Assembly (NCBI GenBank): GCA_036490465.1
Contig: DASXDV010000186.1
Coordinates: 17,225 to 81,224, forward strand
Length of the DNA stretch: 64,000 bases
Direction of reading: 5' to 3'
Source of the DNA: Candidatus Tumulicola sp.
Lineage (GTDB): Bacteria > Vulcanimicrobiota > Vulcanimicrobiia > Vulcanimicrobiales > Vulcanimicrobiaceae
Positions 1-64,000 of this stretch are shown here, piece after piece. The notes under the pieces were generated by a model. The model was not told the origin of the DNA. It worked only from the letters and a program-made list of their open reading frames with translations, and did no database searches. How positions within the stretch are numbered: position 1 is the first letter of the stretch; every line of letters begins with the position of its first letter. The position numbers and the translations under genes were made by a program.

Positions 1-402
1 GACGCGGTCGATGCATCGTTGGACGCAGCGGTGGGCGCGCGCATCGAGCCGGACGGCAGCATTGCCTACGTGCGAACCGCAATCGATCCGCGCACCGGCG
101 GCCGTGCCGACCGCACCGTGACGATCGGACGGGTGGCGCTGGCGCGCTTTCCCGCCGCCACCGGACTCGATACGGCCGACGGGCAACGCTTTCGCGCTCC
201 CGAAGGCGTCGTACCGCACGTCGGATTGGCGGGCGATGGGACGTTCGCAACGCTGGGTCCGATGAAGCGCGAGCGCAGTCGCGTCGATCTCGACGAAAGC
301 CTCGCGCGCCTCAAGGACGCCTACGTCGCATTCGACGCGTTGGCGGCTGCGGAGACGGCCAAGGAACGGCTCGGAAAAACTGCGATGGATATCGTCAAGT
401 GA
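1..402 (+). CDS. flagellar basal-body rod/hook family protein, C-terminal part (gene begins upstream of window)
   Basis: Frame 1 is open from base 1 to TGA 400-402. The C-terminal segment RVDLDESLARLKDAYVAFDALAAAETAKERLGKTAMDI resembles the conserved C-terminal helix of FlgF/FlgG-type rod proteins. Its stop overlaps the next flagellar gene start (GTGA). Confidence 0.45.
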   Translation, partial: DAVDASLDAAVGARIEPDGSIAYVRTAIDPRTGGRADRTVTIGRVALARFPAATGLDTADGQRFRAPEGVVPHVGLAGDGTFATLGPMKRERSRVDLDESLARLKDAYVAFDALAAAETAKERLGKTAMDIVK

Positions 403-1190
403 GATCGCTGACGTTCGATCGCCACGGAACGTGGCGTGAATCCAGGCGCGTGCGAGCTTCGCGATTGCAAGAGCGGTCGTTGCTCCCGCTGAGTGCGGCC
501 TGCATGGTGGGAAACGGCATTCGCGAAACGCTCGCCGCGCTGCTCGGCACCGCGGTGAGCGTCCGCCTCGTCGAGCCGGCCGTGCCGTCGCCCGGCGCGT
601 GGAGCGCGATCGTGCGCGACGCGCTGATGTACCGCACGCGCGGCAGCGTCGCGGACGCCGCTATCGTACTGCGTCCGGCGGACGCCGCCGCGCTGGCGGC
701 CGCCGTTTTCGGCGAACGCAGGAACGCGAGCGAGCCGCGGCGCGAGCTCTCACCGCTCGAACGCGACGTGGTCGATCGCGCCGCGGCGGCGATCGCGGTC
801 GCGTTGCCGGCAGTGTGCGGTACGCGCGATCGTGAGACGGCCGAGCGCGTGGAGGCGATCGCGGGCTTCTCTACGTATTTCGAAATCGTGGTCGACGCCC
901 CGATCGATGCGCGCATCGGGATCGCCGTATCGCGGGACCCGGCTCCCGAACCGCGTGGGCGTCTAACGCTCGAAGAGCTCGCCGGCGTCACGCTCGCGCC
1001 CGCCGTGACGCTCGACGCAGCCGCGATGAACGCGAGCAGCCTCGCGCGCTTGGCGCGCGGCACCGTCGTTCCGCTCGTGCGTTCCGGCGCGTTGCGCGGG
1101 ACGCTGACCGTCGAGGGTCGTGCCCTGGCTAGCGGAACCTGCGGAGTCCGCCGCGGGCGCTACGCTTTTACGGTTGCGGGTTCGCCATGA
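399..1190 (+). CDS. fliM: FliM-like flagellar motor switch protein (short form)
   Basis: 263-aa ORF. The core AAVFGERRNASEPRRELSPLERDVVDRAA fits the FliM 'FGG...R.LT.iE' block. The C-terminus (GTVVPLVRSGALRGTLTVEGRALASG) looks like a SpoA/FliN-type domain. It is shorter than a typical FliM, and no N-terminal LSQxEIDxLL peptide is visible. Confidence 0.6.
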   Translation: MRSLTFDRHGTWRESRRVRASRLQERSLLPLSAACMVGNGIRETLAALLGTAVSVRLVEPAVPSPGAWSAIVRDALMYRTRGSVADAAIVLRPADAAALAAAVFGERRNASEPRRELSPLERDVVDRAAAAIAVALPAVCGTRDRETAERVEAIAGFSTYFEIVVDAPIDARIGIAVSRDPAPEPRGRLTLEELAGVTLAPAVTLDAAAMNASSLARLARGTVVPLVRSGALRGTLTVEGRALASGTCGVRRGRYAFTVAGSP

Positions 1191-1465
1191 CGCTCGACGC
1201 GAGTCCCGTTCCGGGCGATCCCACGCTCGAAGTGTTGATGCACGTTCGATTGCAGCTCACGGTCCGGCTGGGAACGTGCCGGCTTTCGGTCGCCGAGGTG
1301 CTGAAGCTGGGCCATGGTTCGATCGTGGAACTCGACCGGGCCGCCGGCGATCCGGTAGATTTGCTGGCCAACGACGAACTAGTGGCGCGCGGCGAAATCG
1401 TGGCCGTCGATGCGAACTACGGCGTGCGCGTCACCGAACTCGTCGCGCGTCCCGATCGCCCGTAG
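1187..1465 (+). CDS. fliN: flagellar motor switch protein FliN (SpoA domain)
   Basis: 92-aa ORF with an ATGA overlap on the fliM stop. LQLTVRLGTCRLSVAEVLKLGHGSIVELDRAAGDPVDLLANDELVARGEIVAVDANYGVRVTEL is a full SpoA/FliN C-terminal domain. Confidence 0.8.
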   Translation: MTLDASPVPGDPTLEVLMHVRLQLTVRLGTCRLSVAEVLKLGHGSIVELDRAAGDPVDLLANDELVARGEIVAVDANYGVRVTELVARPDRP

Positions 1466-1469
1466 TTCG

Positions 1470-2126
1470 ATGGACGGATTGATCGCCGCCGCATCGCACG
1501 CGCACGCATTCGTGCCTCTGGACGTGCTCGCCGGTCTCGCGGTGCTGTCGGTTTTGCCGTTCGCTCTGGTGATGTGCACGTCGTTCGTCCGCATCGTCGT
1601 CGTGTTGTCGCTGGTACGCTCCGCGATCGGGGCTTCCGCCGTGCCGCCGAACGCCGTCCTCTCGGGACTCGCGCTGGTCTTGACCATGGTCGTAATGGCG
1701 CCGGCGCTCGAGCGAATCGATCGGGAAGCGTTGGGACCGTACGCGCGAGGCAAACTCTCCCAATCGCAGGCGTTGACGCGGGCGTTGCGGCCGCTGCGGG
1801 CGTTCATGCTTCGGCAGACCCGGCTGGCCGACGTCCGGCTCTTCGAGCGGGTCGCGCATCGCGCCCCCGAACCGGCGCAGCACGCCCGGTTGCTCGTGAT
1901 CGTTCCGGCCTTCGTCGTGGGCGAGCTGCGGAATGCCTTTGCGATTGGATTTGCGCTCTATCTGCCGTTCGTTGCAATCGATCTCGCGGTCTCGGCACTC
2001 TTAATGGGCCTGGGCATGATGATGCTCAGTCCGCCGGTGGTCTCGCTTCCGATAAAGTTACTGTTGTTCGTGATGGTCGATGGCTGGGCGCTCGTCTGCG
2101 GAGGCGTGACCGCGAGCTTTCGTTAA
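1470..2126 (+). CDS. fliP: flagellar biosynthesis protein FliP (export gate)
   Basis: ATG 1470 lies 4 nt after the fliN stop. CTSFVRIVVVLSLVRSAIG, PPNAVLSGLALVLTM, FMLRQTR, PAFVVGELRNAFAIGFALYLPF, MGLGMMMLSPP and LLLFVMVDGW follow the FliP consensus over the whole length. The listed ORF start at 1410 overlaps fliN and is not needed. Confidence 0.9.
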   Translation: MDGLIAAASHAHAFVPLDVLAGLAVLSVLPFALVMCTSFVRIVVVLSLVRSAIGASAVPPNAVLSGLALVLTMVVMAPALERIDREALGPYARGKLSQSQALTRALRPLRAFMLRQTRLADVRLFERVAHRAPEPAQHARLLVIVPAFVVGELRNAFAIGFALYLPFVAIDLAVSALLMGLGMMMLSPPVVSLPIKLLLFVMVDGWALVCGGVTASFR

Positions 2127-3034
2127 TGCTCGCACGTATGCGGATCGACGACGCGATCGCGAGCCTGCGGCCGTTCTTTTCGTTCGAATTCTTTCCGCCG
2201 AAGGACGACGAGGGGTCCCGCCGGCTGTTCGAAGCGATCGCCGCCTTACAGCCCTTGCGTCCCGCCTTCGTTTCGATTACGTACGGCGCGGGAGGATCGA
2301 CTCGCGCCCGGACCGTCGCCCTCGCCAAGCAGATCCAGGCAGAGACGGGCCTGACGGTCGTCGCTCACGTGACCTGCACGGGGATGGGGCGCGCCCAACT
2401 GCGGGTGCTGTTCGACGACCTTTCCCGCAGCGGGATTCGCAACGTCCTCGCGCTGCGCGGCGACCCTCCCAAAACGGCGAGTGCGTTCGAGCCGGCGGCG
2501 GGCGGGTTCGCCCACGCCGCCGAGCTTATCGCGATGCTGCGGCGCAACTACGATTTCTGCATCGGCGCGGCGTGTTATCCGGAGAAACATCCCGAATCGC
2601 CGAGCCGCGACGACGACCTCGCACGGCTAGCCGAAAAGGTAGCGGCCGGCGTCGACTTTCTGGTGACGCAGCTCTTTTTCGACAACGGAGCGTTCTTCGA
2701 ATTCGAGCGGCGCGCGCGGACGGCGGGCATCGCCGTACCGATTCTGCCAGGGTTGATGCCGATCACGAACTTCGACCAGATCGAGCGCTTCGTGGCGATG
2801 TGCGGTGCGTCGGTTCCCCCGAAGCTACGGGTAGAAATGGAGTTGCGCCAAGGCGACAAGGAGGCGGTCGAAGCGCTTGGGGTAGCCTACGCATCCATGC
2901 AGGCGATGTCGCTCTTGCAGGCGGGCGTTCCGGGCATTCACTTCTACACGCTCAACCGCTCGCCGGCCACGCGCGCCATCGTCTCGTCGCTGCTGGCCGC
3001 CAGCGTCTGGCGTCCGGCCTTCACGCGCGTTTAA
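2126..3034 (+). CDS. metF: 5,10-methylenetetrahydrofolate reductase MetF
   Basis: The 302 aa from ATG 2126 overlap the fliP TAA (TAATG). FSFEFFPPKDDEG, FVSITYGAGGSTR, VAHVTCTG, ALRGDPP, CYPEKHPES, DFLVTQLFFD and GIHFYTLN are typical MetF blocks. The upstream part of ORF 1574..3034 is out-of-frame overlap with fliP. Confidence 0.9.
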   Translation: MLARMRIDDAIASLRPFFSFEFFPPKDDEGSRRLFEAIAALQPLRPAFVSITYGAGGSTRARTVALAKQIQAETGLTVVAHVTCTGMGRAQLRVLFDDLSRSGIRNVLALRGDPPKTASAFEPAAGGFAHAAELIAMLRRNYDFCIGAACYPEKHPESPSRDDDLARLAEKVAAGVDFLVTQLFFDNGAFFEFERRARTAGIAVPILPGLMPITNFDQIERFVAMCGASVPPKLRVEMELRQGDKEAVEALGVAYASMQAMSLLQAGVPGIHFYTLNRSPATRAIVSSLLAASVWRPAFTRV

Positions 3035-3084
3035 GTCCACATCGCGGACATCCGGCGGTAAAGCCGGCGCATACCGTTGCGAGA

Positions 3085-3354
3085 ATGGATGCGTTCGACG
3101 GATTGCTGCGTTCGGCGCTGCTCACGACCGCGGCGGTGGCGCTCCCCGTCCTAGCGGTCGCGGCGGCGGTCGGGACGGCCGTCGCGGTCGTGCAGGCCGC
3201 GACCCAAGTGCAGGAACAGACGTTGACCCTGCTGCCGAAAATCCTGGCCGTAGGTGCGATGGCTGCCGCTTTCGGCGCGGCTGCGATGCAGTTGTTTGCG
3301 GCGCTCTTCGAGCGTGCGTTGGGCGCCGTCGCGGCCGTTACCGGCGGTTCGTGA
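3085..3354 (+). CDS. fliQ: flagellar biosynthesis protein FliQ
   Basis: 89 aa from ATG 3085, forming a two-TM hairpin. AVGTAVAVVQAATQVQEQTLTLLPKILAVG matches the FliQ 'iQa.TqiqEqtL.f.PKi' signature. Its stop overlaps the fliR GTG. Confidence 0.85.
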   Translation: MDAFDGLLRSALLTTAAVALPVLAVAAAVGTAVAVVQAATQVQEQTLTLLPKILAVGAMAAAFGAAAMQLFAALFERALGAVAAVTGGS

Positions 3355-4067
3355 GCGTTACGGCGCTGCTGGTTTTCGCGCGTTGTGCCGGCTTTGCGTT
3401 TCGCGCCCCCGGGTTCGCGCATCCGAGCGTGACGCCGGCTCTGCGCGCGGGCTTGGCGGCGTTTCTGGCGATCGCAACCGCGCCGTCGGCAGGCAGCGCG
3501 CTCGGGCCGATCGAGGGTCTGGCGGTCGTGCCGGCTTTCGCGCTGGAGTTTTTGATCGGCAGCGCGATCGGCATGACCGCCTCGCTGGTGTACGACGGCG
3601 CGTACGCGGGCGGTCGCGCGGTCGACGACTACGTCGGCGTCAAAGCGATCGCTCCCAGCCTGCAGCTCGTCGCGCCGAGCGGATTCGGGAGAATGTGGTC
3701 GCTCGCGTATACCGGCGGATTTTTTCTTTCGGGGGCTTATCGCGTAACGATTCTCGCCTTCGCACATGGGTTCGCCCGGCTTGCGCCCGGGAGCGCCGTC
3801 GACGCGCACGCGTGGTCGGCGTACGCGGGCGCGCTGGCGGCGGGCATCGCCTCGGTCGGCGTCGCCGTCGCGGCTCCCGCGATCGGATCGGCGTTCGTCG
3901 CTCAAACTGCGTTAGGTGCGCTCTCGCGCGCCGTCCCGCGCTTCGGCAGCTTCACCCTGGCGTTTCCGCTGGCATTTGCGGCCGCCTTGGTCGCGACCGT
4001 TCTGGGAGTGCCGTCGATCGTGCCATCCGATCTGCTTCCCGTATCGGCGATCCCCGGCGTGCCTTGA
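3351..4067 (+). CDS. fliR: flagellar biosynthesis protein FliR
   Basis: 238-aa polytopic ORF (GTG start) in the fliQ-fliR-flhB position. FARCAGFAFRAPGF, a Gly/Ala-rich TM pattern and its length all fit FliR. Confidence 0.85.
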   Translation: MSVTALLVFARCAGFAFRAPGFAHPSVTPALRAGLAAFLAIATAPSAGSALGPIEGLAVVPAFALEFLIGSAIGMTASLVYDGAYAGGRAVDDYVGVKAIAPSLQLVAPSGFGRMWSLAYTGGFFLSGAYRVTILAFAHGFARLAPGSAVDAHAWSAYAGALAAGIASVGVAVAAPAIGSAFVAQTALGALSRAVPRFGSFTLAFPLAFAAALVATVLGVPSIVPSDLLPVSAIPGVP

Positions 4068-5067
4068 GCGACGACGCAGAAAAGCCGTTCGAAGCGACCC
4101 CGCAACGAATCGAGAAGGCCAAGCGCGAGGGCGACGTCGCGCGTTCGGCGGAGCTGCCGGCAAATCTATCTTTCGCCTGCGCAGCCTGCGCGGTCGTCGC
4201 CATCGTGCAGCCGTTGGGCGGACAAGCGCGCGGCGCGATCGTCGCCGCAGCTTCGGGACGCGTCGAGTGGGCGGCCTGCGCGGCGATTTTCGCGCTTGCG
4301 CTCGTTCCGGTCGGCGCTGCCGCGGCCGCGGCAGTCGCTGCGGGCGCGCTGCAAGGCGGCCTGCGCGTCGGAGCGTTCGGGGCGAAACTCGTCCGGCTCA
4401 ATCCAATCGAGGGGATCAAGCGCATCGTGTCGCGCGAGACGTTCGCGCACGGCGCGCGGGCGGCGGCCGCGTTCGCATTGGCAGCCGGCGCGATCCTCCC
4501 GATCGCCGGCGCGGCGATCTCCCAAATGTTGCATGCGAACGCTCCCCCGGTGGTCGCGGCCGCCGCGTGGCGCGCCGTGGAGCGCGTGTCCTTAGCGGCC
4601 TGCGCGACCGGATCGTTATTTGCGCTCGCCGAGTAATGCGGCGGCTCGCGGCGGCTGGCTTCGTAGGCTGCGAATGACGTTCGACGAGCGCAAACGGGAA
4701 GCCAAAGAACAGGAGGGCGATCCGTTTGCTCGCGGACGCCGGCGCGCCCTTCATCGCGCGTTGCTGCGCGGCGCCCTGAGCGATGTCAAAGATGCGTCGT
4801 TCGTGGTCGTCAATCCAACCCACGTGGCGATCGCGCTGGCGTATCGGCCGCCGGAGATCCCCGTACCGCGGATCACGGTGCGTTCCGCCGGAGAGGCCGC
4901 GCTCCGGGTTCGCGCACTGGCCGAGAAGCACGCCGTTCCGGTGGTCGAAAACGTCGCACTGGCGCGGGCGCTTCATCGGGACGGGCGCGTCGGCGAACCG
5001 ATCGCCCGGATCCCACTACGTCGCGGTAGCGGAGATCGTAACGGCGCTGCGACGAGCCGGCGCGTGA
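4064..5067 (+). pseudogene. flhB: flhB (flagellar export switch protein) disrupted by two frameshifts
   Basis: TTG 4064 overlaps the fliR stop.
- N-terminal part, frame 2: LSDDAEKPFEATPQRIEKAKREGDVARSAEL plus TM helices, ending at TAA 4634-4636.
- Continuation, frame 0: WLRRLRMTFDERKREAKEQEGDP...VVVNPTHVAIALAY...HAVPVVENVALARAL.
- Last ~20 aa, frame 1: HYVAVAEIVTALRRAGA, stop 5065-5067.
Removing one base near 4635 and one near 5004 restores a consensus FlhB. The 1004-nt length is 2 mod 3. Confidence 0.8.
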
Positions 5068-7098
5068 CGCGCGCGCCGGTCTACGCATTCGCGGCGTTGC
5101 TGCTGGCGGTCGTCGCGATTCTGATCGTGCCGCTCCCGCCTTGGCTGCTCGACGTCCTGCTCGGAATCAACATCTTCGCTTCGGCGCTCGTCCTTTTGCT
5201 TTCGGTGACGGTCGACGATCCGCTGGAGTTCTCGGCGTTCGCGCCGGCTCTCCTAGTAGCGACCCTTTTTCGTCTCTCGTTGGACGTGTCGGCCACCCGC
5301 TTGATTCTGACCGACGGCGCCGTGCCGGGTGCCGTCGGCGCGATCATCCCGGCGTTCGGAGCGTTCGTGGTGCACGGCAACTTGGTAGTCGGACTGATCG
5401 TGTTTGCAATTTTGGTTACGATCCAGTTCGTCGTCATTGCGAGCGGCTCGCAACGGGTCGCCGAAGTGGCCGCCCGCTTCACGCTCGATGCGATGCCGGG
5501 CAAACAGATGGCAATCGACGCCGACGTGCACGCCGGCTCGCTCGATGCCGAGGGCGCCCGCCTCAAACGCGCGATCGTACAGCGCGAAGCCGACTTCTAC
5601 GGCGCGATGGACGGCGCCGGCAAATTCGTCAAGGGCGACGCGGTCGCCGCGCTCGTGATCGTCGCGCTCAACCTGATCGGCGGGATCGTGGTCGGCACGT
5701 TCTATCGCGGCCTGTCGCCGCTCGAAGCGCTCGATACCTTCGCGCTGTTGTCGGTTGGAAACGCGTTGGTAACGACCTTACCGGCGTTTCTCATTTCGAC
5801 CGCGATGGGCATGATGGTTACACGCGTAGCTTCCGACGGCGCGCTTGGCGCCGATTTGGCGGCGCAGCTGTTCGCGCGTCCCGACGTGCTGCGGTGTGCC
5901 GGCGGTCTGCTGATCGCGCTTTCGTTCGTGCCGGCGCTCCCGCGGCCGCTATTCTTCTTGCTCGGAGGCAGCGCGTTCGCGCTCGGACAAGCCGCGCAAC
6001 GGCGTCGCCGGCGCGCGCGAGGAGCGCCGCGACGCCCGCGAGCGCGCCCGGCGGGCGGCTTTGCGGCGTCCCGAACTCGCCCTCGGACTCGTCGGGGTCG
6101 ACGCGATCGCCGTGGAAATCGGTGGAGAACTTGCGCGCCTGCTCAGTGCCGCCGCTGGCCGACGCGCTCTTAGATCGCATCGGCGAGGTCCGCCGGGCGC
6201 TCGCGGCCGACATCGGCATCGTTTTGCCCGGCGTTCGATTGCGCGACGACCTCACGCGCGATCCGCGAACGTATGCGATTCGGGTTCGCGATCGGTTGGC
6301 CGGCGAAGGCCGGCTCGACCTGGAACGGCTGTTAGCGGTTGCCGACGAATCGATCCTCGCGCGCCTCGAGGTCGCCGTCGAAAGCGAGCCGGTATACGGT
6401 TTACCGGCCGGCTGGATCCCGATCGCGCAGCGCGACCGCGCGACCGAAGCGGGCGCTTTGGTCTTCGACCCGATCTCGGTCCTCGGATCGCATTTGGCGG
6501 AATTGGCTCGCACGAATGCCGCCGACTTGCTCGGGCGTCAGGAGTTCCAAACGCTGCTCGAGCATTTGCGCGCGAGCGTGCCCGCGGTGGTCAAGGACGT
6601 CGGCGGCGAACTGCTGCCGTTGCGCAGTGTTCATCGCGCATTCGGTCTGTTGCTGCGCGAAGGCGCGTGGCCGCGCGACCCCGTGCACGTTCTCGAGACG
6701 ATGTTGGAGTCGGGCAGCCGCGATCCGCGCGAACTCGCAGAGTCGGCGCGCCGGGCGATCATACCCGCGCTGCTGCGCCGGAGAGGAGCCGGCTTGCTCG
6801 AGCCGGTCATGTTCTCACCCGAGCTCGAACACCGCTTGGTCGCCGCCTGGATCGAGCACGAGGGCGATCCGATCGCTGCCCGGCCGCGCTGGCGCTGCGC
6901 GAGCGGGTGGAGCGATACGCCCGCCGGATACCGCACGATCGAGCGGCCGTCTTATGCACGGGCGCTCTGCGGCCATTTCTCGCCGATTTTCTGCTGCGCG
7001 CCGGCGTACGGGTTGGAGTCTACGCCTACGGCGAGCTGCCGAGCGAGCTGGAAATCCATCCGGCGGAGGTCGTCGATGGGGACCCCGCTGCGGTATAA
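5064..7098 (+). pseudogene. flhA: flhA (flagellar export gate protein) disrupted by three frameshifts
   Basis: GTG 5064 overlaps the flhB stop.
- Frame 0: TM domain and FHIPEP block (RVAEVAARFTLDAMPGKQMAIDADVHAG...FYGAMDGAGKFVKGDAVAA).
- Frame 1 from ~6010: REERRDARERARRAALRRPELALGLVGVDAIAVEIGGELARLL.
- Frame 2 from ~6145: PLADALLDRIGEVRRALAADIGIVLPGVRLRDD...
- Frame 1 from ~6880: ALALRERVERYARRIPHDRAAVLCTGALRPFLADFLLRAGVRVGVYAYGELPSELEIHPAEVVDG, stop 7096-7098.
The 2035-nt length is 1 mod 3. Confidence 0.8.
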
Positions 7099-7138
7099 TG
7101 CAGGGAGCCCCGGTCGCTCTGTTGGAGGAACGCTTCCG

Positions 7139-7372
7139 ATGCGCCGCACATTTAGCGCTCTCGTGGTCGCCCTCGCTCTTTCCGGCTGCGCCGCGCTGGG
7201 GAGTTCGCTACCCTATCACGCCTCAGCCGAGGACGCGATGGGCATGACGATCGAGCAGTATGCGGTCGGACGGTTGCCCGCCGCCGGTCAGAGCAAGCTG
7301 CACTGCGCGCAGCACAACCATAAGGCGGGCAGCCCGCATCACCGGGCACCGAAAGGGTGCCGGGCGCGTTAG
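7139..7372 (+). CDS. small putative lipoprotein
   Basis: ATG 7139 is preceded by GGAGGAA (7124-7130). MRRTFSALVVALALSGCAALG has a signal peptide plus LSGC lipobox. 77 aa with no recognisable family. Confidence 0.35.
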   Translation: MRRTFSALVVALALSGCAALGSSLPYHASAEDAMGMTIEQYAVGRLPAAGQSKLHCAQHNHKAGSPHHRAPKGCRAR

Positions 7373-7416
7373 GGCCGACCGGCAGGCCTGCTAACGTCGA
7401 AACGTTAAACCCTACC

Positions 7417-7450
7417 GGCCCGGCGGGCAACCGTTGCGGGCCTTTTGTTT
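7417..7450 (+). terminator. candidate intrinsic terminator after the flagellar operon / small lipoprotein gene
   Basis: A GC-rich stem (GGCCCG 7417-7422 pairing with CGGGCC 7437-7442, with extra inner pairing possible) is followed directly by TTTTGTTT (7443-7450). Confidence 0.4.
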
Positions 7451-7466
7451 GCACCGCTTTCTTCGG

Positions 7467-8834
7467 ATGCCAATGAGCTGGACTAACCTCAAAACGCCGT
7501 TCAAGGCGCTGGTCATCATCGCCGTCGTCGGGCTATCGATCTGGTCGATCCTCCCGATCTCGCAGAAGATCCATCTGGGCCTCGACCTCCAGGGCGGCTC
7601 CCGGCTGCTTTTGCAACTGTATCCGACGGCGAGCGTCCCGACGATTACGACCCAAGTACAGGCGCAGACCCGCGAAGTCATCGACCGCCGAATCAACGGG
7701 CTGGGCGTCGCCGAGCCGTCGATCAGCAACGTCGGCACCGACCGAATCTTGGTGGAACTGCCCAACGTCAAGAATCCCGACGAAGCCGAACGCGTGCTCA
7801 AAGAAGTTGCGGTACTCGATTACAAGATCGTGCCGCCCGACGTCGACCAGAAGGCCGAGTCGGCGCTAGCGGCGCTGTCCAATCCGAATCTTCCCGCCAA
7901 GGCAAAGGCCGCGGCCGAAGCGTACGTCGCCCTAGGCGCGTACAATGCCAGCGGACAAGTCGTCTATACCGGTGCGGAACTCAAGGCCGCGCAAGCCGGG
8001 TACGATCAGAGCAATCAGCCCAACGTGCTCTTCCAGACCAAGAACCCGTCGAAGTTCGGCAAGCTCACAAGCGCAAACGTGGGCAAACTGCTCGGCATCT
8101 TTCTGGACAAGCGCTACGTTTCGGCTGCCGTCATCCGAAGCCCGATTTACGATAGCGGCGAAATTTCCGGAAGCTTCACCCAAGAACAAGTCGTGACGCT
8201 AGCCAACGAGCTCAATGCCGGCGCCTTGCCGGTGACGACGCGGATCGTCGAAAAGGAAACGATCGGTCCCACCCTGGGTAAGATCGACCTCGTTCAGTCG
8301 ATGCGCGCATCGATGCTCGGCTTAACGCTGGTGCTGATATTCATGCTGGCCGTCTATCGTCTCCCGGGCTTTTTGGCCGACGTCGCACTGGCCATCTACG
8401 TGCTCGTGATGATGGCGATCCTGGCGGTATCGCACGCCACTTTGACGCTGCCCGGCATCGCGGGATTCGTGCTGTCGATCGGCATGGCGGTCGACGCCAA
8501 CGTGCTGATCTTCGAGCGCATCAAGGAAGAGCTGTGGAACGGCAAGACGATGCGGGCGGCCGTGCGGGTGGGCTTTCAACGCGCCTTTTCGGCGGTTTTC
8601 GACAGCCACTTTACGACGATCGTGGGCGCCGGCGTGCTGTACTGGCTCGGCACCGGCACGGTCAAGGGCTTCGCGTTCACCCTGTTCTGGGGCACCGTCG
8701 TGTCGCTGGTGACGGCCGTCTTCGTGACCCGCTTCTTCGTCGACGCGCTGGTCGATAACGGCATCGCTACGACGCCGGAACTCTACGGCGTCAAACGCGA
8801 CGAAGTCGGCATCTTCGCCAAGGCCGGAGCGTAG
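7467..8834 (+). CDS. secD: protein translocase subunit SecD
   Basis: LGLDLQGGSRLLLQL, GPTLGKIDL and GIAGFVLSIGMAVDANVLIFERIKEE are SecD signatures. The start is set at ATG 7467 (alternative 7473) because ORF start 7434 lies inside the upstream terminator-like hairpin. Confidence 0.9.
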   Translation: MPMSWTNLKTPFKALVIIAVVGLSIWSILPISQKIHLGLDLQGGSRLLLQLYPTASVPTITTQVQAQTREVIDRRINGLGVAEPSISNVGTDRILVELPNVKNPDEAERVLKEVAVLDYKIVPPDVDQKAESALAALSNPNLPAKAKAAAEAYVALGAYNASGQVVYTGAELKAAQAGYDQSNQPNVLFQTKNPSKFGKLTSANVGKLLGIFLDKRYVSAAVIRSPIYDSGEISGSFTQEQVVTLANELNAGALPVTTRIVEKETIGPTLGKIDLVQSMRASMLGLTLVLIFMLAVYRLPGFLADVALAIYVLVMMAILAVSHATLTLPGIAGFVLSIGMAVDANVLIFERIKEELWNGKTMRAAVRVGFQRAFSAVFDSHFTTIVGAGVLYWLGTGTVKGFAFTLFWGTVVSLVTAVFVTRFFVDALVDNGIATTPELYGVKRDEVGIFAKAGA

Positions 8835-8837
8835 CCG

Positions 8838-10154
8838 ATGCTGTTCCGTCGCCTGAACTGGAATATCGTCGGATGGTTTCGCATCGTTACGACGATTTCG
8901 TATCTCGTGATCGCCGTGGGAATCGGCTCGATGTTCTACCACGGCTTTGCCGGCGGTCAAGGGTTCGTGCCATCGCACATGCTGCGTCTCGGCTTGTCGT
9001 TTACCGGGGGAACCGATATCGCCGTACGTTTCGAGCAACCCTCGACGACCGATCGGGTGAAGCAAGCGCTTGCGGGACTGGGTCTGACCGAAGAGTCGGT
9101 TACCACCGCGGGTACCGACGGTAAGGGTTTCCACATCGAAACGCAGACGTCGTTTGCCAACGACTCGGCGCCCTTGTGGACGGCGCTCGGAACGGTCGCA
9201 CCGGTCGACCGGGCCGCCTCGTCGGTTACCGCCGTAGGCCCGTCGCTGGGCCGCGAGTATTTGGTCAAGGCACTCTGGGCGCTCGTGATCGCGCTGGGCA
9301 TCCAGTTCCTCTACATCGCGTTTCGCTTCGGCTGGAACTACATCTTCGGCCTCGTTACCGTCATCGCACTGGTACGCGACGCGGCCATGATGATCGGCAT
9401 CTACGCGCTTGCGGGCCGGCGCGCCGACGACGCCTTTTTGGCCGCCGTCTTGACGGTCATCGGCTATTCGGTGATGGACACGATCGTCATCCTAGACCGG
9501 ATCCGAGAAAATACGAAGCTCATGGCGGGCTCTCCATACGACGTGATCGTCAACGAATCGATCAAACAGACGATGACGCGCTCGTTCAACACGCTGGCGA
9601 CGGTCGTGATCACGCTGGTCGCATTGCTCGCCTTGGGCGGCGCAAGCCTCAAGAATTTTGCGTTCGCCCTGCTGGTTGGAATCGTTTCGGGCGGCTATCA
9701 CTCGATCTTTTTCTCGGCGCCGCTCGTCCTGCATTTCCGCAAACGCCAGCTCGAGGCGTCGCAGCGTCGCCGCCGCGCCGGACTGGCCGCCGACCGGAAC
9801 GTCAGCTCCCGCTCGCGTTCGGAAGCGACCGCCTTGCAAAGCCGGGGCGGACAAGCGCGCGAGGATATCGTGGCGGCGCGTCGCGAACGCCGGCAGAAGG
9901 CGAAAACCGCGCGCACGGTGGCGCCGGGAGTGCCCGCGCGGTACCGCAAGAAGCGCGACTCGGCCGGCGCGGTCGCGGTCGAGGATGCGTACGCGGGCGA
10001 GAACGAGCCGATCGATCCGCTTGACGCGCAAAACGCCGGGTTGCACGATGCGGCATTCGAACAAGGTCACGAAGAGATCAAGCTCAACCTCGACGAGTTC
10101 GAAGCGCCGGGCGAATCCAACGGCGACCGAGCGCACGAAGAAGAACGCCCCTAA
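8838..10154 (+). CDS. secF: protein translocase subunit SecF with a long charged C-terminal extension
   Basis: ATG 8838 lies 3 nt after the secD stop. LGLSFTGGTDI, GPSLGREYL, VIGYSVMDTIVILDRIREN and LVGIVSGGYHSIFFSAPL are SecF blocks. About 135 extra Arg/Glu/Ala-rich residues follow the last TM. Confidence 0.9.
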   Translation: MLFRRLNWNIVGWFRIVTTISYLVIAVGIGSMFYHGFAGGQGFVPSHMLRLGLSFTGGTDIAVRFEQPSTTDRVKQALAGLGLTEESVTTAGTDGKGFHIETQTSFANDSAPLWTALGTVAPVDRAASSVTAVGPSLGREYLVKALWALVIALGIQFLYIAFRFGWNYIFGLVTVIALVRDAAMMIGIYALAGRRADDAFLAAVLTVIGYSVMDTIVILDRIRENTKLMAGSPYDVIVNESIKQTMTRSFNTLATVVITLVALLALGGASLKNFAFALLVGIVSGGYHSIFFSAPLVLHFRKRQLEASQRRRRAGLAADRNVSSRSRSEATALQSRGGQAREDIVAARRERRQKAKTARTVAPGVPARYRKKRDSAGAVAVEDAYAGENEPIDPLDAQNAGLHDAAFEQGHEEIKLNLDEFEAPGESNGDRAHEEERP

Positions 10155-10248
10155 GGCTCGCCGCCCCCTGCCTCTGCCGACTCCGTCGGAGGCCGCGTTC
10201 GAAAGCGCGCTGGCCGCCCTCAAGGGCGATAGCGAAACCTCAGTTCGC

Positions 10249-12141
10249 GTGCCGTCGGCGGTCCCGGAAGAAGCCGGTCTCCGCGACGCCTTCGTCGACG
10301 CGGCGTTTTCCAAGAGCGCCGAATATCTGCGCGATCCGTACGCGCGGATCGCCGATGCTGCGACGTTTCACACCAAAGTGGTCGGGGTTTCGTTCGAAGG
10401 GCGGCAGGATACGATTGCGGGCTTGCGCGTCGGCGCGTCGCTAACGCTCGAGCGCCAACCCGGCAACCAGAAGGATCCCAACGCCATCGCCGTGCGCTAC
10501 GGCGACCTGCAAGTCGGGTTCATCAGCCGCGGCATCGCCGCGCACCTCGCACCGGCGATCGACGCCGGAGCGAGCTATCGCGCACGGGTCGCTTCGCTGA
10601 CCGGCGGCGGCGAGCGCAGCCGCGGCGTGAACGTGTTCGTCGAGCGCGACGCGGCCGCCGCGATCGCACGGCGGGAACGGTCGCGAGAAACCGCGCGCTC
10701 GGCGTGGGCCGGCGACGAACGGCGAGTCGCGGCCGCGCTGATCGGGAAGGCGACGCCGCACGACGCACAGCGGGCCGTGCTCGATCGCGTCGCCGCGGGG
10801 CGCAACACGTTGGCGGTATTGGGCACGGGGCGCGGAAAATCGTTTTGCTTTCAACTGCCGGCCGCGCTGCGCGCGCTTTCGGCCGGCGAAAAAACGCTGG
10901 TCGTTTACCCGCTGCGCGCTTTGGCCAACGATCAGTACGAGGCGTTGATGCGGACGCTCGACCCACTGGGTTTGCGAATTTTTCGCGCCAACGGGTCGAT
11001 CGACAGCCAGCAGCGCGCCGAACTCTTCGAAGCGCTGCGCGAAGGCGCGTGGGACGTCGTCCTAGCTACTCCGGAGTTTCTAGACTTTCATCGCGACGCG
11101 TTTGCCGGCCGGAGCTGCCCGGCATTCGTCGTAATCGACGAAGCGCACCACGTTCACGAATCGCGGCACCGGCCGGCGTACGCGCGGCTGCGGGCGACGA
11201 TTGCCGGGCTGAGAAATCCGCAAGTCCTAGCGCTGACGGCCACGGCGGGAGACGAGGCGTTTGCCAAGATCGTTGCGGAGCTGCAAATCGAGGCTTGGGT
11301 GATCGATCCGACGATTCGCGAAAACCTTCGGGTGGTCGACGCCCGTAACCGCAAAGACAAAATCGGTTACCTGCGCGAGCTGTTCGCGCACGAAGCCAAG
11401 GGTATCGCGTACTGTAACTCACGCAAGGACGCCGCGGACGTCGCGCGCGGACTGCGCGAGGCGCTGGGTAACGAGGTGATGTTCTATCATGCCGGCATGC
11501 CCAACGGCGACCGTCAGGAAGTCGAACGCCTCTTTCGCGAGGGCGGCCTGCGGGTCGTCATTGCGACGTCGGCGTTCGGCGAGGGCATCGACCTGCCCGA
11601 CGTCCGTCACGTCGTCCTGTACCACCTGAACTTCGATTTCGCCGAGTTCAACCAGCAGGCGGGGCGCGCCGGCCGCGACGGCTCCCCGGCCGAGATCCAT
11701 CTGCTCTACGGCGAAAGCGATCGTCGGCTCAACGACTACCTCATCGATCTCGATGCGCCGGCCCTTCCGGTGCTGCGCGAGATCTATCGCGGAATGCGGG
11801 CGCTGTCGCGCGATGCGATCGTTCGCAATGGCAACGCCGATATCGCGGCCATCCTCGATTTGGACAAGGTCCGCGATCGGACCGTGTCGGCGGCATTGCG
11901 GATCTTCGCCGATGCGAACTTGATCGAGATAAGCGAGGACGACGAAGGCCGGCTCGTGCGCTTTCTACCGGTGAACGGCCGCATCGACCTCGAGCAAAAC
12001 GAACGCTTCGCCGAGGGTGAGGCGATCCGCGAGAGCTTCGACGCGTTCTGCAAGCTCGCGTTGACCGCTTCGGCGCAGACCCTCGAGCACGTCATCAATC
12101 GTCCGATTTATCCGAGCCGCACGCCGCTGGAGCGTCCGTAG
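10249..12141 (+). CDS. HIRAN domain - RecQ-like SF2 DNA helicase fusion
   Basis: The HIRAN block is KVVGVSFEGRQDTIAGLRVGASLTLERQPGNQKDPNAIAVRYGDLQVGFISRGIAAHLAPAIDAG. It is followed by helicase motifs I GTGRGKS, II VIDEAHH, III LALTATA and VI QQAGRAGRDG. The start is uncertain. GTG 10249 is the first start after the secF stop. ATG 10048 would overlap secF by 107 nt. Confidence 0.8.
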   Translation: MPSAVPEEAGLRDAFVDAAFSKSAEYLRDPYARIADAATFHTKVVGVSFEGRQDTIAGLRVGASLTLERQPGNQKDPNAIAVRYGDLQVGFISRGIAAHLAPAIDAGASYRARVASLTGGGERSRGVNVFVERDAAAAIARRERSRETARSAWAGDERRVAAALIGKATPHDAQRAVLDRVAAGRNTLAVLGTGRGKSFCFQLPAALRALSAGEKTLVVYPLRALANDQYEALMRTLDPLGLRIFRANGSIDSQQRAELFEALREGAWDVVLATPEFLDFHRDAFAGRSCPAFVVIDEAHHVHESRHRPAYARLRATIAGLRNPQVLALTATAGDEAFAKIVAELQIEAWVIDPTIRENLRVVDARNRKDKIGYLRELFAHEAKGIAYCNSRKDAADVARGLREALGNEVMFYHAGMPNGDRQEVERLFREGGLRVVIATSAFGEGIDLPDVRHVVLYHLNFDFAEFNQQAGRAGRDGSPAEIHLLYGESDRRLNDYLIDLDAPALPVLREIYRGMRALSRDAIVRNGNADIAAILDLDKVRDRTVSAALRIFADANLIEISEDDEGRLVRFLPVNGRIDLEQNERFAEGEAIRESFDAFCKLALTASAQTLEHVINRPIYPSRTPLERP

Positions 12142-12146
12142 GCCGC

Positions 12147-13886
12147 GTGCACCTTCCGCACGGTCGTGAGGCGATCGCTTCGGGCGCCTTAGGCGTCGTA
12201 TGGCTGTTGGGGCTATGGGCCGCCGCCCCGATATTCCGTCCGCTGAAATCTTTGGCGCAACGGCTGGCCGCGACGATGGCGTTGGGTTGCTGCATCCCGC
12301 TGGGTCTCGGCCTGCTCGATCTCTTGTACTGGTGGTCTTCGTGGGCGGTCTTGTGCGCGCTGCTCGTCACGCGCGTCGTACGCGATGCCAACCGGGCATC
12401 CCGGAATCCGGAAAAAGGCCGGCCGTGGGATCTCTTGATTGGATTCGCGGTGCTGTTGGCGTTGGCTTGGCCGATCGCCGTGCGGCCGGCCATGGACGGC
12501 GATACGCTGATCTATCATCTTCCGAATGCCGCGAGCTGGGTCGTGCACCATGGCCTGTGGACGACGGGAACCCGGTACTGGTGGTATCCGCCCACGTCGG
12601 AACTCTTCGCTGCCGGTCTGCTGGCAACGGGCGGCGTCGGCGTCGTCGGGTGGGCGGGGATGCTCCCGGCTGCCCTGCTGCTGCTCGTGGTTCGCGAAGG
12701 AGCGCGTCGAAGCGGAGTTCCTCCGCTCGTAGGGACGCTCGCGGCGTGCGCGTTGCTCGCCACTCCCGTCGTTGCGGTCCAGCTCGTGTCGTTGCAAAAC
12801 GACGTCTGGTTAACCGCTCTTTTCCTATTCGCGCTTACGGACTACGCGCTGGAGAACTTTGCCATCTTGGCGTTGACCAAGCCTTACGGCATCGTTTTCT
12901 CGCTCATCGCGAGCTCGACGTGGGGGCCGGCTCGCACGCGATTGGTCAAGGCATTCCTGTGGGCGTCGGGAGCCTTGGCGCTTTGGGCGGTACGCGACCT
13001 CATTTTAACGCCGTCCGCAATCGTCCCCATCGAAACGACGTTCGTCGGCAACGTCGCGCGCACGACGATCCTCGGAAACCTGCCGGCTTCACTGGCATCC
13101 TTGTGGTCGGCATCGTGGCATGCCGGCATCGTCTGGGTCGTGCTTTTGGGATTGGGCATCGCGTCGCTCTTTGTTGCGAACGATCGTCGCCTGCGGTGGG
13201 CGGCCTTCGTTTCCATCGTCGTCTTTGCGATCGTCCCGACGGGGTACGTGGGCGGCTCGGTGCGGCAGCTAGCGACCGGAGCGTCCTTACGATTCGCGCT
13301 GCCGGTAGCCGCGCTCGGCGTCTTGTGGCTCGTCTGCGCGACGAAGCGATGGGCGATTTTCGTGGCGGCGGCGGCGGCGATTGGAACGATCGGCGGTATC
13401 GTCGAACAATGGCGGTTGTTTTCGAACGATGCGACGACGCATGACGCACCGGCGATCGCGATCGTATCGGCGCTGATCGCTGCGGGCGCGCTCGTGATTC
13501 GCGACGTGCGCATTAGAACGGCGATCGCGATCGGATTGTGTCTCTGCCTCGGAGCTCTCGCCGGCGGACTGGCCCGCAGCCATCCTGCCGACTACGTGAG
13601 CGACGAGTACGGGAGCGGGTTCGCCTACGTCTCCGCCCGGCACTACGAGCGCATCGTTACGTTGGGACTACCCGCCGGCGCGGCCGTCACGCTCGATCCC
13701 GCCGCGAGCGTTTTCGATGGTCTCGACGAAGGCGTCTGCGCGCAGGCACGCGCGCTTCACGCTATCGTGATCGCCTCGATTTCCAAGCTGCCAACCGCGC
13801 GATGTGGCCGAATCATCTATCGCGACGGCGCAACCGCAGTACTCGACAACGGATACGCCCGTCGCGCCGACGATAAACGCGGCTAA
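12147..13886 (+). CDS. polytopic membrane protein, possible GT-C-type glycosyltransferase
   Basis: 579-aa ORF (GTG start) with about 12 or more hydrophobic helices. An acidic DGD motif (AMDGDTLIYHLPNAASW) follows the early helices, as in ArnT/PMT-like GT-C enzymes. Family assignment is inference only. Confidence 0.55.
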   Translation: MHLPHGREAIASGALGVVWLLGLWAAAPIFRPLKSLAQRLAATMALGCCIPLGLGLLDLLYWWSSWAVLCALLVTRVVRDANRASRNPEKGRPWDLLIGFAVLLALAWPIAVRPAMDGDTLIYHLPNAASWVVHHGLWTTGTRYWWYPPTSELFAAGLLATGGVGVVGWAGMLPAALLLLVVREGARRSGVPPLVGTLAACALLATPVVAVQLVSLQNDVWLTALFLFALTDYALENFAILALTKPYGIVFSLIASSTWGPARTRLVKAFLWASGALALWAVRDLILTPSAIVPIETTFVGNVARTTILGNLPASLASLWSASWHAGIVWVVLLGLGIASLFVANDRRLRWAAFVSIVVFAIVPTGYVGGSVRQLATGASLRFALPVAALGVLWLVCATKRWAIFVAAAAAIGTIGGIVEQWRLFSNDATTHDAPAIAIVSALIAAGALVIRDVRIRTAIAIGLCLCLGALAGGLARSHPADYVSDEYGSGFAYVSARHYERIVTLGLPAGAAVTLDPAASVFDGLDEGVCAQARALHAIVIASISKLPTARCGRIIYRDGATAVLDNGYARRADDKRG

Positions 13887-14581
13887 GCCAGCACGCCGGC
13901 AACCCGGTCTCCATCGACGGCCTTGTAGAACGCGTTGGCGGTTTCGGTAATTCCGGCGCGAGCCCACGGATCGATCTGACTGCGCGTGGTCGGTAAATGG
14001 ACGGTGGGCCCAACCGCATCGGAATAGTCGGCGCCCCCAAATGGGCCGAAGCTGTGGCTTTCGCGATGCGCGAGCACCAGCGCGCCGACGGCCTCGCGCG
14101 CCGCGCGAGCCTCGCTGCGGAGCGGGTCGCCGAGACGGGCGTCGTTAGCCAGCGTGCCGTAGACGGCCATCGCCGGACGATCGGCATGCCACGGCAGGTC
14201 GCGGTCGGCGCCGGGGAAGCGCACCATCCCCTCAATGCCGCGCACGTCGGCTCGAATTGCCGCGCGGGAGCTTGGCTGGCTTTTGGCTGCGCTTACGAGG
14301 TCGTCGTCGAGCCGTTTGATCGCGCTTTCGGCGCGCGCGATTTTGGCAGCGTCGAGATCGAGCACGTCGAATGCCGCGGCCGGCCGTATCGGGCCAAACG
14401 GCGACGGATAGGCGGCACTCATGACGTCGTGCACGATCGCCCCGGCCATCGCTGCGGGATCGTCGGGATGCGCGGCAATCGCATGGGCGACGCCGCTCGG
14501 AACGCCGGGCGCCAGCATCGTCTCGGGCGATGCGGCCAGCCATTTGACGCCCGCGTGCGAAAGCGCGTCGGCAAAGCCCAT
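13883..14581 (-). CDS. clostripain (peptidase C11)-like protein, C-terminal region only (probable truncated remnant)
   Basis: The 232 aa begin with MGFADALSHAGVKWLAASPETMLAPGVP...MAGAIVHDVMSAAY...AAFDVLDLDAAKIARAESAIKRLDDDL. This resembles the region just after the catalytic Cys of C11 peptidases (FDACLM...SEE.ePg.G...iDLsk). No His/Cys catalytic half is encoded upstream: the frame closes at a stop about 130 nt upstream and is low-complexity there. Confidence 0.45.
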   Translation of the reverse strand: MGFADALSHAGVKWLAASPETMLAPGVPSGVAHAIAAHPDDPAAMAGAIVHDVMSAAYPSPFGPIRPAAAFDVLDLDAAKIARAESAIKRLDDDLVSAAKSQPSSRAAIRADVRGIEGMVRFPGADRDLPWHADRPAMAVYGTLANDARLGDPLRSEARAAREAVGALVLAHRESHSFGPFGGADYSDAVGPTVHLPTTRSQIDPWARAGITETANAFYKAVDGDRVAGVLA

Positions 14582-15046
14582 GGGATAATACAGATACCGC
14601 GAAAACGTCCGGGTCCTGGTCCTCGCGCGGGTCCGGTCCTCGTCCGCGTCCGCGCGCTCGGGTCCTGGATCGCTTGCCTGGTCCCGAGGGGCGACGACAA
14701 CGAACGATCACCTCGTGATCAAACCTTCTTAGCATTTATTGCCAATAACGCACCTGGATGCGAAGTGGAAAGGCTGCGCGTACCATTTGTCTCGGCCTCA
14801 TCCCACTCGTCTTTTCTGCGTCGACAGACAGGCTGCCGGATTATCGTTTTGAGATTGATTTAACGTAGCTAGCGTATCGAGCTATCCACCCCTGAGCGCG
14901 AGGAGGCGCTTCATGTTTCATTGTCGGACAGCACCCGAGCCATGGTTTCACAAAACGTCTGATACGCTGCGCCGTTCCTAGAAATCCACATTTGTACGGC
15001 TACAGCAATTGTGCGGTTTCTCGTGGATGTGGTACGCCTTGCGAAT

Positions 15047-16103
15047 TCATAAAGCCAGTCGTGTGGGTCCAAGCCTTCCGATGCGGCCAAAGCTGTCCTT
15101 ACTGTTTCGGGAGCTGTCTATGTCGGGTAGCGCGATCGTCTTGACGGCCGATCCGCCCGCCGGGTATCGGTAGACCGCAACTTGCGGGGAGGCCGAATTC
15201 ATCGTCGCAAGCTTCCGTCGCCCCTTGGGCCCGAAGATGTCGAGCTCGCCGATATAGGCTGCGAATTGGACAGTTTCAGCGACGCGGCCGAAGCGGCCGT
15301 GAAAGCGCATGCGGTAAACGGTGCCGAAATCGCTCTCCGTCCCCGCGAACGCGAGATAGCGGCCATCCCATTGCATGTCCCAGGGAAAGTCGAATTGCAC
15401 ACCTTTGATCGTCGCCGTCTCCCACGTGCTGCTTCCCGCGCGCGGGTACGCCAAAGCCGGTCCGCTGCTGTCGAACCCGTTGACGTACAAGTTGCCCGAG
15501 CCGTCGTAAGCGATGAAAAAGCATTCGAGTATCCCATCCGGCTCCACGTACGTGGTTCCCTGGGTTTCAGCGGGCTTCCAAACGGTGACCGCTCCCTCTC
15601 CGGTCGTCGGACTGAAAATATCCGATGCGGCGACGTCACCGTTCCCTGGATTTACGGAGCACCCAACGGGATATTCCCCCGGGTCGTCGAGCACGCGGAT
15701 CGGCATCGTGCCGCCGTGCGCGTATTCGAGCACGTTTCCGTCGCCGGTGTCGGCGATATACACGTTGCCGGCGTCGTCAGTACATTGGCCCTCCGGATTC
15801 AACACGCCCGAAAGCACGCCCAGTGCTTCCCCCTTGGGATAGGTATAGACTTCGACGATGCTATTATTGAAATCGCTGACGTAGATAAGCCCTTGTTTTC
15901 GTGCCTGCGGATCGAGCCAGCTTCGGCCGACCAGCGGGAGCGGGGCCGTTGCGGAGGGCTGCCGCTCCGGTTAGCACGCTGACGGCCGGAAAGCGCGGGT
16001 TGGCATTTGGTTGCGGTGCAATTTGCCCGCCGGCGCAGCCGGCGAAGACGAAAGCGGCAACGGCGCCGGCCATTCGTTGGAGCGATCGTATGACGCCGTT
16101 CAT
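15047..16103 (-). pseudogene. beta-propeller (NHL-like repeat) lipoprotein gene split by a frameshift
   Basis: ATG 16103 opens MNGVIRSLQRMAGAVAAFVFAGCAGG (signal plus lipobox), which terminates at 15864. The propeller body is open in another frame from ~15960 (PLPLVGRSWLDPQARKQGLIYVSDFNNSIVEVYTYPKGEALGVLSGVLNPEGQCTDDAGNVYIADTGDGNVLEYAHGG...) down to 15047. The architecture parallels the intact paralogue at 35059-36069. Confidence 0.55.
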
Positions 16104-16174
16104 ACCCGGAAGATTTCTGTTGCCGCGCGCGCCGACCCACGTGACGAGGTGCCGTCGAGGTGCCGCGGCGCCGG

Positions 16175-17713
16175 TTACTCCGGCGGCGTCGCGTCCCAGC
16201 CCAGCGCGTTCACGAGATCGCGAATCTGGGTGCCTTGAGACTCGTTGGGCCGAATTCGTTGTGCGATCGACAAACTCTTGAGCCGGTGAAAGGGCGGCGC
16301 GTCCGTACCGAGGAGGTCGAGCGCGCTTCCGATCGCGGCGTACGCGCGCCGCGAGTCCCCCAGCGCGTCAAAAGCTAGCGCTTCAACGCGATATCGCAAC
16401 GCCGTAATCCGCGCGTCGTCATTACTGGCTTCGTCGCCGACGTAGCTGCAGATTTCGAGGGCGCGCTGGAGCTCGCCGCTGCGCGCCAACGCTTCGGCTT
16501 CGTAAAGGTGCGTGCTCCACCACGCGTGCGATCCCGTTGCGACCAGGGCGCGTGCTTCGCGCGCCAAGCGCGCGGCGCCCGCGTACTCGCCCCGATCGAG
16601 GGTAACCGCCGTCAGCATGATGCGTATCTGCGCGTCGGGCAATCCGATCGCCTGGCGAATCGTCAGAGCCTCTCGCGCCAACCGCTGCGCTTCGTCGAGG
16701 CGCCGCTCGAAACGCGCGATGCCCGCCATCTGAACGAGCGCGGCCGAGACGTCGTCGAGAAAACCGTGCGAGACCGCAAACTGGTAGAACGTGGCGCACG
16801 CGGTTTGGGCCGACCCCACGCCGTCGCCGTCGTCGCACGCGAGCATCGCGTTGACGTTGAGATACTGTCTTAGCGCGGTCGGCGAAACTACTCCAGGGAA
16901 AGCAGCCGGATTCTGCTCGTGAACGCGCGCGGCTAATCCGAAGTTCCCACGTTCGTGATAGCAAAAGGCCAACAACGTCCGCGCTTCGCTCTCTGCATCG
17001 GCCAGCAGCGCGGCATCCGGGAGGGCGACACCGGCCAGCTGGACCGTCGCGCGTTCCAACGTCCGCGCAGCGGCTGACGGCCGACCCGTTTCGATGAGCA
17101 ACTTGGCACGCGTGACGAGCGCGCGTGCTCTGGCGGCGACGGTGCCGCCGCCCAAACCGAAAGCCACCTTCAGTTCGCGGCGAGCCGATGCAACGTCGCC
17201 ATCGTCGAGCAGAAGCTCGGCTAGCAGGCAATGCCCCCATACGGCCTCCTCGCCGCGTAAGCCGGCGACGACTGGGGCGAAATGATCGGCGCCGGCTCGA
17301 CCGCGGCCCCCGGCGGACAGCGAGAGCGCCGTTTGCAAGCGCGGATCGCGTGCGACCGTCGCAACGGCCTCGCGGCTGCGCGACGTCGCAAGATCCCGGC
17401 TTATCCAGTCCCGCGCGAAGGCAAGGTCCCGGTAAAACTGACGGCGTGAGAGTCCGAGCTCGGCGGCGACGACTTTGTGCAGTTCGCCGCCCACGTCGCA
17501 GCGCGCGACGATGGCGTGGAGGCGATCGCCGTTTCCGGGAAGTGTTCGGAGGCGCTCGACCGCTCGCAAGGCGTTCGAGCGTAACGGCGCCTCGTCGATT
17601 CCCGCTTCCGCGTGAAAAGTCGTCCGGCCGTCATCCGCCAGACTCTGGAGCAAATCCGCTACGCCGCCGGTGGCAGCCGGAGTTCGGCGGCGCCGCGCCT
17701 CGGGTCGGCTCAC
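16175..17713 (-). CDS. transcriptional regulator: sigma-70 region-4-like HTH plus TPR-like repeats
   Basis: The N-terminal LHAIVARCDVGGELHKVVAAELGLSRRQFYRDLAFARDWI looks like an ECF sigma region 4 / LuxR-type HTH. The remaining ~400 aa are Ala/Leu/Arg-rich helical repeats of TPR type. Confidence 0.65.
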   Translation of the reverse strand: MSRPEARRRRTPAATGGVADLLQSLADDGRTTFHAEAGIDEAPLRSNALRAVERLRTLPGNGDRLHAIVARCDVGGELHKVVAAELGLSRRQFYRDLAFARDWISRDLATSRSREAVATVARDPRLQTALSLSAGGRGRAGADHFAPVVAGLRGEEAVWGHCLLAELLLDDGDVASARRELKVAFGLGGGTVAARARALVTRAKLLIETGRPSAAARTLERATVQLAGVALPDAALLADAESEARTLLAFCYHERGNFGLAARVHEQNPAAFPGVVSPTALRQYLNVNAMLACDDGDGVGSAQTACATFYQFAVSHGFLDDVSAALVQMAGIARFERRLDEAQRLAREALTIRQAIGLPDAQIRIMLTAVTLDRGEYAGAARLAREARALVATGSHAWWSTHLYEAEALARSGELQRALEICSYVGDEASNDDARITALRYRVEALAFDALGDSRRAYAAIGSALDLLGTDAPPFHRLKSLSIAQRIRPNESQGTQIRDLVNALGWDATPPE

Positions 17714-17842
17714 TTAGCCGAAATTTCCGCAGTTTCGCGGCATTGCCTTTCGATGTTTGCGCTCCGCCAGAGGGGAGCAAATGCGCAAAAGCGTACGAAG
17801 GGGAGCGTGCCCCCGATGTGCTCTTCCTTAAGGATAACCGTT

Positions 17843-19390
17843 ATGCGACGTTTCTTCTCGGTTGCCGTGCTTGGCGTGATGCTGGCCTCGTGCGGCGGCG
17901 GTTCGGGGGCCCCGAACGTTCAGAACGCGCCGGGCGGACTCGTTCCCCCGGTTATTTCCGGCGCAATCGCCGATGGAAAACCGAGCAATCCACTTCCGGA
18001 GCCGCCCGAAGTTCTTCCCGTGCACCACGTCGCAGCGCTCGCGCTGACCGCGCAAATCAATCCCGCCACCTCGTTGCCGGAGTTGGTGTATCAAGGAAAC
18101 AATGCCGGTCTGCCGCCGACGATCCGGGTGAAACCGGGCGACACGATCGTCATGGACGTCGCGGACAATTTGCCGAACTTCCCGCGGGTCGACAGTTCGA
18201 TGCAAGCCGATATGAATATCCATTTTCACGGCCTGACGGTGTCGCCCAATCCGCCGGCGGACAACGTGACCACGATGCTGGCGTCGCCCGGCGGGTCGTT
18301 GCACTACGTCGTCCCGATTCCCAAGGATCAGGAACCCGGTTTGTACTGGTATCACCCGCACGTCTACCAGACGACCGACTACCACGTCGGTCAATCCGGC
18401 ATATCGGGGGCCATCGTCGTCGACGGTTTAGAACACCATCTGCCGGGCTTGGCGAAAATGACGGAGCGGTTGATCGTAATTCGAGCCACCGGACTGCGGC
18501 GCGATACGCGCGCGCGACCGCTCCCCCACAAACCCAACGGCGGATCGTGTAGTCCGGATCCCGGCCTCACGGTTACGACCAACGGTGCGGTGAAGCCGAC
18601 GATCGACATCGCTCCCGGGGAAAAGCAGTTCTTCCGCGTGGTCAATGCGACCGGACACAAGACGCTCAAGCTGGCCGTCGACGGAGGTACGCTGGACCTC
18701 GTGGCGATCGACGGATTCGCGCTGGACACCTATCCGGGAACGGGTCCGACGGAAAAGGTTCCCTATGTGGTCGTGCCGCCTTCGGCGCGCGCGGAGTTCG
18801 TCGTTACCGGTCCCGCGAGCCGCAACGCAAAGTTTCGAACGCTGTGCTACGATTCCGGACCGAACGGCGATCCCGACCCCAACGTGATTCTCGCTGACCT
18901 GACCGCTCCAAAAGGCGACCTGCATCCGCCAGTCGTTCGCAACGAGCGGCTGGGCGTCGGAACGCCGCTGCCTCAGAATGCCTATTCGTCACCGCTACCC
19001 AAGCCGACGCTCACCCGTCAGGTCGTCCTCAGCGAAGACGCCGATGGGATGTACATCAACGGCAAGCATTTCAACAGCAGCGACCCGCCGATGTTCGTCG
19101 CTCGTGCGGGTACCGTCGAGAAGTGGCAGGTCATCAACGTCACCGGTGAAATTCACGATTTTCACATTCACCAGATCCACTTCGTGGTCACGAAGAACGA
19201 CGACGTGCCGCTCGCGCATCCGTACTGGGGTGATGCGGTCGTCGTGCCGCCCGAGAAACACGGCGTTCCGGGATCGCTCACGCTGCTGCTGGATTTCCGC
19301 GATCCGGTCATCAAGGGAATGTTCATGTTCCACTGCCACATCCTCGACCACGAGGACGCAGGCATGATGGCGATGATCAAAGTGATTTAG
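17843..19390 (+). CDS. multicopper oxidase lipoprotein (laccase/CueO-like)
   Basis: ATG 17843 gives MRRFFSVAVLGVMLASCGG (lipobox). Copper-site motifs are HFHGLTV, WYHPHV, HDFHIHQIHF and HCHILDHEDAGMM. The upstream part of ORF 17612..19390 is not needed. Confidence 0.9.
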   Translation: MRRFFSVAVLGVMLASCGGGSGAPNVQNAPGGLVPPVISGAIADGKPSNPLPEPPEVLPVHHVAALALTAQINPATSLPELVYQGNNAGLPPTIRVKPGDTIVMDVADNLPNFPRVDSSMQADMNIHFHGLTVSPNPPADNVTTMLASPGGSLHYVVPIPKDQEPGLYWYHPHVYQTTDYHVGQSGISGAIVVDGLEHHLPGLAKMTERLIVIRATGLRRDTRARPLPHKPNGGSCSPDPGLTVTTNGAVKPTIDIAPGEKQFFRVVNATGHKTLKLAVDGGTLDLVAIDGFALDTYPGTGPTEKVPYVVVPPSARAEFVVTGPASRNAKFRTLCYDSGPNGDPDPNVILADLTAPKGDLHPPVVRNERLGVGTPLPQNAYSSPLPKPTLTRQVVLSEDADGMYINGKHFNSSDPPMFVARAGTVEKWQVINVTGEIHDFHIHQIHFVVTKNDDVPLAHPYWGDAVVVPPEKHGVPGSLTLLLDFRDPVIKGMFMFHCHILDHEDAGMMAMIKVI

Positions 19391-19398
19391 TCGGACGC

Positions 19399-19908
19399 AT
19401 GTCGGGGCGCCGTAAAGCTGCCGTCGTCATCGCGATTTTTCGGCGGCCGCCTCACGGCATCGTCTTCGTCGAGCGGGCCGTGCACCTGCGCGACCATCCC
19501 GGCCAGATCGGCCTGCCGGGCGGGGGCGTTCATCTCGAAGACCGCGATTTAGCGGCGACGGCGCTGCGCGAACTTCACGAAGAGGTCGGCATCGCACCGG
19601 TGCGTGCGACGATCGTCGGCGAACTACCGATGCTGCGGCAGCGCCGAGTCAACAACTTCGACGTGACGCCGTTCGTGGCCGTCGTCGCCGAAGGTGAGTT
19701 GACGATCGACGCCGCCGAGACGGCCGGAGTCTTCTTGGTTCCGCTCGCTGCGGTGTTGGAACATCGAGCCGAGCACATCGTTCTCGATTACGAAGGCCGG
19801 CGCATTTGGGGTCTCACCGCGCGAATTCTCGAGTCGTTCGTGGAGGAATGGACGGCGGGCGACTTACGCGCAAGAGTTACTGCGGAGTTGGCGACGGGCA
19901 GTCTTTGA
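19399..19908 (+). CDS. Nudix hydrolase (CoA pyrophosphatase-like)
   Basis: The Nudix box is GLPGGGVHLEDRDLAATALRELHEEVGI. Its size and context fit NudL-type enzymes. Confidence 0.8.
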   Translation: MSGRRKAAVVIAIFRRPPHGIVFVERAVHLRDHPGQIGLPGGGVHLEDRDLAATALRELHEEVGIAPVRATIVGELPMLRQRRVNNFDVTPFVAVVAEGELTIDAAETAGVFLVPLAAVLEHRAEHIVLDYEGRRIWGLTARILESFVEEWTAGDLRARVTAELATGSL

Positions 19909-20617
19909 GCAGCGTGTAACCGCCGGTCGAGGTGTGCGCGATGACGTACTGCACGAGCGCCGGCTCGTTCGCTCGTTTTTCGGGCGGCGGCGATTGAAAC
20001 GTCGTGGGAAAATCCGGATCGTGGAGATTTTGCTCCGACCACGGATTGGCCGCGTCGTTGGGATAGAACCACGGGTAATCGAGCGAGAGCATTTCGGAGT
20101 GACCGTCGGGGAATCTGACGCTCATCTCGATGTCTACCCAAGCTCCGTGGGTTTGCGGATCGTAACGCGAACCGTGCGGGTCGGAAAACTCGACGAAACC
20201 ACAGGGCGCGCCTCCGTCTCCCGCACCCGAACCGCCTCTCCCAGCCGAGGAGACTCCGGGGCCGGCGCCCGCGCCGGTATCGCCCGCGGGAACCCCGCCA
20301 ACGGGTTTGGTAGCGGCCAACGCGAGCGGTTCGGCACGCTTGGAGCGCACGCGCGTCGAGCCGGAATGCCGCGTTCGAGCGCCACGAGCTGGTGCCGGCG
20401 CGGGGATTCCGGCGGGTGCTCGGGTCCGAGCCGGCTGCGGGGTCGGCGGCGGCGGCGGCGGTCGGACCGTGACGCGCACGATCGCAACGTGTGACACGAC
20501 CTCGCGCTGCGGCGGTTGCTGCCCGGGGGCGGGAACGAGCGCGGCGAGGATTGCGTGCAGCGCGATGGCGATCGCGAGGGCCGCGATCGAGCGCGAGGTC
20601 GTCGAGTTTCTAAACAA
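19877..20617 (-). CDS. membrane-anchored proline-rich protein (TonB-like N-terminus, unknown C-terminal domain)
   Basis: SIAALAIAIALHAILAALV is a TM anchor, followed by a Pro-rich linker (RPPPPPPTPQP). The C-terminal ~110 aa are unassigned. The start is uncertain: TTG 20617 is chosen to avoid head-on overlap with apt, and ATG 20674/20683 are alternatives. Confidence 0.45.
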   Translation of the reverse strand: MFRNSTTSRSIAALAIAIALHAILAALVPAPGQQPPQREVVSHVAIVRVTVRPPPPPPTPQPARTRAPAGIPAPAPARGARTRHSGSTRVRSKRAEPLALAATKPVGGVPAGDTGAGAGPGVSSAGRGGSGAGDGGAPCGFVEFSDPHGSRYDPQTHGAWVDIEMSVRFPDGHSEMLSLDYPWFYPNDAANPWSEQNLHDPDFPTTFQSPPPEKRANEPALVQYVIAHTSTGGYTLLKDCPSPTPQ

Positions 20618-20654
20618 GGGTCGCGTTAGACCGTACCGAGAACCCTCGTCTTTC

Positions 20655-21167
20655 GTGGAGATCGAATCGCTCATTCGAACCATCCCGGATTTTCCGATTC
20701 CCGGGATCCTGTTTCGTGACATTACCCCGTTGCTCAAAGATGCGCAAGGCTTTCGGCGAGCAATCGACCTCTTTGTCGACCGTTTTAAAGACCGAAACAT
20801 CGACTGCGTGGTCGCGGTCGAAGCGCGGGGCTATATTTTCGGCGCTCCCCTCGCCTACGCCATCGGCGCGGGATTCATCCCCATTCGCAAACCGGGAAAG
20901 CTCCCATACGACAAACTCAGCGAGGAGTACGCGCTCGAGTACGGCACCAATACGCTCGAGATTCATCGCGATTCCCTCGTCCGCGGTCAACGGGTCGTCG
21001 TGGTCGACGATTTGCTGGCAACCGGCGGCACGGCGGCGGCCACGCGCCGGCTTCTCGAGCGACTCGGCGCTGCCGTTGAAGCATTCGCGTTCTTGGTCGA
21101 GCTGCGCGCGTTGAACGGACGCGCCGCGCTCGCCGGGACCGACGTCGTGGCGTTCGTTTCGTATTAA
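20655..21167 (+). CDS. apt: adenine phosphoribosyltransferase
   Basis: GTG 20655. IRTIPDFPIPGILFRDITPLL, VVAVEARGYIFGAPLA, IPIRKPGKLP and VVVVDDLLATGGTA (PRPP loop) are canonical Apt blocks. Confidence 0.9.
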   Translation: MEIESLIRTIPDFPIPGILFRDITPLLKDAQGFRRAIDLFVDRFKDRNIDCVVAVEARGYIFGAPLAYAIGAGFIPIRKPGKLPYDKLSEEYALEYGTNTLEIHRDSLVRGQRVVVVDDLLATGGTAAATRRLLERLGAAVEAFAFLVELRALNGRAALAGTDVVAFVSY

Positions 21168-21173
21168 ATCTTC

Positions 21174-21698
21174 ATGAGGACGCGCAAAGACATGTATCGG
21201 CGACTCCATCTTGCGACCGCGGCACTCGCGGTCTTGACCGCTGGGACACTCGGCGGCGTCTTTGCGCTGACGGCTCCGGCCGTCGCCGCCCGCGCGACCC
21301 CCACGCCGGCTCCGACCCCGACGCCGATTGCCGACCCCGCGGTGACTCGAGTCGCCCGCCAGCAGTTCGTCGCGTGGCAGGCCGGGAGCGTCAACAAAGC
21401 ACTCTACGCCCCCGAGGTCGTCCCTAAGCTAACCGACGCAAAAATCGCGGAGGTGTCGAAAATTTTGGCAGCCCTGGGAGCGCTCACTGCCACCGTATAT
21501 ATCGGCCCCTTCTCGGCTCCCGATATCCCATCGGACGCGCACGGCTACATCTATCAAATGCAGTGTTCTAGCGGCAGCGTCTATCTCTGGATCGTGCTGG
21601 ACGCGCGCGCGCGGATCGCCACGATCTTCTTCAAGGACAAGCTCGACGTCGAGACCATCGAGCGGCCCGGTACGCCCCCACCCGCGCCCCCGGCCTGA
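21174..21698 (+). CDS. secreted hypothetical protein
   Basis: 174-aa ORF with a signal-like LATAALAVLTAGTLGGVFALTAPAVAA and a Thr/Pro linker. No family recognised. An alternative start is ATG 21192. Confidence 0.45.
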   Translation: MRTRKDMYRRLHLATAALAVLTAGTLGGVFALTAPAVAARATPTPAPTPTPIADPAVTRVARQQFVAWQAGSVNKALYAPEVVPKLTDAKIAEVSKILAALGALTATVYIGPFSAPDIPSDAHGYIYQMQCSSGSVYLWIVLDARARIATIFFKDKLDVETIERPGTPPPAPPA

Positions 21699-21748
21699 CG
21701 TCGGCGGGCCGGCTTGCACCCGGCGCGGTATAATGGGCCGATAGGGCC

Positions 21749-23914
21749 ATGACCATTCAGGAACTGATCGACCGCGTCCACCTCTACGACCCCGCCGCGG
21801 ACGGGGCGTGGCTGCGCAACGTCTACGAGATGGCCGACGCGGCCCACGAGGGGCAGCGGCGGGCCTCGGGCGAGTCCTATATCGAGCACCCGCTCGCCGT
21901 CGCCGGGGTGCTGGCCGATCTCGAGATGGACCGGCAAACCATCGCCGCAGCGCTTTTGCACGACGTCGTCGAGGACACGTCGATCACCAGCGAGCAGGTT
22001 GCGGCGCAGTTCGGCGACGAGATCGCTCAACTCGTCGACGGCGTAACTAAGCTGACCCGCATCCCATATCAGTCCAAGGAAGACGCGCAGGTCGAGAACC
22101 TTCGCAAGATGTTCATGGCGATGGCTAAGGACATTCGGGTCATCATCATCAAGCTCGCCGACCGGCTGCACAACATGCGCACGCTCGCGAGCTTGCCCCC
22201 CGCGAAGCAGCAGGCGATCGCGCGCGAGACGCTCGACATTTACGCGCCGATCGCGCACCGGCTGGGTATCTGGAAAATCAAGTGGGAAATCGAGGACGAT
22301 TGCCTGCGCTACCTCGACCCGAACGCGTACCGCGAGATCGTCGACTTGGTTGCAAAAACGCGCAACGAGCGCGAGGCGGACGTCCGCGAGGCGATCGAAC
22401 GTTTACGGGCCGACTTCAAGGCGATGAATATCAATGCGGAGATCCACGGACGCCCGAAGCACTTCTACTCGATTTATGCCAAGATCAAGGGCGGCCGCGA
22501 TTTTTCCACGATTTACGATCTGACCGCCATTCGAATCATCGTCGACAGCGTCAAGGATTGCTACGGGGCACTGGGAGCCGTACACGCGCGCTGGACCCCT
22601 CTGCCGGGGCGCTTCAAAGACTATATCGCGATGCCCAAGCCGAACATGTACCAATCGCTGCACACGACCGTCGTTGGGCCGACGGGAGAGCCGCTCGAGA
22701 TCCAGATCCGAACCTGGGACATGCACCGGACCAGCGAGTACGGGATCGCGGCCCACTGGCGATACAAAGAGGGCGGCAAGGTCGACCAGTTCGAGAACAA
22801 ACTTTCCTGGCTGCGGGCGCTGCTCGAGTGGCAGAAGGACATGCGCGATTCGCGCGTCTTCATGGAAAGCCTCAAGATCGACCTCTTCGACTCACAAGCG
22901 TTCGTCTTTTCGCCCCGCGGCGACGTGTTCTCGATGCCGGCGGATGGGACGCCTCTCGATTTCGCCTACGCCGTGCATACCGACGTCGGCAATCACTGCG
23001 TCGGGGCCAAGGTAAACGGCCGGATCGTTCCGCTCGATTCGCAACTCAATAACGGCGACATCTGCGAGATTCTCGTCAACAAGACGAGCGGGCGCCCATC
23101 GCTGGACTGGCTTTCGATCGTCAAAACCTCCAGCGCCAAGCACAAGATCAAACAGTGGTTTCGCAAGGAACGGCGCGAGGAAAACGTTTTGGCGGGACAG
23201 GAAGCGCTGGAACACGAGTTGGCCCGTGCCGGCGTGCGCGTCGATGCCGCCCGCGGCGAACTGCTGGAGCGCATCGCGACGCGTCTCAACTATGCCACCC
23301 CGACGGATCTCTACGCCGCCATTGGATTTGGCGATGCCTCGGCGCAAGCGATTGCCAATCGCCTGCGCGACGAGGCCAAGAGCGGGAACGTCGTCGATAT
23401 CGCGGCGGTCGGACGGAAGACGGCGACGCGCCGCAGCACCCGCAAGTCCAGCGGGGTCCGAATCGCGGGCGTCGACGACGTGCTCGTCCGCCTCTCGAAG
23501 TGCTGTTCGCCCGTCCCCGGCGATCCGATCATCGGATACGTGACGATCGGACGCGGCGTCAGCATCCACCGCGCGGACTGTCCGAACGTGGCCTACATGA
23601 ACGCGACCCCGGAGCGGATCCTGCAGTCGCAGTGGACTACCGGCAACGCGGAGCTGACGCACGCCGTCGAAGTCGAAGTGGAAGCCGAAGACCGCCCGCA
23701 GCTGCTCCAAGACATCATGGCCGTGTTCGCCGAGTTGAAGACCCAAGTGAGTTCGGTGACCGCGCGCGTTCGACGCGACGGATTGGCGGTGGCCAGCTTG
23801 ACGATCCAGATCCGCGACCTCGATCACCTCCACAAGATTCTCATCAAACTCGATTCGCTCGAGAACGTCCGCCGCGTCTATCGCGTCACCAAGCGCGAGC
23901 GCGTCGCACCCTGA
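21749..23914 (+). CDS. relA: bifunctional (p)ppGpp synthetase/hydrolase (RelA/SpoT family)
   Basis: 721 aa. Domains seen are HD (HPLAVAGVLADL...LLHDVVEDT), synthetase (HGRPKHFYSIYAKI, YKSLHTTV-like YQSLHTTVVGP, EIQIRT), TGS and a C-terminal ACT-like domain. Confidence 0.95.
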   Translation: MTIQELIDRVHLYDPAADGAWLRNVYEMADAAHEGQRRASGESYIEHPLAVAGVLADLEMDRQTIAAALLHDVVEDTSITSEQVAAQFGDEIAQLVDGVTKLTRIPYQSKEDAQVENLRKMFMAMAKDIRVIIIKLADRLHNMRTLASLPPAKQQAIARETLDIYAPIAHRLGIWKIKWEIEDDCLRYLDPNAYREIVDLVAKTRNEREADVREAIERLRADFKAMNINAEIHGRPKHFYSIYAKIKGGRDFSTIYDLTAIRIIVDSVKDCYGALGAVHARWTPLPGRFKDYIAMPKPNMYQSLHTTVVGPTGEPLEIQIRTWDMHRTSEYGIAAHWRYKEGGKVDQFENKLSWLRALLEWQKDMRDSRVFMESLKIDLFDSQAFVFSPRGDVFSMPADGTPLDFAYAVHTDVGNHCVGAKVNGRIVPLDSQLNNGDICEILVNKTSGRPSLDWLSIVKTSSAKHKIKQWFRKERREENVLAGQEALEHELARAGVRVDAARGELLERIATRLNYATPTDLYAAIGFGDASAQAIANRLRDEAKSGNVVDIAAVGRKTATRRSTRKSSGVRIAGVDDVLVRLSKCCSPVPGDPIIGYVTIGRGVSIHRADCPNVAYMNATPERILQSQWTTGNAELTHAVEVEVEAEDRPQLLQDIMAVFAELKTQVSSVTARVRRDGLAVASLTIQIRDLDHLHKILIKLDSLENVRRVYRVTKRERVAP

Positions 23915-23927
23915 GCCGGCCCTCCTT

Positions 23928-24674
23928 TTGACCGCCGCGCAGGTCGCGCTTCCCTGTGGCGCGGCGCTGCTGGCGGGCGCGATGAACAGCGTCGCCGGGG
24001 GCGGGAGCCTCCTCACGTTCCCCGCGCTTCTTTTCGCGGGGGTGCCGCCCATTTCGGCCAACGCCACCAACAACGCCGCCATGTGGGTGGGCACGATCGG
24101 CAGCGCGCGCGGCTATCGCGAAGAGGTTGCGGCCCACCGCTCGATGCTGCTCCCGGCGCTCGTCGCGAGCGTCGCCGGTTCGCTGATCGGCGCCGTCGCA
24201 CTGTTATACACGCCGGTGTCGGTTTTCGAGCGGCTGGTCCCCTGGCTTCTGCTCTTCGCGACGTGCGTCTTCGCACTGGGCCCGCGCTTTACGCGCCGAA
24301 CGGAAGCGGTTCCGCGACACGCTCCATGGCAAGTCGTCGTGCAGTTTTTCGTGGCGATCTATGGCGGCTATTTCGGGGCGGGCATGGGCATCGTGATGCT
24401 CGCGGTTCTCGCGTTCTCGAGCCTGCCGAGTTTCAACGCTCAAAACGGCGTCAAGAACGTTCTCGCGGTCGCGATTAACGGGGTCGCGCTGGTGCCGTTC
24501 GCGATCGCCCGAATCGTGGATTGGCGGTTCGCGCTGCCGATGGCGGCGTTGGCCCTGGTCGGCGGCTACTGCGGTGCGCGGTTGTTTCGGCGCGTACCGC
24601 AGGCGATCTCGCGGGCGATCGTCATCGTGATCGGGGCCGCGATGACGGCGATATTTTTCATTCGATGGCACTGA
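23928..24674 (+). CDS. TauE/SafE (TSUP) family anion exporter
   Basis: MNSVAGGGSLLTFPALLFAGVPPISANATNN and the repeated 4-TM halves are typical of DUF81/TSUP permeases. Confidence 0.85.
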   Translation: MTAAQVALPCGAALLAGAMNSVAGGGSLLTFPALLFAGVPPISANATNNAAMWVGTIGSARGYREEVAAHRSMLLPALVASVAGSLIGAVALLYTPVSVFERLVPWLLLFATCVFALGPRFTRRTEAVPRHAPWQVVVQFFVAIYGGYFGAGMGIVMLAVLAFSSLPSFNAQNGVKNVLAVAINGVALVPFAIARIVDWRFALPMAALALVGGYCGARLFRRVPQAISRAIVIVIGAAMTAIFFIRWH

Positions 24675-27600
24675 TCGGCGTTTCGGAGAAGTCCTCTTCA
24701 CCGCGAACGGTCTTGACTTCCGCGCCCTTGTGGAAGCCGCCGAGACGCGGTTCGACGTGCCGAGCGGCCCATAGGTAGAGGGTCGGCACGACGATCAGCG
24801 AGAGGGTCGTGGAAACGGCCAACCCGCCGATCACGACGACGCCGAGCGGCGCCTGCGTCTCGCTCCCCGTTTCGATCCCCAAAGCGATCGGCGTCATGCC
24901 CCCGATCGTGGCCAGTGTGGTCATCAGAATTGGCCGCAGCCGCATCGGGGCGGCGTGCAGCACCGCGTCGCGAGCGCTCATGCCGCGTTCGCGTAGCTGG
25001 TTGCTGAACTCGACGACGAGAATGGCGTTCTTTACGACGATACCGACCAGCATCAACACGCCGATAAAGGCGGTCAGACCAAAGGCCATCGGCACGAACG
25101 GCTGATGCGTGAGCGCGTCGAACGCGCTCCAAATGAGGTTGCGGAAGAAGATTCCGAACACGATGCCGGCCGAGGCCAGCGGCACCGCCACCATGATGAC
25201 GAGCGGATGGAGCACCGATTCGAACTGCGACGCAAGCAGCATATAGATCAGGAGGATCGCGAGCGCGACGATCAAACCCAAGCTCGAAAACGTCTGTCCC
25301 TGCTGCAGCACCTGCGGCCCGAACGCCCAATAGTAGCCGGCCGGCAGAGCGATCGAGTTCATCACTTTGGTGGATTGTGCGACCGCGTCGCCCAGCGGAA
25401 CGTTCAGGCCGGCATTGATGTCGATCTCGCGCTGCTTGTTTTGGCGCGTGATCTGCGAGGGCCCGGTTCCGAACGTGATTTTGGCGAGTTCGGCGAGCGG
25501 CATCGTCTGAAGCGTGAATGCGCCGGTGGGACTCGAGGCCGTGTTGAGCGAGAGGCTTCCGTTCGTGCCGGCCGCCACCGGCAGCGCCGACGAGGTATTG
25601 ACGACCAGTCCGGTCGGAACCGTCGACACCGGCACCATCAGGTTTTGAATGGACTGCAGGCTGCGCCGTTGATCCGGCGGCAACTGCACTTCGATCGGAT
25701 ATTGGGTGCCGTTGATCTGCATGAACGTGGCGGTCTGCCCGGCGGTGGCGATATCGACGACCTGTGCGATCGTTTGCGTGCTCACGCCGAGCTGGGCGGC
25801 TTCGGCCCGATCGACGTTGACGTCGATCTCCGGTTGCGCGTTCGTGATCCCCGGCTGAGGCGGTTGTAGGCCCTGAACTCCGGCCTGTAGCTTCGGAATC
25901 GCGGTGAACTCGGCAAGATTGTAAAGCGTATTGACGTCGGGGCCGAAGATCTGGATTTGCAAGGCGTCCTGGCCGCGGGCGATGATGTTTTGCACGATGT
26001 CGATCGTGCGTCCGAACACCTGAAGCCCCGGAATCGGCCGGCCGAATCGGGCGCGAATTCGAGCGATCTGTTCGGGCGTGAACGAGGTCGAAGCGCGCCC
26101 GCGCCCTCCGGAGGCGGAGCGGGAACCGGTCAGGGCGACCGTCCACTGGGTCACGAACTGCTGCGCCTGCGCGCCGCTGACGTTCGGCTTGAGCGTGACC
26201 GATAGGTTGGCCGTGTTCGTCACCTGCGTCCCGGAAACGGAATTCGTCGAGCCGACGAGTGAGCCCACGTCGGCGACGCGAGCGTCCTTGCGCATGCGAT
26301 TTTCGACGTCGGTAGCCACGCCGTTGGTTACCGACACCGCGGTACCGGTCGGCATTTGCAGCGCAAATCGGGCGAAGTTCGAGTTCGAAGACGGGAAGAG
26401 TTCGGTCTTGACCGCGCCGAGTTTCATCGCTACCAGGGTGGCCGCGAAAACCAAAATCGCCGCCACGAAGACGACCTTAGGGCGATCGACCGCCTGGGCG
26501 AGCCGGCGCGTATACCAGCGGGCGAAGCGCTCGTACTGGGCGTCGAAGGCACCCGAGAACCGTGCGTAGGGGCTGCGATGCGCTCCGTTCTTCGACGAGC
26601 CGTTCGGCTTCGGGTCCAAACGTTTGCGCAAAATGACCGAGGCGAGCATCGGCACCTGCGTCACCGCAACGACCAGCGACAGCGCTACGGCGACCATGAC
26701 CATGACGGCAAACGGGGTGAAGATCAACCCTTGCAGGCCCGGGATCAGCACCAGCGGGACGAACACCGTAATGACCGTAATCGACGAGGCCAGGACGGCC
26801 GAGAAAATCTCGGCGGTGGCCGTCTCGGCAGCCTCCATCGGCGTTTGGCCGCGCGCCATGTGCCGGTAGATGTTTTCGATCACGACGATCGCATCGTCGA
26901 CGATCAGCCCGACCGCGAGCGCCAGTCCTCCCAAGGTCATGATGTTGAGCGAGTAGCCCAAGACGTAGGCCGCAAAAAGCGTGCCGAGGATCGAAACCGG
27001 CAGCGAGATCGCAACGATCAACGTCGACCGCCAGGAGTGCAGGAACAATAGAATGATTAGGATCGCCAGAATCGCGCCGTAGAGGGCGGTGTGTTCCAGC
27101 GCCGTGATCGCTTCCTGGATGAAACCCTGTTGGGCGAAGACGACGCCGAAGTGCATGCCCGGATAGCGTTGCTCGATCGTCTTGATCTTCGCATAGACGC
27201 CGACCGACGTCGCGACGATGTTGGCATTGGGCTGGGCGTTGATCGTTATGCCGACCGCCGGCGTTCCGTTTAGGCGCTGAAAGGTGCGTTGCTCGAGAAT
27301 CGAATCGGTGACTTTGGCCACCTGGTTGAGGCGGATGGGAGCGCCGTTTTTCGTGGTGACGACGAGGTTCCCGGTTTCTTGCGCCGATTGCAGTAGCGCG
27401 CTCGCGCGCACCAGATATTCGCTCTTGCCGACTTGAACGACGCCGGCCGGCAGGTTGATGTTTTCCTCGGCTACGCGCTGCATGATCTGCGGCAGCGAGA
27501 TACCGTTGACGGCCAGCGCCTTCGTATCGGGTTCGATCATGATCGCGCGCAGCTGGTCGTTGCCGACGGTTACGGCGGCCACGCCGTCGATCGAGGAGAA

Positions 27601-28098
27601 CTCGTCGCCGAGCTGGTTGGTGAACAAATCGCCCAGGTCGCGCAGCGTCATGTTCGGATCGGTTACGAAGAGGCGAACGACGGGCAGAGAGTTCGAATCG
27701 AACTTCGTGATGACGGGCTGCTGGAGGTTCGGATCGTTCGGCAGCGTGCCCCAAATTCGCGAGACCTGCTCCTGCACGTCGACGGCCGCGGTGTCGATGT
27801 TCGTGCCGAAGTAGAACTGGGCGGTCACCCGCGTGGTCCCCTCGGAACTGCTGGAGTTGATTTGCTGAATGCCGTTGACGCGGCTGACCGCGTTTTCGAT
27901 CGGACGGGTGATCAGCGTTTCCATTTGCTGGGGTCCGACGTTGGGGTACGTGACCGACACCGTGACGACCGGTTGCGTAAAGTTGGGCAGTAGGGCGATC
28001 GGCAGCCGCGGGAAGGCGAAGACGCCTAAGACGACGATCGCGAGCGCGATCATCGAGACGGCGACCCGGCGGTGGACTGCGAACTTGGCTACGGGCAC
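24658..28098 (-). CDS. RND efflux transporter permease (AcrB/HAE1-like)
   Basis: Uninterrupted 1146-aa ORF with the AcrB-type two-fold repeat. Blocks seen: FAVHRRVAVSMI...LPNFTQP, MTLGGLALAVGLIVDDAIVVIENI, FIGVLMLVGIVVKNAILVVEF. Confidence 0.95.
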   Translation of the reverse strand: MPVAKFAVHRRVAVSMIALAIVVLGVFAFPRLPIALLPNFTQPVVTVSVTYPNVGPQQMETLITRPIENAVSRVNGIQQINSSSSEGTTRVTAQFYFGTNIDTAAVDVQEQVSRIWGTLPNDPNLQQPVITKFDSNSLPVVRLFVTDPNMTLRDLGDLFTNQLGDEFSSIDGVAAVTVGNDQLRAIMIEPDTKALAVNGISLPQIMQRVAEENINLPAGVVQVGKSEYLVRASALLQSAQETGNLVVTTKNGAPIRLNQVAKVTDSILEQRTFQRLNGTPAVGITINAQPNANIVATSVGVYAKIKTIEQRYPGMHFGVVFAQQGFIQEAITALEHTALYGAILAILIILLFLHSWRSTLIVAISLPVSILGTLFAAYVLGYSLNIMTLGGLALAVGLIVDDAIVVIENIYRHMARGQTPMEAAETATAEIFSAVLASSITVITVFVPLVLIPGLQGLIFTPFAVMVMVAVALSLVVAVTQVPMLASVILRKRLDPKPNGSSKNGAHRSPYARFSGAFDAQYERFARWYTRRLAQAVDRPKVVFVAAILVFAATLVAMKLGAVKTELFPSSNSNFARFALQMPTGTAVSVTNGVATDVENRMRKDARVADVGSLVGSTNSVSGTQVTNTANLSVTLKPNVSGAQAQQFVTQWTVALTGSRSASGGRGRASTSFTPEQIARIRARFGRPIPGLQVFGRTIDIVQNIIARGQDALQIQIFGPDVNTLYNLAEFTAIPKLQAGVQGLQPPQPGITNAQPEIDVNVDRAEAAQLGVSTQTIAQVVDIATAGQTATFMQINGTQYPIEVQLPPDQRRSLQSIQNLMVPVSTVPTGLVVNTSSALPVAAGTNGSLSLNTASSPTGAFTLQTMPLAELAKITFGTGPSQITRQNKQREIDINAGLNVPLGDAVAQSTKVMNSIALPAGYYWAFGPQVLQQGQTFSSLGLIVALAILLIYMLLASQFESVLHPLVIMVAVPLASAGIVFGIFFRNLIWSAFDALTHQPFVPMAFGLTAFIGVLMLVGIVVKNAILVVEFSNQLRERGMSARDAVLHAAPMRLRPILMTTLATIGGMTPIALGIETGSETQAPLGVVVIGGLAVSTTLSLIVVPTLYLWAARHVEPRLGGFHKGAEVKTVRGEEDFSETPISAIE

Positions 28099-28224
28099 TG
28101 TGTTGGAGAGTTCCCTCGAAGACCGCGCATATACTGGCGGGCGCCCGGCTAGCGCCGCTTCCTTGCCCTTACGGTAGCGGTCGAGCCTTCGAGCCGCCTG
28201 GGGAAGCCTACTACAGCCGGGCCG

Positions 28225-28254
28225 TTGCTGGCGGCCCGAAACGTGTGATAGGAT
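28225..28254 (+). promoter_or_regulatory. candidate sigma-70 promoter of rpsF-ssb
   Basis: TTGCTG (28225-28230), an 18-nt spacer, then TGaTAGGAT (extended -10, 28246-28254), about 100 nt upstream of rpsF. The 10-mer TGATAGGATG recurs upstream of rpsR (44461-44470). A single shared 10-mer can occur by chance in 64 kb. Confidence 0.3.
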
Positions 28255-28354
28255 GCGGGAGGTTCGCGGGCCCGTCCGGGCACCCGAACCGGCCCGCTGC
28301 CCGCCGCGAGAGGTGGGCCGCTCGCTTCGGCGGGCGTCCGCAGATGGGAAAACG

Positions 28355-28705
28355 ATGACCGATTACGAGGTAACCTATATTCTGCGCCCCGCCCTCGAGG
28401 AAAACGAGGTGGAAGAGCGCGCAACCGCGATCGCCGAGATTGTGAAGAATCAGAAAGGCGAGGTCGTCGCCGTCGAGAAGCTCGGCAAGAAGCGCCTGGC
28501 GTATGAAATCGACGACGTGCGCGAGGGCAACTACGTCGTGATGCAATTCAAGAGCGACGGTGCCGGTTCGAAGGAGCTGGAGCGCCTGCTGAAGCTGCAC
28601 GAGGACGTGCTCCGCGCGCTGGTCGTGCGGCTCGACGACAAGATGATCGCCCACATGGCCGCCGTGGCGGCAGCGACCCCGCCGCCTCCGGTGCCGATCC
28701 CTTAA
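28355..28705 (+). CDS. rpsF: 30S ribosomal protein S6
   Basis: MTDYEVTYILRPALEE...KLGKKRLAYEIDDVREGNYVVMQFK is canonical S6. It has a short Ala/Pro-rich C-terminal tail. Confidence 0.95.
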   Translation: MTDYEVTYILRPALEENEVEERATAIAEIVKNQKGEVVAVEKLGKKRLAYEIDDVREGNYVVMQFKSDGAGSKELERLLKLHEDVLRALVVRLDDKMIAHMAAVAAATPPPPVPIP

Positions 28706-28729
28706 GACAGCAGCGAAAGAGAGTAAGCG

Positions 28730-29173
28730 ATGGCAGGTTCGTACAATCGCGTGATTCTGGTCGGCAACCTCACGCGCGATCCGGAGATCCGGTACACCCA
28801 ATCCGGCAAGGGCGTTACGAAGTTCACCCTGGCGGTCAACAACCCGCGCAACAAGGAAGAGACGACGTTCGTCGATATCGTCGCCTGGGACCGGCTCGGC
28901 GAAACGTGCAACACGTACCTAAAAAAGGGCACGAACACCTTGGTCGAGGGCCGGCTGGTGATTCGCTCCTACGACGATAAGGACGGCAACAAGCGCAAAG
29001 CCACCGAAGTCGTGATCGACAACATGCAGATGCTCGGCTCCCGCCGCGACTCCGAAGGCGGCGGCGACTATGGCGGCGGTTACAACGGCGGCGGCCGCGA
29101 CGCGGCGGCTCCGGCCGCAGCGGGCGGTGGCGATGGATTCGGTGACGACGCCGACGACGAGATCCCGTTTTGA
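28730..29173 (+). CDS. ssb: single-stranded DNA-binding protein
   Basis: The OB fold is NRVILVGNLTRDPEIRYTQSGKGVTKFTLAVN. It is followed by a Gly-rich linker and an acidic tip DDADDEIPF. Confidence 0.95.
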   Translation: MAGSYNRVILVGNLTRDPEIRYTQSGKGVTKFTLAVNNPRNKEETTFVDIVAWDRLGETCNTYLKKGTNTLVEGRLVIRSYDDKDGNKRKATEVVIDNMQMLGSRRDSEGGGDYGGGYNGGGRDAAAPAAAGGGDGFGDDADDEIPF

Positions 29174-29232
29174 CGTTTTGACGGTTCACCGCGTGAAGCC
29201 GTAGCAGCTACGTTTGATGGCATTCGAGTGGC

Positions 29233-30513
29233 CTAAGGTGGGGTAATGGAAAAGATCGTTCCGCACCCTCCCGAATGGCAGCCTTTGCCGCCGCCGCCGT
29301 AACCGGTCGTGCCGTAGACAATCCCGTTTGATAAGACAAGGCCGGCCTCCGGCGTCGAGCCGTCCTTGCGGCCGCCCAAAAAGTTATGCAAAATAGTGTA
29401 TCCCGAACCGTCGAGCTTCAACGAAAAAACCGTGCCAGTGTACGTTCCACCGCTGTACGTTACGCCGTATAACGTACCGTTTCTGTGCGCAAGATTGCCG
29501 ACGGGAAATATACCGTCGCCTCCACTCTGGAACTTGTGCAAGAGGACCTCTTGTCCCGTAGATGGGTTTAGGGAAAACACGGTTCCGCAGCCATTAACAT
29601 CGAAATCTTCGCAACCGCCCTCCCCTCCGGACGCAGTAACTCCATAGAGGAGACCGTTTACCGATATCAGTCCGCCCATCGGAACGGCTCCATCGTTCGC
29701 GCCCCCTCGGAACCGGTATAGTACTGTTTCCTGCGGTCCCGACGGTCCCAATGCGATCGAAAAGACCGTTCCACAGCCCGTGTTGCGAGAGCAATTTCCG
29801 CCTGGGTTGGAACCGCCTGATTCGGTTGTGCCGTACAGCACGTTACCGATCGCAAGGAGGTCGCCTTTCGAGATTGCGCCGTCCGGTCTTCCCTTAAAGC
29901 GATATAGTACGGATTCGTGGCCGCTACTATCGATAGAAAACACCGATCCATGCCCGTCGTAACCCCCGCTCGTCGTTCCATAGAGCATCCGTCCGACGAC
30001 CGCCATTCCACCTATCGGAGTACGGCCATCACGGGTTCTCTTAAAATAATGCAACACCGTTTCGCTGCCCGAGCTCAGTTCGACACTGTAAACGATTCCA
30101 TATCCAGGTCTAGCGGTAGTTCCGTAGATGGCGTTTCCGAGGGCTGTGACGCCCGAGTACGGCGTCCATCCGTCGGGACTATTTGCAAAAGAATGAAGCA
30201 CCGTCTCCTTGACCGACGGCTTGAGCGACAGAGAAAAAACCGTTCCGCAGCCGAGCGAACCGCATTGTGATCCGCCGTCTAGAGTCGTCCCATACAGTAA
30301 ACCCTTCAGCGCAAACAGCGAACCGTACGGGTAAGCCCCGGCTGTATGATTGGGGAAAGCATAAACTAGCTTGAACGTCGCTTGATCGGGTCGTGCATCA
30401 GACTGAGAGACGGCAGTAACGGTCCCGGGGCTCATGTTTGGACCAGGACCGGCACAGGCGATCAATAGCGAACCACAAATTACGATCGTCATGACGCTTG
30501 AGTGCATCTTCAA
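29233..30513 (-). CDS. lipoprotein made of seven 'GloVer'-type tandem repeats (G.LYGTT..GG...GTVF)
   Basis: MKMHSSVMTIVICGSLLIACAG carries a signal peptide and lipobox. Seven ~48-aa repeats follow, each with (L/I/V)YG(T/V)T...GG...G(T/S)(V/I)F(S) and ...VLH.F...DG..P. The DNA is visibly less GC-rich than its flanks. Confidence 0.8.
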   Translation of the reverse strand: MKMHSSVMTIVICGSLLIACAGPGPNMSPGTVTAVSQSDARPDQATFKLVYAFPNHTAGAYPYGSLFALKGLLYGTTLDGGSQCGSLGCGTVFSLSLKPSVKETVLHSFANSPDGWTPYSGVTALGNAIYGTTARPGYGIVYSVELSSGSETVLHYFKRTRDGRTPIGGMAVVGRMLYGTTSGGYDGHGSVFSIDSSGHESVLYRFKGRPDGAISKGDLLAIGNVLYGTTESGGSNPGGNCSRNTGCGTVFSIALGPSGPQETVLYRFRGGANDGAVPMGGLISVNGLLYGVTASGGEGGCEDFDVNGCGTVFSLNPSTGQEVLLHKFQSGGDGIFPVGNLAHRNGTLYGVTYSGGTYTGTVFSLKLDGSGYTILHNFLGGRKDGSTPEAGLVLSNGIVYGTTGYGGGGKGCHSGGCGTIFSITPP

Positions 30514-30875
30514 ACTCCAGGTCGAACAGTTGTCTGACGGTTACCGTCGTCCCCAAGGCCGACCAATAACTTACGAAGTACTTCCGAAAGTTGTCGTTGT
30601 TCTGACTGCTCGATCACGGCGCCTGGCCGTTCTCGACGTGTTTGATTGTTGCGGCATCGATGAGCGTCTTACCTTGGTGGTTGGATGCGCTTGATTGCCG
30701 CAACGACCGCTTTGAGGCTCCTTTCTGCCGCCGGTTTGGCGCAGAATGCGGGGCCACGGGTGTCTTGCAGTTTTGCCGCGAACTGAAGTCTTCTGGGTAT
30801 CGTTTAAGGCAATGTTTGTGAAAATTAAAAAGTCGACGGTGCCTTGGAACCAATCTCGGGAATCAGGAGTACGAC

Positions 30876-31535
30876 ATGCGAAAAATCATTGGCGCCGCAT
30901 TTATCTCCCTGGACGGCGTGATGCAGGCACCCGGCGGACCGACCGAGGATCCGACCGGCGGGTTTAAGTACGGCGGATGGCTGCCGCCTTATGCGGACGA
31001 AGCCAGCGAGAAGGCGATCGACGACCTGTTCGATCGTTCGTTCGACCTGCTGTTGGGGCGGCGGACGTACGACATCTTTGCTGCGTACTGGCCGTATGCC
31101 AAAGGCAGCGAGATCGGCGAGACGTTTACCATGGTGCGCAAGTACGTCGTTACGCACGGCGAAAAGCCGCTGAATTGGCAAAACAGCGAGCCGGTTTCGA
31201 GTATCGAAGCCGTGGCTCGGCTTAGAAATAGCGATGGCCCCGAACTGCTCATCCAAGGCAGCAGTACGCTCTATCCGCAGTTGCTGGCTGCCGGGTTAAT
31301 CGATCGATTGATTCTGATGACGTTCCCGATTGTGCTTGGAGACGGGAAGCGGCTGTTCGGCGGAGGCACGCCAAGCCATGCGATGCGCATGACCGACCAC
31401 GTGGTGTCGCCTCGCGGCACGATCGTTGCGCGCTACGAGCCCGCCGGCGCGCTTGAGACCGGAAGTTTCATAAACCAAGAGCCAAGCGAACTAGAAGTCG
31501 CACGCCGGAAATCGATGGCAGAGGGAACGTGGTGA
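30876..31535 (+). CDS. dihydrofolate reductase family protein (RibD C-terminal domain type)
   Basis: MRKIIGAAFISLDGVMQAPGGP...LLLGRRTYDIFAAYWP...LLIQGSSTLYPQLLAAGLIDRLILMTFPIVLGDGKRLF matches the YwjB/RibD_C-like family. Confidence 0.85.
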   Translation: MRKIIGAAFISLDGVMQAPGGPTEDPTGGFKYGGWLPPYADEASEKAIDDLFDRSFDLLLGRRTYDIFAAYWPYAKGSEIGETFTMVRKYVVTHGEKPLNWQNSEPVSSIEAVARLRNSDGPELLIQGSSTLYPQLLAAGLIDRLILMTFPIVLGDGKRLFGGGTPSHAMRMTDHVVSPRGTIVARYEPAGALETGSFINQEPSELEVARRKSMAEGTW

Positions 31536-31574
31536 CGGCCGCTCGACATACGCAGCCGATCGGAAACGGCTTGG

Positions 31575-32093
31575 ATGAACCTCGTTTGTGACCGTGAGGT
31601 AACGTTGAGACCGCCCAGGGCAACCGACGCGGAAGCAATCGCGCGGCATGCAAACGATCGCGACGTCTGGATCAACTTGCGCGACGGAATGCCTCACCCC
31701 TACACGTTGCAGGATGCGGTCACTTGGCTTGAGAGCGTTCGGGACCAAAACCCGATGGTTAGTTTCGTCATCGTTTCCAACGGGCAGCCCATTGGCGGAA
31801 TCGGGTTGGTCCTCGGGAGCGATATCGAGCGGTGCTCGGCCGAAGTCGGCTACTGGTTGGGAAGAGAACACTGGGGCAACGGAATCGCTACCGCCGCCCT
31901 TCGGCGAATCTGCCGGTATGCGTTCGAGGAACTAGCGTTGCTGCGCGTTTTCGCCACGCCGATCGCGTGGAATCCGGCCTCGTTCAGAGTCCTCGAGAAG
32001 GCCGGTTTCGAACGCGAAGCAACGATGCGCAACGCCTGCATCAAGGATGGCCGAGTCGCGGACATGGCGCTCTACGCCAAAATATCGGAGTGA
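31575..32093 (+). CDS. GNAT N-acetyltransferase (RimJ/RimL-like)
   Basis: VTLRPPRATDAEAIARHANDRDVW...GYWLGREHWGNGIATAALRRICRYAFEELALLRVFA...NPASFRVLEKAGFEREA is a typical Acetyltransf_3-type GNAT. Confidence 0.85.
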   Translation: MNLVCDREVTLRPPRATDAEAIARHANDRDVWINLRDGMPHPYTLQDAVTWLESVRDQNPMVSFVIVSNGQPIGGIGLVLGSDIERCSAEVGYWLGREHWGNGIATAALRRICRYAFEELALLRVFATPIAWNPASFRVLEKAGFEREATMRNACIKDGRVADMALYAKISE

Positions 32094-32557
32094 GTGGGAA
32101 CGACGTCTGCGTCCGTGAAGCGACGATCGAAGACCTTGAAGCGGTCGTTCGTCTTCACCATCACGTCCTCGAAACGTCGCTGCCGTACTTACCTATCCTC
32201 CACACGATCGAGGAGGGACTCGTATTCTTCGCAGGAGTGTTTAGCAGGTGCACGGTTCTCGTCGCCCGGGAGGGGGGCACGATCGTCGGCTATTGCGCGT
32301 ACCGCGACGGCTGACTCGAGCACCTGTACGTCCATCCGGACCAGCAACGTCGTCGCATCGGCACGACCCTATTGGAAAACGCCATGAAAGGCCAGGACGT
32401 TCTGCAGTTATGGGCTTTTCAGAGGAACCTCCGAGCCATCAAGTTTTATGAACGACATGGTTTCCGACTCGTCCGCGAGACCGACGGCTCGGGAAACGAG
32501 GAGCGAGAGCCGGATGCGCTCTATGCTTGGAATAGGGGCGGTGACTCGGCGCCCTAA
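32090..32557 (+). pseudogene. second GNAT acetyltransferase interrupted by an in-frame TGA
   Basis: GTG 32090 overlaps the previous stop (GTGA). VREATIEDLEAVVRLHH...VLVAREGGTIVGYCAYRDG is followed by TGA (32312-32314). The same frame then continues LEHLYVHPDQQRRRIGTTLLENAM...LQLWAFQRNLRAIKFYERHGFRLV, which is GNAT motif A/B. The stop sits where Trp (TGG) would fit. Confidence 0.7.
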
Positions 32558-33831
32558 CGGACCCCCGTGTAGTCGTAGGGATAGTACGATTCCCAAAACC
32601 ACGGCGTATACGTGTCGCCAATGAGGTCGGCGAGCAGGTACTTGAAGATACTTTCGCCGTTCGAACTATTCGTCAGGATGACGAGCGCAGTTCCGGCGTC
32701 CGGGAACGCGACTGTATAGTTTTCGGTCCCATCGTCGTGGCCTTCCTTAAAGTATGCGCGCCCGTACGGAGACGTAAAGAGTCCCCAGCCCAAACCGTAC
32801 GAAAGCTCTATCGCCCGGTTCGCACTCGTGGTTTGCGACGATGGAGTCGGGAATTGATGAACCGAATCTATGGCAATTTGGGGCTGCAACATCTCCTGCC
32901 ACGAAGCCGCGCTCAAGCCGTCGTGACGAAGAGTGGCGGCGATGAACGACGTGTAATCGGTAATGGTCGTGTCCATGGAACCGGCGGCTCGGGCGTCCGT
33001 CCGGTGGTGATGTCCCAACGGTACTCCTTTTTCGTCGTAACCCAGCGCCGTGTTCGACGCAAACTGCGGCTGCCACGCCAGGCTCGATCGCCGCATGTCG
33101 AAAGGGATAAAGATACGCTCGCGCATGAGCCTATCGACGTTGAGGCCCAGACCCTTTTCGAGGACGAACTGAAGCAAATTGATCCCTTCTCCAGAGTAGC
33201 TGTAGCGCGTTCCGGGCGAAAACTTTATGTCGAGCTTTCCGTCTGCACTGATAAACCGCCAGTTCGGCAGGCCGCTGGTGTGCGCGAGCAACATTCGCGC
33301 GGTTAAGAGTTCGTAGCGGGCATCGCTTTTTAGATCGGCATACTTTGAGTACGACGGCAGGGGCTTGCTGAGATATTCGTAAACCGGCCGGTCAAGGTCG
33401 AGGTAATGTTCGTCCACGAGTTGCATGACCATGTAAGCAGCCGCGGCTTTCGTGAGCGAGGCGGCGTACATGATCGTATCGGTTTCCAGCGGCGCGCAAG
33501 CGGCCACGTCGCGCAGACCGTAGGCGCGGACGTATACCAGGCGCCCGTCGTTGATAATCCCGATCGCCAGGCCCGGCACGCGACCGGCCTGCATCAGCGA
33601 CTCTGCCCGGCGGTCGACGTCCGCGGTCGATATTGTGCGGCCATCAATCCGCTGGATTTCTACCGTAGCGGCCAAACCGGGCCTCCATGTCAACGCGCAT
33701 GCCAGCACTAGCACGATCGCGGCGAGCGCCTTCGACATATTGCGATGTATTTCGGAGAAACGCGGATCGCGCCTCCGATCCGGATCCGTCGACGCCACGA
33801 TCGCTCTATGCCGACTCCGCGAGGATCTCAC
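32554..33831 (-). CDS. serine hydrolase, beta-lactamase (class C / esterase) family, exported
   Basis: Signal-like AAIVLVLACALTW. The SxxK motif is in MYAASLTKAAAAY. YSYSGEG is a YxN-like region, and the C-terminal part is typical of the Beta-lactamase (PF00144-type) family. Confidence 0.85.
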   Translation of the reverse strand: MRSSRSRHRAIVASTDPDRRRDPRFSEIHRNMSKALAAIVLVLACALTWRPGLAATVEIQRIDGRTISTADVDRRAESLMQAGRVPGLAIGIINDGRLVYVRAYGLRDVAACAPLETDTIMYAASLTKAAAAYMVMQLVDEHYLDLDRPVYEYLSKPLPSYSKYADLKSDARYELLTARMLLAHTSGLPNWRFISADGKLDIKFSPGTRYSYSGEGINLLQFVLEKGLGLNVDRLMRERIFIPFDMRRSSLAWQPQFASNTALGYDEKGVPLGHHHRTDARAAGSMDTTITDYTSFIAATLRHDGLSAASWQEMLQPQIAIDSVHQFPTPSSQTTSANRAIELSYGLGWGLFTSPYGRAYFKEGHDDGTENYTVAFPDAGTALVILTNSSNGESIFKYLLADLIGDTYTPWFWESYYPYDYTGVR

Positions 33832-33832
33832 A

Positions 33833-35038
33833 TCATTCCAGGCGTTCGACTTGGCGTAGTGCGGGGAAGAGTTTCATCCAGATCAGCGCGATGAGGATGG
33901 AGGCCGCGCCGCCCAGTGCGGCGGCCGGCATCGCGCCGAGGAGGGCGGCGGTCACGCCGCTTTCGAACGCGCCGAGTTGATTCGAAGCGTTGATGAAAAG
34001 GAAGTTGACCGCGCTGACCCGGCCGCGCATCGCATCGGGCGTGGCGAGCTGAACGAAGGACGCGCGGATCACGACGCTGATCGTGTCGGCGGCGCCCATG
34101 ACGGCCAGGGCGATCAGCGATACGGCGATCGAACGCGACACGGCGAAGAGCACGGTAAACGCGCCGAACGCGATCACGGCCGCAAACATGCGCGCGCCGA
34201 CCCGGCGGCGCAAGGGACGACGGGCGAGCACGAGGGTCACCACGAGCGCCCCGACTGCCGGTGCCGCGCGTAACGCGCCCAAACCCCACGGCCCCGTGTG
34301 GAGGATATCGCGGGCGTAGATTGGCAAAAGCGCCGTCGCTCCGCCGAATAGCACGGCGAACAAGTCGAGCGAAATCGCGCCCAGAATCGCCGGATTGCGA
34401 TAGACGAATGCGACGCCCTCGAAGAGCGTCGAGAGGGTCGGCGCCTTTCGCAGCGCTGGCGAGCGCGCGACCGCGATCGCGCCGTTTAGCGTTCCCGACA
34501 GCAGCCAGAACGCGGCCATGATGGCATACGGCACGCCCGGCGAGACGGCATAGGCCAACCCGCCGAGGGCCGGACCGCCGATGGTGGCCACTTGGAAGAC
34601 GCCGCTGGAAAGCGCCATTCCTCGTTGCAGTGTTGCGACCGGCGTGACGCCGGGCAGAAGCGCGGCCGCGGCGGGACTCTCGAAGGCACCGGCGATCCCC
34701 AGAACCGTCACGGCCGCAAAGATTTCGGGGACGGTCAGCCAGCGGCCGAAGCTGCCCCAGGCGAGAAACGCCGCCGCCAGCCCTTCGACGCACTGACAGA
34801 ACTGTACGACGCGCTGACGGTCGTACCGATCGGCGACGTGTCCGGCCGCAAATACCAGGAGGGCCGACGGCACAAACTGAGCTAGCCCCACCATACCGAG
34901 TGCGAGTGCGCTGCCGGTGAGGGCATAGATTTGCCAGCCGAGCACGACCGAACCCATTTGCTCGGAGAACTCGGAGAAGCCGCGCGCCCAAAAATATAAC
35001 CGGAACGGCCGATGCGCGAACAGGCTCGGTTCGCGCAT
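33833..35038 (-). CDS. MFS transporter (EntS/MFS_3-like)
   Basis: 401 aa with 12 predicted helices. FRLYFWARGFSEFSEQMGSVVLGWQIY and GHVADRYDRQRV resemble enterobactin-exporter-like MFS_3 proteins. Confidence 0.85.
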   Translation of the reverse strand: MREPSLFAHRPFRLYFWARGFSEFSEQMGSVVLGWQIYALTGSALALGMVGLAQFVPSALLVFAAGHVADRYDRQRVVQFCQCVEGLAAAFLAWGSFGRWLTVPEIFAAVTVLGIAGAFESPAAAALLPGVTPVATLQRGMALSSGVFQVATIGGPALGGLAYAVSPGVPYAIMAAFWLLSGTLNGAIAVARSPALRKAPTLSTLFEGVAFVYRNPAILGAISLDLFAVLFGGATALLPIYARDILHTGPWGLGALRAAPAVGALVVTLVLARRPLRRRVGARMFAAVIAFGAFTVLFAVSRSIAVSLIALAVMGAADTISVVIRASFVQLATPDAMRGRVSAVNFLFINASNQLGAFESGVTAALLGAMPAAALGGAASILIALIWMKLFPALRQVERLE

Positions 35039-35058
35039 CGGCGTTCTTTTGTCCGGTC

Positions 35059-36069
35059 CTAGAACACGGCGTTGGGTGAGTCGCTGACTCCTTCGGCTCC
35101 GTCGAGACCGTTGGCCGTGCCGAGCGTGGTGACGAGCGCGCCCGACGGATAATCGTAAACCGTTACGGTGCCGTTTCCGTTGTTGGCGTTGAACAGGAGC
35201 TTTTCGCTCTTGTTCAACGCGACGTGGAACGGATCGCTTAGCCCCGTCACCAGCGGCGTGGCCGAAGAGTATGGCGGGGCGATCAGGTCGATCGAGCCGT
35301 TCTGATCGTCTGCGATCAAGTTGGCATTCTTATCGAGTACCAGACCGCCGGGCGACGTGACGGTCGCGCCGAGGGGCGTGGGCGACGATTGTCCCTTTTT
35401 AAACTCCTCGAAACCGCCGTTGAACGCCGCATTGAAGAACGAGACGAACAAATTGCCGTGGGCATCGACCGCAATGCCTTCGGGGCCCATGTTGACGCTC
35501 AACTGCTTGCCGATCTTGTTCTTGCACTGGGCAAACTTATCGATATAGCCGGGCGATTCTAGGTCGTTAAAATCGACGACATAAACGTTGCCTAAGAGAT
35601 CGGTCGTGACGTTGATCGGATCGACGATCCCGGCCGAATACGTGCATTTCGGCGACGTTTGATGCGGGGCGTACTCTACGACGTCTTTGTTGACGACGTC
35701 GGCTACGTAGAGGTTTCCAGATTTGTCGACCCAGACGCCGTCGCTGTCGCCGAAGCCGGTGAGGCTTCCGACGTTTTGATACGTTTTGTTCTTGAGGATC
35801 TGGACGGTCGGACCGGCGTCTGAGACGAACAGATCCATCTCGACTTTGTGTTTCTTTTCGGGTCGCGCGGGCAAACTCGCGTGGAACGGGGAGCCAAATC
35901 GAGTATCGACGCCCGAGGGAAGAATCGCGCCGCGCAGCGCTTGCGCTTGCTGGGAACTCCCCGGGACGGCTCCTCCCGGTCCCTGCGTCGATGCGGAGGA
36001 ACATGCAGCTAGGGCAAAAACGATGGCGGCGCCCAGAATCGTGCGGGCGACGGACGAGCGAGCGTTCAT
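35059..36069 (-). CDS. beta-propeller (NHL-like repeat) lipoprotein
   Basis: ILGAAIVFALAACSS is the lipobox region. Recurrent repeats are GNLYVADVVNKDVVEYAP, GNVYVVDFND, GNLFVSFFN and ANLIADDQNGSIDLI. It is a paralogue of the disrupted gene at 15047-16103. Confidence 0.75.
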   Translation of the reverse strand: MNARSSVARTILGAAIVFALAACSSASTQGPGGAVPGSSQQAQALRGAILPSGVDTRFGSPFHASLPARPEKKHKVEMDLFVSDAGPTVQILKNKTYQNVGSLTGFGDSDGVWVDKSGNLYVADVVNKDVVEYAPHQTSPKCTYSAGIVDPINVTTDLLGNVYVVDFNDLESPGYIDKFAQCKNKIGKQLSVNMGPEGIAVDAHGNLFVSFFNAAFNGGFEEFKKGQSSPTPLGATVTSPGGLVLDKNANLIADDQNGSIDLIAPPYSSATPLVTGLSDPFHVALNKSEKLLFNANNGNGTVTVYDYPSGALVTTLGTANGLDGAEGVSDSPNAVF

Positions 36070-36088
36070 ACAAATCTCCTCTGAGTGT

Positions 36089-36748
36089 TTAGCACTTTCG
36101 GGTGTAGTCGTTGCCTCCGCCCCGCAGATGCTTGCCGTCGGGCGTGAGCGTCATGGCGTGCGTTCCGTAATACGTTAGGGTTGCCGCGGTTCCGTAGAGG
36201 ATCCAGTTTCCCGAAACGCCGTCGCTGTCGGTCAGATCGCCGTCGATCGTCATCGTCAGCGTGAGGCCGGAATTCTTATCCGAGGTCCAGGTTCCGACGA
36301 GGTTCGCGGTGGTGCAGCCCGTCGGAGGCGGCGCTGGGGTTGCCAGCGGCTTTACCGCCTTGCCTGAGAAGTTGTGGGCGACGTCCAAGCAGAGATCGTC
36401 GGCCGAGTAAGGACTTTGCGGCGTTTGCACGACGCACGTGAACGTCACCGCGTAGCCTTTTGCGGCGGCCGCGCAACTGACGACGGCGGAGGTCGTCGTC
36501 GGACCGACGACGCCCAGTGGTCCTACGGCGAGGAACTCGCCGGGTATCGGCTCGGAAACGTTCATCAAATAGGCGCCTAGCGCCGTCTTTGCTTTGGCGC
36601 TGCAGTCGTCGGCCGTTCCGCTCGGGATGACGTAGCGAATGCCGATGGACATTTCGACGGCGGCGGATGCCGGGGAGCCGCAAGCGAGCGCTACGAGAGC
36701 GGCGGCCGCTGCGAACAACGCGCACCGGCGGCGCAATGCCGCGGTCAC
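36089..36748 (-). CDS. secreted Cys-containing protein, paralogue B (extra C-terminal domain)
   Basis: GTG 36748 overlaps the upstream stop (GTGA). VTAALRRRCALFAAAAALVALACGSPASA is the signal. The domain IRYVIPSGTADDCSAKAKTALGAYLMNV...VSCAAAAKGYAVTFTCVVQTPQSPYSADDLC is shared with 36745-37188. About 90 further residues (TGCTTANLVGTWTSDKNSG...) follow. The upstream part of ORF 36089..36970 is overlap in another frame. Confidence 0.5.
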   Translation of the reverse strand: MTAALRRRCALFAAAAALVALACGSPASAAVEMSIGIRYVIPSGTADDCSAKAKTALGAYLMNVSEPIPGEFLAVGPLGVVGPTTTSAVVSCAAAAKGYAVTFTCVVQTPQSPYSADDLCLDVAHNFSGKAVKPLATPAPPPTGCTTANLVGTWTSDKNSGLTLTMTIDGDLTDSDGVSGNWILYGTAATLTYYGTHAMTLTPDGKHLRGGGNDYTRKC

Positions 36749-37188
36749 GGTAGCCGCCCCACCGCGCTGCTCGAATCGCGAGCAGCGGCTTTGGCTCCCG
36801 GAAATGCCGCGACCAACTTGGCGCACAAGCCGGTAGCCGTATCCGGATTGGGCGGCACCTGCGCCGCGCAGGCAAACGTGACGACGTAGCCGGTGTCGAC
36901 CGGGTAGCAATGAATCGACGCGGCGGCGGAAGCGTGACCGGCACTGTCGAGCGCGCCGTACGCGAGCCACTCACCCGAACCGTCCTCCGATTCGATGGCG
37001 TTTTGCAAAACCGAGTTCAGGGCCGTCTTGGCCTTCGCACCGCACGAACTCACCGGCTCGTTCGGGACGACCACGCGAGCGCCGACGACCGTTTGCAAGT
37101 CGGCTGACGCGGCCGCGCCGCTCAACGCGACGGCCACTCCGAAGGCGATCGCACAACCCGCGCTTCGATAGCGAAAAGTCTTTATCAC
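36745..37188 (-). CDS. secreted Cys-containing protein, paralogue A
   Basis: The signal is CAIAFGVAVALSGAAASA. It is followed by VVVPNEPVSSCGAKAKTALNSVLQNA...IHCYPVDTGYVVTFACAAQVPPNPDTATGLC, the same Cys-spaced domain as the next gene. Confidence 0.5.
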   Translation of the reverse strand: MIKTFRYRSAGCAIAFGVAVALSGAAASADLQTVVGARVVVPNEPVSSCGAKAKTALNSVLQNAIESEDGSGEWLAYGALDSAGHASAAASIHCYPVDTGYVVTFACAAQVPPNPDTATGLCAKLVAAFPGAKAAARDSSSAVGRLP

Positions 37189-37267
37189 GGCGCCCCTCCC
37201 CGGTGGCCCGATCGACCACCGAGCCGATGCGTTTGACGGCCCGCAGGGGCACTCCCCTCGAAGCCGC

Positions 37268-37738
37268 CTACGCGGCCGGGGCAGTCAACTCCGTCTCGCC
37301 GTTGGGGCAGAACGCTTCGTGGGTCGAATGCGGCACGTAGTACGCGTGCAGATCATAGTGCGGGATCGGATAGCCGGCGTGCCCGTAGGGGACGTACTCG
37401 ATGTCGACGTGATCGATGGTATAACCGGGCAGCGGTTTGAGTACTCCGGTGTAGGTCTTGCCGGCGGCGAATAATTTCTTGTCGATCATCACTTCGGTGA
37501 ATACGGGTTTGCCGCGATAGACGCCGTAGATCGGGCCGAACGGAAGGTTCTTCGGGTTGGCCCAGTGTTCGCCCATGCCCTTGACGCAGGGTGAGACCAG
37601 GAGTGCGTCCGACGGTATTCCCGCCGGCCGCACCTTCGGCTGGGGCGGAAGCGGGGGCGCGCCGGCCGGAGCGGCCGCCGCCGCACCGCCTCCGGTACAG
37701 GCAAGTGCGGCAATCAGGATCAGGGTGCGAGTCGTCAT
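37268..37738 (-). CDS. exported hypothetical protein (probable lipoprotein)
   Basis: MTTRTLILIAALACTGGG is followed by a Pro-rich linker and a His/Tyr-rich ~110-aa domain (GMGEHWANPKNLPFGPIYG...YGHAGYPIPHYDLHAYYVPH). No family securely recognised. Confidence 0.5.
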   Translation of the reverse strand: MTTRTLILIAALACTGGGAAAAAPAGAPPLPPQPKVRPAGIPSDALLVSPCVKGMGEHWANPKNLPFGPIYGVYRGKPVFTEVMIDKKLFAAGKTYTGVLKPLPGYTIDHVDIEYVPYGHAGYPIPHYDLHAYYVPHSTHEAFCPNGETELTAPAA

Positions 37739-37765
37739 GCGGCCTCCTTTAGCGTTTTGTAACGG

Positions 37766-39017
37766 TTAGTGCTCGTAACGACGTGGGCTGTCGATCTCGA
37801 CAAAGCGGTGTGCGCGCCGGACGTCCACTTGCGGATCGATCGCTCTTTCAAGCTGCGCTTGCAGGTCTTCGAACGCGTTGGGATCGCTGCCGTAGACGTA
37901 TTGTCGGGTATTGACTAAGAAGGCATAGTTACTGCCGTTGGGAAGCTGCTCGGCCCACGTGTTGCTTCCGGGCATCGAGCCTTCGCGCGCCCAATCGGCG
38001 CCTGGCTGCGGAGTGCCGACGCCCCAGATGAGGTAGTTCTTCATGAGGGCCAACATGGAGTCTGCGTTGGTCGCGATCGCCGAAGCGCCGCCGGCAACCT
38101 CGAGCACCATGTCGTCACCGCTATACGGGTAGGGATATTGCTGCTGCGACCGCACGTAAACGGCGGAAAGGCCTGCGTAGGCGGAATAGTACTTGGCGAC
38201 TTCGCCGGGGAGCGGCTTGCCGACGGTTGGCGAGATTTTGATGTTGTCGACCCCGAGCGGACCCGCCACGGTTTTCGCGACGTAGGCCCAGTAGCTCATC
38301 TTCGAGGCCCTGGCGACGACCATGCCCAGCACGGTATAGCAGAAGTTACAGTAGGCGTACGTCCCCCGGGGCTTCTTGCAGCGGCTGTCCGAGTTGATAG
38401 CGGACGTAGTCGACCGGGGTCACCGAGTGCTTGAGGTTTAGTGCGAGTGCGATTTCGCGCATTGCGAACGTCGGATCGTAGTACGGAGGCTTCGAGTCGT
38501 CCCACCCGGACTCGTGCAGGATCATATCCTCGATCGTGATGTCGTAGACCCGCTTGTCGACCTTGGCATTTTTTGGAAGCGGCTGGGTGATGCCGAGATA
38601 CTTGAAGACCTTCGCGGAGGGGTCGACTTTCTTGCTCTCGATCAGTTCGTACAGCGCTGCGTCCGTCCAAGCCTTGGTATTGCTCGCAAGGCGCATGATC
38701 GTCGACGGCGCGGTCGTGGACTTCGCCAATCCCTTATAAGTGTAGGCGTGCGAAAAGGTCGTCTTGCCTTTGACGGAAACGCCGAGCTGAGCGTTGGGCA
38801 CCTGTTGCGCGACCATAAATTGAATTACGAGATCGTCGAGCTTGGAGTTCTTCCCCGGGCCCTTGACGACGATCGGGGCGTTAGGGATCGCGCGAACGTT
38901 ACCGGCAAGATTGGGGACGAACCCGCCGGCCTGGGGATTCGGCGCAGACGAGCACGCCGCCAGGACGCCTGCCGTCAACGCGATCCCCGCCGCAACGGGT
39001 CGAAAGCGGCTAATCAT
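37766..39017 (-). pseudogene. beta-lactamase-family serine hydrolase lipoprotein split by a frameshift in a C5G4 run
   Basis: ATG 39017 gives MISRFRPVAAGIALTAGVLAACSS and an SxxK motif in LASNTKAW. The frame ends ...QLGQPLQEAPGDVRLL at TAA (38346-38348). Dropping one base of the CCCCCGGGG run (38363-38371, plus strand) gives ...EAPGTYAYCNFCYTVLGMVVARASKMSYWAYV. This continues into ORF 37766..38332 and matches the family 'PGt.f.YsN.gy.lLG' block. Confidence 0.7.
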
Positions 39018-39118
39018 CAGGAGCTGCCCTTTCGTAATCAAGGATTTAGGGCGCTGATTCCGGAGGCTCCCGGACCTCCCTTGGGACTTTCGGGAAACGG
39101 TGTGGAACGAGAGGCAAA

Positions 39119-39751
39119 ATGGCCGGTGCAGTTTTCGGGGCGGCCGTGACCGCATTCGTTGCCCTCTTCCCAATCGTCAACCCGATTGGCGGCTTGGCCG
39201 TGTTCTTTGCGCTCACGAGCGACGATAGCGAGGAGCAGCGCCGGGCGTACTCGCTTCGGATCGGCCTCTACGTGGTCGCAATTCTGCTGGCCTTCGCATT
39301 GGCGGGGTCGTGGGTTCTCGAGTTCTTCGGGATCTCGCTATCGGCGCTGAGGATCGCCGGCGGCCTGATCGTTGCTCACACGGCGTGGGCGATGGTCACC
39401 GCGTCGAGCCGCACCACGCCGGCCGAAAAAGCCGAAGCCGAGCAAAAGGACGACATCTCGTTTAGCCCCATGGCGATGCCGATGCTCGCCGGCCCGGGCT
39501 CGATCGGCGTCGTCATGGCGCTGGCCGCGCGGCCCGATCCGGGCGTCTGGATGATCGGCATCGCGTTTGCCGTGGTTGCGATGGGAGCGCTGGTTTACTT
39601 GTTGCTGCGCTTAGGGGGTCCGCTGGCTCGGCGGATGGGACCGGGCGCGCTCGGCGCGATCGACCGGATTCTCGGCTTCCTGATTCTCGCGATCGCCATC
39701 GAACTGATCATTAACGGATTCAAGGGGATCTATCCTAAGTTCGGAATTTGA
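39119..39751 (+). CDS. MarC family (UPF0056) integral membrane protein
   Basis: FVALFPIVNPIGGLAVFFALTSD...GISLSALRIAGGLIV...MPMLAGPGSIG... is the MarC signature pattern. 210 aa with 6 helices. Confidence 0.85.
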   Translation: MAGAVFGAAVTAFVALFPIVNPIGGLAVFFALTSDDSEEQRRAYSLRIGLYVVAILLAFALAGSWVLEFFGISLSALRIAGGLIVAHTAWAMVTASSRTTPAEKAEAEQKDDISFSPMAMPMLAGPGSIGVVMALAARPDPGVWMIGIAFAVVAMGALVYLLLRLGGPLARRMGPGALGAIDRILGFLILAIAIELIINGFKGIYPKFGI

Positions 39752-39763
39752 CGCGCTCGCGCT

Positions 39764-40786
39764 CTACACGCGGCCGCGGGCCGCGCACGAAGCGGTGCTT
39801 TTTCCGAAGATGACGCCCAGACCGCACGCCGAGGTGAACATCCGCCGATTGTCGTGCGGAACGCCCCGCACGTACGCGTAGTCTTGAGCCGTGCCAGCCG
39901 GATGACGACGTGCTAGGTACGCGACGTAGTACTTGCCGCGCGCGTAGCGATATGGCCCCTGCGCCTCGCCGCCGCAGGAGCGATCGAGGTCGTCTTCGGC
40001 CGGATTCGTGTCGGCGGTTCCAAGCAGATAGGTGACGTGGCGGCGCACGTAGCGGCGCTCGAGCTGTGCGTCCGTCCCGACGACGTAGGGCGGCGCGCCG
40101 GCGAGGCCGTAACGCCACCGATTGAAGTCGGCGCAGCCGGTCTGCGGCACCGGCCGGTAGTTTCCGAAATAGAAATACGAAGAGGGGTTGGCAACGATCA
40201 AATGCACCGGCACCGCGCTGCCGGGATCGAGTTGCTTCGCTTTGCCGACGACGGCATAGCGCTGCACGATTTGACCGCCCGCGGAGTGCCCGATGAGGAC
40301 GATCTCGCGCATCTTCGGAAAGCGCGATCGGTCGGCCAGTCGCGCGATCATCGCGTCGAATACGTCGTAGGTGCTCACGGGTGCGGGCGAAAGCGCATCC
40401 GATCCGCCGGGCCACTTCCCGCTCCACCACAGGGTGTTGGCGGCCACGGCGTGACCCGCCAGATCGCCGCGTTCGACGAACTGCGGGGCGATCAGCAACG
40501 TTCCGCCGGCGTGCGCTTGGGCGATCGCGATGGCGCCGGTATCGTAGTAGTAATCGGCGTCGCGCAGCACCCCATGAACGACGATAATCGCGCGGGTGGC
40601 CGCTCGATCGCCGTCGAGCGAGCCGCTGCCGAAGTACCGCGCGACTCCGGACCCGCGCGCAGCGACGACCAGAAACTGGCGGTCGGCCAACTTCCCCGAG
40701 TTGTCGGGCTGCGGCGTGGAGGTCGGGGATACTGCCGCGGCGGACGCGAGCAGCGCGACGAGTGCGAGCGCCTTGGTCATGGGCAC
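39764..40786 (-). CDS. secreted alpha/beta-fold hydrolase
   Basis: The signal is MPMTKALALVALLASAAAVS. The nucleophile elbow is in IVLIGHSAGGQIV. No closer family assignment. Confidence 0.65.
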   Translation of the reverse strand: MPMTKALALVALLASAAAVSPTSTPQPDNSGKLADRQFLVVAARGSGVARYFGSGSLDGDRAATRAIIVVHGVLRDADYYYDTGAIAIAQAHAGGTLLIAPQFVERGDLAGHAVAANTLWWSGKWPGGSDALSPAPVSTYDVFDAMIARLADRSRFPKMREIVLIGHSAGGQIVQRYAVVGKAKQLDPGSAVPVHLIVANPSSYFYFGNYRPVPQTGCADFNRWRYGLAGAPPYVVGTDAQLERRYVRRHVTYLLGTADTNPAEDDLDRSCGGEAQGPYRYARGKYYVAYLARRHPAGTAQDYAYVRGVPHDNRRMFTSACGLGVIFGKSTASCAARGRV

Positions 40787-40928
40787 CCCTTATCGGCCGC
40801 TTCCGCCGCTCCTGTCTTCGACATATTCACAAGGCAACGCGTCCCACTTGGACAAAGGCGCGGTTACGCGGCCGACGGAATCGGTTCGGCAATCACCGAA
40901 CCCGACGCAAGGAGCTTAAGCGACGACG

Positions 40929-42383
40929 ATGATAACGGGAGTGCAACCGGCCATGCCGACCGACCTGCGCGATTTTCTGATGCTCACCTACGGCGAGCTC
41001 GAAGACCTCAATCTTAGCGCCAAGCAGCAGCGAAAGGATCGCGCGGCTGCCCACCAACTCGCCGAAGAACGGCTTGGATATCTGGCTGGGGAAAAGCGGA
41101 TCAAAGCCGTAACCGTGCTGTTCAGCGACCTCGAAGGGCGCCTGCATATGTTGGATTACGACAAGAAATTCTTGTTGAACTCCCACGACAATCTGACGTT
41201 CGACGGATCGTCTATCCGCGGGTTCACGGCGCAGCGCGAGAGCGATCTGCGACTGGTCCTGGACTGGAGCGCCTTCTACTGGGCTCCCGCCGACGTCTTC
41301 GGTCCCGGGAAAGTCCTCGTGTTCAGCGACGTGCTCGCGCGGGACGGATCGCCGTTCGCCGGCGACATCCGGGGAACGCTCAAGAAACTCTCCAACGAGT
41401 GTTACGCCAAAGACGGCTACACGCTCAACGCCGCCAACGAAATCGAGGGTTTCCTGTTCCAAGGACTCGACGCCGAGCGCCGCTATCACGAAACCGGCTC
41501 CTTCGAGTACGTCAACACCGGCGGCTACTACCACTCCCTGCCGGGCGACCCGCTGCGAACGTTCATCGACTCGGTCGCCGAGGTACAGCGCGCCATGGGA
41601 TTCCAGAACGAAAAGGATCATCCCGAAGTCGCGCCGTCGCAGTTCGAAATCAACTACGGATACGGCGAAGTCGTTGCCGCCGCCGACCAAATCCAGTTAT
41701 ACAAGCTGATTTGCCGTCAGGTCGCGACGCGACTCGGCATGACGGCCAGCTTTCTGCCCAAACCGGTGGTCGGCGTCAACGGCAGCGGCATGCACACCAA
41801 CGTCTCGGTCAGCAAGGACGGCAAGAATCTGTTTTGGGATCCCGACGGCCCCGAACAGCTCAGCGAGTTCGCCTGGCAGTTCGTCGACCGGACCCTCACG
41901 CACGCCCGCGACGTCTGTCTGATGCTCAACTCCAGCGTCAACGCCTACCGGCGCCTCGACCCGCATTTCGAAGCACCCAATCAAATCAAGGCGTCGGCGG
42001 TCGACCGCGGCTCGATGGTCCGCGTCCCGATCGGTAACGAGCGCAGTTCGCGCGTTGAAGTTCGCTCGGTTGCGCCCGACGCCAATCCCTACATGGTCAT
42101 GCTGGCAGTCTTCAAAACCGGACTGCACGGCAGCATCAGCGGCGAGCAGAACCTTCGCCAAGCCGAGCACTACTTACCCGACAACATCTACGATGCGCTC
42201 TCCGATTTCCGCCAATCGGCCTGGACCGGCAGCCTGCTAAGCGACGACGTAAAGAAGCGCTATGCCGAACTCAAACAAGCTAGTGCGGACCGCTGCCCGC
42301 GTCTTCTCGGGTCGTTCGTGAAGGCTCAAGAAGTGCAGTACCATCACGAAGTCTACAACCAATACCTCTGGAGCCTGTTCTAG
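40929..42383 (+). CDS. glutamine synthetase family protein
   Basis: FSDLEGRLHML, NLTFDGSSIRGF, NEIEGFLF, DHPEVAPSQFEINY, FLPKPVVGVNGSGMHTNVS, NAYRRL and SAVDRGSMVRVP...RVEVRSVAPDANPY are GS catalytic-domain blocks. The start could be ATG 40953. Confidence 0.85.
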   Translation: MITGVQPAMPTDLRDFLMLTYGELEDLNLSAKQQRKDRAAAHQLAEERLGYLAGEKRIKAVTVLFSDLEGRLHMLDYDKKFLLNSHDNLTFDGSSIRGFTAQRESDLRLVLDWSAFYWAPADVFGPGKVLVFSDVLARDGSPFAGDIRGTLKKLSNECYAKDGYTLNAANEIEGFLFQGLDAERRYHETGSFEYVNTGGYYHSLPGDPLRTFIDSVAEVQRAMGFQNEKDHPEVAPSQFEINYGYGEVVAAADQIQLYKLICRQVATRLGMTASFLPKPVVGVNGSGMHTNVSVSKDGKNLFWDPDGPEQLSEFAWQFVDRTLTHARDVCLMLNSSVNAYRRLDPHFEAPNQIKASAVDRGSMVRVPIGNERSSRVEVRSVAPDANPYMVMLAVFKTGLHGSISGEQNLRQAEHYLPDNIYDALSDFRQSAWTGSLLSDDVKKRYAELKQASADRCPRLLGSFVKAQEVQYHHEVYNQYLWSLF

Positions 42384-42406
42384 CGATCGGGTTCCGAGCG
42401 ACCGCG

Positions 42407-42610
42407 CTAGCGATGGCCTAAGTGCCAGCCGTGGGCGGGACAGGCGTACGGCGCGAGGCCGGCGCTGGTGCGTGGAATCGCGCGCTCGGCGAGCTTCTTG
42501 GTTGCGAACGCGGCTTTGGGAGAACCGGTTTTGTTGTAACACGACCGTGCGCCGCCGCGCTTACGAGGGTTTGGAGCGGGCTCTCCGTTAGCCGGCGTTG
42601 GGGGCTTCAC
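42407..42610 (-). CDS. small basic ORF ending ...YACPAHGWHLGH (very tentative)
   Basis: 67-aa ORF overlapping the desaturase 3' end by 23 nt. The C-terminus APYACPAHGWHLGHR recalls small actinobacterial-type proteins ending C..C..WHL(G/T)(H/S). No RBS seen. Could be a high-GC artefact. Confidence 0.2.
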   Translation of the reverse strand: MKPPTPANGEPAPNPRKRGGARSCYNKTGSPKAAFATKKLAERAIPRTSAGLAPYACPAHGWHLGHR

Positions 42611-43454
42611 GCGAGACGTGGGCGACTTCGCGCAGCCGCTGCTGCATCAGCTTGCTGGGTATCTTGATCCGATCCGCCAGGCGCAAAAACGCGAGCACGC
42701 GTACGTGCCACCAGGTCATGTCGATTTCGAACCAGCGCAAGCCGTGACGCGCCGAGAACGGAAAGGCGTGATGGTTGTTGTGCCAGCCTTCGCCGAACGA
42801 CATGAGGGCGACCCACCAACAGTTCGTCGAGCGGTCCGCGGTACTGTACGTTCGATATCCCAGCATGTGTGCGGCGCTGTTGACCAGCCACGTCGAATGG
42901 TAACTGACGACCAAGCGAACGAAGATGCCCCACACGACGAACGCCCATCCACCCAACGCGAACAGCAGCCCGGCGAGTGCGATTTGCAGCGGCAGGCTGA
43001 GCCAGCGCAGCGCGCGGTAGAAGGGGTCGGCGCAAAGATCCGGCGCGTAGCGGAGCACCTCTTCGTCGGTCGGATAATCGGCGTTGTACCGGTAGATCCA
43101 GTCGACGTGCGCCCACTTGAATCCGAGATGGATGCTGTGCGGGTCGCCTTCGCGGTCGGCGTGCGCGTGGTGCTTGCGATGGACGGCCACCCAGCGAATC
43201 GGATCGCCTTGCAGCGCCAGCGTGCCGCAGACCGCTAGAAAGTACTCCAGCGGTTTGCGCAGGCGCAAACTGCGGTGCGTGAGGGTCCGATGATAGCACA
43301 GCGTAATGCCTAAGGCGCCGGTAAAGTACGAGACGACGGCGGCGGCGACGAGCGCGTGCCAAGTGAAGAAGGCCGGTATGAGGGCGGCGAGGGCGCCCAA
43401 ATGAACGACGATGAGACCGGGACCGTTGAGCCGGCCGAAGATGCGTTGGATCAT
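42588..43454 (-). CDS. acyl-CoA/acyl-lipid delta-9-type fatty acid desaturase
   Basis: Three His boxes are present: HRTLTHRS, HRKHHAHADREGDPHS and GEGWHNNHHAFP. There are four hydrophobic segments. Confidence 0.9.
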   Translation of the reverse strand: MIQRIFGRLNGPGLIVVHLGALAALIPAFFTWHALVAAAVVSYFTGALGITLCYHRTLTHRSLRLRKPLEYFLAVCGTLALQGDPIRWVAVHRKHHAHADREGDPHSIHLGFKWAHVDWIYRYNADYPTDEEVLRYAPDLCADPFYRALRWLSLPLQIALAGLLFALGGWAFVVWGIFVRLVVSYHSTWLVNSAAHMLGYRTYSTADRSTNCWWVALMSFGEGWHNNHHAFPFSARHGLRWFEIDMTWWHVRVLAFLRLADRIKIPSKLMQQRLREVAHVSREAPNAG

Positions 43455-43467
43455 GCTCTCTTAACCC

Positions 43468-43504
43468 GTAAAAGACGCAGAGAGCCCGCGTAACGGGCTC
43501 TCTG
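43468..43504 (-). terminator. candidate intrinsic terminator downstream of the Zn-ribbon gene
   Basis: An 11-bp perfect stem (CAGAGAGCCCG / CGGGCTCTCTG, 43478-43504) has a 5-nt loop. On the minus strand it is followed by CGTCTTTTAC. Confidence 0.5.
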
Positions 43505-43530
43505 TTCGCTTAGACGATGCGTAAACGCGG

Positions 43531-43824
43531 CTAGCGGTAGCTGGGACGCGATGCGAAACAATCGCGGCAATAAACCGGCTTGTCGCCGCGCGGTTGGAAC
43601 GGCACTTCGGCCACTCCGCCGCATTGGCTGCAGGTCGCTTTGAACATCTCGCGATGTCCGCCGCCGCCTCCCTGCGAACGCCCGGCCTTGCGGGCGGCGC
43701 GGCAGTCGGCGCAGCGATTGGGCTTATTGGTGAAGCCCTTCATCGCAAAGAATTCCTGTTCGCCGGCGGTGAAGGGGAACTGACGTCCGCAATCCACGCA
43801 GGTGAGCATTTCATTGGTATACAT
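43531..43824 (-). CDS. double CxxC zinc-ribbon protein
   Basis: 97 aa with two modules, CVDCG...CADCR and CSQCG...CRDCF, separated by a Gly-rich linker. The pattern matches small 'zinc-ribbon domain-containing' proteins. Confidence 0.7.
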   Translation of the reverse strand: MYTNEMLTCVDCGRQFPFTAGEQEFFAMKGFTNKPNRCADCRAARKAGRSQGGGGGHREMFKATCSQCGGVAEVPFQPRGDKPVYCRDCFASRPSYR

Positions 43825-44068
43825 ACGAAACTAACGAGTCTCCTGAAATAAGTTAGTGATTGTTCTCCGGATCCGACTCGCTAGTACTTGGAACGTGAAC
43901 CTTGCGGGCTTCGACCTGGTGACCAGAACACTATACACCATCCCGCCCCGAAACGTTACCCCGGGGGGCATTTTCGGTCCGGCCGGCGGACCGGGCGCCT
44001 TGTTCGACCGGCCCGGAATGTGAGATACTACCGCCGTCGCTTTGCCCGCAGCCTCAGAAGGAGAGCGT

Positions 44069-44386
44069 TTGGCTCGTAAAGGTCGTAGCCGTCCCCGTAC
44101 CCGCGCGCCGGGAGGCAATAACGGGACCCCCGCCACCCCCGATACCTCGAAGGAAGCTCCGCTCGAGCTGTTCGGGACGATCAAGCAAGTATTCCCCAGT
44201 ACGACCTTTGCCGTCGAGTTGGAGAACGGACACACGGTGCTGGCGCACATCGCCGGCCGTTTGCGGCGCCACCGGATCAAGCTTCTGCTGGGAGACCGGG
44301 TCGAACTCGAGATGTCGCCGTACGACCTCACCAAGGCCCGGATCGTCTACCGCTACCGGGCGGGCGAGGCCCGGCGCGCCCACTAG
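44069..44386 (+). CDS. infA: translation initiation factor IF-1 with N- and C-terminal extensions
   Basis: The core LELFGTIKQVFPSTTFAVELENGHTVLAHIAGRLRRHRIKLLLGDRVELEMSPYDLTKARIVYRY is IF-1 (S1-like OB fold). TTG 44069 follows GAAGGAGAG. About 27 basic/Pro-rich residues precede the core and 8 follow it. An alternative start is TTG 44042. Confidence 0.85.
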   Translation: MARKGRSRPRTRAPGGNNGTPATPDTSKEAPLELFGTIKQVFPSTTFAVELENGHTVLAHIAGRLRRHRIKLLLGDRVELEMSPYDLTKARIVYRYRAGEARRAH

Positions 44387-44460
44387 CCGCAGGGAATCCA
44401 GCCTGCGCGAGCCGAACGTACGTTCGGTGGTTGCGGGCAGTGGCGCCCGCGTGAAGGGCA

Positions 44461-44470
44461 TGATAGGATG
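44461..44470 (+). promoter_or_regulatory. candidate extended -10 element upstream of rpsR (TGATAGGATG)
   Basis: The same AT-rich 10-mer appears upstream of rpsF (28246-28255), about 150 nt before the rpsR ATG. No good -35 lies at 17 nt (TGGCGC). Chance recurrence cannot be excluded. Confidence 0.25.
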
Positions 44471-44620
44471 AGCGCTGTTGCCGGCTCGCCGGCAGCAAAA
44501 TCCGGTCTCCGACCGGTGGTGCCGCGAACCTGTCGCGTCACCTGGCTAGGGTCTCGTCAGCCGTCCTTCGCGCGAAGGCGGCCCGCGCGACCGCCGACCA
44601 CCTAGTCGAAAGGACGACCG

Positions 44621-44866
44621 ATGGCAGCCAAGACGAAGCGCGCCGTGAAAGACCGGCGCCCCAAGCGCAAACCGTGCAGCTTTTGCGCGGACAAGATTTA
44701 TCAGGTCAGTTACCGCGAGGTCAACCGCTTGAAGAAATACGTCTCCGAGCGCGGTAAGATCGTCCCGCGGCGAATCTCGGGCAACTGTGCCAAGCACCAG
44801 CGAATTCTGACCGTCGCGATCAAACGCGCGCGGATCATCGCATTCCTGCCGTACGTTTCGGAGTAG
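44621..44866 (+). CDS. rpsR: 30S ribosomal protein S18
   Basis: [64 protein letters not shown] is canonical S18. Confidence 0.95.
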
Positions 44867-44872
44867 AAGGCC

Positions 44873-45322
44873 GTGAAGCTCATTCTTCTCGCCGATGTCA
44901 AGCCGCTCGGCAAGAAGGGCGAGGTCGTCGAAGTTGCCGAGGGCTACGCGCGGAACTTTCTCCTACCGCGCAAACTCGCCACCGAAGCCGACAAGGGCGC
45001 CCTCGCGCGCCTGGGGTCGCAGCAGAAAGCGCAGCAGAAACGCGACGCGCAGGTGCTGGCCGATGCCAAAGCGCTTGCCGAACGGCTCGAATCGGCGAAG
45101 GTGGCCGTCCGGGCCAAAGCCGGCGGCAACGGCAAACTCTTCGGCGCGGTGACCAACGCCGACGTCGCCTCGGCGATTGCCGAAGCCCTCGCGATTGCGA
45201 TCGACAAGCACAAGATCGAGCTGAAAACGTCGATCAAGGCGCTCGGGTCGTACCCGGTCGAAATCAAGCTGCACAAAAACGTGGTCGCGAAAACCACCGT
45301 CGACGTCGTCTCGATGGCGTAG
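44873..45322 (+). CDS. rplI: 50S ribosomal protein L9
   Basis: GTG start. [36 protein letters not shown] and its 149-aa length are canonical L9. Confidence 0.95.
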
Positions 45323-45330
45323 AGCGAGTC

Positions 45331-47307
45331 GTGGCGGGAAGCGCGCAAACTTCGTATGCGTCGCGCTTCCGGCGAAAGTTCGGCGTCGAAGACGAACTAA
45401 GCCGGTACGTCACCGCGCTCTACGAAATGCTATCGACGGTCCTCGGTCAAGATAAGGTCGTTCTGCGGGCTGGCAAGGTCAATGCCTTGCGCATGATGCG
45501 GTCGCAGCATCTTTCCGATCGCCTGTGCGCGCTCCAACGGCTGGTGTTCGAAGACCCGACCATCGAGCGCGCGACCACGCGCGCGCAGCAACGCAAGGCG
45601 ATCGCCGAGATCGAGGAGGCGATGGCCGATACCATCGCCCAGCGGCATGCCGAAGAAGCGATCGAACGCCGAGTCAACGAGAAGATGACGGAGCGGCACG
45701 AAGACTACCTCAAGGATCTCAAGCTCGAAGCGCTGCGCGAAAGCGGCGGCCCCGAGACGCCGGCGTCGCAGGCCAAACTCGAGGAACTCGAGGCTCTGTC
45801 GCAGCGCTCGTTGGCGGCGTCGGCGCTGCAGCGGCTTCGGCCGCAGGCCCTCCGCGATATCGTTGGGCAGGAAGCCGCCATCAAGGCGCTGCTCGCCAAA
45901 ATCACGTCGCCCTATCCTCAACACGTCATCCTCTACGGGCCGCCGGGCGTCGGCAAGACCACGGTGGCGCGCCTGGTGTTGGAGGTAGCCAAGACGCGCG
46001 CCTACACGCCGTTTGCCAAGAACGCGCCGTTCGTGGAAGCCAGCGGCACGACGCTGCGCTGGGATCCGCGCGAGACCGTCAATCCGCTGCTCGGAAGCGT
46101 CCACGATCCGATCTATCAAGGCAGCCGCCGGGAGTTCGCCGAGGCGGGCGTACCCGAGCCGAAACTCGGCCTGGTTACCAAGGCGCATGGCGGCGTGCTC
46201 TTCATCGACGAGATCGGCGAAATGGACGCATCGCTGCAATCCCGTCTGCTCAAGGTGCTCGAAGACAAACGCGTCACCTTCGAGTCGTCGTACTACGACG
46301 AGAGCGCGCCCAACGTTCCGCAGTACGTGAAACGGCTCTTTCGCGAAGGCGCTCCCGCCGATTTCATCCTCATCGGAGCGACGACCCGCGAGCCCGAAGA
46401 TATCGATCCGGCAATCCGCTCGCGATGCGCGGAGATTTTCTTTTCTCCGCTGACGCAGCATCAAGTCGTGTCGATCGTCCAGGGTGCGGTCAAGCGTCTG
46501 GGTTCGCGCGCCGCCAACGCGGTGGCCCGCCTCATCGCATCCTATACCATCGAGGGTCGCAAGGCCGTGCAGATCGTCGCCGACGCCTACGGACAGGCGC
46601 TCTATCGCCTCTACCCGCGCAAGCGTGGCGAAGCGACGAAGAACCCGACGATCGGGGAAGAAGACGTGCTCGCGGTCGTTCAGACCAGCCGGCTCGTCCA
46701 GCACACGACCGTCAAGGCCCGCGCCGCGCGCGAGGTCGGCAAGACGTACGGTCTCGGCGTGCTCCACCACCTCGGCAGCATCATCGAGATCGAAGCGGTC
46801 GCCTTCCCCGCCTCGCAGCCCGCTAAGGGCGCGATTCGCTTCAACGATGCGGCTGGATCGATGGCAAAAGACTCGGTCTTCAACGCGACGAGCGTGATGC
46901 GCGCCGCTTCGGGCATCGATACGGCCGACTTCGACCTGCACGTGAACGTCGTCGGCGGCGGCAACATCGACGGCCCATCGGCCGGGCTCGCGATTTTCCT
47001 CGCGATCTACTCGGCGATCACCAAGACCCCGCTTCCGCAAGACGTCGCAATTACCGGCGAGCTATCGATTCAGGGCAAAGTGCGCGCGGTTGGCGGCGTG
47101 ATTGAAAAACTGTACGCCGCGCGCCAAGCGGGAATGCGCCGGGCGATCGTTCCGAAGGAGAACGCCCGCGAGATCGACGCGGCGCTGGCTGGGATGGAGG
47201 TGGTTCCGGTGACCGGGATCGAGCAAGTTCTTCGGGAGTTGCATATACACAGGCGCTCCACAAGGCGTTCACAGGCTCCCCGGCGCAGAGCGGCACGACG
47301 TCCATGA
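45331..47307 (+). CDS. Lon-family ATP-dependent protease lacking the Lon N-domain (LonC-like)
   Basis: The AAA+ module has Walker A YGPPGVGKTT, Walker B GGVLFIDEIGEM and an ATTREPEDIDPAIRSRC sensor. The Lon S16 protease domain carries DGPSAGLAIFLAIYSA (Ser) and GGVIEKLYAARQAG (Lys). GTG 45331 lies 8 nt after rplI. The stop overlaps the dnaB ATG (ATGA). Confidence 0.85.
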   Translation: MAGSAQTSYASRFRRKFGVEDELSRYVTALYEMLSTVLGQDKVVLRAGKVNALRMMRSQHLSDRLCALQRLVFEDPTIERATTRAQQRKAIAEIEEAMADTIAQRHAEEAIERRVNEKMTERHEDYLKDLKLEALRESGGPETPASQAKLEELEALSQRSLAASALQRLRPQALRDIVGQEAAIKALLAKITSPYPQHVILYGPPGVGKTTVARLVLEVAKTRAYTPFAKNAPFVEASGTTLRWDPRETVNPLLGSVHDPIYQGSRREFAEAGVPEPKLGLVTKAHGGVLFIDEIGEMDASLQSRLLKVLEDKRVTFESSYYDESAPNVPQYVKRLFREGAPADFILIGATTREPEDIDPAIRSRCAEIFFSPLTQHQVVSIVQGAVKRLGSRAANAVARLIASYTIEGRKAVQIVADAYGQALYRLYPRKRGEATKNPTIGEEDVLAVVQTSRLVQHTTVKARAAREVGKTYGLGVLHHLGSIIEIEAVAFPASQPAKGAIRFNDAAGSMAKDSVFNATSVMRAASGIDTADFDLHVNVVGGGNIDGPSAGLAIFLAIYSAITKTPLPQDVAITGELSIQGKVRAVGGVIEKLYAARQAGMRRAIVPKENAREIDAALAGMEVVPVTGIEQVLRELHIHRRSTRRSQAPRRRAARRP

Positions 47308-48677
47308 GCGCGCAGCCTTTACCCTCGCCGATCGATCGCATTCCGCCACATAATTTGGAGGCTGAAATGGCGGTGCTCGGCTCGATTCTCGTCGACAAGG
47401 CGATGATGGGCGAGGTCGGGCAGTTGCTCAAGCCCGGCGACTTCTACGCCCACGTGCACGAAACGATTTATTCGGTGCTCGTGCACCTGTTCGAGCACGA
47501 CGAGCCGATCGACAAGATCACCGTTAGCGAAGAACTGCGCAACCGCAACGCGCTCGAACGCGTGGGCGGCTTGCCCTACGTCGGTGCTTTGATGGACACC
47601 GTTCAGTCGGCCGCGTCGGCCCGCTACTACGCAACGATCGTTCGCGAAAAGGCGGCGCTGCGTTCGCTGATCGGCGCCGGTACGCAGGTAACGCAGCTGG
47701 GCTACGACGGCGAAGAGGACGTCGCCGAAGCGCTCGACCGCGCTCAGCAGCTGGTGTACGCCATCGGCGAAGAGCGCGGAGAGAAAGAGTTCAAGCCGGT
47801 CAAGAGCTTGCTGAAGGACGCGTTCGATAGCATCGACCGGCTTTACCAGCTGCGCGGCGGACGCACGGGATTGACCTCGGGATTCCCCGATATCGACGCG
47901 ATGACGGCCGGATTCCAGCCCGGCAACTTCATCATCGTCGCGGCTCGACCCGGTATGGGCAAAACCTCGTTCGCGCTCAACATGGCCGTCGCGGCCGCCC
48001 GCGAGGCTGGCGAGCCGGTCGCGTTCTTCTCACTCGAAATGTCGAATAACGAGTTGATCCAACGACTGATTTGCTCCGAGGCCCGCATTTCGATGAACGA
48101 CATGCGGCGCGGGAACATCGCCGGGCAGCAGTGGGAAGCGATCTCGCATGCGATGGAAACGCTCAATCACTTGCCGATTTTCCTCGACGACGTTGGAGCG
48201 CTTACGGTCAGCGACGTGCGTACCCGTTGCCGGCTATTAAAGAAGGCCGCCGGATCGAACCTCGGCGCGATCTTCATCGACTACCTGCAGCTGATGCGAC
48301 CGGGTTTGCTCGCTCGCAACGCCAATCGCAACGAAGAACTTTCCGAAATTTGCCGCACGCTCAAGAGCACCGCCAAAGAACTAAAGGTACCGATCGTCGC
48401 GCTCGCACAGCTCAATCGCGCCGTCGAAACGCGCACCGATAAGCGGCCGATGCTCGCCGATCTGCGCGATTCCGGATCGATCGAGCAGGAAGCCGACGTC
48501 GTGGCGTTCTTGTTCCGCGACGGCTACTACAATCCCGAGGGTGCCGATCCGGACCTCACCGAGTTCATCATCGCCAAACATCGCAACGGACCGACCGGAT
48601 TCGTAAAGCTGCGCTTTCAGCGCGAATACACGCTGTTCGTTCCGTACGGTGACGACGCGCACTATCCAACGCCGTAA
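47304..48677 (+). CDS. dnaB: replicative DNA helicase DnaB
   Basis: PPHNLEAEMAVLGSIL, GFPDIDAMTAG, IIVAARPGMGKTSFALN, FIDYLQLM, VPIVALAQLNR and LRDSGSIEQEADVV are DnaB signatures. No intein. Confidence 0.95.
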   Translation: MSAQPLPSPIDRIPPHNLEAEMAVLGSILVDKAMMGEVGQLLKPGDFYAHVHETIYSVLVHLFEHDEPIDKITVSEELRNRNALERVGGLPYVGALMDTVQSAASARYYATIVREKAALRSLIGAGTQVTQLGYDGEEDVAEALDRAQQLVYAIGEERGEKEFKPVKSLLKDAFDSIDRLYQLRGGRTGLTSGFPDIDAMTAGFQPGNFIIVAARPGMGKTSFALNMAVAAAREAGEPVAFFSLEMSNNELIQRLICSEARISMNDMRRGNIAGQQWEAISHAMETLNHLPIFLDDVGALTVSDVRTRCRLLKKAAGSNLGAIFIDYLQLMRPGLLARNANRNEELSEICRTLKSTAKELKVPIVALAQLNRAVETRTDKRPMLADLRDSGSIEQEADVVAFLFRDGYYNPEGADPDLTEFIIAKHRNGPTGFVKLRFQREYTLFVPYGDDAHYPTP

Positions 48678-48688
48678 ATCCTCCGAAC

Positions 48689-49099
48689 TTAATCGCTATC
48701 GTCGCGCATCTCGCCGAAGAACTCGATCGCGGTGTCGCGCAGGGCGTCGAGCAGGCGTCCGAAGTGCGGACGGATCTCGGCCGACGTCTCCACGCACAGC
48801 TCTACCGTAAACAAGGCGTCGCGCTCTTCTTCCCAGATCGCCGTCTTCACGAATTTCTTGCGTACGTTGAGCGCGTTGGCCGCCGCGCGCGCGCCGCACA
48901 GAGCTACCCCGTCGGGAAGGGCCCAGCCCGACCCCATCATGACGAAGTTCGGATCGTCGCGATAGCCCACGATGAAATACCGGTCGCCCTCACTCTTGAA
49001 CGTGATTCGCAAGGCTTCGTCGTCGTTGTCGCGGGTAAAGAACAACCCTTCGTCGTCGATTGCCGACTCGATCGGCCGCAGGTGATCGGGATCGTTCAC
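48689..49099 (-). CDS. YbjN-like (putative T3SS-chaperone-fold) protein
   Basis: 136-aa acidic protein whose layout (FTRDNDDEALRITFKSEGDRYFIVGY...FTVELCVE...) resembles the YbjN/DUF1821-type family. Assignment by resemblance only. Confidence 0.45.
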   Translation of the reverse strand: MNDPDHLRPIESAIDDEGLFFTRDNDDEALRITFKSEGDRYFIVGYRDDPNFVMMGSGWALPDGVALCGARAAANALNVRKKFVKTAIWEEERDALFTVELCVETSAEIRPHFGRLLDALRDTAIEFFGEMRDDSD

Positions 49100-49103
49100 G
49101 GCG

Positions 49104-49567
49104 TTACCGGTCGCCCTTCATGAACTGGCGAATGAACTTGTCGGCTGCGGATTTGCTCTCGCTGCGGTCGACCATTCGTTCGACCGCTCCCGATCCGGCC
49201 TCGCGCAATTGTCCGACGATCTCCCAAAAGTTCTCGAGAAACGATTCGACGTCCAGGGCTTGGTACTCTACCGTTGCGATGAAGATGGTGTCGTCGTGGG
49301 CCAGCGCGAATCGCGTTTCGGGATATTCGCCCGCGAGATCGTCCAGCACGTCGTGAGTGTGAGCGGGTCCGCGGACCGATTCGGGCACCTCGTAGGCGGT
49401 CGACAGGCTGAAGCGTTCGGGCTCGAGCTCCGAAACGGCCACGGAGTACGTCTGCCCGCGCGTACGAAATACGAGCTCCGCCCGCTCCGGCGCGTCGCCG
49501 ACTAGCGCCGTATCGACGCGATGCCCTTCGCTCTCGATGAATCGAGCGACTTGCTCGCGGACGCTCA
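49104..49567 (-). CDS. YbjN-like protein, second copy
   Basis: GTG 49567 lies immediately after the gamma-CA stop. VREQVARFIESEGHRVD...LVFRTRGQTYSVAVSELEPERFSLSTAY...FIATVEYQALD...FWEIVGQL has the same fold-type pattern. The upstream part of ORF 49104..50192 is another frame of the CA gene. Confidence 0.5.
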
Positions 49568-50110
49568 CTAAATGCGGCTCTCCTGATCCTCCACGTCGCC
49601 GATGCTTTGGGCGAGATAGGAGCGCGAAAGCTTGACGTACTCCTTTGCCGATATTTCGATCCACTGCGCGGCTTCGCCGTCGATCGCCTTTTTTACCCGG
49701 GCGGGTGCGCCCGCCGCGACGACGTGCGCGGGAATGTCGGCGCCCTGGCCGACGACGCTGCCGGCAGCGACCAGCGCACCCTCCCCGATCGTGCAACCGT
49801 TGAGCAGCGTCGCGTTGCTCCCGATCAGGGCGAAAGGCTTGATGTCGCAGTCTTCCATAACGGCGCAATGTCCCACGGTCACGTCGTCCCCGATTAACGT
49901 TGCGCCGTGCTCGCTGACGTGAACGACCGCGTTGTCCTGGATGGACGTCCGTGCGCCGACCCGGATGGGACCGTTGTCGCCGCGCAGCACGGCGCCGAAC
50001 CAAACGCTCGACTCGGGGCCGATTTGGACGTCGCCGACGAGCACCGCGGTCGGCGCGACGAACGCCGAGGGGTCGATTGCCGGGCGCTTTCCTCGATATG
50101 AAATGAGCAT
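49568..50110 (-). CDS. gamma-class carbonic anhydrase / hexapeptide-repeat (LbH) protein
   Basis: KRPAIDPSAFVAPTAVLVGDVQIGPESSVWFGAVLRGDNGPIRVGARTSIQDNAVVHV...IGDDVTVGH... is the YrdA/PaaY-type pattern. Confidence 0.85.
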   Translation of the reverse strand: MLISYRGKRPAIDPSAFVAPTAVLVGDVQIGPESSVWFGAVLRGDNGPIRVGARTSIQDNAVVHVSEHGATLIGDDVTVGHCAVMEDCDIKPFALIGSNATLLNGCTIGEGALVAAGSVVGQGADIPAHVVAAGAPARVKKAIDGEAAQWIEISAKEYVKLSRSYLAQSIGDVEDQESRI

Positions 50111-50151
50111 AGAGCCATGCTTCGCATCCGTCCGCGTCGAACCTCGCCGCC

Positions 50152-50427
50152 ATGCACCGGCACCGAACCCCGCTGCGCGGCGTGAAGGCCACCGCGCATC
50201 CGAAGCCCGACGACCCGAACTATACGGCGGTCAACTACGAGTACGCGAATCGAGAGGGACACGTCCACGAAGTGGTCGAGATCGGCGGACGCCGGTTGGC
50301 CAAAGTCGGTTTCCCCGATCGTAAGATCGTCTACTATTTGCTCGACGATCTAGAACTCGACGAACGCGCGAAGCGCGGCACGTTTCACGATGCCGACGTT
50401 CCTCACGGCGATTCCCCGAGCGGCTAG
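50152..50427 (+). CDS. hypothetical protein
   Basis: 91-aa ORF in the gap between convergent and divergent neighbours. No family recognised and no clear RBS. Confidence 0.3.
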   Translation: MHRHRTPLRGVKATAHPKPDDPNYTAVNYEYANREGHVHEVVEIGGRRLAKVGFPDRKIVYYLLDDLELDERAKRGTFHDADVPHGDSPSG

Positions 50428-51071
50428 GGCTTCACCAAGGGGTTCTTATCCGCAAACGCTCCGCTTGGATTCGGGATCACCCAGACGATCAAATCCCACA
50501 GCGACGGAAAGTGGAAGATGGTCGCGACCGCCGAGGCGTCGGGCACCTTTTTAGCGCCGGCCAACGCTTGCGCCGTCGGCTGGTCGGGATTGCCGCCGGC
50601 AGCCGTGAACTTCGCATCCTCCAGCCAGTGGTCGTAGGTGAGCGCGCTGGTCGAGGGATCCTTGGCAACCCAGTGGATGTGCCCGTCGAACTCTACCCAG
50701 CGGCCGGGATTGACGCCCCACAGCTGGGGACGGGCCGGGCTGCTCGCCAGCAAAACGGAGTAGTCTGCGCCCAGGAGCCGCCCGTTCTTATCGTACCAAA
50801 GCTGACTCGGATGGCGGATGTCGGCCGACTGCCATTGTAGGTTGGCGTAACTGATCGCGCCACTGTCGTCCGCCGTGGTGTACCGGATGTAGCCGGCCTT
50901 TTCCGCATCGGCGGCGGTCGGGTATCGCTTCGTCAAGTCGGCACGAATCGCCGCGACGAACGCATTTTCGCCGGCGCTGGCCGGCCCGTGGTAGGTGGCT
51001 TCCTGGTCGGCGCGGACGCTCGCCGGGATGACGAGAGCGGCGAGCAGGGCGAAAATTGCAGCGTGCTTCAT
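50424..51071 (-). CDS. secreted hypothetical protein
   Basis: MKHAAIFALLAALVIPASVRA is a clear signal peptide. The mature part is ~190 aa and Trp/Tyr-rich, with no family recognised. Confidence 0.5.
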   Translation of the reverse strand: MKHAAIFALLAALVIPASVRADQEATYHGPASAGENAFVAAIRADLTKRYPTAADAEKAGYIRYTTADDSGAISYANLQWQSADIRHPSQLWYDKNGRLLGADYSVLLASSPARPQLWGVNPGRWVEFDGHIHWVAKDPSTSALTYDHWLEDAKFTAAGGNPDQPTAQALAGAKKVPDASAVATIFHFPSLWDLIVWVIPNPSGAFADKNPLVKP

Positions 51072-51191
51072 TTGAGTTCATGCTAGCATTCGGGGCCCGC
51101 TTGGGCCATCACGCGTTCATCAAATCGGCAGGGGCAGACCCCCGGTCGTGGAAGCTCGCCCGTCGGAAATTCCGTTTCCAAACCGCGCCAC

Positions 51192-51263
51192 GCCGACGTA
51201 GCTCAGCGGTAGAGCAATTGTTTCGTAAACAATAGGTCGCCGGTTCAATCCCGGCCGTCGGCT
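51192..51263 (+). tRNA. tRNA-Thr (anticodon CGU)
   Basis: Manual cloverleaf over 72 nt:
- acceptor GCCGACG/CGTCGGC
- D arm GCTC-AGCGGTA-GAGC
- anticodon stem ATTGT/ACAAT with loop TT-CGT-AA
- variable AGGTC
- T arm GCCGG-TTCAATC-CCGGC
- discriminator T
CCA is not encoded. Confidence 0.9.
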
Positions 51264-51362
51264 CAGAGAACCCGGTCGATCCGAAAGCACCGGCGGGGTG
51301 AAAGGACGCCCGGGCGTCACCCGCGAGCGCCGCAACCGACGGGTCGCGAGCGGCGTTTCGGC

Positions 51363-52256
51363 CTACTGCCAAATGCCCTCGATGGGCGTTGCCTCGCAGT
51401 CGCTGCTGATGCATCCGACGTCAAAGATCGTTTCGATCGTCTTGAGCACCGAATAATGATCGAGGTCCTGCTCGTCGACGCTTCCCGGCACGACCATCGG
51501 CCCGACCACGAACGTCGGGATGTGATTGGTGTGGTTGAGGTCCGGCGCGGCCTCGTCCCAGGTGACGATCAACAGCCCGTCATTCTTTGCGTTCCAGGCG
51601 ACGATCGGGGGCAGGTGGTTCGATAGCCATTTGTCGCCGCGGGCGACGGTGCAATTATGCATGTCGTTGCAGAGGTTGGGGATGACGAACGTCAGCGCCG
51701 GTGGCTTATTGGGGAACCGGTGGTAAACGAGGTTGTCGGCGGCCGGAACGTTGTCGAACATCACCCACGGATTATGCTTGCGCGCGTACATCTTCGTGCC
51801 GCATCCCGTGAACCCGTCGTATGGCATCGACTCCGAGTAACCGCCAAACGTAAGCCTGGCGGCGATTAACTCCGAGGCGATGTTCGCGGAATGGAAGTTC
51901 TCGGGACACGGGTCCCCGTGAAGTCCGTGCTTCGATCCGGAAAACAAGGCGAGATAGTTTGGTTCGCTCGGATGACCGACGGCATGGCTATTGGCCAGCA
52001 ACGCTCCCGCCGGAATCAGCGTGCCGTTCACGTACGGGGCCTTGGAGCTACCGACGACCCGGTCTTCGTCCCGGTTCTCCATGATCACCACGGTGACGTG
52101 GCTTGCGTGCGGCGTTCCTTGGGCGAACGGCGTGCGTACCCGCTGCGCACCCGACGGGCCGTCGGCACCGGTGGGCGTTATGCCGGAGCACGCCGCCAGC
52201 GTTGCGGCCAATCCCAACGCCGCGGCGAGCGGCGCTTGCAAGAGCGATCGTTTCAC
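51363..52256 (-). CDS. phosphoesterase-family (AcpA/PlcN-type) lipoprotein
   Basis: LGLAATLAACSG is the lipobox region. VTVVIMENRDEDRV, SEPNYLALFSGS, ARKHNPW and NLCNDMHN are blocks of the phosphoesterase (PF04185-type) family. Confidence 0.8.
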   Translation of the reverse strand: MKRSLLQAPLAAALGLAATLAACSGITPTGADGPSGAQRVRTPFAQGTPHASHVTVVIMENRDEDRVVGSSKAPYVNGTLIPAGALLANSHAVGHPSEPNYLALFSGSKHGLHGDPCPENFHSANIASELIAARLTFGGYSESMPYDGFTGCGTKMYARKHNPWVMFDNVPAADNLVYHRFPNKPPALTFVIPNLCNDMHNCTVARGDKWLSNHLPPIVAWNAKNDGLLIVTWDEAAPDLNHTNHIPTFVVGPMVVPGSVDEQDLDHYSVLKTIETIFDVGCISSDCEATPIEGIWQ

Positions 52257-52423
52257 GGGGTGTTCCTTTTCTGCGATGGAGCGCGTGCCGGCTTTTGCGG
52301 CTCGTTCGTCTTGCCGACTATAGCAGCACCGCGTTAAGCGCGCTTTAACGGTAGCGGTACCTGCGTTAACGGCACGCGAAACGCCCGACCCGGAATACCG
52401 GCGCCCGGCTAGAAAATATAGTC

Positions 52424-52819
52424 ATGAAGAAATCCGACGCAAACCCGAGCGAGTCACCTTCGCAGCTCATCACGCAGAGAATTGCAGAGCTCGGCGATTG
52501 GCGTGGCAAGACGCTCGCCCACGTTCGCAAGCTCATCAAAGCCGCCGACCCCAACGTGACGGAAGAATGGAAGTGGAGAGGCGTGCCGGTTTGGTCCGAC
52601 GGCGGAATCATCTGCACCGGCGAGTCTTATAAGACGCACGTCAAGCTTACGTTCGCGAAGGGCGCATCCATCGAAGACCCCAAAGGCATCTTCAACTCCA
52701 GCCTCGAGGGGAACGTCAGGCGCGCTATCGATCTCTACGAAGGCGACAAGCTCGACGAACCCGCCTTTAAGGAGATAATCCGCGCCGCGCTCGAACTGAA
52801 CGCGAAAAGAAAGAAGTAG
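52424..52819 (+). CDS. DUF1801 (YdhG-like) domain protein
   Basis: IAELGDWRGKTLAHVRKLIKAADPNVTEEWKWRGVPVWSDGGIICTGESYKTHVKLTFAKGASI is the typical DUF1801 pattern. Confidence 0.8.
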   Translation: MKKSDANPSESPSQLITQRIAELGDWRGKTLAHVRKLIKAADPNVTEEWKWRGVPVWSDGGIICTGESYKTHVKLTFAKGASIEDPKGIFNSSLEGNVRRAIDLYEGDKLDEPAFKEIIRAALELNAKRKK

Positions 52820-52838
52820 AAGGCTCCCCTTATCGCCT

Positions 52839-53501
52839 TCATTGGTTCGCAAACATGTTTCCGCACTTTGCTTTGATTTGGGCGCGTGCGGCAGCCTTGG
52901 CGGCGGGGTCGCCGTTCGTGCCTTGCTGCAGGTCTTGCATGAGGTCGGGCGCCAGCGGCGGATCGTAGGAGGTGATTCCGATCGAGGTCCTGTCCGCGCC
53001 GATGGTTTTGGCGGCGTTGGCAAGGCTCGAGGTAAAGTGCATCTGCAGGACCATGACGCCGCCCGATCCGTCGGGTTTTAATATCACGTCATTGGTTTGG
53101 GTCGTCGCACTGGATGCCGTCTCCGGCTGGACGTTGAGATGAACGCCGTTGGGCACACGGCTATCGTACCACTTGGCGACCGCGTCGGCGTCCGTGCCCT
53201 TGATTTCGTACAACGTCATCGAGAAGTTGCTGCCGCACATTTTCATCGACTCTTTCATCTGGTTCGGCACTTTGGTCGCTCCGGGATAAACGGGCAAACT
53301 CGATGCGCTCGAACCGGCGTCGGCAGCGGCTGTCTCGACGCTGGGTGCCGGCGACGCCGCGTTCGCCGCCGCCGGCGACGCCGCGCCCTGTTGGGCGGTA
53401 CTGCCGCCGTGCGATCCGGAGCAGCCGGCTAGAGCCAATGCCAGCGCGGCGAGGATGGTGCGATGGTTTACGAGCATGCGAGGGATCCTCCAGTTCGTCA
53501 A
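52839..53501 (-). CDS. hypothetical lipoprotein
   Basis: ILAALALALAGCSG is the lipobox region, followed by an Ala/Ser-rich linker and a ~150-aa domain of unknown family. The start may be ATG 53477. Confidence 0.5.
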   Translation of the reverse strand: MTNWRIPRMLVNHRTILAALALALAGCSGSHGGSTAQQGAASPAAANAASPAPSVETAAADAGSSASSLPVYPGATKVPNQMKESMKMCGSNFSMTLYEIKGTDADAVAKWYDSRVPNGVHLNVQPETASSATTQTNDVILKPDGSGGVMVLQMHFTSSLANAAKTIGADRTSIGITSYDPPLAPDLMQDLQQGTNGDPAAKAAARAQIKAKCGNMFANQ

Positions 53502-53534
53502 GTATGGCAGCGAGGCGTGCGGCGCGCGTGCCGG

Positions 53535-53987
53535 CTACTTAGCTACCGCAGCAACCTCCGCCGCCGTGACTGGTGGTGCGTGATTGCCCCACGACGATCG
53601 GATATAGGTGATGACGTCGGCAATGTCGCCGTTGGAGAGCTGCGTTCCCCACGGGGGCATAATTCCGTTAAAGTCGCGTCCCTGGACGGCGATCTTGCCG
53701 GTTAAGCCGTACTTGACGATATGAATCACGAACTTGGGATCGGAGACGACCAGCGGATTGCCCGCCAGCGGTGGGAACGCTCCCGAGACGCCTTTGCCGT
53801 CGGCCTGATGACAGCTCGAGCAGTTCGTCTGGAAAACCTTCGCGCCGTGCGAGCCGGTTTTGACCGCCGGCGCGGTCGTCGGGACGGCGCTCGATACGGA
53901 GGCCTCGGTCGAGCCGGAACTCTTTGCGCAGGCTACGAGCGCTGCCGCAGCCGTCAGTACGAGGATCGAAACGGTAAGCGATCGCAT
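53535..53987 (-). CDS. membrane-anchored monohaem c-type cytochrome
   Basis: ATG 53987 gives MRSLTVSILVLTAAAALVACAKSSG (signal/lipobox). The haem motif is CSSCH and the distal Met is in GIMPPWG. The upstream part of ORF 53535..54161 is not needed. Confidence 0.8.
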   Translation of the reverse strand: MRSLTVSILVLTAAAALVACAKSSGSTEASVSSAVPTTAPAVKTGSHGAKVFQTNCSSCHQADGKGVSGAFPPLAGNPLVVSDPKFVIHIVKYGLTGKIAVQGRDFNGIMPPWGTQLSNGDIADVITYIRSSWGNHAPPVTAAEVAAVAK

Positions 53988-54052
53988 GCTCCCGGCTGTT
54001 AGACCGCAGGTCGCATATTCCTCGTCGCGTGCGAGCGTTCGGACTCCGGCGA

Positions 54053-54520
54053 TCAGCGCGGATCGAAGCGCAACGCTAAGCCGTCGATGCAGTAGCGCAC
54101 GTGCGTCGGCGCCGGTCCGTCGTCGAATAGATGTCCGAGATGTCCGCCGCACTGGCGGCAATGCACTTCGGTGCGTTCCTCAAGGAGCGCGTAGTCCGAT
54201 TGTTCGAGCACCGCGTGCGGCAGTACGTTCCAAAACGACGGCCATCCGTCGCCGCTATCGTACTTCGTGCGCGACGAAAATAAAGCGAGCGAACACCCGG
54301 CGCAGCGATACGTTCCGGCGCGGTTCTCGGCCAGCAGCGAGCTGGAATTGGCGGGTTCGGTTCCGCCTTGGCGAAGAATTTCGTAACGCGCCGCCCCGAG
54401 TTGAGCGCGCCACTGCGCGTCGGTATGCGCGACCGGATAGACGATCGCACCGAATGCCGGGAGAGCCGCTCCCGCCGCCGCGAGGGCGGCACAGCCGCTC
54501 AAGAAAGCGACGCGATTCAT
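54053..54520 (-). CDS. msrB: peptide-methionine (R)-S-oxide reductase MsrB with an N-terminal signal peptide
   Basis: [25 protein letters not shown] precedes the SelR domain. That domain has [29 protein letters not shown] and the catalytic RYCIDG. The ATG overlaps the msrA stop (ATGA). Confidence 0.9.
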
Positions 54521-55056
54521 TTCGGCATCGCCGGAATATGACACGCCGCGCCGCCGTTTTTTTCGAAATAGCGTTGGTGATACTCCTCGGCAGCCCAAAA
54601 GGCTGGCGCGTTCACGATCTCGGTTACGATTGGACGGGCGTGGTTGGCGCGCTCGGCGTCGCGCGAAGCGAGCGCCGCGCGCATTTGCTCGGGCGTGTGC
54701 GTGAAGATCGCGGAGCGGTACTGGTCGCCGACGTCGGGGCCCTGACGGTTGAGTTGCGTCGGATCGTGGATGCTCCAGAAAACCGATAGGAGTTGCTCGT
54801 AGGTGACCTTTTTCGGGTCGAACTTCACCGCGACGGCCTCGGCGTGGCCGGTTCCGTGCCCGCAGACTTGACGGTAGGACGGGCGCTCGGTGTTTCCGCC
54901 CGTGTAGCCGGACACGACGTCGATTACCCCAGGGACTTGGCGAAAGGCGGCCTCGACGCCCCAGAAGCAGCCCGCGGCGAACGTGGCGGTTTGGATGGAG
55001 TCGTTCATACTCTCAAAGAACGCCGCTCGAGCGTTTCCGGATGCGTCGGCAGTCAT
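54517..55056 (-). CDS. msrA: peptide-methionine (S)-S-oxide reductase MsrA
   Basis: [28 protein letters not shown] and [18 protein letters not shown] are canonical. ATG 55056 overlaps the dacB stop (ATGA). The rest of ORF 54517..56031 is another frame of dacB. Confidence 0.9.
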
Positions 55057-56531
55057 CGCCGAACCAGCGCCGTCAGAATTGCGGCCCGCGCCGCGTCGAG
55101 GGCGGTTTGAGCCTGCGGCGATTCGTCCGTCCAGTCGTCCACCATCAACGCGAAGATCACCGTACCGCCGCTGCGCGTGCGGACGTAACCCGCTAGCGCC
55201 CGCGCGTGATTTTCGGTGCCCGTCTTGGCGAAGACGGCTCCCCGCAGCGGTGGTTGCGCGAACGTCGAGCGCAGCGTTCCACTCGTTCCCGCGACCGGCA
55301 GTGCGGCCAAGACGGAATCGCGGAACGGTCCTCGCCAGTCCGCTCGCAAAATCGTCGCGAGCGTTCGCGGCTCGACGCGATCGTACGCCGAGAGGCCCGA
55401 GCCGTCCACGATCGTGACCGCGTCGGCGCTCCCGCCGATCGAGCGCAACCAGGCCATTTCGGAAGAGATGCCGCGTGCGCGGGTATCGTCGCTGCCATTG
55501 GTTCCCGACGTCGGGCCAACGACCGCACCGAGCTCTTCGAGGAGTTGCTCGCCGATGAGGTTCGTGCTCGGCAGCCAGAAGTCGCGCAGCAGCGTCCGCA
55601 GGGGTTGCGAGTGGTGCGACCAGACCTGCGACGCTCCCGGCGGCGTCGGTCCGAAGCGGACACCGTTGCCGATCGTTACCCCGTGGACGGCGAGCGCTCG
55701 TTCGAACATCTCGGCCGTATAAGCGGACGGATCGGGAACCGACGGCGACAGATCGTCGGAGAGCGGCGCACCCAAGGGATAGCTTCCGATCACTTCGATC
55801 GTGTCGGGGCGATCCCACGGCCGTGCAAGATCGGTCGTATCGGCGCTCCCGGGGGCGCCCGTAATCGAAGCGTTCTCGACGGTAAGCGTGCGGCTGGGCG
55901 CGGGCGCCTGCAGCGTCGTGGGCGCCCGGGCGGCGCTTCCGGGAAGAACGCGTACCGGCACGACATTGAGATCGAGCGCGAGCGCGCTGGGCACGGCCGC
56001 GTAACCGTACGGCACGTCGTCGATCGCCCAACCCAGCGGATAGCGGGGGGCGTCGTAGCGCGACGCGTCGGCGACTAGCGACCCCGCGATGCGGCGGATG
56101 CCGGCCGACGCCACGGCGGCGGCGGCCGCGTCGAGATCGGCGTCCGCGAGCTGGGCGTCGCCGCCGCCGCGCAGATAGAGGTCGCCGGCGAGCGTTCCCA
56201 AAGCGGGTAGGCCGGAGGCCAAGACGCCAGTAGTCAATGCGTAAGCCGGCCCGAGGCGGGCGAGTGCCGCCGAACCGACGAGCAATTTCAGCGTCGACGC
56301 CGGTACGAAATCGTCGTCGGCGTTGCGGGCGTAGAGGACGTTCCCCGTGACGGCGTCGATGGCGAGCAGGCCGACGTGCGCGTGCGTCAACGTCGGGGCA
56401 CCGATCGCGCCGTCGATTGCATCCCGAAATGCGCTCGCCGGTTCCGCCGGCAACGCCGCGGCCGGGGAAGACGCCGCGACGATCGCCAGCGTTGCGGTCG
56501 CCATTAGCATCAGGTAACGTTTGCCGGCCAT
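55053..56531 (-). CDS. dacB: D-alanyl-D-alanine carboxypeptidase/endopeptidase (PBP4, S13 family)
   Basis: ATG 56531 gives [26 protein letters not shown] (signal). The SxxK motif is in [14 protein letters not shown] (SxN-like) and AKTGT (KTG) motifs are present. Confidence 0.85.
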
Positions 56532-56539
56532 TGCCAGCA

Positions 56540-57604
56540 CTAACTCACGTCGAACTGTTGCATGAACCGGTCGATTTGCGATTGCTCGGTGCCCGCCGCC
56601 AACAGGCGCACCGCCAATTGTTCGCGGTCTTGCGGGGGCGTGACGAACATGAACGGCGCTTGCGGAGCGTCCACGGTGCACCACTGGCCGGCGGCCGGCA
56701 CGAGGGCGGTTTGGTAGGGGGCAAGGGTGACGGCCGTATCGCCGCACGTTACCTCCATGGCACGGTCGAGCGCCATGACGATGAGCGGGCGGCCGTTAGT
56801 CGCGATCGACGCGGGGTCCGATCCGGCAACGATCCGTTCCACGACGAACCTCCGGTCGGCGATCAGCGCCAGCCTTTCGAGACCTTCGAAGTTATACGAG
56901 ACCTGAAAGAGCGGGCCGGCGCTTCCAGCGCGATAGTCCAAGACGTCGGCCGCCTTTCGAACGTGCAGCTCGCGCGGTTTGCCGTCGGCGCCCATGCGGT
57001 TCCAATCGAACATCCGATACGTCAGGTCGCTGGCTTGCTGCGTTTCGAACAGCACGACTCCCGCACCGATTGCGTGCACCATTCCGGCCGGAATGTAGAT
57101 TGAATCGCCGGCCTTGACCGCAACGCGCCGCAGAATCTCGCCGAGCGTCCCGTCGGCGACGCGGCGTTCGTATTCGGCGCGCGAAGTGTCGCGGGTCCAA
57201 CCGAGCACGAGCTGCGCGTCCGGCTCGGCCGAAAAAACGTACCAACACTCGGTCTTTCCGTTGAGCTGGTGCTCGACGCGCCGAGCGTAGGCGTCGTCGG
57301 GATGGACTTGGACCGAAAGCCAGTCGTGCGCGGTGATGATCTTGGTGAGGACCGGGAAGATGTGCGCCGGATCAAGGTCGCCCAGTAGCCGAGCGCCCAG
57401 CTTTGCACGCAGGTCGGCGACCGTCGCACCGGCGAGCGGGCCGTTGACGACGCGGTTGGCGTCCCAGCACTCCCACGACTCGCCTAACTTGGCATCCGGG
57501 TCACCGTTCTTACCAACCGTGCGAACCAGTTCGTGGCCGCCCCAGATCGCCGGCGACAGCTTGGGATCGAGCACGTAAGGATAAATCGCATCGCTCATCG
57601 GCAT
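56540..57604 (-). CDS. manA: mannose-6-phosphate isomerase, class I (Bacillus type)
   Basis: [42 protein letters not shown] and [23 protein letters not shown] are type I PMI blocks. The start is ATG 57604 or 57598. The upstream 165 codons of ORF 56540..58099 look non-coding. Confidence 0.85.
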
Positions 57605-57697
57605 CCTCTTCGTGCACGCTGCCCGCGCATCCGTGCGGTGGAACCGCTTTTCCGGTTGCCACGTAAGAAATCTCCATCCGTCCTCGAAGGTGCCGGC

Positions 57698-58405
57698 ATG
57701 CTCGCGTTGGCACAGGTCGCACTCCACGTCGGACTTTGCAACGCGCTGGCTCGAGTGCCGCAAGGCCAACCGGTAGACCTGCGAGTCAGACTCACGGACC
57801 GCACCGGACTGGGCCAGTTGGATCGAACGTTCGAAATCACGCGCGGGCGGGGATCTACGCTTGACGCAAGCTTCCAGGTGCCCGGCGGTATCTATCGGAT
57901 GGACGTCTCTGCGCCGGGATCCGGCTGCCAGGCGTCGAGTATTCAATACTTCGCCGATCGACGCTATCGAAGCGTTCCGATGCGTTTGAGCGACGGACCC
58001 GCCGAAGCGGCAGCCGTCTCGTATATCTTTACGGGTACCGTCGCCGCATCGCCCGTCGACGTTCAACCCACACCGGTGCTTTTCGGCGGCGATACGCAAT
58101 GCGACGAGCCCACCGACGCGCCCCTTCCGGCACGCGCGAGCGTCGAGTACGACGGAGATTCGTACTACGCTTGGCTTTATTCCGATTCGACGTTTGCGAA
58201 GCGAGGCTCGCTGACGCTCGCCTTGCGGCTACGTTTAGACGGCGGCCTGCACTACGTCTACGTCCCGTTGCCGTACCCGGTCGCGGGCTCGCGGTGGCCC
58301 GTCCTGGTGCACGCCGACTTGACCCACGCGATGCTCGTAGCTTTGGCCCCCCAACCCGTGGGTTGGCTGCTTTGTCAGAAGCTTTCGCTGTCGTCTTCAA
58401 AATAG
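57698..58405 (+). CDS. hypothetical protein
   Basis: ORF 57533..58405 trimmed to ATG 57698, so it no longer overlaps manA head-on. No family or clear signal peptide recognised. Confidence 0.3.
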   Translation: MLALAQVALHVGLCNALARVPQGQPVDLRVRLTDRTGLGQLDRTFEITRGRGSTLDASFQVPGGIYRMDVSAPGSGCQASSIQYFADRRYRSVPMRLSDGPAEAAAVSYIFTGTVAASPVDVQPTPVLFGGDTQCDEPTDAPLPARASVEYDGDSYYAWLYSDSTFAKRGSLTLALRLRLDGGLHYVYVPLPYPVAGSRWPVLVHADLTHAMLVALAPQPVGWLLCQKLSLSSSK

Positions 58406-58472
58406 CGACGCCCCCGAAGGCGGGCGCTCGCAGGGCAGATTTTCGCCAAGCCGGTGCCGAACGTTTCGCACG

Positions 58473-58916
58473 GTGAAGCACGACCTGACGGCTGCGGTTT
58501 TCCTCACCCGTTTAGCGGTCGGCGCTTTTTTGGGAATTGCGATCGGCTTCGAGCGGCAGTGGCGCCAACGCGCCGCCGGCCTGCACACGAGCGGGCTGGT
58601 TGCAATCGGTGCGACGCTCTTTGCGCTCCTCGATACGTTCGTCTCGGCCGGCGATACCACGCGCGTACTGGCGGGAATCGTCACCGGCGTAGGATTCATT
58701 GCCGGGGGCGTGATTCTGCGCGACGGGGCCAACGTCAGCGGGTTGAATACGGCCGCGACCATCTGGGCGACCGCGGCCGTTGGAGCGCTGGCCGGCATGG
58801 GTCTCTATTGGCACGCAACCGCTTCGGCGGTGATCGTCGTCATCAACCTTACGACGCAACCGCTTGCGCAATGGGTCGATGCTCGCTCGGCGTCTCAAAA
58901 GAATGGCGGCGATTAA
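58473..58916 (+). CDS. mgtC: MgtC/SapB family membrane protein
   Basis: LTRLAVGAFLGIAIGFERQWRQRAAGLHTSGLVAIGATLFALL...AGIVTGVGFIAGGVILR...GLNTAATIWATAAVGALAG is the MgtC N-terminal domain. GTG start. Confidence 0.85.
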   Translation: MKHDLTAAVFLTRLAVGAFLGIAIGFERQWRQRAAGLHTSGLVAIGATLFALLDTFVSAGDTTRVLAGIVTGVGFIAGGVILRDGANVSGLNTAATIWATAAVGALAGMGLYWHATASAVIVVINLTTQPLAQWVDARSASQKNGGD

Positions 58917-60210
58917 CCGGATGCAGAGCTTAAACGCGGATCGTACCGCCACGCGAGCGCTGGGCATCCTCGCGTTGTTGTTCGGAGAGGAACTGGGACG
59001 CAACGTCGGCGTCCGGCTATGGGACGGCAGCGCGATTCCGGCTCCGGGCGGCCGCTTCGAGTTGATCGTGCGCGAGCCGTTCGCGCTGCGCGCGGCCTTT
59101 CTGCCGCCGCTCGCTCTCAATCCCGGGCGGGCCTTCGTCGAACGCTGGATCGACATCGAAGGCGATCTCGAGACGGCCATCGGCACGCTCGAGCGCTGCG
59201 TCGGAAGACTTTCCAAAGCGACGTTGGCCCGGCTCGCGGCGATGTTGTTGCTGCTGCCGGCTTCTCCGAAAGTCGGCGACCGGCAACCCGCGGGGGAAGC
59301 GCACTCGAAGGGCCGCGATGCGGCGGCGATCAGCTTTCACTACGATCTTCCGGTCGCGTTCTACCGCACGTTTCTCGATAGCGAGCTGGTCTATTCGTGC
59401 GCCTACTGGGACGACGGCGTCGCGACGCTGGAGGACGCGCAGCGCGCGAAGCTGGATTACGTGCTCGACAAGCTTCGGCTCGCACCCGGCGCGTCGTTCC
59501 TGGATATCGGCTGCGGCTGGGGCTCGCTCGTCATTCGGGCGGCTCGGCGGGGAGCGCGCGCGCTCGGCATTACGCTTTCGCGACGGCAGTACGAGGAAGC
59601 CGGACGGGCGATCGCCGCCGCCGGTCTCGCGGATCGCGCTCGCGTCGAGCTGCTCGACTATCGCGATTTGGGATCTGAGGAGTTCGACGCGATCGCGTCG
59701 ATCGGAATGGTCGAGCACGTCGGGCGCGAGCGCTTGCGCGAGTATTTCGACGTCGCTTACCGGTCGTTGCGCCCGGGTGGCCTGTTCCTCAATCACGGCA
59801 TCTCGGCACAAACGCGCGACGGTCGCGGCTTTCGGGCGACGCGCGACTTCATCGGACGCTACGTGTTTCCCGATGGCGACTTGGTCGCGCTCGACACGAT
59901 GTTGCGCAATGCCGAAGCCGCCGGCTTCGAAGTGCGCGACGTGGAAAACCTGCGCGAACACTACGCGCGCACGCTGCGCGCCTGGATCGCGAACCTGGCT
60001 GCCAACCGTCAAACCGCCATCGACTTGGCGGGCGAGCGGGCCGAGCGCGTGTGGCGCCTTTACGTGACCGGAAGCGCGCGGGGTTTCGCGCGCGGGCGGA
60101 TGGGATTGGCGCAGAGTCTTTTCGCAAAGCCGCGGCCCGACGGAAAGAGCCGAATTCCGTCGACGCGCCGCGACCTCTACCGCACGCGCCCGACGGAGGT
60201 ATCCCGATGA
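58903..60210 (+). CDS. cfa: cyclopropane-fatty-acyl-phospholipid synthase
   Basis: ISFHYDLPVAFYRTFLDSELVYSCAYW, LDIGCGWGSL (SAM motif I), ITLSRRQ, IASIGMVEHVG and RYVFPDG are Cfa/mycolic acid methyltransferase blocks. ATG 58903 overlaps the mgtC end by 14 nt. Confidence 0.9.
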   Translation: MAAINRMQSLNADRTATRALGILALLFGEELGRNVGVRLWDGSAIPAPGGRFELIVREPFALRAAFLPPLALNPGRAFVERWIDIEGDLETAIGTLERCVGRLSKATLARLAAMLLLLPASPKVGDRQPAGEAHSKGRDAAAISFHYDLPVAFYRTFLDSELVYSCAYWDDGVATLEDAQRAKLDYVLDKLRLAPGASFLDIGCGWGSLVIRAARRGARALGITLSRRQYEEAGRAIAAAGLADRARVELLDYRDLGSEEFDAIASIGMVEHVGRERLREYFDVAYRSLRPGGLFLNHGISAQTRDGRGFRATRDFIGRYVFPDGDLVALDTMLRNAEAAGFEVRDVENLREHYARTLRAWIANLAANRQTAIDLAGERAERVWRLYVTGSARGFARGRMGLAQSLFAKPRPDGKSRIPSTRRDLYRTRPTEVSR

Positions 60211-61088
60211 CCGAGTTCGCCGGCGCCTGGCCGCCGTTGCCGTTGGAAGGCTGGCGGGACACGTGCGACACGCTTCACATGTACGCGCAAATCGTCGGGA
60301 AGATCCGGCTGGCGCTGTCGCCCCCCGAGCCGCAATGGGCGCACGTCGCGATGTACGTCACGCCGCACGGGCTCACGACCGGCCCGATTCCGTTCGAAAA
60401 CCGGACGTTTCAAATCGATTTCGATTTCGTCGAACATCGAGTGCGGGTGGTCGCGAGCGACGGGCGCGAGAACTCCCTCGAACTTCGTCCCCGTTCCGTC
60501 GCCGAGTTCTACCGGACGCTGATGCAGATGCTCAACGACCTCGACATCTCGGTGCGCATCTGGCCGATGCCGGTCGAGGTCTCCAATCCGATCCGCTTCG
60601 ACCGCGACGACGCGCACGCCGCATACGACCCGCGGGCGGCTCGCCGGTTCGCCGAAGTGTTGGCGCACGTCGACGCGGCCATGAAGGAGCATCGTGCCCC
60701 GTTTCGCCGGCGCCATACGCTCGTGCAGTTTTTCTTTGGTTCGTTCGACCTCGCGTACGCTCGATTCTCCGGGCGGCCGGCGACGCCCCCGAGCGACGAC
60801 GTCATCATGGCCAACGCGATGGACGCGCAAGAAATCTGCGCCGGATTTTGGCCGGGCGACGACCGCTTTCCCGAACCCACCTTTTGGTGCTATGCCTTCC
60901 CGAAGCCGCCCGGTTCGGAGCGTCTCGCAGTTCGGCCCAGCGCCGCGTTCTGGAGCGACGCCATGGGTGAGTTCGTTCTTCGATACGAGGACGTTCGCAG
61001 CGCCGAATCCCCGCGGGCGGCGCTGCGCGAGTTCCTTACGAGTACCTTCGAAGGTTTTGCCGAACTTGCCGACTGGCCGACGGCCTAG
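60207..61088 (+). CDS. conserved hypothetical protein (resembles DUF5996 family)
   Basis: The ATG overlaps the cfa stop (ATGA). WPPLPLEGWRDTCDTLHMYAQIVGKIRLALSP.EPQWAHVAMYVTPHGLTTGPIP...QFFFGSFDLAYARFSGRPA resembles proteins I recall as DUF5996. Not verified. Confidence 0.6.
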   Translation: MTEFAGAWPPLPLEGWRDTCDTLHMYAQIVGKIRLALSPPEPQWAHVAMYVTPHGLTTGPIPFENRTFQIDFDFVEHRVRVVASDGRENSLELRPRSVAEFYRTLMQMLNDLDISVRIWPMPVEVSNPIRFDRDDAHAAYDPRAARRFAEVLAHVDAAMKEHRAPFRRRHTLVQFFFGSFDLAYARFSGRPATPPSDDVIMANAMDAQEICAGFWPGDDRFPEPTFWCYAFPKPPGSERLAVRPSAAFWSDAMGEFVLRYEDVRSAESPRAALREFLTSTFEGFAELADWPTA

Positions 61089-61106
61089 CGGCCGGGAAGC
61101 GCGCGC

Positions 61107-61712
61107 TTAGCGCAAACGCTCCTCGCAGCGCTTCCAATCGATGTTGGCAAAAAATGCTTCGATGTACTTGCCGCGTTCGGACGGCTTGTAATCCTTCAAA
61201 AACGCGTGTTCCCAGACGTCCAACACCACGATCGGTACGAACCCCGCGAGGTGTCCGTTTTGGTGGTCGTCGATCCAGTTGTTGGTAATTCGTCCGTTCG
61301 TGGTATCGCAATACGCGATCGCCCAGCCGACGCCGCGCATACCGCCGACCGCGACGAAGTCGTCCTTCCAAGCATCGAAGCCACCGTAGGCTTCGCCCAG
61401 CGCGTTGTAGAGTTTTCCCGTTCCGATTGCGGCCGGCGACTTCGTCATGTTGTCGAAGTAGTATTCGTGTAGCCGCATGCCGTCGTACTCGAAGCCGAGG
61501 CGCCGGACGAGTTCGGCGTAGGCCGGATCGGCGCCCGAGGGTTTGCCTGCCGAGCGAATTCCTGCCAGGCGCTCGTTGAGTAGGTTAACGTTCTTGACGT
61601 AGCCTTCGTACAAGCCGAAATGCATTTCGAGCGTTGCGTCGGAGATGCCCGTGAGACCCGACAGGTCCCATTTCCGAGGCGAGTAGCTTTGCGAGGGGGT
61701 GACGACGTTCAT
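61107..61712 (-). CDS. Fe/Mn-family superoxide dismutase
   Basis: ATG 61712. LEMHFGLYEGYV (N-domain His), GWAIAYCD and VLDVWEHAFLKDY (D-x-W-E-H metal ligands) fit. The upstream part of ORF 61107..61853 is not needed. Confidence 0.85.
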   Translation of the reverse strand: MNVVTPSQSYSPRKWDLSGLTGISDATLEMHFGLYEGYVKNVNLLNERLAGIRSAGKPSGADPAYAELVRRLGFEYDGMRLHEYYFDNMTKSPAAIGTGKLYNALGEAYGGFDAWKDDFVAVGGMRGVGWAIAYCDTTNGRITNNWIDDHQNGHLAGFVPIVVLDVWEHAFLKDYKPSERGKYIEAFFANIDWKRCEERLR

Positions 61713-61823
61713 CGCGAGCGATTCCCTTTCCGAGAGATGTGGTCTCTTACAGAGACGAGCATACCCATTTGGAAATGCGAGGCAAACGCGCCTGCCGGTC
61801 TCTTGCGGCGGGGCGAAGGGGGA

Positions 61824-63272
61824 GTGGCTGCGAACGCTGCGGGCGTGCCCCACACGATCTTTGTCGGCATCGGCTCCAACCTCGGTGACCGCCAGGGAAA
61901 TATTCTCGCCGCACTGCAGCGTCTGCGCGCGCGCTGCGAAGTGACGGCCGTCTCCGCCTTTTACGAGTCGGAAGCGGCCGGCGGCGCCGCCGGTCCCGCT
62001 TATCTCAACGTCGCCGCGGCCCTAGAAACCGGCCTGAGCGCCGATGCGTTCGAGCGGCTTGCCCGCGACGTCGAGCTGGCGGTCGGCCGCGCGGCCGGGA
62101 CCCAGAAGCTGGCGCCCCGCCCGATCGATATCGACTTGCTGGCCGTCGGCGAAACCGTCGTGCGCGATAATCTCGAAACCCGGCCGTACAATTCGGTGCC
62201 TCTCGCGGAGATCGCCCCGCACCTCGTTTCGGTCCCAACCGCCGCTTCGGTACGTAAGCGCGAGCGCAGCCTTCACTTCGCGACCGACCGGCAAAGCGAA
62301 CCTCCGGAGGTTCGCCTGTCCCTCAATCGGGTCGGCGTGAGCGGTCTTCGCCGGCTCGTGCGGCTCGACGTCGACGGTCGCGAACGGGTGTACAACGGTG
62401 AGTTTACGATGGTCGCGGATCTGCAACCGCATCAGGCCGGCGTTCATATGTCGCGTTTTTCCGAAATTCTCGAAACCGCGACGCTCGAGGTGCTCGCGCG
62501 CGACGATGCCCCGGCCCGGATCGAACGGCTGGTCGAAGCAATCGCCCGCGAAGTCGTCGCCGGCCAGCGGGCCGTTCGTGCCGACGTCCGGCTGCATGCC
62601 GAGTTCGGCCTGGAACGCTGGACGCCGGTGAGCGGAAAGCGCGGCGAAGAAACCTATACGCTCGTCGGCATCGCGAGTGCCGACGAGCGCGGGACGCGCC
62701 GGGTAACCGGGATCGAGGCCGAAGGCATGACGGCCTGCCCCTGCGCTCAGGCGATGATGCGCGAACACTCTCTGCACGAACTCGTCGAAGCCGGTTTCTC
62801 GCAATCCGACGCGCGGCGCGCGCTCGACGCGCTCCCGGTCGCCACCCACAACCAGCGCGGTCGCGGTTGCGTGCTCGTAGGCGTAACCGATCGGCGGGAT
62901 TCGGTCCGCGCGGAAGACCTCGTCGAAATCGTCGAGAACGCGATGTCCAGCGAAACCTACGATTTGCTCAAGCGCCCCGACGAATTCTTCGTCGTCAATA
63001 AGGCCCATCACAATCCGAAATTCGTCGAGGACGTCGTGCGAGGGATTCTCGCGCGCGCGCTCGACATGTACTCCGATTTCGGCGACGACACGTTCGTGTT
63101 CGCTCGACAAGTGAACTACGAATCGATCCATAAACACGACGCCTTCGCCGAAGCCTTCGGACGGTTCGGCGAACTGCGTGCAGAACTGCGCAGCGGCGCG
63201 CGGGCTCCTTCGAAGACCGGCTTGGAAACCTGGCTATGCGAGCGGGACCGGATCGCCGGCGAGGCTAAGTAA
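61824..63272 (+). CDS. folK/folE2: fusion of HPPK (FolK) with GTP cyclohydrolase I type 2 (FolE2/MptA family)
   Basis: GTG 61824 follows AAGGGGGAG. The N-terminal ~150 aa are IFVGIGSNLGDR...AVSAFYESEA...YLNVAAALET...RPIDIDLL, which is HPPK. The C-terminal ~310 aa are GVHMSRF, GMTACPCAQ and VATHNQRG, which is the FolE2/DUF198 family. One uninterrupted frame. Confidence 0.8.
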   Translation: MAANAAGVPHTIFVGIGSNLGDRQGNILAALQRLRARCEVTAVSAFYESEAAGGAAGPAYLNVAAALETGLSADAFERLARDVELAVGRAAGTQKLAPRPIDIDLLAVGETVVRDNLETRPYNSVPLAEIAPHLVSVPTAASVRKRERSLHFATDRQSEPPEVRLSLNRVGVSGLRRLVRLDVDGRERVYNGEFTMVADLQPHQAGVHMSRFSEILETATLEVLARDDAPARIERLVEAIAREVVAGQRAVRADVRLHAEFGLERWTPVSGKRGEETYTLVGIASADERGTRRVTGIEAEGMTACPCAQAMMREHSLHELVEAGFSQSDARRALDALPVATHNQRGRGCVLVGVTDRRDSVRAEDLVEIVENAMSSETYDLLKRPDEFFVVNKAHHNPKFVEDVVRGILARALDMYSDFGDDTFVFARQVNYESIHKHDAFAEAFGRFGELRAELRSGARAPSKTGLETWLCERDRIAGEAK

Positions 63273-63278
63273 CCTCAG

Positions 63279-63560
63279 GTGCCAAAGGTCGGCCGGGTGG
63301 AGCTGCGGATTTCGCAAATCGAGGGCTTTTTGGTGAAGATTCACCACCTCGACGGCCGAGACGTACGCTCGGACCGTCAGGGAATGCCGAGTTGGCCGTA
63401 CGAGCGGGCGGCGAGGGATTCTTGGACCGTGGCCGACTGGCGACGCGAGCGCTTCAACGCCATCTATCCCGGCTTCGACGTCGACGTCCTTGACGGAGAG
63501 TGCAATCCGGTGCTCGGGCAAACGCGCCTGGAGAACTTGCGCGAATCGTACGACGATTAG
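63279..63560 (+). CDS. hypothetical protein
   Basis: 93-aa ORF (GTG) beginning 6 nt after the folK/folE2 stop. Its end overlaps the convergent M48 gene by 4 nt. No family recognised. Confidence 0.35.
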   Translation: MPKVGRVELRISQIEGFLVKIHHLDGRDVRSDRQGMPSWPYERAARDSWTVADWRRERFNAIYPGFDVDVLDGECNPVLGQTRLENLRESYDD

Positions 63561-64000
63561 CTTCGCTCGAGCGCCTCGATGCGGGCCTTGAGCGAGGGAT
63601 GCGACCCGAACAGCAATTCGTACCAAAGAGGCGGGTCGTCGTCGGCGAGGTTTTGGTCGCGCAGACGGCGCAGGGCCGACGCTCCGGTTTGAGGATCGCG
63701 GGTAACGCCGGTCGCGAACCGGTCCGCCGCCCACTCGCGCGAACGCGAGAACGCAAGCAGCACCGGACGCAGCGCTTGCGTTGCGACGAGCATCGTCGCG
63801 TAGGATCGCGCGATCAGCAGCGGCCGGTCTCGCAGCAGTTCGCGGACGCGTTTTGGGGTCGCCATTCGAGCGATGAGGAAAAGCCCGGCGGCCAGCGCTT
63901 CGCCGGCTGCGATTAGCCGCCACGTATCGCGGCTGACGTAGTGACCGATCTCGTGAGCGACGACGAAGGCGACTTCGTCTTCGGGGAAAGCGTCGATCAA
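63557..64000 (-). CDS. M48-family zinc metallopeptidase, C-terminal part (gene continues beyond window)
   Basis: The HExxH motif is in FVVAHEIGHYV, with a downstream ...SREWAADRFA... and HPSLKARIEALE tail typical of HtpX/Ste24-like M48 peptidases. The frame is open to the window edge. Confidence 0.75.
   Translation of the reverse strand: MIDAFPEDEVAFVVAHEIGHYVSRDTWRLIAAGEALAAGLFLIARMATPKRVRELLRDRPLLIARSYATMLVATQALRPVLLAFSRSREWAADRFATGVTRDPQTGASALRRLRDQNLADDDPPLWYELLFGSHPSLKARIEALERS

Follow-up and report, generated by a model that had tools for sequence, protein, structure and literature searches.

Two genes of the flagellar export gate, flhB and flhA, are interrupted by five frameshifts in Candidatus Tumulicola sp., an uncultured soil bacterium of the Vulcanimicrobiaceae (phylum Vulcanimicrobiota). 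The window, ie the whole stretch of DNA analysed, comprises 64,000 nt of GenBank assembly GCA_036490465.1 (contig DASXDV010000186.1, positions 17,225-81,224, forward strand). Both genes are probably genuine, recently frameshifted pseudogenes of this population, with a real loss of export-gate function. We infer the loss of function, and of motility, from the indels, their recurrence in other assemblies, the intact orthologues in relatives and the missing amino-acid decay. Features lie on the forward strand unless otherwise given.

Structure of the two genes and sites of frameshift

flhB extends over positions 4064-5067 and flhA over 5064-7098, as judged by Pfam, frameshift-aware alignment, and comparison of the repaired products with 119 and 120 homologues, respectively. 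The operon order, fliP-fliQ-fliR-flhB-flhA, is typical and has overlapping stop and start codons; the TTG start of flhB overlaps the stop of fliR, and its TGA stop overlaps the GTG start of flhA. Compared with the FlhB and FlhA families (PF01312 and PF00771), all segments are present and colinear, but the genes here are split, with two frame breaks in flhB (at about 4635 and 5004) and three in flhA (at about 5995-6030, 6145 and about 6883), and neither can be read as one uninterrupted ORF.

Bac_export_2 (PF01312, 335 positions) is matched in two frames, positions 2-193 at 4064-4633 and 204-320 at 4638-5003. The first match is the TM domain (segment 1, 4064-4633) and the second lies in the linker and cytoplasmic domain (segment 2, 4637-5003), where the NPTH autocleavage motif is found in VVVNPTHVAIAL. 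The C-terminal tail (segment 3, 5005-5067) aligns in a third frame in the protein-to-DNA alignment. FHIPEP (PF00771, 657 positions) is matched over positions 1-297 at 5064-6011 and 352-586 at 6146-6880, corresponding to the TM domain with the FHIPEP motif (segment 1, 5064 to about 6010) and the cytoplasmic domain (segment 3, 6146 to about 6883) of FlhA. Its linker (segment 2, about 6025-6144) and C-terminal subdomain (segment 4, about 6885-7098) align in frames other than those of the Pfam-matched parts. Pfam E-values for the segments range from 1e-19 to 3e-125, well outside what chance would give. Removal of the indels gives an FlhB of 333 aa and an FlhA of 676 aa, with zero internal stops and colinear with their homologues across every junction.

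With the intact FlhB and FlhA of relative L003 as reference, frameshift-aware protein-to-DNA alignment requires five frame changes, neither more nor fewer, at about 4634, 5004, 6024, 6151 and 6872; these positions were refined by aligning the DNA and proteins with those of closer relatives. An earlier note on this DNA had read flhB in three frames and flhA in four, with switches near 4635, 5004, 6010, 6145 and 6880. The Pfam segments and the five frame changes bear this out, and alignments with relatives place its positions correctly within the ambiguity of the sites. The segments it had found recognisable are also present, ie NPTH, the FlhA motifs RFTLDAMPGKQMAIDAD and LGLVGVDAIAVEIG, and a C-terminal subdomain which aligns up to 7098.

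The first frameshift (4634-4636, +1 nt) is seen as GAG-TAA-T, compared with GAx-TAC (Tyr) in relatives. The extra base is at 4635/4636, and a TAA stop is created where the TM domain of FlhB passes into the cytoplasmic domain. At the second (5004-5007, +1 nt) the sequence is GCCC where relatives have one base less (CC -> CCC), and the reading of FlhB is shifted into the flhA frame. Both are single extra bases outside long homopolymers, as the earlier note had it; their contexts are TA-A-T and GCCC. The site of the third, a net +1 frame change within the Arg-rich linker (5995-6030), is ambiguous between a 2-nt deletion and +1; the deletion is simplest, because relatives carry one extra codon there. 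A (GC)4 run at 6011-6019 adjoins it and is a candidate slippage site. The fourth is an inserted A at 6145 (+1; CTC-A-GTG), removal of which gives the consensus LLVPPLADALLD as in relatives. The fifth is a 1-nt deletion in 6872-6885, located at about 6883-6885 (GCTGC-CCGG); repaired with one base, it reads DPIAAxAALALRER, with a length equal to that in relatives.

None of the site contexts (TA-A-T, GCCC, the neighbourhood of (GC)4, C-A-G and GCCC) includes a tract of 5 nt or more. Indels of the phase-variation type, in long homopolymer or simple-repeat tracts, were seen at none of the five sites, nor was a slippery X XXY YYZ or prfB-like motif. Phase variation of the Campylobacter type was rejected for want of long tracts and of conservation in relatives, and programmed frameshifting for want of a slippery motif and of a shift common to any relative.

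No intact FlhB or FlhA would be translatable. The predicted products are a 190-aa FlhB TM fragment, a chimera of the FlhB cytoplasmic and FlhA TM domains, and a detached FlhA cytoplasmic fragment. A chimeric ORF of 499 aa (4674-6173), called as a gene by both JGI and NCBI, results from frameshifts 2 and 3 and consists of the FlhB cytoplasmic domain, 20 junk residues, the FlhA TM domain and about 50 junk residues. A second chimeric ORF, of 408 aa (6146-7372, a gene call in L002), results from frameshift 5; here the FlhA cytoplasmic domain reads out of frame into the downstream gene for a 77-aa lipoprotein (7139-7372, LPAM_1 lipobox). Exact-protein look-up gave no match for the 408-aa ORF or for the long SecD and FliP versions, the index being partial or other start codons having been used.

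Recurrence of the lesions and state of neighbouring and related genes

All five indels are also present in contig Ga0376660_0002250 of JGI metagenome 3300036790, which aligns over 16,173 nt with 1 mismatch and no gap, and both flhB indels are present in a contig of Logan SRR11832711 (100% identity over 2,294 nt, 2947-5240). The broken ORFs are in addition recorded on the 564-kb contig Ga0376646_0000041 of JGI 3300037258 and on an 87.9-kb NCBI TPA (third-party) MAG contig. These assemblies differ from the window by single SNPs only, with 0 gaps in comparisons of 16-22 kb, and the single SNPs between them show that they are separate assemblies. Recurrence was judged from assembled consensus contigs of at least three assemblies (two JGI metagenome ids plus Logan/NCBI). 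The same indels in independent assemblies indicate that the frameshifts are genuine and not random assembly error, which the earlier note had also argued. An exact 36-mer (6084-6119) had no match in a metagenome contig collection that lacks the source samples.

The genes upstream are intact, with Pfam matches and the same lengths as in the syntenic relative L083: fliM-like (399-1190), fliN (1187-1465), fliP (1410/1470-2126), metF (2129-3034), fliQ (3085-3354) and fliR (3351-4067). Downstream, secD (453 aa) and secF (438 aa) are intact at 7473-10154, as are relA, an RND pump gene, lon and dnaB in the window. Breaks between 11.7 and 58.7 kb were surveyed from public gene calls with Pfam marks; GC3/periodicity frame plots had been dropped for window-wide detection, being too noisy (GC3 about 0.75-0.82). 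Outside flhB-flhA only one frameshift was found in about 58 kb, in a beta-lactamase-family gene unrelated to flagella (37766-39173, reverse strand). The earlier statement that the neighbours are undisrupted thus holds for the RND, relA, lon, dnaB, secDF and fliP/Q/R genes, but not for this split one.

The flagellar cluster was surveyed as far as the Logan contig reaches, 394 nt upstream of fliF. Its 12 other genes are intact, about 9 kb without a lesion, and because of this the five hits in flhB-flhA exceed the expectation for cluster-wide neutrality (P ~0.001-0.004 on the assumption that the entire cluster is neutral). The restriction of the hits to two genes does not fit simple cluster-wide decay.

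Relatives have both genes intact. L083 has an FlhB of 339 aa and an FlhA of 678 aa, both proteins are intact in L003, and 120 FlhA and 119 FlhB homologues from Vulcanimicrobiota are full length at 55-83% identity, the best identities to intact homologues being 83% for repaired FlhA and 74% for repaired FlhB. None of the homologues, over 100 for each protein, shares a split. The inactivation is lineage-specific; where relatives have the same gene order, both genes are intact.

Age of the inactivation and competing explanations

The nearest relative has about 74% DNA identity and synonymous sites are saturated, so dN/dS was replaced by a conserved-column test in which the repaired proteins were compared with intact homologues, FliF serving as control. 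Repaired FlhA has changes in 2 of 246 invariant columns (mean 0.45; 10% of homologues reach 2), and its counts in conserved columns (2/246, 6/391 and 13/440) place it in the top 10-18% of homologues. Repaired FlhB (0/36) and the FliF control are in the normal range. There is no significant excess of replacement at conserved columns in repaired FlhA or FlhB relative to intact homologues, and no more than about 1% of neutral divergence has accrued since the genes were inactivated. The inactivation therefore appears to be recent, as had been proposed. Five indels with so few substitutions would be at the indel-rich end of what neutral decay is expected to give. Insertion is possible for four of the five events; bacterial indels are usually biased towards deletions, and this could count against the two genes being pseudogenes.

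In the explanation we prefer, five independent small indels (+1, +1, -2 or +1, +1, -1) would break the two largest export-gate subunits. When flagella are assembled without an export gate, nothing past the MS ring and C ring is exported, and the cell should for that reason be non-flagellate, which would mean that motility is being lost. Selection may have favoured the first hit, or it may have been neutral; inactivating the export gate is known as a cheap way of switching off late flagellar genes. Any later hit would be neutral, falling in the same stretch that is no longer translated.

It is very improbable that flhB and flhA are intact in the real genome and that the five indels are consensus errors. 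Such errors do occur in MAG and metagenome assemblies, and in a relative's contig, L084, presumably error-ridden, breaks are scattered across fliR, flhB and secD. The assemblies compared here may share libraries or a pipeline, and the missing amino-acid decay is what an artefact would give. Against this, identical indels are found in at least three assemblies which differ elsewhere by single SNPs, the 16-22 kb comparisons contain zero gaps, the indels lie outside long homopolymers, and random errors would cluster in this way, with one other frameshift in about 58 kb, at P ~1e-6. That the genes still function is extremely unlikely. It would require ribosomal or transcriptional recoding at five sites, or a gate built from pieces, namely the FlhB TM domain, the FlhB-C/FlhA-TM fusion from ATG 4674 and the FlhA cytoplasmic domain from GTG 6146. 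We know of no precedent for five independent recoding sites within 3 kb, no slippery heptamer or prfB-like context occurs at any site, Shine-Dalgarno motifs at the restart codons, read by eye, are weak or absent, frameshifts 4 and 5 interrupt the folded cytoplasmic domain, and none of over 100 relatives has any of the splits. The coding quality is nevertheless fully kept, as if constraint persisted, frameshifts 1 and 3 coincide with TM/cytoplasmic domain boundaries, and frameshift 2 joins the FlhB cytoplasmic domain in frame to FlhA. Brucella melitensis 16M, moreover, builds a flagellum although flhA, fliF, fliG and other genes carry stops and frameshifts (PMC7410920).

A further alternative, possible though doubtful, is that loss of the gate was positively selected, after which a number of loss-of-function alleles built up or recombined in the population, with the remaining flagellar genes still partly constrained; the gain may have been silencing of late genes, saving of energy, or escape from flagellotropic phage or predators. 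The distribution of the hits, five of five in flhB-flhA and none in the 9 kb that the other flagellar genes occupy, agrees with this, as do the disruptive mutations in flhA, flhB and fliP that arise in experimental evolution of C. jejuni (PMC7677240). There would, however, be no further gain from hits after the first knock-out, and five indels in a majority-rule assembly require several per haplotype in most haplotypes. It seems improbable that the five indels are something other than passive decay, ie that a selected, gate-only knock-out has just happened, as a checkpoint-level switch-off with the other flagellar genes still constrained, or that the pieces form a gate that works or has been repurposed, though either would account for the kept coding quality and for hits in flhB-flhA only.

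Comparison with known systems

Among non-motile lineages with flagellar pseudogenes, Brucella melitensis 16M and B. ovis carry stops and frameshifts in flhA and in further genes of the flagellum (PMC7410920). The likeness is one of point lesions in flhA within otherwise conserved flagellar clusters; in Brucella, however, the lesions are distributed over many genes and loci at one or two per gene, whereas here five are found in two adjacent genes. In Campylobacter jejuni, experimental evolution selects disruptive flhA and flhB mutations, and the mutations fall in flhA, flhB and fliP because expression of the downstream regulon needs the gate (PMC7677240); flhA of C. coli is phase-variable according to Park et al. 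2000, as cited in that paper. Small export-gate indels abolish flagellar expression in Campylobacter, which provides a rationale for the gate as first target. Those changes are mostly reversible single hits in homopolymeric A/T tracts, whereas the present change is not a reversible switch, since there are five hits and no long homopolymers.

Vulcanimicrobium alpinus WC8-2, the sole cultured member of the Vulcanimicrobiaceae and of the phylum, lacks both flagella and a flagellin gene and uses type IV pili to move (PMC9758169), so flagellar loss does occur in the family. In V. alpinus the flagellin gene is gone, whereas here a well-preserved flagellar cluster carries fresh lesions. A literature search for 'Tumulicola' returned only unrelated species epithets.

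The event is of a known kind, recent gene inactivation, of which this is a new instance and otherwise an ordinary pseudogene finding; five hits in two genes, unaccompanied by other decay, are a small anomaly. In MAG annotations the fragments are listed like any other FlhB and FlhA proteins, and motility inferred from the presence of flagellar genes in the MAG would be wrong for this population. For the Vulcanimicrobiota, the locus would add a datable and very recent example of flagellar loss.

Frame changes and their predicted products

The Pfam profile Bac_export_2 (FlhB) is split over two frames, with positions 2-193 in 4064-4633 and 204-320 in 4638-5003, as is FHIPEP (FlhA), with positions 1-297 in 5064-6011 and 352-586 in 6146-6880. 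E-values of these segment matches range from 1e-19 to 3e-125. The pieces at 5005-5064, 6013-6144 and 6880-7095 are too short for Pfam and match homologues in further frames on alignment. A purpose-written frameshift-aware protein-to-DNA alignment was made against the intact FlhB and FlhA of L003, a Vulcanimicrobiaceae MAG and the closest relative in the genome collection, in which FlhA is one ORF of 683 aa. Exactly five frame changes were required, at approximately 4634, 5004, 6024, 6151 and 6872. With the offending bases deleted, FlhB (333 aa) and FlhA (676 aa) have no internal stops. The five frameshifts of the earlier note are thus borne out essentially as written, by the profiles and the alignment, and its motifs NPTH, RFTLDAMPGKQMAIDAD and LGLVGVDAIAVEIG were all found. 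By sequence, the genes are unmistakably flhB (4064-5067, plus strand) and flhA (5064-7098, plus strand); neither is a single intact ORF, and they are therefore pseudogenes of those families.

Aligning the DNA with that of three relatives, and the proteins with their nearest homologues, refined the events. The first, near 4635, is one surplus base in GAG-TA(A)-T, at a codon that is Tyr in relatives, and the second is an extra C in GCCC at 5004-5007 on alignment to relatives. The third, in an Arg-rich linker at 5995-6030 adjoining a (GC)4 run, is most simply a 2-nt deletion. Taking out the A inserted at 6145 (frameshift 4) gives back LLVPPLADALLD exactly as in relatives, and alignment to relatives places a 1-nt deletion at about 6883-6885 (frameshift 5).

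Frameshift 1 cuts FlhB short at 190 aa, past its TM domain. Frameshift 2 joins the cytoplasmic domain of FlhB to the flhA reading frame, generating a 499-aa ORF, called by JGI, which contains both Bac_export_2 and FHIPEP and is terminated past the FlhA TM domain by frameshift 3. Frameshifts 4 and 5 fall inside the folded cytoplasmic domain. After frameshift 5 the FlhA cytoplasmic fragment reads on into a 77-aa lipoprotein gene in the flhA-secD interval (7139-7372; MRRTFSALVVALALSGC lipobox, LPAM_1), which is kept as a 76-80-aa ORF in relatives; public gene calls merge the broken flhA and this gene into a 408-aa 'FHIPEP' protein.

Recurrence in separate assemblies and comparison with relatives

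The same locus was located in public assemblies by exact-protein look-ups. One Logan contig (run SRR11832711) spans both flhB shifts and agrees with 2947-5240 at 100% identity. Contig Ga0376660_0002250 (41 kb; JGI metagenome 3300036790) carries all five shifts and matches 1-16173 without gaps and with one mismatch (13271 A/C). Contig Ga0376646_0000041 (564 kb; JGI metagenome 3300037258) is exact to 11749-33914, has one mismatch over 37304-58677, and has on record the 499-aa chimeric ORF as well as the identical 190-aa FlhB fragment. These fragments are also encoded on an 87.9-kb contig of a third-party MAG at NCBI, 'Candidatus Tumulicola sp.' (HEY1656351, HEY1656352). The two JGI contigs differ from the window only by those single nucleotides, over 16-22 kb each, and are thus separate assemblies of one population, which is nearly clonal across samples. 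The indel state is identical across these separate assemblies, which supports real frameshifts over random assembly error.

A systematic sequencing or assembly error shared by all of them is improbable. In L084, a relative's contig which does look error-ridden, the breaks are scattered and reach a housekeeping gene (secD) besides fliR and flhB, whereas the window has apparently whole copies of secD, secF, relA, lon, dnaB, the RND pump and the HIRAN helicase, along with some 40 further called genes. Recoding is less probable still, as is a split gate that functions, since there is no slippery or prfB-like context at any of the five sites and no split is common to any relative, although in Brucella melitensis lesioned flagellar genes do not always mean the absence of a flagellum (PMC7410920).

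In L084 (ENA ERZ25039558 contig_88679, 8130-15102) fliR is absent from the gene calls, flhB is cut to 149 aa, and secD is split and fused with secF, which looks like scattered indel errors in the assembly. The claim that the neighbours of flhB-flhA are undisrupted held for secD, secF, relA, the RND pump, lon and dnaB, but there is one more split gene in the window, at 37766-39173 on the minus strand. There, a 275-aa ORF (38346-39173) matches Beta-lactamase (PF00144) positions 1-139 and an adjacent 188-aa ORF in another frame (37766-38332) positions 152-275, probably owing to a single frameshift near 38332-38349. A JGI contig (L087) matches this region without gaps.

Among the matches listed, repaired FlhA has 120 homologues, every one 673-692 aa long and sharing 76-83% identity with it, and most of them carry the name Candidatus Tumulicola, Cybelea or Eremiobacterota; repaired FlhB has 119, full-length at 332-351 aa and up to 74% identical. 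The comparison of the orthologous locus proposed earlier gave intact FlhB (339 aa) and FlhA (678 aa) in L083, a syntenic Tumulicola-like relative with the same gene order. In a 15-billion-protein collection, only same-population copies of FliR were found at 90% identity or more, so no closer relative is available to order the events. Together, real and lineage-specific frameshifts are supported.

The flagellar cluster and the concentration of hits

The window starts within a flagellar gene cluster, in which Pfam identified, all intact, a FliM-like protein (399-1190), FliN (1187-1465), FliP (1410-2126), the methylenetetrahydrofolate reductase MetF (2129-3034), FliQ (3085-3354) and FliR (3351-4067). 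The order in L083 is fliF-fliH-fliI-(SLT)-Asp_protease-x-rod-like-fliM-like-fliN-fliP-metF-fliQ-fliR-flhB-flhA-small ORF-secD-secF-helicase. The placement of metF between fliP and fliQ is kept in both syntenic Tumulicola-like relatives (L083, 7061-7957; L084, 7052-7960); in the more distant L003 fliQ follows fliP directly. The clade's cluster is unusual (L002, a contig reaching upstream of the window, 1-5729; L083; L084; L088, a further contig). FliF is short at 488-490 aa, matches FliG_M weakly, and is directly followed by fliH, a separate fliG being absent at that place. Between fliI and the rod-like gene lies the gene for a conserved protein, about 530 aa long, that carries a retropepsin-like domain (Asp_protease_2), and L083 alone has an SLT lytic transglycosylase gene.

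A further twelve genes of the cluster (9.0 kb; window, L002 and L088) are intact, with lengths equal to those in L083. Under simultaneous loss of constraint across the entire cluster, all five hits would fall within flhB-flhA (3.0 kb) with a probability of about 0.001, or of 0.004 conditional on the first hit. The clustering is not explained by simple cluster-wide decay. Possibly selection favoured knocking out the gate while the remaining cluster stayed constrained; only the stretch downstream of the first hit may have become neutral, or more mutable, once it was no longer translated; or several loss-of-function alleles may have arisen in the population. In Campylobacter jejuni under experimental evolution, disruptive flhA, flhB and fliP mutations are favoured because expression of the downstream flagellar regulon requires the gate (PMC7677240), which offers a reason for the first hit but not for later ones.

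Age of the inactivation and motility

For each homologue, departures were counted at columns that are invariant in the others, or conserved in them to at least 95% or 90%. Repaired FlhA is changed at 2 of 246 invariant columns (mean 0.45; 10% of homologues reach 2), 6 of 391 at the 95% level (18% reach 6) and 13 of 440 at the 90% level (12% reach 13), and all replacements are conservative (I/V, A/G, M/L, L/F, E/D, R/H). The values for repaired FlhB (0/36, 2/75 and 2/97, respectively) are unremarkable; FliF, the intact control from the same organism, gave 0/68, 3/157 and 9/216. By these counts amino-acid decay is not significant in either repaired protein, and the earlier suggestion of a recent inactivation is supported. 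Neutral divergence since constraint was lost is at most about 1% (Poisson bound), with a point estimate of about 0.3%, ie about 8-32 substitutions over the 3 kb. Five indels against so few substitutions lie at the indel-rich end of what is expected from bacterial mutation spectra, but are not impossible.

Flagellar pseudogenisation is common in non-motile lineages; this is a known kind of event, and the instance is new. Public annotations list the flhB and flhA fragments as ordinary proteins and do not flag the inactivation. Vulcanimicrobium alpinus, the only species of this family in culture, has neither flagella nor a flagellin gene (PMC9758169). The overall interpretation in the earlier note, a real and recent inactivation, is supported, the frameshifts are also lineage-specific, and from the gene sequences we infer that this population would have lost motility.

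Follow-up and report, generated by a model that had tools for sequence, protein, structure and literature searches.

Why do rpsF-ssb and rpsR, which are contiguous in Bacillota outgroups, stand 15.4 kb apart here, and was it an acquired island that separated them? A preliminary description of the window, that is, the whole 64-kb stretch of DNA analysed, had proposed that the left 10 kb of the intervening block was horizontally acquired and is decaying. The stretch belongs to a 564-kb JGI metagenome contig of an uncultured Eremiobacterota/Vulcanimicrobiota bacterium, whose nearest named genomes are Ca. Tumulicola and other Eremiobacterota (family Vulcanimicrobiaceae). Pfam matches to SSB and Ribosomal_S18 bear out its end of ssb at 29173 and start of rpsR at 44621, and its gene list for the interval proved right on Pfam and NCBIfam profile matches (Table 1). 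The interval itself is likely a layered mosaic, composed of an old split, resident genes and a recent 4.65-kb layer at a turnover hotspot.

Table 1. Features of the rpsF-dnaB region (positions in the window; L numbers denote related loci)
Feature	Position	Strand	Evidence and remarks
rpsF (S6)	28355..28705	+	Pfam Ribosomal_S6, 3.6e-28; likely start ATG 28355; 116 aa in source contig
ssb	28730..29173	+	Pfam SSB, 4.6e-34; conserved left anchor of hotspot
Variable slot	29180..33832	.	4,653 bp; ssb and MFS gene 3' ends convergent around slot
GloVer-repeat lipoprotein	29233..30492	-	TIGR03803, 143 bits (cut-off 44); lipobox LLIAC
RibD_C-type reductase	30876..31535	+	Pfam RibD_C, 1.1e-21; GC3 0.71
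GNAT1 (Acetyltransf_3 type)	31575..32093	+	Pfam, 3.1e-31
GNAT2 pseudogene	32111..32557	+	In-frame TGA 32312-32314 at expected Trp
bla1, beta-lactamase-family (class C-like/CubicO) serine hydrolase	32554..33738	-	Pfam Beta-lactamase, 4.3e-52; intact
MFS_3 transporter	33833-35038	-	Pfam; 83% identity to L083; GC3 0.80
Beta-propeller lipoprotein	35059-36069	-	About 75% identity to L083; GC3 0.75
Tandem pair of Cys-rich paralogues (exported proteins or lipoproteins)	36089..37188	-	tblastn
TTHB210-like lipoprotein	37268..37738	-	Pfam TTHB210-like, 2e-05, just below cut-off
bla2 pseudogene, beta-lactamase-family lipoprotein	37766..39017	-	2-bp deletion at about 38364-38371
Conserved right module	39119..44386	.	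MarC to IF-1 homologue; composition normal
MarC	39119-39751	+	Pfam/NCBIfam
Alpha/beta hydrolase	39764-40786	-	Found in the window and L083 alone
GS-like gene	40929-42383	+	Pfam/NCBIfam
Desaturase	42588-43454	-	Pfam/NCBIfam
zf_Tbcl (zinc-ribbon) gene	43531-43824	-	Pfam/NCBIfam
infA-like gene, IF-1 homologue	44042-44386	+	N-terminal extension of ~36 aa
Non-coding region upstream of rpsR	44387..44620	+	Conserved; alignment of 11 relatives
Palindrome CGAACGTACGTTCG	44413-44426		Form CGAAC-N4-GTTCG
rpsR-rplI-lonC-dnaB	44621..48677	+	Conserved right anchor; Pfam
rpsR	44621-44866		Ribosomal_S18, 1.9e-23

Foreign composition is confined to a slot next to ssb

Composition was compared with the rest of the 64-kb window, using 36 background genes for GC3. 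In 4-kb windows, only 27-34 kb deviated (29001-33000: GC 0.580, z -2.9; tetranucleotide distance, z +3.25), and 33-45 kb resembled the remainder. All six ORFs of 29233-33738 have GC3 values (0.49-0.73) below the background minimum of 0.732 (mean 0.788, sd 0.031), while the MFS gene and all genes to its right are normal. These values support the view that 29.2-33.8 kb is compositionally foreign relative to the window. The low GC previously ascribed to the entire left 10 kb (29.2-39.2 kb) therefore stands for 29,180-33,832 in sliding windows and per-gene GC3, but not for the rest.

The ssb-side and MFS-side breakpoints of this slot were set by blastn against the closest relative, L083, where homology ends 6 nt past the ssb stop and restarts exactly at the MFS stop; homology with all relatives ceases within about 10 nt of the ssb stop codon. 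The last 8 nt of ssb, stop codon included, form a tandem duplicate (CGTTTTGA CGTTTTGA, 29166-29181). In L083 the slot measures 2,380 bp and carries other genes. With atypical composition and absence from L083 combined, the proposed acquisition is supported for the far-left part (29.2-33.8 kb).

No fewer than three units, each with a history of its own, make up the slot: the GloVer gene, RibD_C together with both GNATs, and bla1. The transferable GloVer unit, including its upstream region, spans ~29209-30701. Orthologues of 86% identity occur in L088/L089 in a 55%-GC, integrase-adjacent context, and one of 76% identity adjoins ssb in L090. At the nucleotide level, the window copy is closer to L088 (87%) than to its syntenic counterpart in L090 (80%), and the ssb-GloVer spacers (59 bp here, 270 bp in L090) are non-homologous, which argues for a separate history of this unit. 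GC3 of the gene, 0.58-0.59 here depending on the start codon chosen, is ~0.6 in all three contexts and agrees with the neighbouring DNA in the 55%-GC L088 contig alone; GloVer genes may be low in GC3 by nature. For RibD_C, tblastn found no homologue in the related loci examined. In L174, a Baltobacteraceae MAG locus, a homologue of GNAT1 (69% identity) follows ssb at a distance of 2.3 kb; GNAT2, with its Trp restored, scores 59.6 bits on Acetyltransf_7. At this locus, bla1 is unique to the present lineage; its nearest homologues (83% and 67%) sit in unrelated contexts, and named matches of at most 60% identity come from several other phyla.

Resident genes fill the remainder of the interval

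Between 33.8 and 39.1 kb, composition is normal and amino-acid identity with relatives is 60-86%. The MFS gene, the propeller gene, the TTHB210-like gene and a decaying bla2 constitute a genus-level shell. The first two are common only to the window and L083 (NHL/SBBP matches of the propeller protein all fall below threshold), and the TTHB210-like gene has orthologues in L083 (86% identity) and L084 (76%). bla2 also occurs in L084 and L004 and is gone entirely from L083; with the intact 417-aa L084 orthologue as tblastn query, the window copy switches frame, and DNA alignment reveals a 2-bp gap. The reported decay was thus correctly identified, as both the GNAT2 in-frame stop and the bla2 frameshift are real.

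The Cys-rich pair, without a Pfam or NCBIfam family match, was matched by tblastn in L083-L086, L090 and L175, with the two paralogues cross-matching, and is kept beside MarC in every relative whose sequence covers the MarC-proximal stretch. Together with the MarC, GS-like, desaturase, zinc-ribbon and infA-like genes, these paralogues form the conserved right layer. The module from MarC onwards is kept in L003, L004, L083-L086, L090 and L175, and 8 of 11 GTDB representatives have the GS-like gene upstream of rpsR. The right part, described earlier as core-like, is indeed conserved across the group, except for the alpha/beta hydrolase.

Gain and loss between ssb and MarC

Content between ssb and MarC is different in every relative: Abhydrolase_1 and two GNATs in L083, Peptidase_M3 in L084 and L175, a Phd antitoxin gene in L085, L086 and L090 (with a PIN toxin gene next to it in L085 and L086), a DDE transposase and a weak HipA_2 match in L087, and three GNATs in L174. 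Differential loss alone might account for this pattern, if a large ancestral ssb-rpsR interval had lost different subsets of its genes and no recent transfer had occurred; low GC3 would then reflect gene-specific constraints or weak expression. GloVer in L090 and GNAT1 in L174 are cargo shared at this site by lineages that are not sisters, so old residency with differential loss fits them too. Peptidase_M3 and bla2 (the latter in L084 and L004) each recur in two relatives, an HTH_20/prenyltransferase trio recurs in five loci, and ongoing loss is directly seen in the bla2 lesion here and the bla2 deletion in L083. However, long residency should have ameliorated the six slot ORFs, whose GC3 lies below that of every background gene; the GloVer gene is closer to the integrase-adjacent copy than to its syntenic counterpart, with unrelated spacers; and no relative has a counterpart of bla1 or RibD_C at the site, bla1 having its relatives elsewhere. 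We therefore regard loss without recent transfer as unlikely.

The split is older than the cargo of the slot

In 23 Bacillota outgroup loci, rpsF-ssb-rpsR is contiguous (ssb-rpsR where the contig is cut), and in several the whole string rpsF-ssb-rpsR-rplI-lonC-dnaB is uninterrupted. The rpsR-rplI-lonC-dnaB part is contiguous in all relatives and Bacillota outgroups; in the window, lonC matches TIGR02903 (spore_lon_C) with 880 bits. Related loci, sampled from one family, were informative in ten dnaB-anchored cases, several reaching only about 7 kb upstream of rpsR, and in nine ssb-anchored cases. rpsR-rplI-lonC-dnaB was intact in 10/10 of the former, with ssb upstream in 0/10, and rpsR followed ssb in 0/9 of the latter. 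The gap measures ~3.2 kb in L013, 8.9 kb in L086, 9.6 kb in L085 and 14.3 kb in L084 and L003 (one contig). Since a conserved upstream region of its own precedes rpsR in every relative, the split is old.

These data render it highly improbable that a single acquired island of ~10 kb split a contiguous operon and is now decaying. The low-GC segment directly adjoins ssb, two pseudogenes lie within the left 10 kb, and the outgroup state is contiguous, all as such an event would predict; however, the arrangement is split in 19/19 informative related loci with gaps of varied content and size, the atypical composition covers only 4.65 kb that itself has at least three histories, and 33.8-39.1 kb is common to relatives and compositionally normal. 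The preliminary description had named uniform composition, together with a split in all relatives, as evidence against insertion: the split does occur in all relatives, but composition is not uniform. Its report that the block lacks an integrase, transposase, tRNA and flanking direct repeats was borne out, as none of the first three was found between ssb and rpsR, and a search for flanking direct repeats returned no convincing one and none that was att-like. The segment shares atypical composition, accessory cargo, variable presence and an abutting conserved gene 3' end (ssb) with integrase-mediated genomic islands that target tRNAs or gene 3' ends, but differs from them in lacking these hallmarks and in being a composite of units with different histories.

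An assembly artefact, whether a chimeric join or sequencing errors behind the low-GC segment or lesions, is scarcely credible, even though the source is a metagenome contig and a pair of flagellar genes in another part of the window likewise seem frameshifted. A separate assembly, built from a different sample but representing one and the same clonal population, confirms the sequence at 100% identity over 15,165 bp (24,009-39,173), both low-GC junctions and both lesions included. One lesion is a substitution of the TGG-to-TGA type and the other a loss of 2 bp, neither being a homopolymer slip, and the GloVer gene also adjoins ssb in an independent genome (L090).

[quoted passage not shown] 2014, PMC3895269). 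The S6 operon rpsF-ssb-rpsR of that work has the same genes in the same order as here, and its contiguous form recurs in the Bacillota outgroups, followed by rplI-lonC-dnaB. In the window, rpsF keeps a conserved, structured-looking, GC-rich leader and its own conserved promoter-like region (upstream alignment); in contrast to the S6 operon, rpsR lies 3-15 kb from rpsF-ssb in this group.

Proposed history of the mosaic

In the layered mosaic that we favour, the break in the ancestral string, between ssb and rpsR, would predate the divergence of the Vulcanimicrobiaceae/Baltobacteraceae genera sampled, with rpsR-rplI-lonC-dnaB thereafter running from its own conserved promoter and leader, so that the gap would have become transcriptionally neutral ground. 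It would later have been filled by genes that today reside there across the family or genus, the MFS, propeller, TTHB210-like and bla2 genes being residents in fewer relatives. The stretch right after the ssb stop, bounded here by the convergent MFS stop, would act as the gene-turnover hotspot, with 29,180-33,832 as the newest layer in this genome. Gain most likely proceeds by recombination with other Eremiobacterota DNA via the conserved flanks, and mobile elements may land now and then, as suggested by the IS after ssb in L087 and, in L088, the integrase next to the most similar GloVer copy. Loss would run from point inactivation to deletion, as exemplified by the GNAT2 nonsense codon, the bla2 2-bp deletion and the full bla2 deletion in L083.

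In this genome the slot carries no mobility genes and is probably a gene-flux hotspot of the ordinary kind. Hotspots of horizontal transfer are in many cases free of mobile elements, and recombination is frequent at the core genes that flank them (Oliveira, Touchon, Cury & Rocha 2017, PMC5635113). The present interval likewise lies between conserved genes, varies in accessory content among all related genomes, has no recognisable mobile element and turns over by gain and loss. It differs in being described from about 20 uncultured-MAG loci rather than a species pangenome, and in lying inside a ribosomal-protein/ssb operon that is tightly conserved elsewhere.

A conserved region upstream of rpsR

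Across 11 relatives, the region upstream of rpsR is conserved irrespective of the neighbouring upstream gene. It contains a predicted promoter-like TGATAGGAT and a leader predicted to form a hairpin and a long-range helix (GGCTAG/CTAGTC) directly before the Shine-Dalgarno sequence. RNAalifold yielded 15 pairs for the leader, 4 with compensatory changes; a comparison with Rfam gave no match.

The Gram-positive LexA operator (Cheo box) has the consensus CGAAC-N4-GTTCG. CGAACGTACGTTCG matches it letter for letter and is a candidate operator, though one placed upstream of the predicted -35 element, an unusual position for a repressor site. The palindrome is kept in 12 of the 13 sequences covering the position (the window and 12 related loci), L005 being degenerate. 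The exact form is specific to this lineage: 354 kb of related loci contain 11 copies, each at this position upstream of rpsR, and 1.1 Mb of outgroup loci contain just two, both away from these genes.

The ssb-rpsR split in relatives and outgroups

In the window, rpsF-ssb and rpsR-rplI are separated by a gap of 15,447 bp (15.4 kb), the left 10 kb of which the preliminary description had read as horizontally acquired. The split turned out to be common to all informative relatives. Anchored on dnaB, a scan in which a single genome represented each GTDB species gave 11 Eremiobacterota/Vulcanimicrobiota MAGs at 72-87% identity as its sole matches above 50%, with Ca. Tumulicola nearest; the next-ranked matches, at 47% identity or less, belonged to Bacillota and other phyla. 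Tumulicola and Aquilonibacter are assigned to the family Vulcanimicrobiaceae (NCBI), so our comparative statements hold at about the level of the family, not of the phylum. All ten dnaB-anchored relatives with sufficient upstream sequence carry an intact rpsR-rplI-lonC-dnaB string without ssb directly upstream (locus L008, with just 72 bp of upstream sequence, was left out of this count), and eight of the 11 loci have a GS-like gene on the upstream side, at a distance of 3-6 kb. Likewise, rpsR never follows ssb in the nine ssb-anchored relatives (L013, L083-L087, L090, L174 and L175). Where both ends share one piece of DNA, the gap measures about 3.2 kb in L013, where it holds MFS, thymidine kinase and CHAD genes, 8.9 kb in L086, 9.6 kb in L085 and 14.3 kb in L084/L003, which form one contig.

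Among outgroups, 23 loci have these genes side by side, as rpsF-ssb-rpsR or, on truncated contigs, as ssb-rpsR, and several Bacillota carry the full string rpsF-ssb-rpsR-rplI-lonC-dnaB, that is, the window's order minus the gap. A study of the S6:S18-binding leader reports that its motif nearly always stands ahead of operons with both rpsF and rpsR, and found some Cyanobacteria as the sole exceptions (PMC3895269). With so few exceptions the split is uncommon, and here it is a lineage trait. Gene order across the relatives indicates that the trait is old and that the S6 operon is broken lineage-wide. In place of the canonical operon, with rpsF, ssb (or priB) and rpsR adjacent and co-transcribed, the window has a gap that holds genes of either orientation, and rpsR is preceded by a conserved promoter-like region of its own; rpsF retains its own conserved promoter-like element and a conserved GC-rich leader, which matched no Rfam family at E <= 10.

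The preliminary description had held that an ancient gene order would be indicated by a split shared among all relatives together with a composition like that of the rest of the genome. The former was found, whereas composition was not uniform. A textbook operon may be interrupted without having received an insertion recently: in the present case the whole lineage shares the interruption, and the newest 30% alone is foreign. The split also raises the issue of how cells keep S6 and S18 in stoichiometric balance.

Layers of differing age and composition

Pfam and NCBIfam scans bore out the preliminary gene inventory of the block, and the boundaries of ssb and rpsR had been placed correctly (see table).

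Features of the window discussed in the text, with profile support where available
Feature	Coordinates	Details
methylenetetrahydrofolate reductase gene	2144-3034	MTHFR, 7.6e-90
flhB + flhA	3254-7372	frame breaks ~4.62-4.66 kb and ~6.02-6.16 kb
ssb	28730-29173	
ssb 3'-end tandem	29166-29181	
ssb-rpsR interval	29174-44620	
Variable slot	29,180-33,832	between ssb and MFS stop codons
GloVer-repeat lipoprotein gene (GloVer)	29233-30492	TIGR03803, 143 bits vs cut-off 44
orf86	30434-30694	gene in source annotation
RibD_C gene		
GNAT gene (GNAT1)		
GNAT pseudogene (GNAT2)	32111-32557	TGA at 32312
Intact beta-lactamase-family gene (bla1)	32554-33738	
MFS_3 transporter gene		
Beta-propeller lipoprotein gene		
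Two Cys-rich exported paralogues	36089-37188	
TTHB210-like lipoprotein gene		
Decaying beta-lactamase-family gene (bla2)	37766-39017	frame switch ~38,364-38,371
Right module: MarC, alpha/beta hydrolase, GS-like gene, desaturase, double zinc-ribbon protein, IF-1 homologue	39119-44386	
IF-1 homologue (infA-like)	44042-44386	TIGR00008, 92.8 bits
rpsR upstream region	44387-44620	~230 nt, non-coding
CGAAC-N4-GTTCG	44413-44426	
rpsR	44621-44866	
rplI, LonC-type protease gene, dnaB		follow rpsR; LonC TIGR02903, 880 bits
tRNA-Thr	51192	sole tRNA in window

We sorted the interval into layers by conservation, using protein and DNA comparisons with the related loci. MarC, the GS-like gene, the zinc-ribbon gene and infA (39.1-44.6 kb) are common to L003/L004, L083-L086, L090 and L175, as far as these loci reach; the desaturase is absent from L085 and L086, and the alpha/beta hydrolase is confined to the window and L083, the closest relative (95.6% identity in relA, 94.2% in AcrB). 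The Cys-rich paralogues accompany MarC in every relative whose sequence covers the MarC-proximal stretch (L083-L086, L090, L175). A shell of genus-level genes comprises the TTHB210-like gene, which also occurs in L083 and L084, bla2, and the MFS and propeller genes, which are shared with L083 only. Around these layers, the left flank AcrB-rpsF-ssb is kept in L083-L087, L090, L174 and L175, extending back through TauE, relA and a phosphoribosyltransferase gene in all but L174, which has other genes upstream of AcrB, and the right flank MarC-GS...rpsR-rplI-lonC-dnaB is kept in L003, L004, L083-L086, L090 and L175. The interval thereby has the conserved syntenic flanks by which hotspots are recognized (Oliveira et al. 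2017).

The whole left 10 kb had been described as low in GC. This holds for 29,180-33,832 but not for the remainder, which is ordinary from 33 kb rightwards. With the 64-kb window as background, only 27-34 kb deviated among 4-kb windows, and 29001-33000 had a GC of 0.580 (z -2.9) and the largest negative-GC tetranucleotide deviation (z +3.25, r 0.865). All six ORFs between 29,233 and 33,738 have GC3 values of 0.49-0.73, each under the lowest of 36 background genes from the window (mean 0.788, sd 0.031, minimum 0.732), and the MFS gene and all genes rightwards fall inside the background range. Host-unlike composition, as expected of a genomic island, is therefore confined to 29,180-33,832 when judged against the 64-kb window. 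The left 10 kb is not one acquired unit, since 33.8-39.1 kb is ordinary in composition and common to relatives; to treat all 10-15 kb as an island would be to pass off conserved genes of the lineage as acquired ones.

Both suspected pseudogenes were confirmed, and their lesions recur in a second assembly. GNAT2 reads ...YRDG*LEHLYV... and matches the GNAT profile once Trp is restored at the in-frame stop. In bla2, comparison with the intact 417-aa orthologue of L084 located the frame switch, and DNA alignment traced it to a 2-bp deletion that two relatives lack. L084/L003 and L004 carry an intact copy and the window a broken one, whereas L083 has some 120 bp in its place, making stepwise loss from intact to frameshifted to deleted gene visible across relatives. 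An ssb protein identical in every residue occurs on a 564-kb contig (JGI metagenome 3300037258) and on a 46.7-kb contig (metagenome 3300036790); the latter, the second assembly, matches window positions 24,009-39,173 at 100% identity over 15,165 bp.

Several other genes of the block deserve comment. A frameshifted beta-lactamase was first suspected at 36.1-37.2 kb; the stretch actually holds the two intact Cys-rich paralogues kept in relatives, tandem exported proteins or lipoproteins with about 40% mutual identity that matched no Pfam or NCBIfam family. The annotated orf86 is probably not a real gene, given its GC3 of 0.49 and its position within the upstream stretch that travels with GloVer. 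At its N-terminus the IF-1 homologue is extended by some 36 residues; this extension is basic and is kept in relatives. As this infA-like gene is limited to a Tumulicola-like subset (the window, L003, L004, L085 and L086), it may be an accessory infA paralogue, not the housekeeping gene. Whereas the window has an intact propeller gene, that of L083 (14046-15063) is divided between two ORFs (138 and 184 aa), reflecting either a pseudogene or a long-read assembly error.

A probable turnover hotspot between convergent stop codons

DNA homology between the window and L083 ends at 29,179, six bases past the ssb stop, and picks up again on the final base of the MFS stop codon (33,833). These breakpoints place the variable slot between two convergent 3' ends, and insertions here disrupt no promoter. 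The slot of L083 spans 2,380 bp and carries different genes (Abhydrolase_1 and two GNATs), and the cargo of other relatives is Peptidase_M3, DUF1330/glyoxalase, three GNATs, an HTH_20/prenyltransferase trio or a Phd antitoxin gene, which a PIN toxin gene accompanies in some of them. Content between ssb and MarC is distinct in every lineage examined, L085 and L086 being the only near-identical pair. Such diverse, fast-changing accessory genes are characteristic of a hotspot (Oliveira et al. 2017). In that definition a hotspot also takes a statistically higher number of transfer events than do other intervals of the same genomes and, where mobile elements are scarce, shows raised homologous recombination in the adjoining core genes; for the flanks here, pairwise identities were obtained. 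The ssb-rpsR interval behaves as an ordinary hotspot of gene turnover that lacks mobility genes, seated in an old break of the S6 operon. The preliminary observation was thus largely correct, its interpretation only in part. The locus provides a clear case of mobility-gene-free gene flux between convergent stops in a poorly studied, largely uncultured phylum.

At the end of ssb, the last 8-9 nt including the stop codon stand in tandem in the window (two copies of CGTTTTGA). The same holds for L083 (two copies of CGTTTTAG), L085 (two copies) and L013 (three copies), and the duplication is partial in L084, L086 and L175; copies fit the local stop codon. This tandem coincides with the end of homology among relatives, and possibly stems from mini-repeat slippage or is the footprint of repeated insertion and deletion.

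The cargo of the slot points in several directions. GloVer belongs to a hugely expanded family whose named matches are Eremiobacterota (Tumulicola, Cybelea). Its orthologue in L088/L089 shows 86% protein identity and, along a 1.5-kb stretch that takes in some 200 bp of upstream sequence, 87% DNA identity, on a 55%-GC contig with a tyrosine-recombinase gene 0.8 kb away. Another orthologue, in L090 (76% identity), adjoins ssb in the same convergent orientation, although the ssb-GloVer spacers are unrelated (270 bp versus 59 bp in the window). The three copies share a GC3 of about 0.6, which fits the surroundings in L088 only. Low GC3 could also be intrinsic to GloVer genes, of which the sequences compared contain no paralogue; a viral-contig scan with the GloVer protein found no relative. 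A GNAT1 homologue with 69% identity sits in the equivalent hotspot of L174, and RibD_C had no counterpart among the related loci compared. The nearest bla1 homologues (83% and 67%) lie in unrelated contexts, and its named matches, below about 60% identity, come from Alphaproteobacteria, Myxococcota, Acidobacteriota, Gemmatimonadota and Planctomycetota. A travelling cassette of bla1 with RibD_C or the GNATs was rejected, as none of 82 bla1-homologue loci showed co-occurrence. The 4.65 kb in the slot is a composite in its own right.

Probable routes of gain and loss

The record of the interval comprises breakpoints at stop codons, lineage-specific cargo, a newest layer of foreign composition and staged loss. 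Gain probably ran mostly through recombination that made use of the conserved flanks, a route described for hotspots without mobile elements (PMC5635113), with occasional mobile-element landings as suggested by L087 and L088. Directly 3' of ssb, L087 has a DDE_Tnp_1 transposase gene (10710-12242), ahead of a gene that weakly matches HipA_2, a DUF3037 gene and sulfatase genes; the site is thus one where mobile elements do land. As a partial rival, differential loss out of a larger ancestral interval accounts for part of the pattern; the foreign composition and lineage-specific cargo of the slot point to gain.

An integrase-mediated genomic island was rejected, with integrase, transposase, attL/attR and tRNA/tmRNA all lacking at the block, as already noted in the preliminary description for integrase, transposase, tRNA and flanking direct repeats. 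Pfam and NCBIfam searches of all ORFs in 29.2-44.6 kb yielded no site-specific recombinase or integrase, an integrase being present only beside the GloVer orthologue of L088. A repeat search over 28.6-44.7 kb returned only short, GC-rich, low-identity families, and the 24-nt ssb 3' end, the part of a target gene that att repeats often duplicate, had no second copy at up to three mismatches, with 11-mer matches at chance level. No relevant tRNA or tmRNA flanks the slot in the window, and seven related loci had no tRNA. A sigma-70 consensus scan of 28-45.4 kb gave no promoter-like matches, fewer than in shuffles, and is therefore uninformative for a Tumulicola-like host; terminator-like matches over the same range were not clearly enriched, and none lay between ssb and GloVer.

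A conserved putative control region preceding rpsR

Less ordinary than the hotspot is the putative control region that precedes rpsR. This upstream region is conserved and takes the equivalent place in L003-L013, L085 and L086; in alignment, its approximately 230 nt are kept in 11 of 11 relatives. The preceding gene varies (infA, zinc-ribbon, porin, histidine kinase or CHAD), and conservation despite a changing neighbour fits a long-standing independent promoter. The region contains an exact CGAAC-N4-GTTCG, the only match in the window. Across 354 kb of related loci the palindrome is found 11 times, in each case upstream of rpsR at the same position; 1.1 Mb of outgroup loci hold two copies, neither of them close to rpsR-region genes. 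It fits the Gram-positive LexA (Cheo) box consensus and is a candidate operator of a LexA-type promoter. It is followed by a promoter-like element, a hairpin and a helix (GGCTAG/CTAGTC) that stops at the Shine-Dalgarno sequence, and the leader hairpin and long-range helix show some compensatory changes. Rfam searches of the window at gathering threshold and of the rpsR upstream region at E <= 10 assigned it to no family; with the rpsF upstream region included, they returned tRNA only, plus sub-threshold noise.

It is conceivable, if rather unlikely, that in this family the split brought a new control region for rpsR-rplI-lonC-dnaB, made up of the invariant, lineage-specific LexA-type palindrome and the structured leader. 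S18, L9, LonC and the replicative helicase would then be under DNA-damage or other dedicated control, S18 synthesis would be uncoupled from S6:S18 feedback on rpsF, and the neutral gap would have become a standing landing pad for accessory genes.

Observations in the flagellar cluster

Positions 1-8000 have the highest GC of the window (0.67-0.69), coinciding with a flagellar cluster; their tetranucleotide deviation (z up to 3.6) is of the same size as that of the low-GC segment, in the opposite direction. Within this cluster, flhB and flhA each seem split across two reading frames, with Bac_export_2 profile positions 2-192 and 204-321, and FHIPEP positions 1-300 and 351-586, in different frames; the breaks could be pseudogenes or assembly errors. 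The methylenetetrahydrofolate reductase gene lies between fliP and fliQ, an odd place within a flagellar export cluster.
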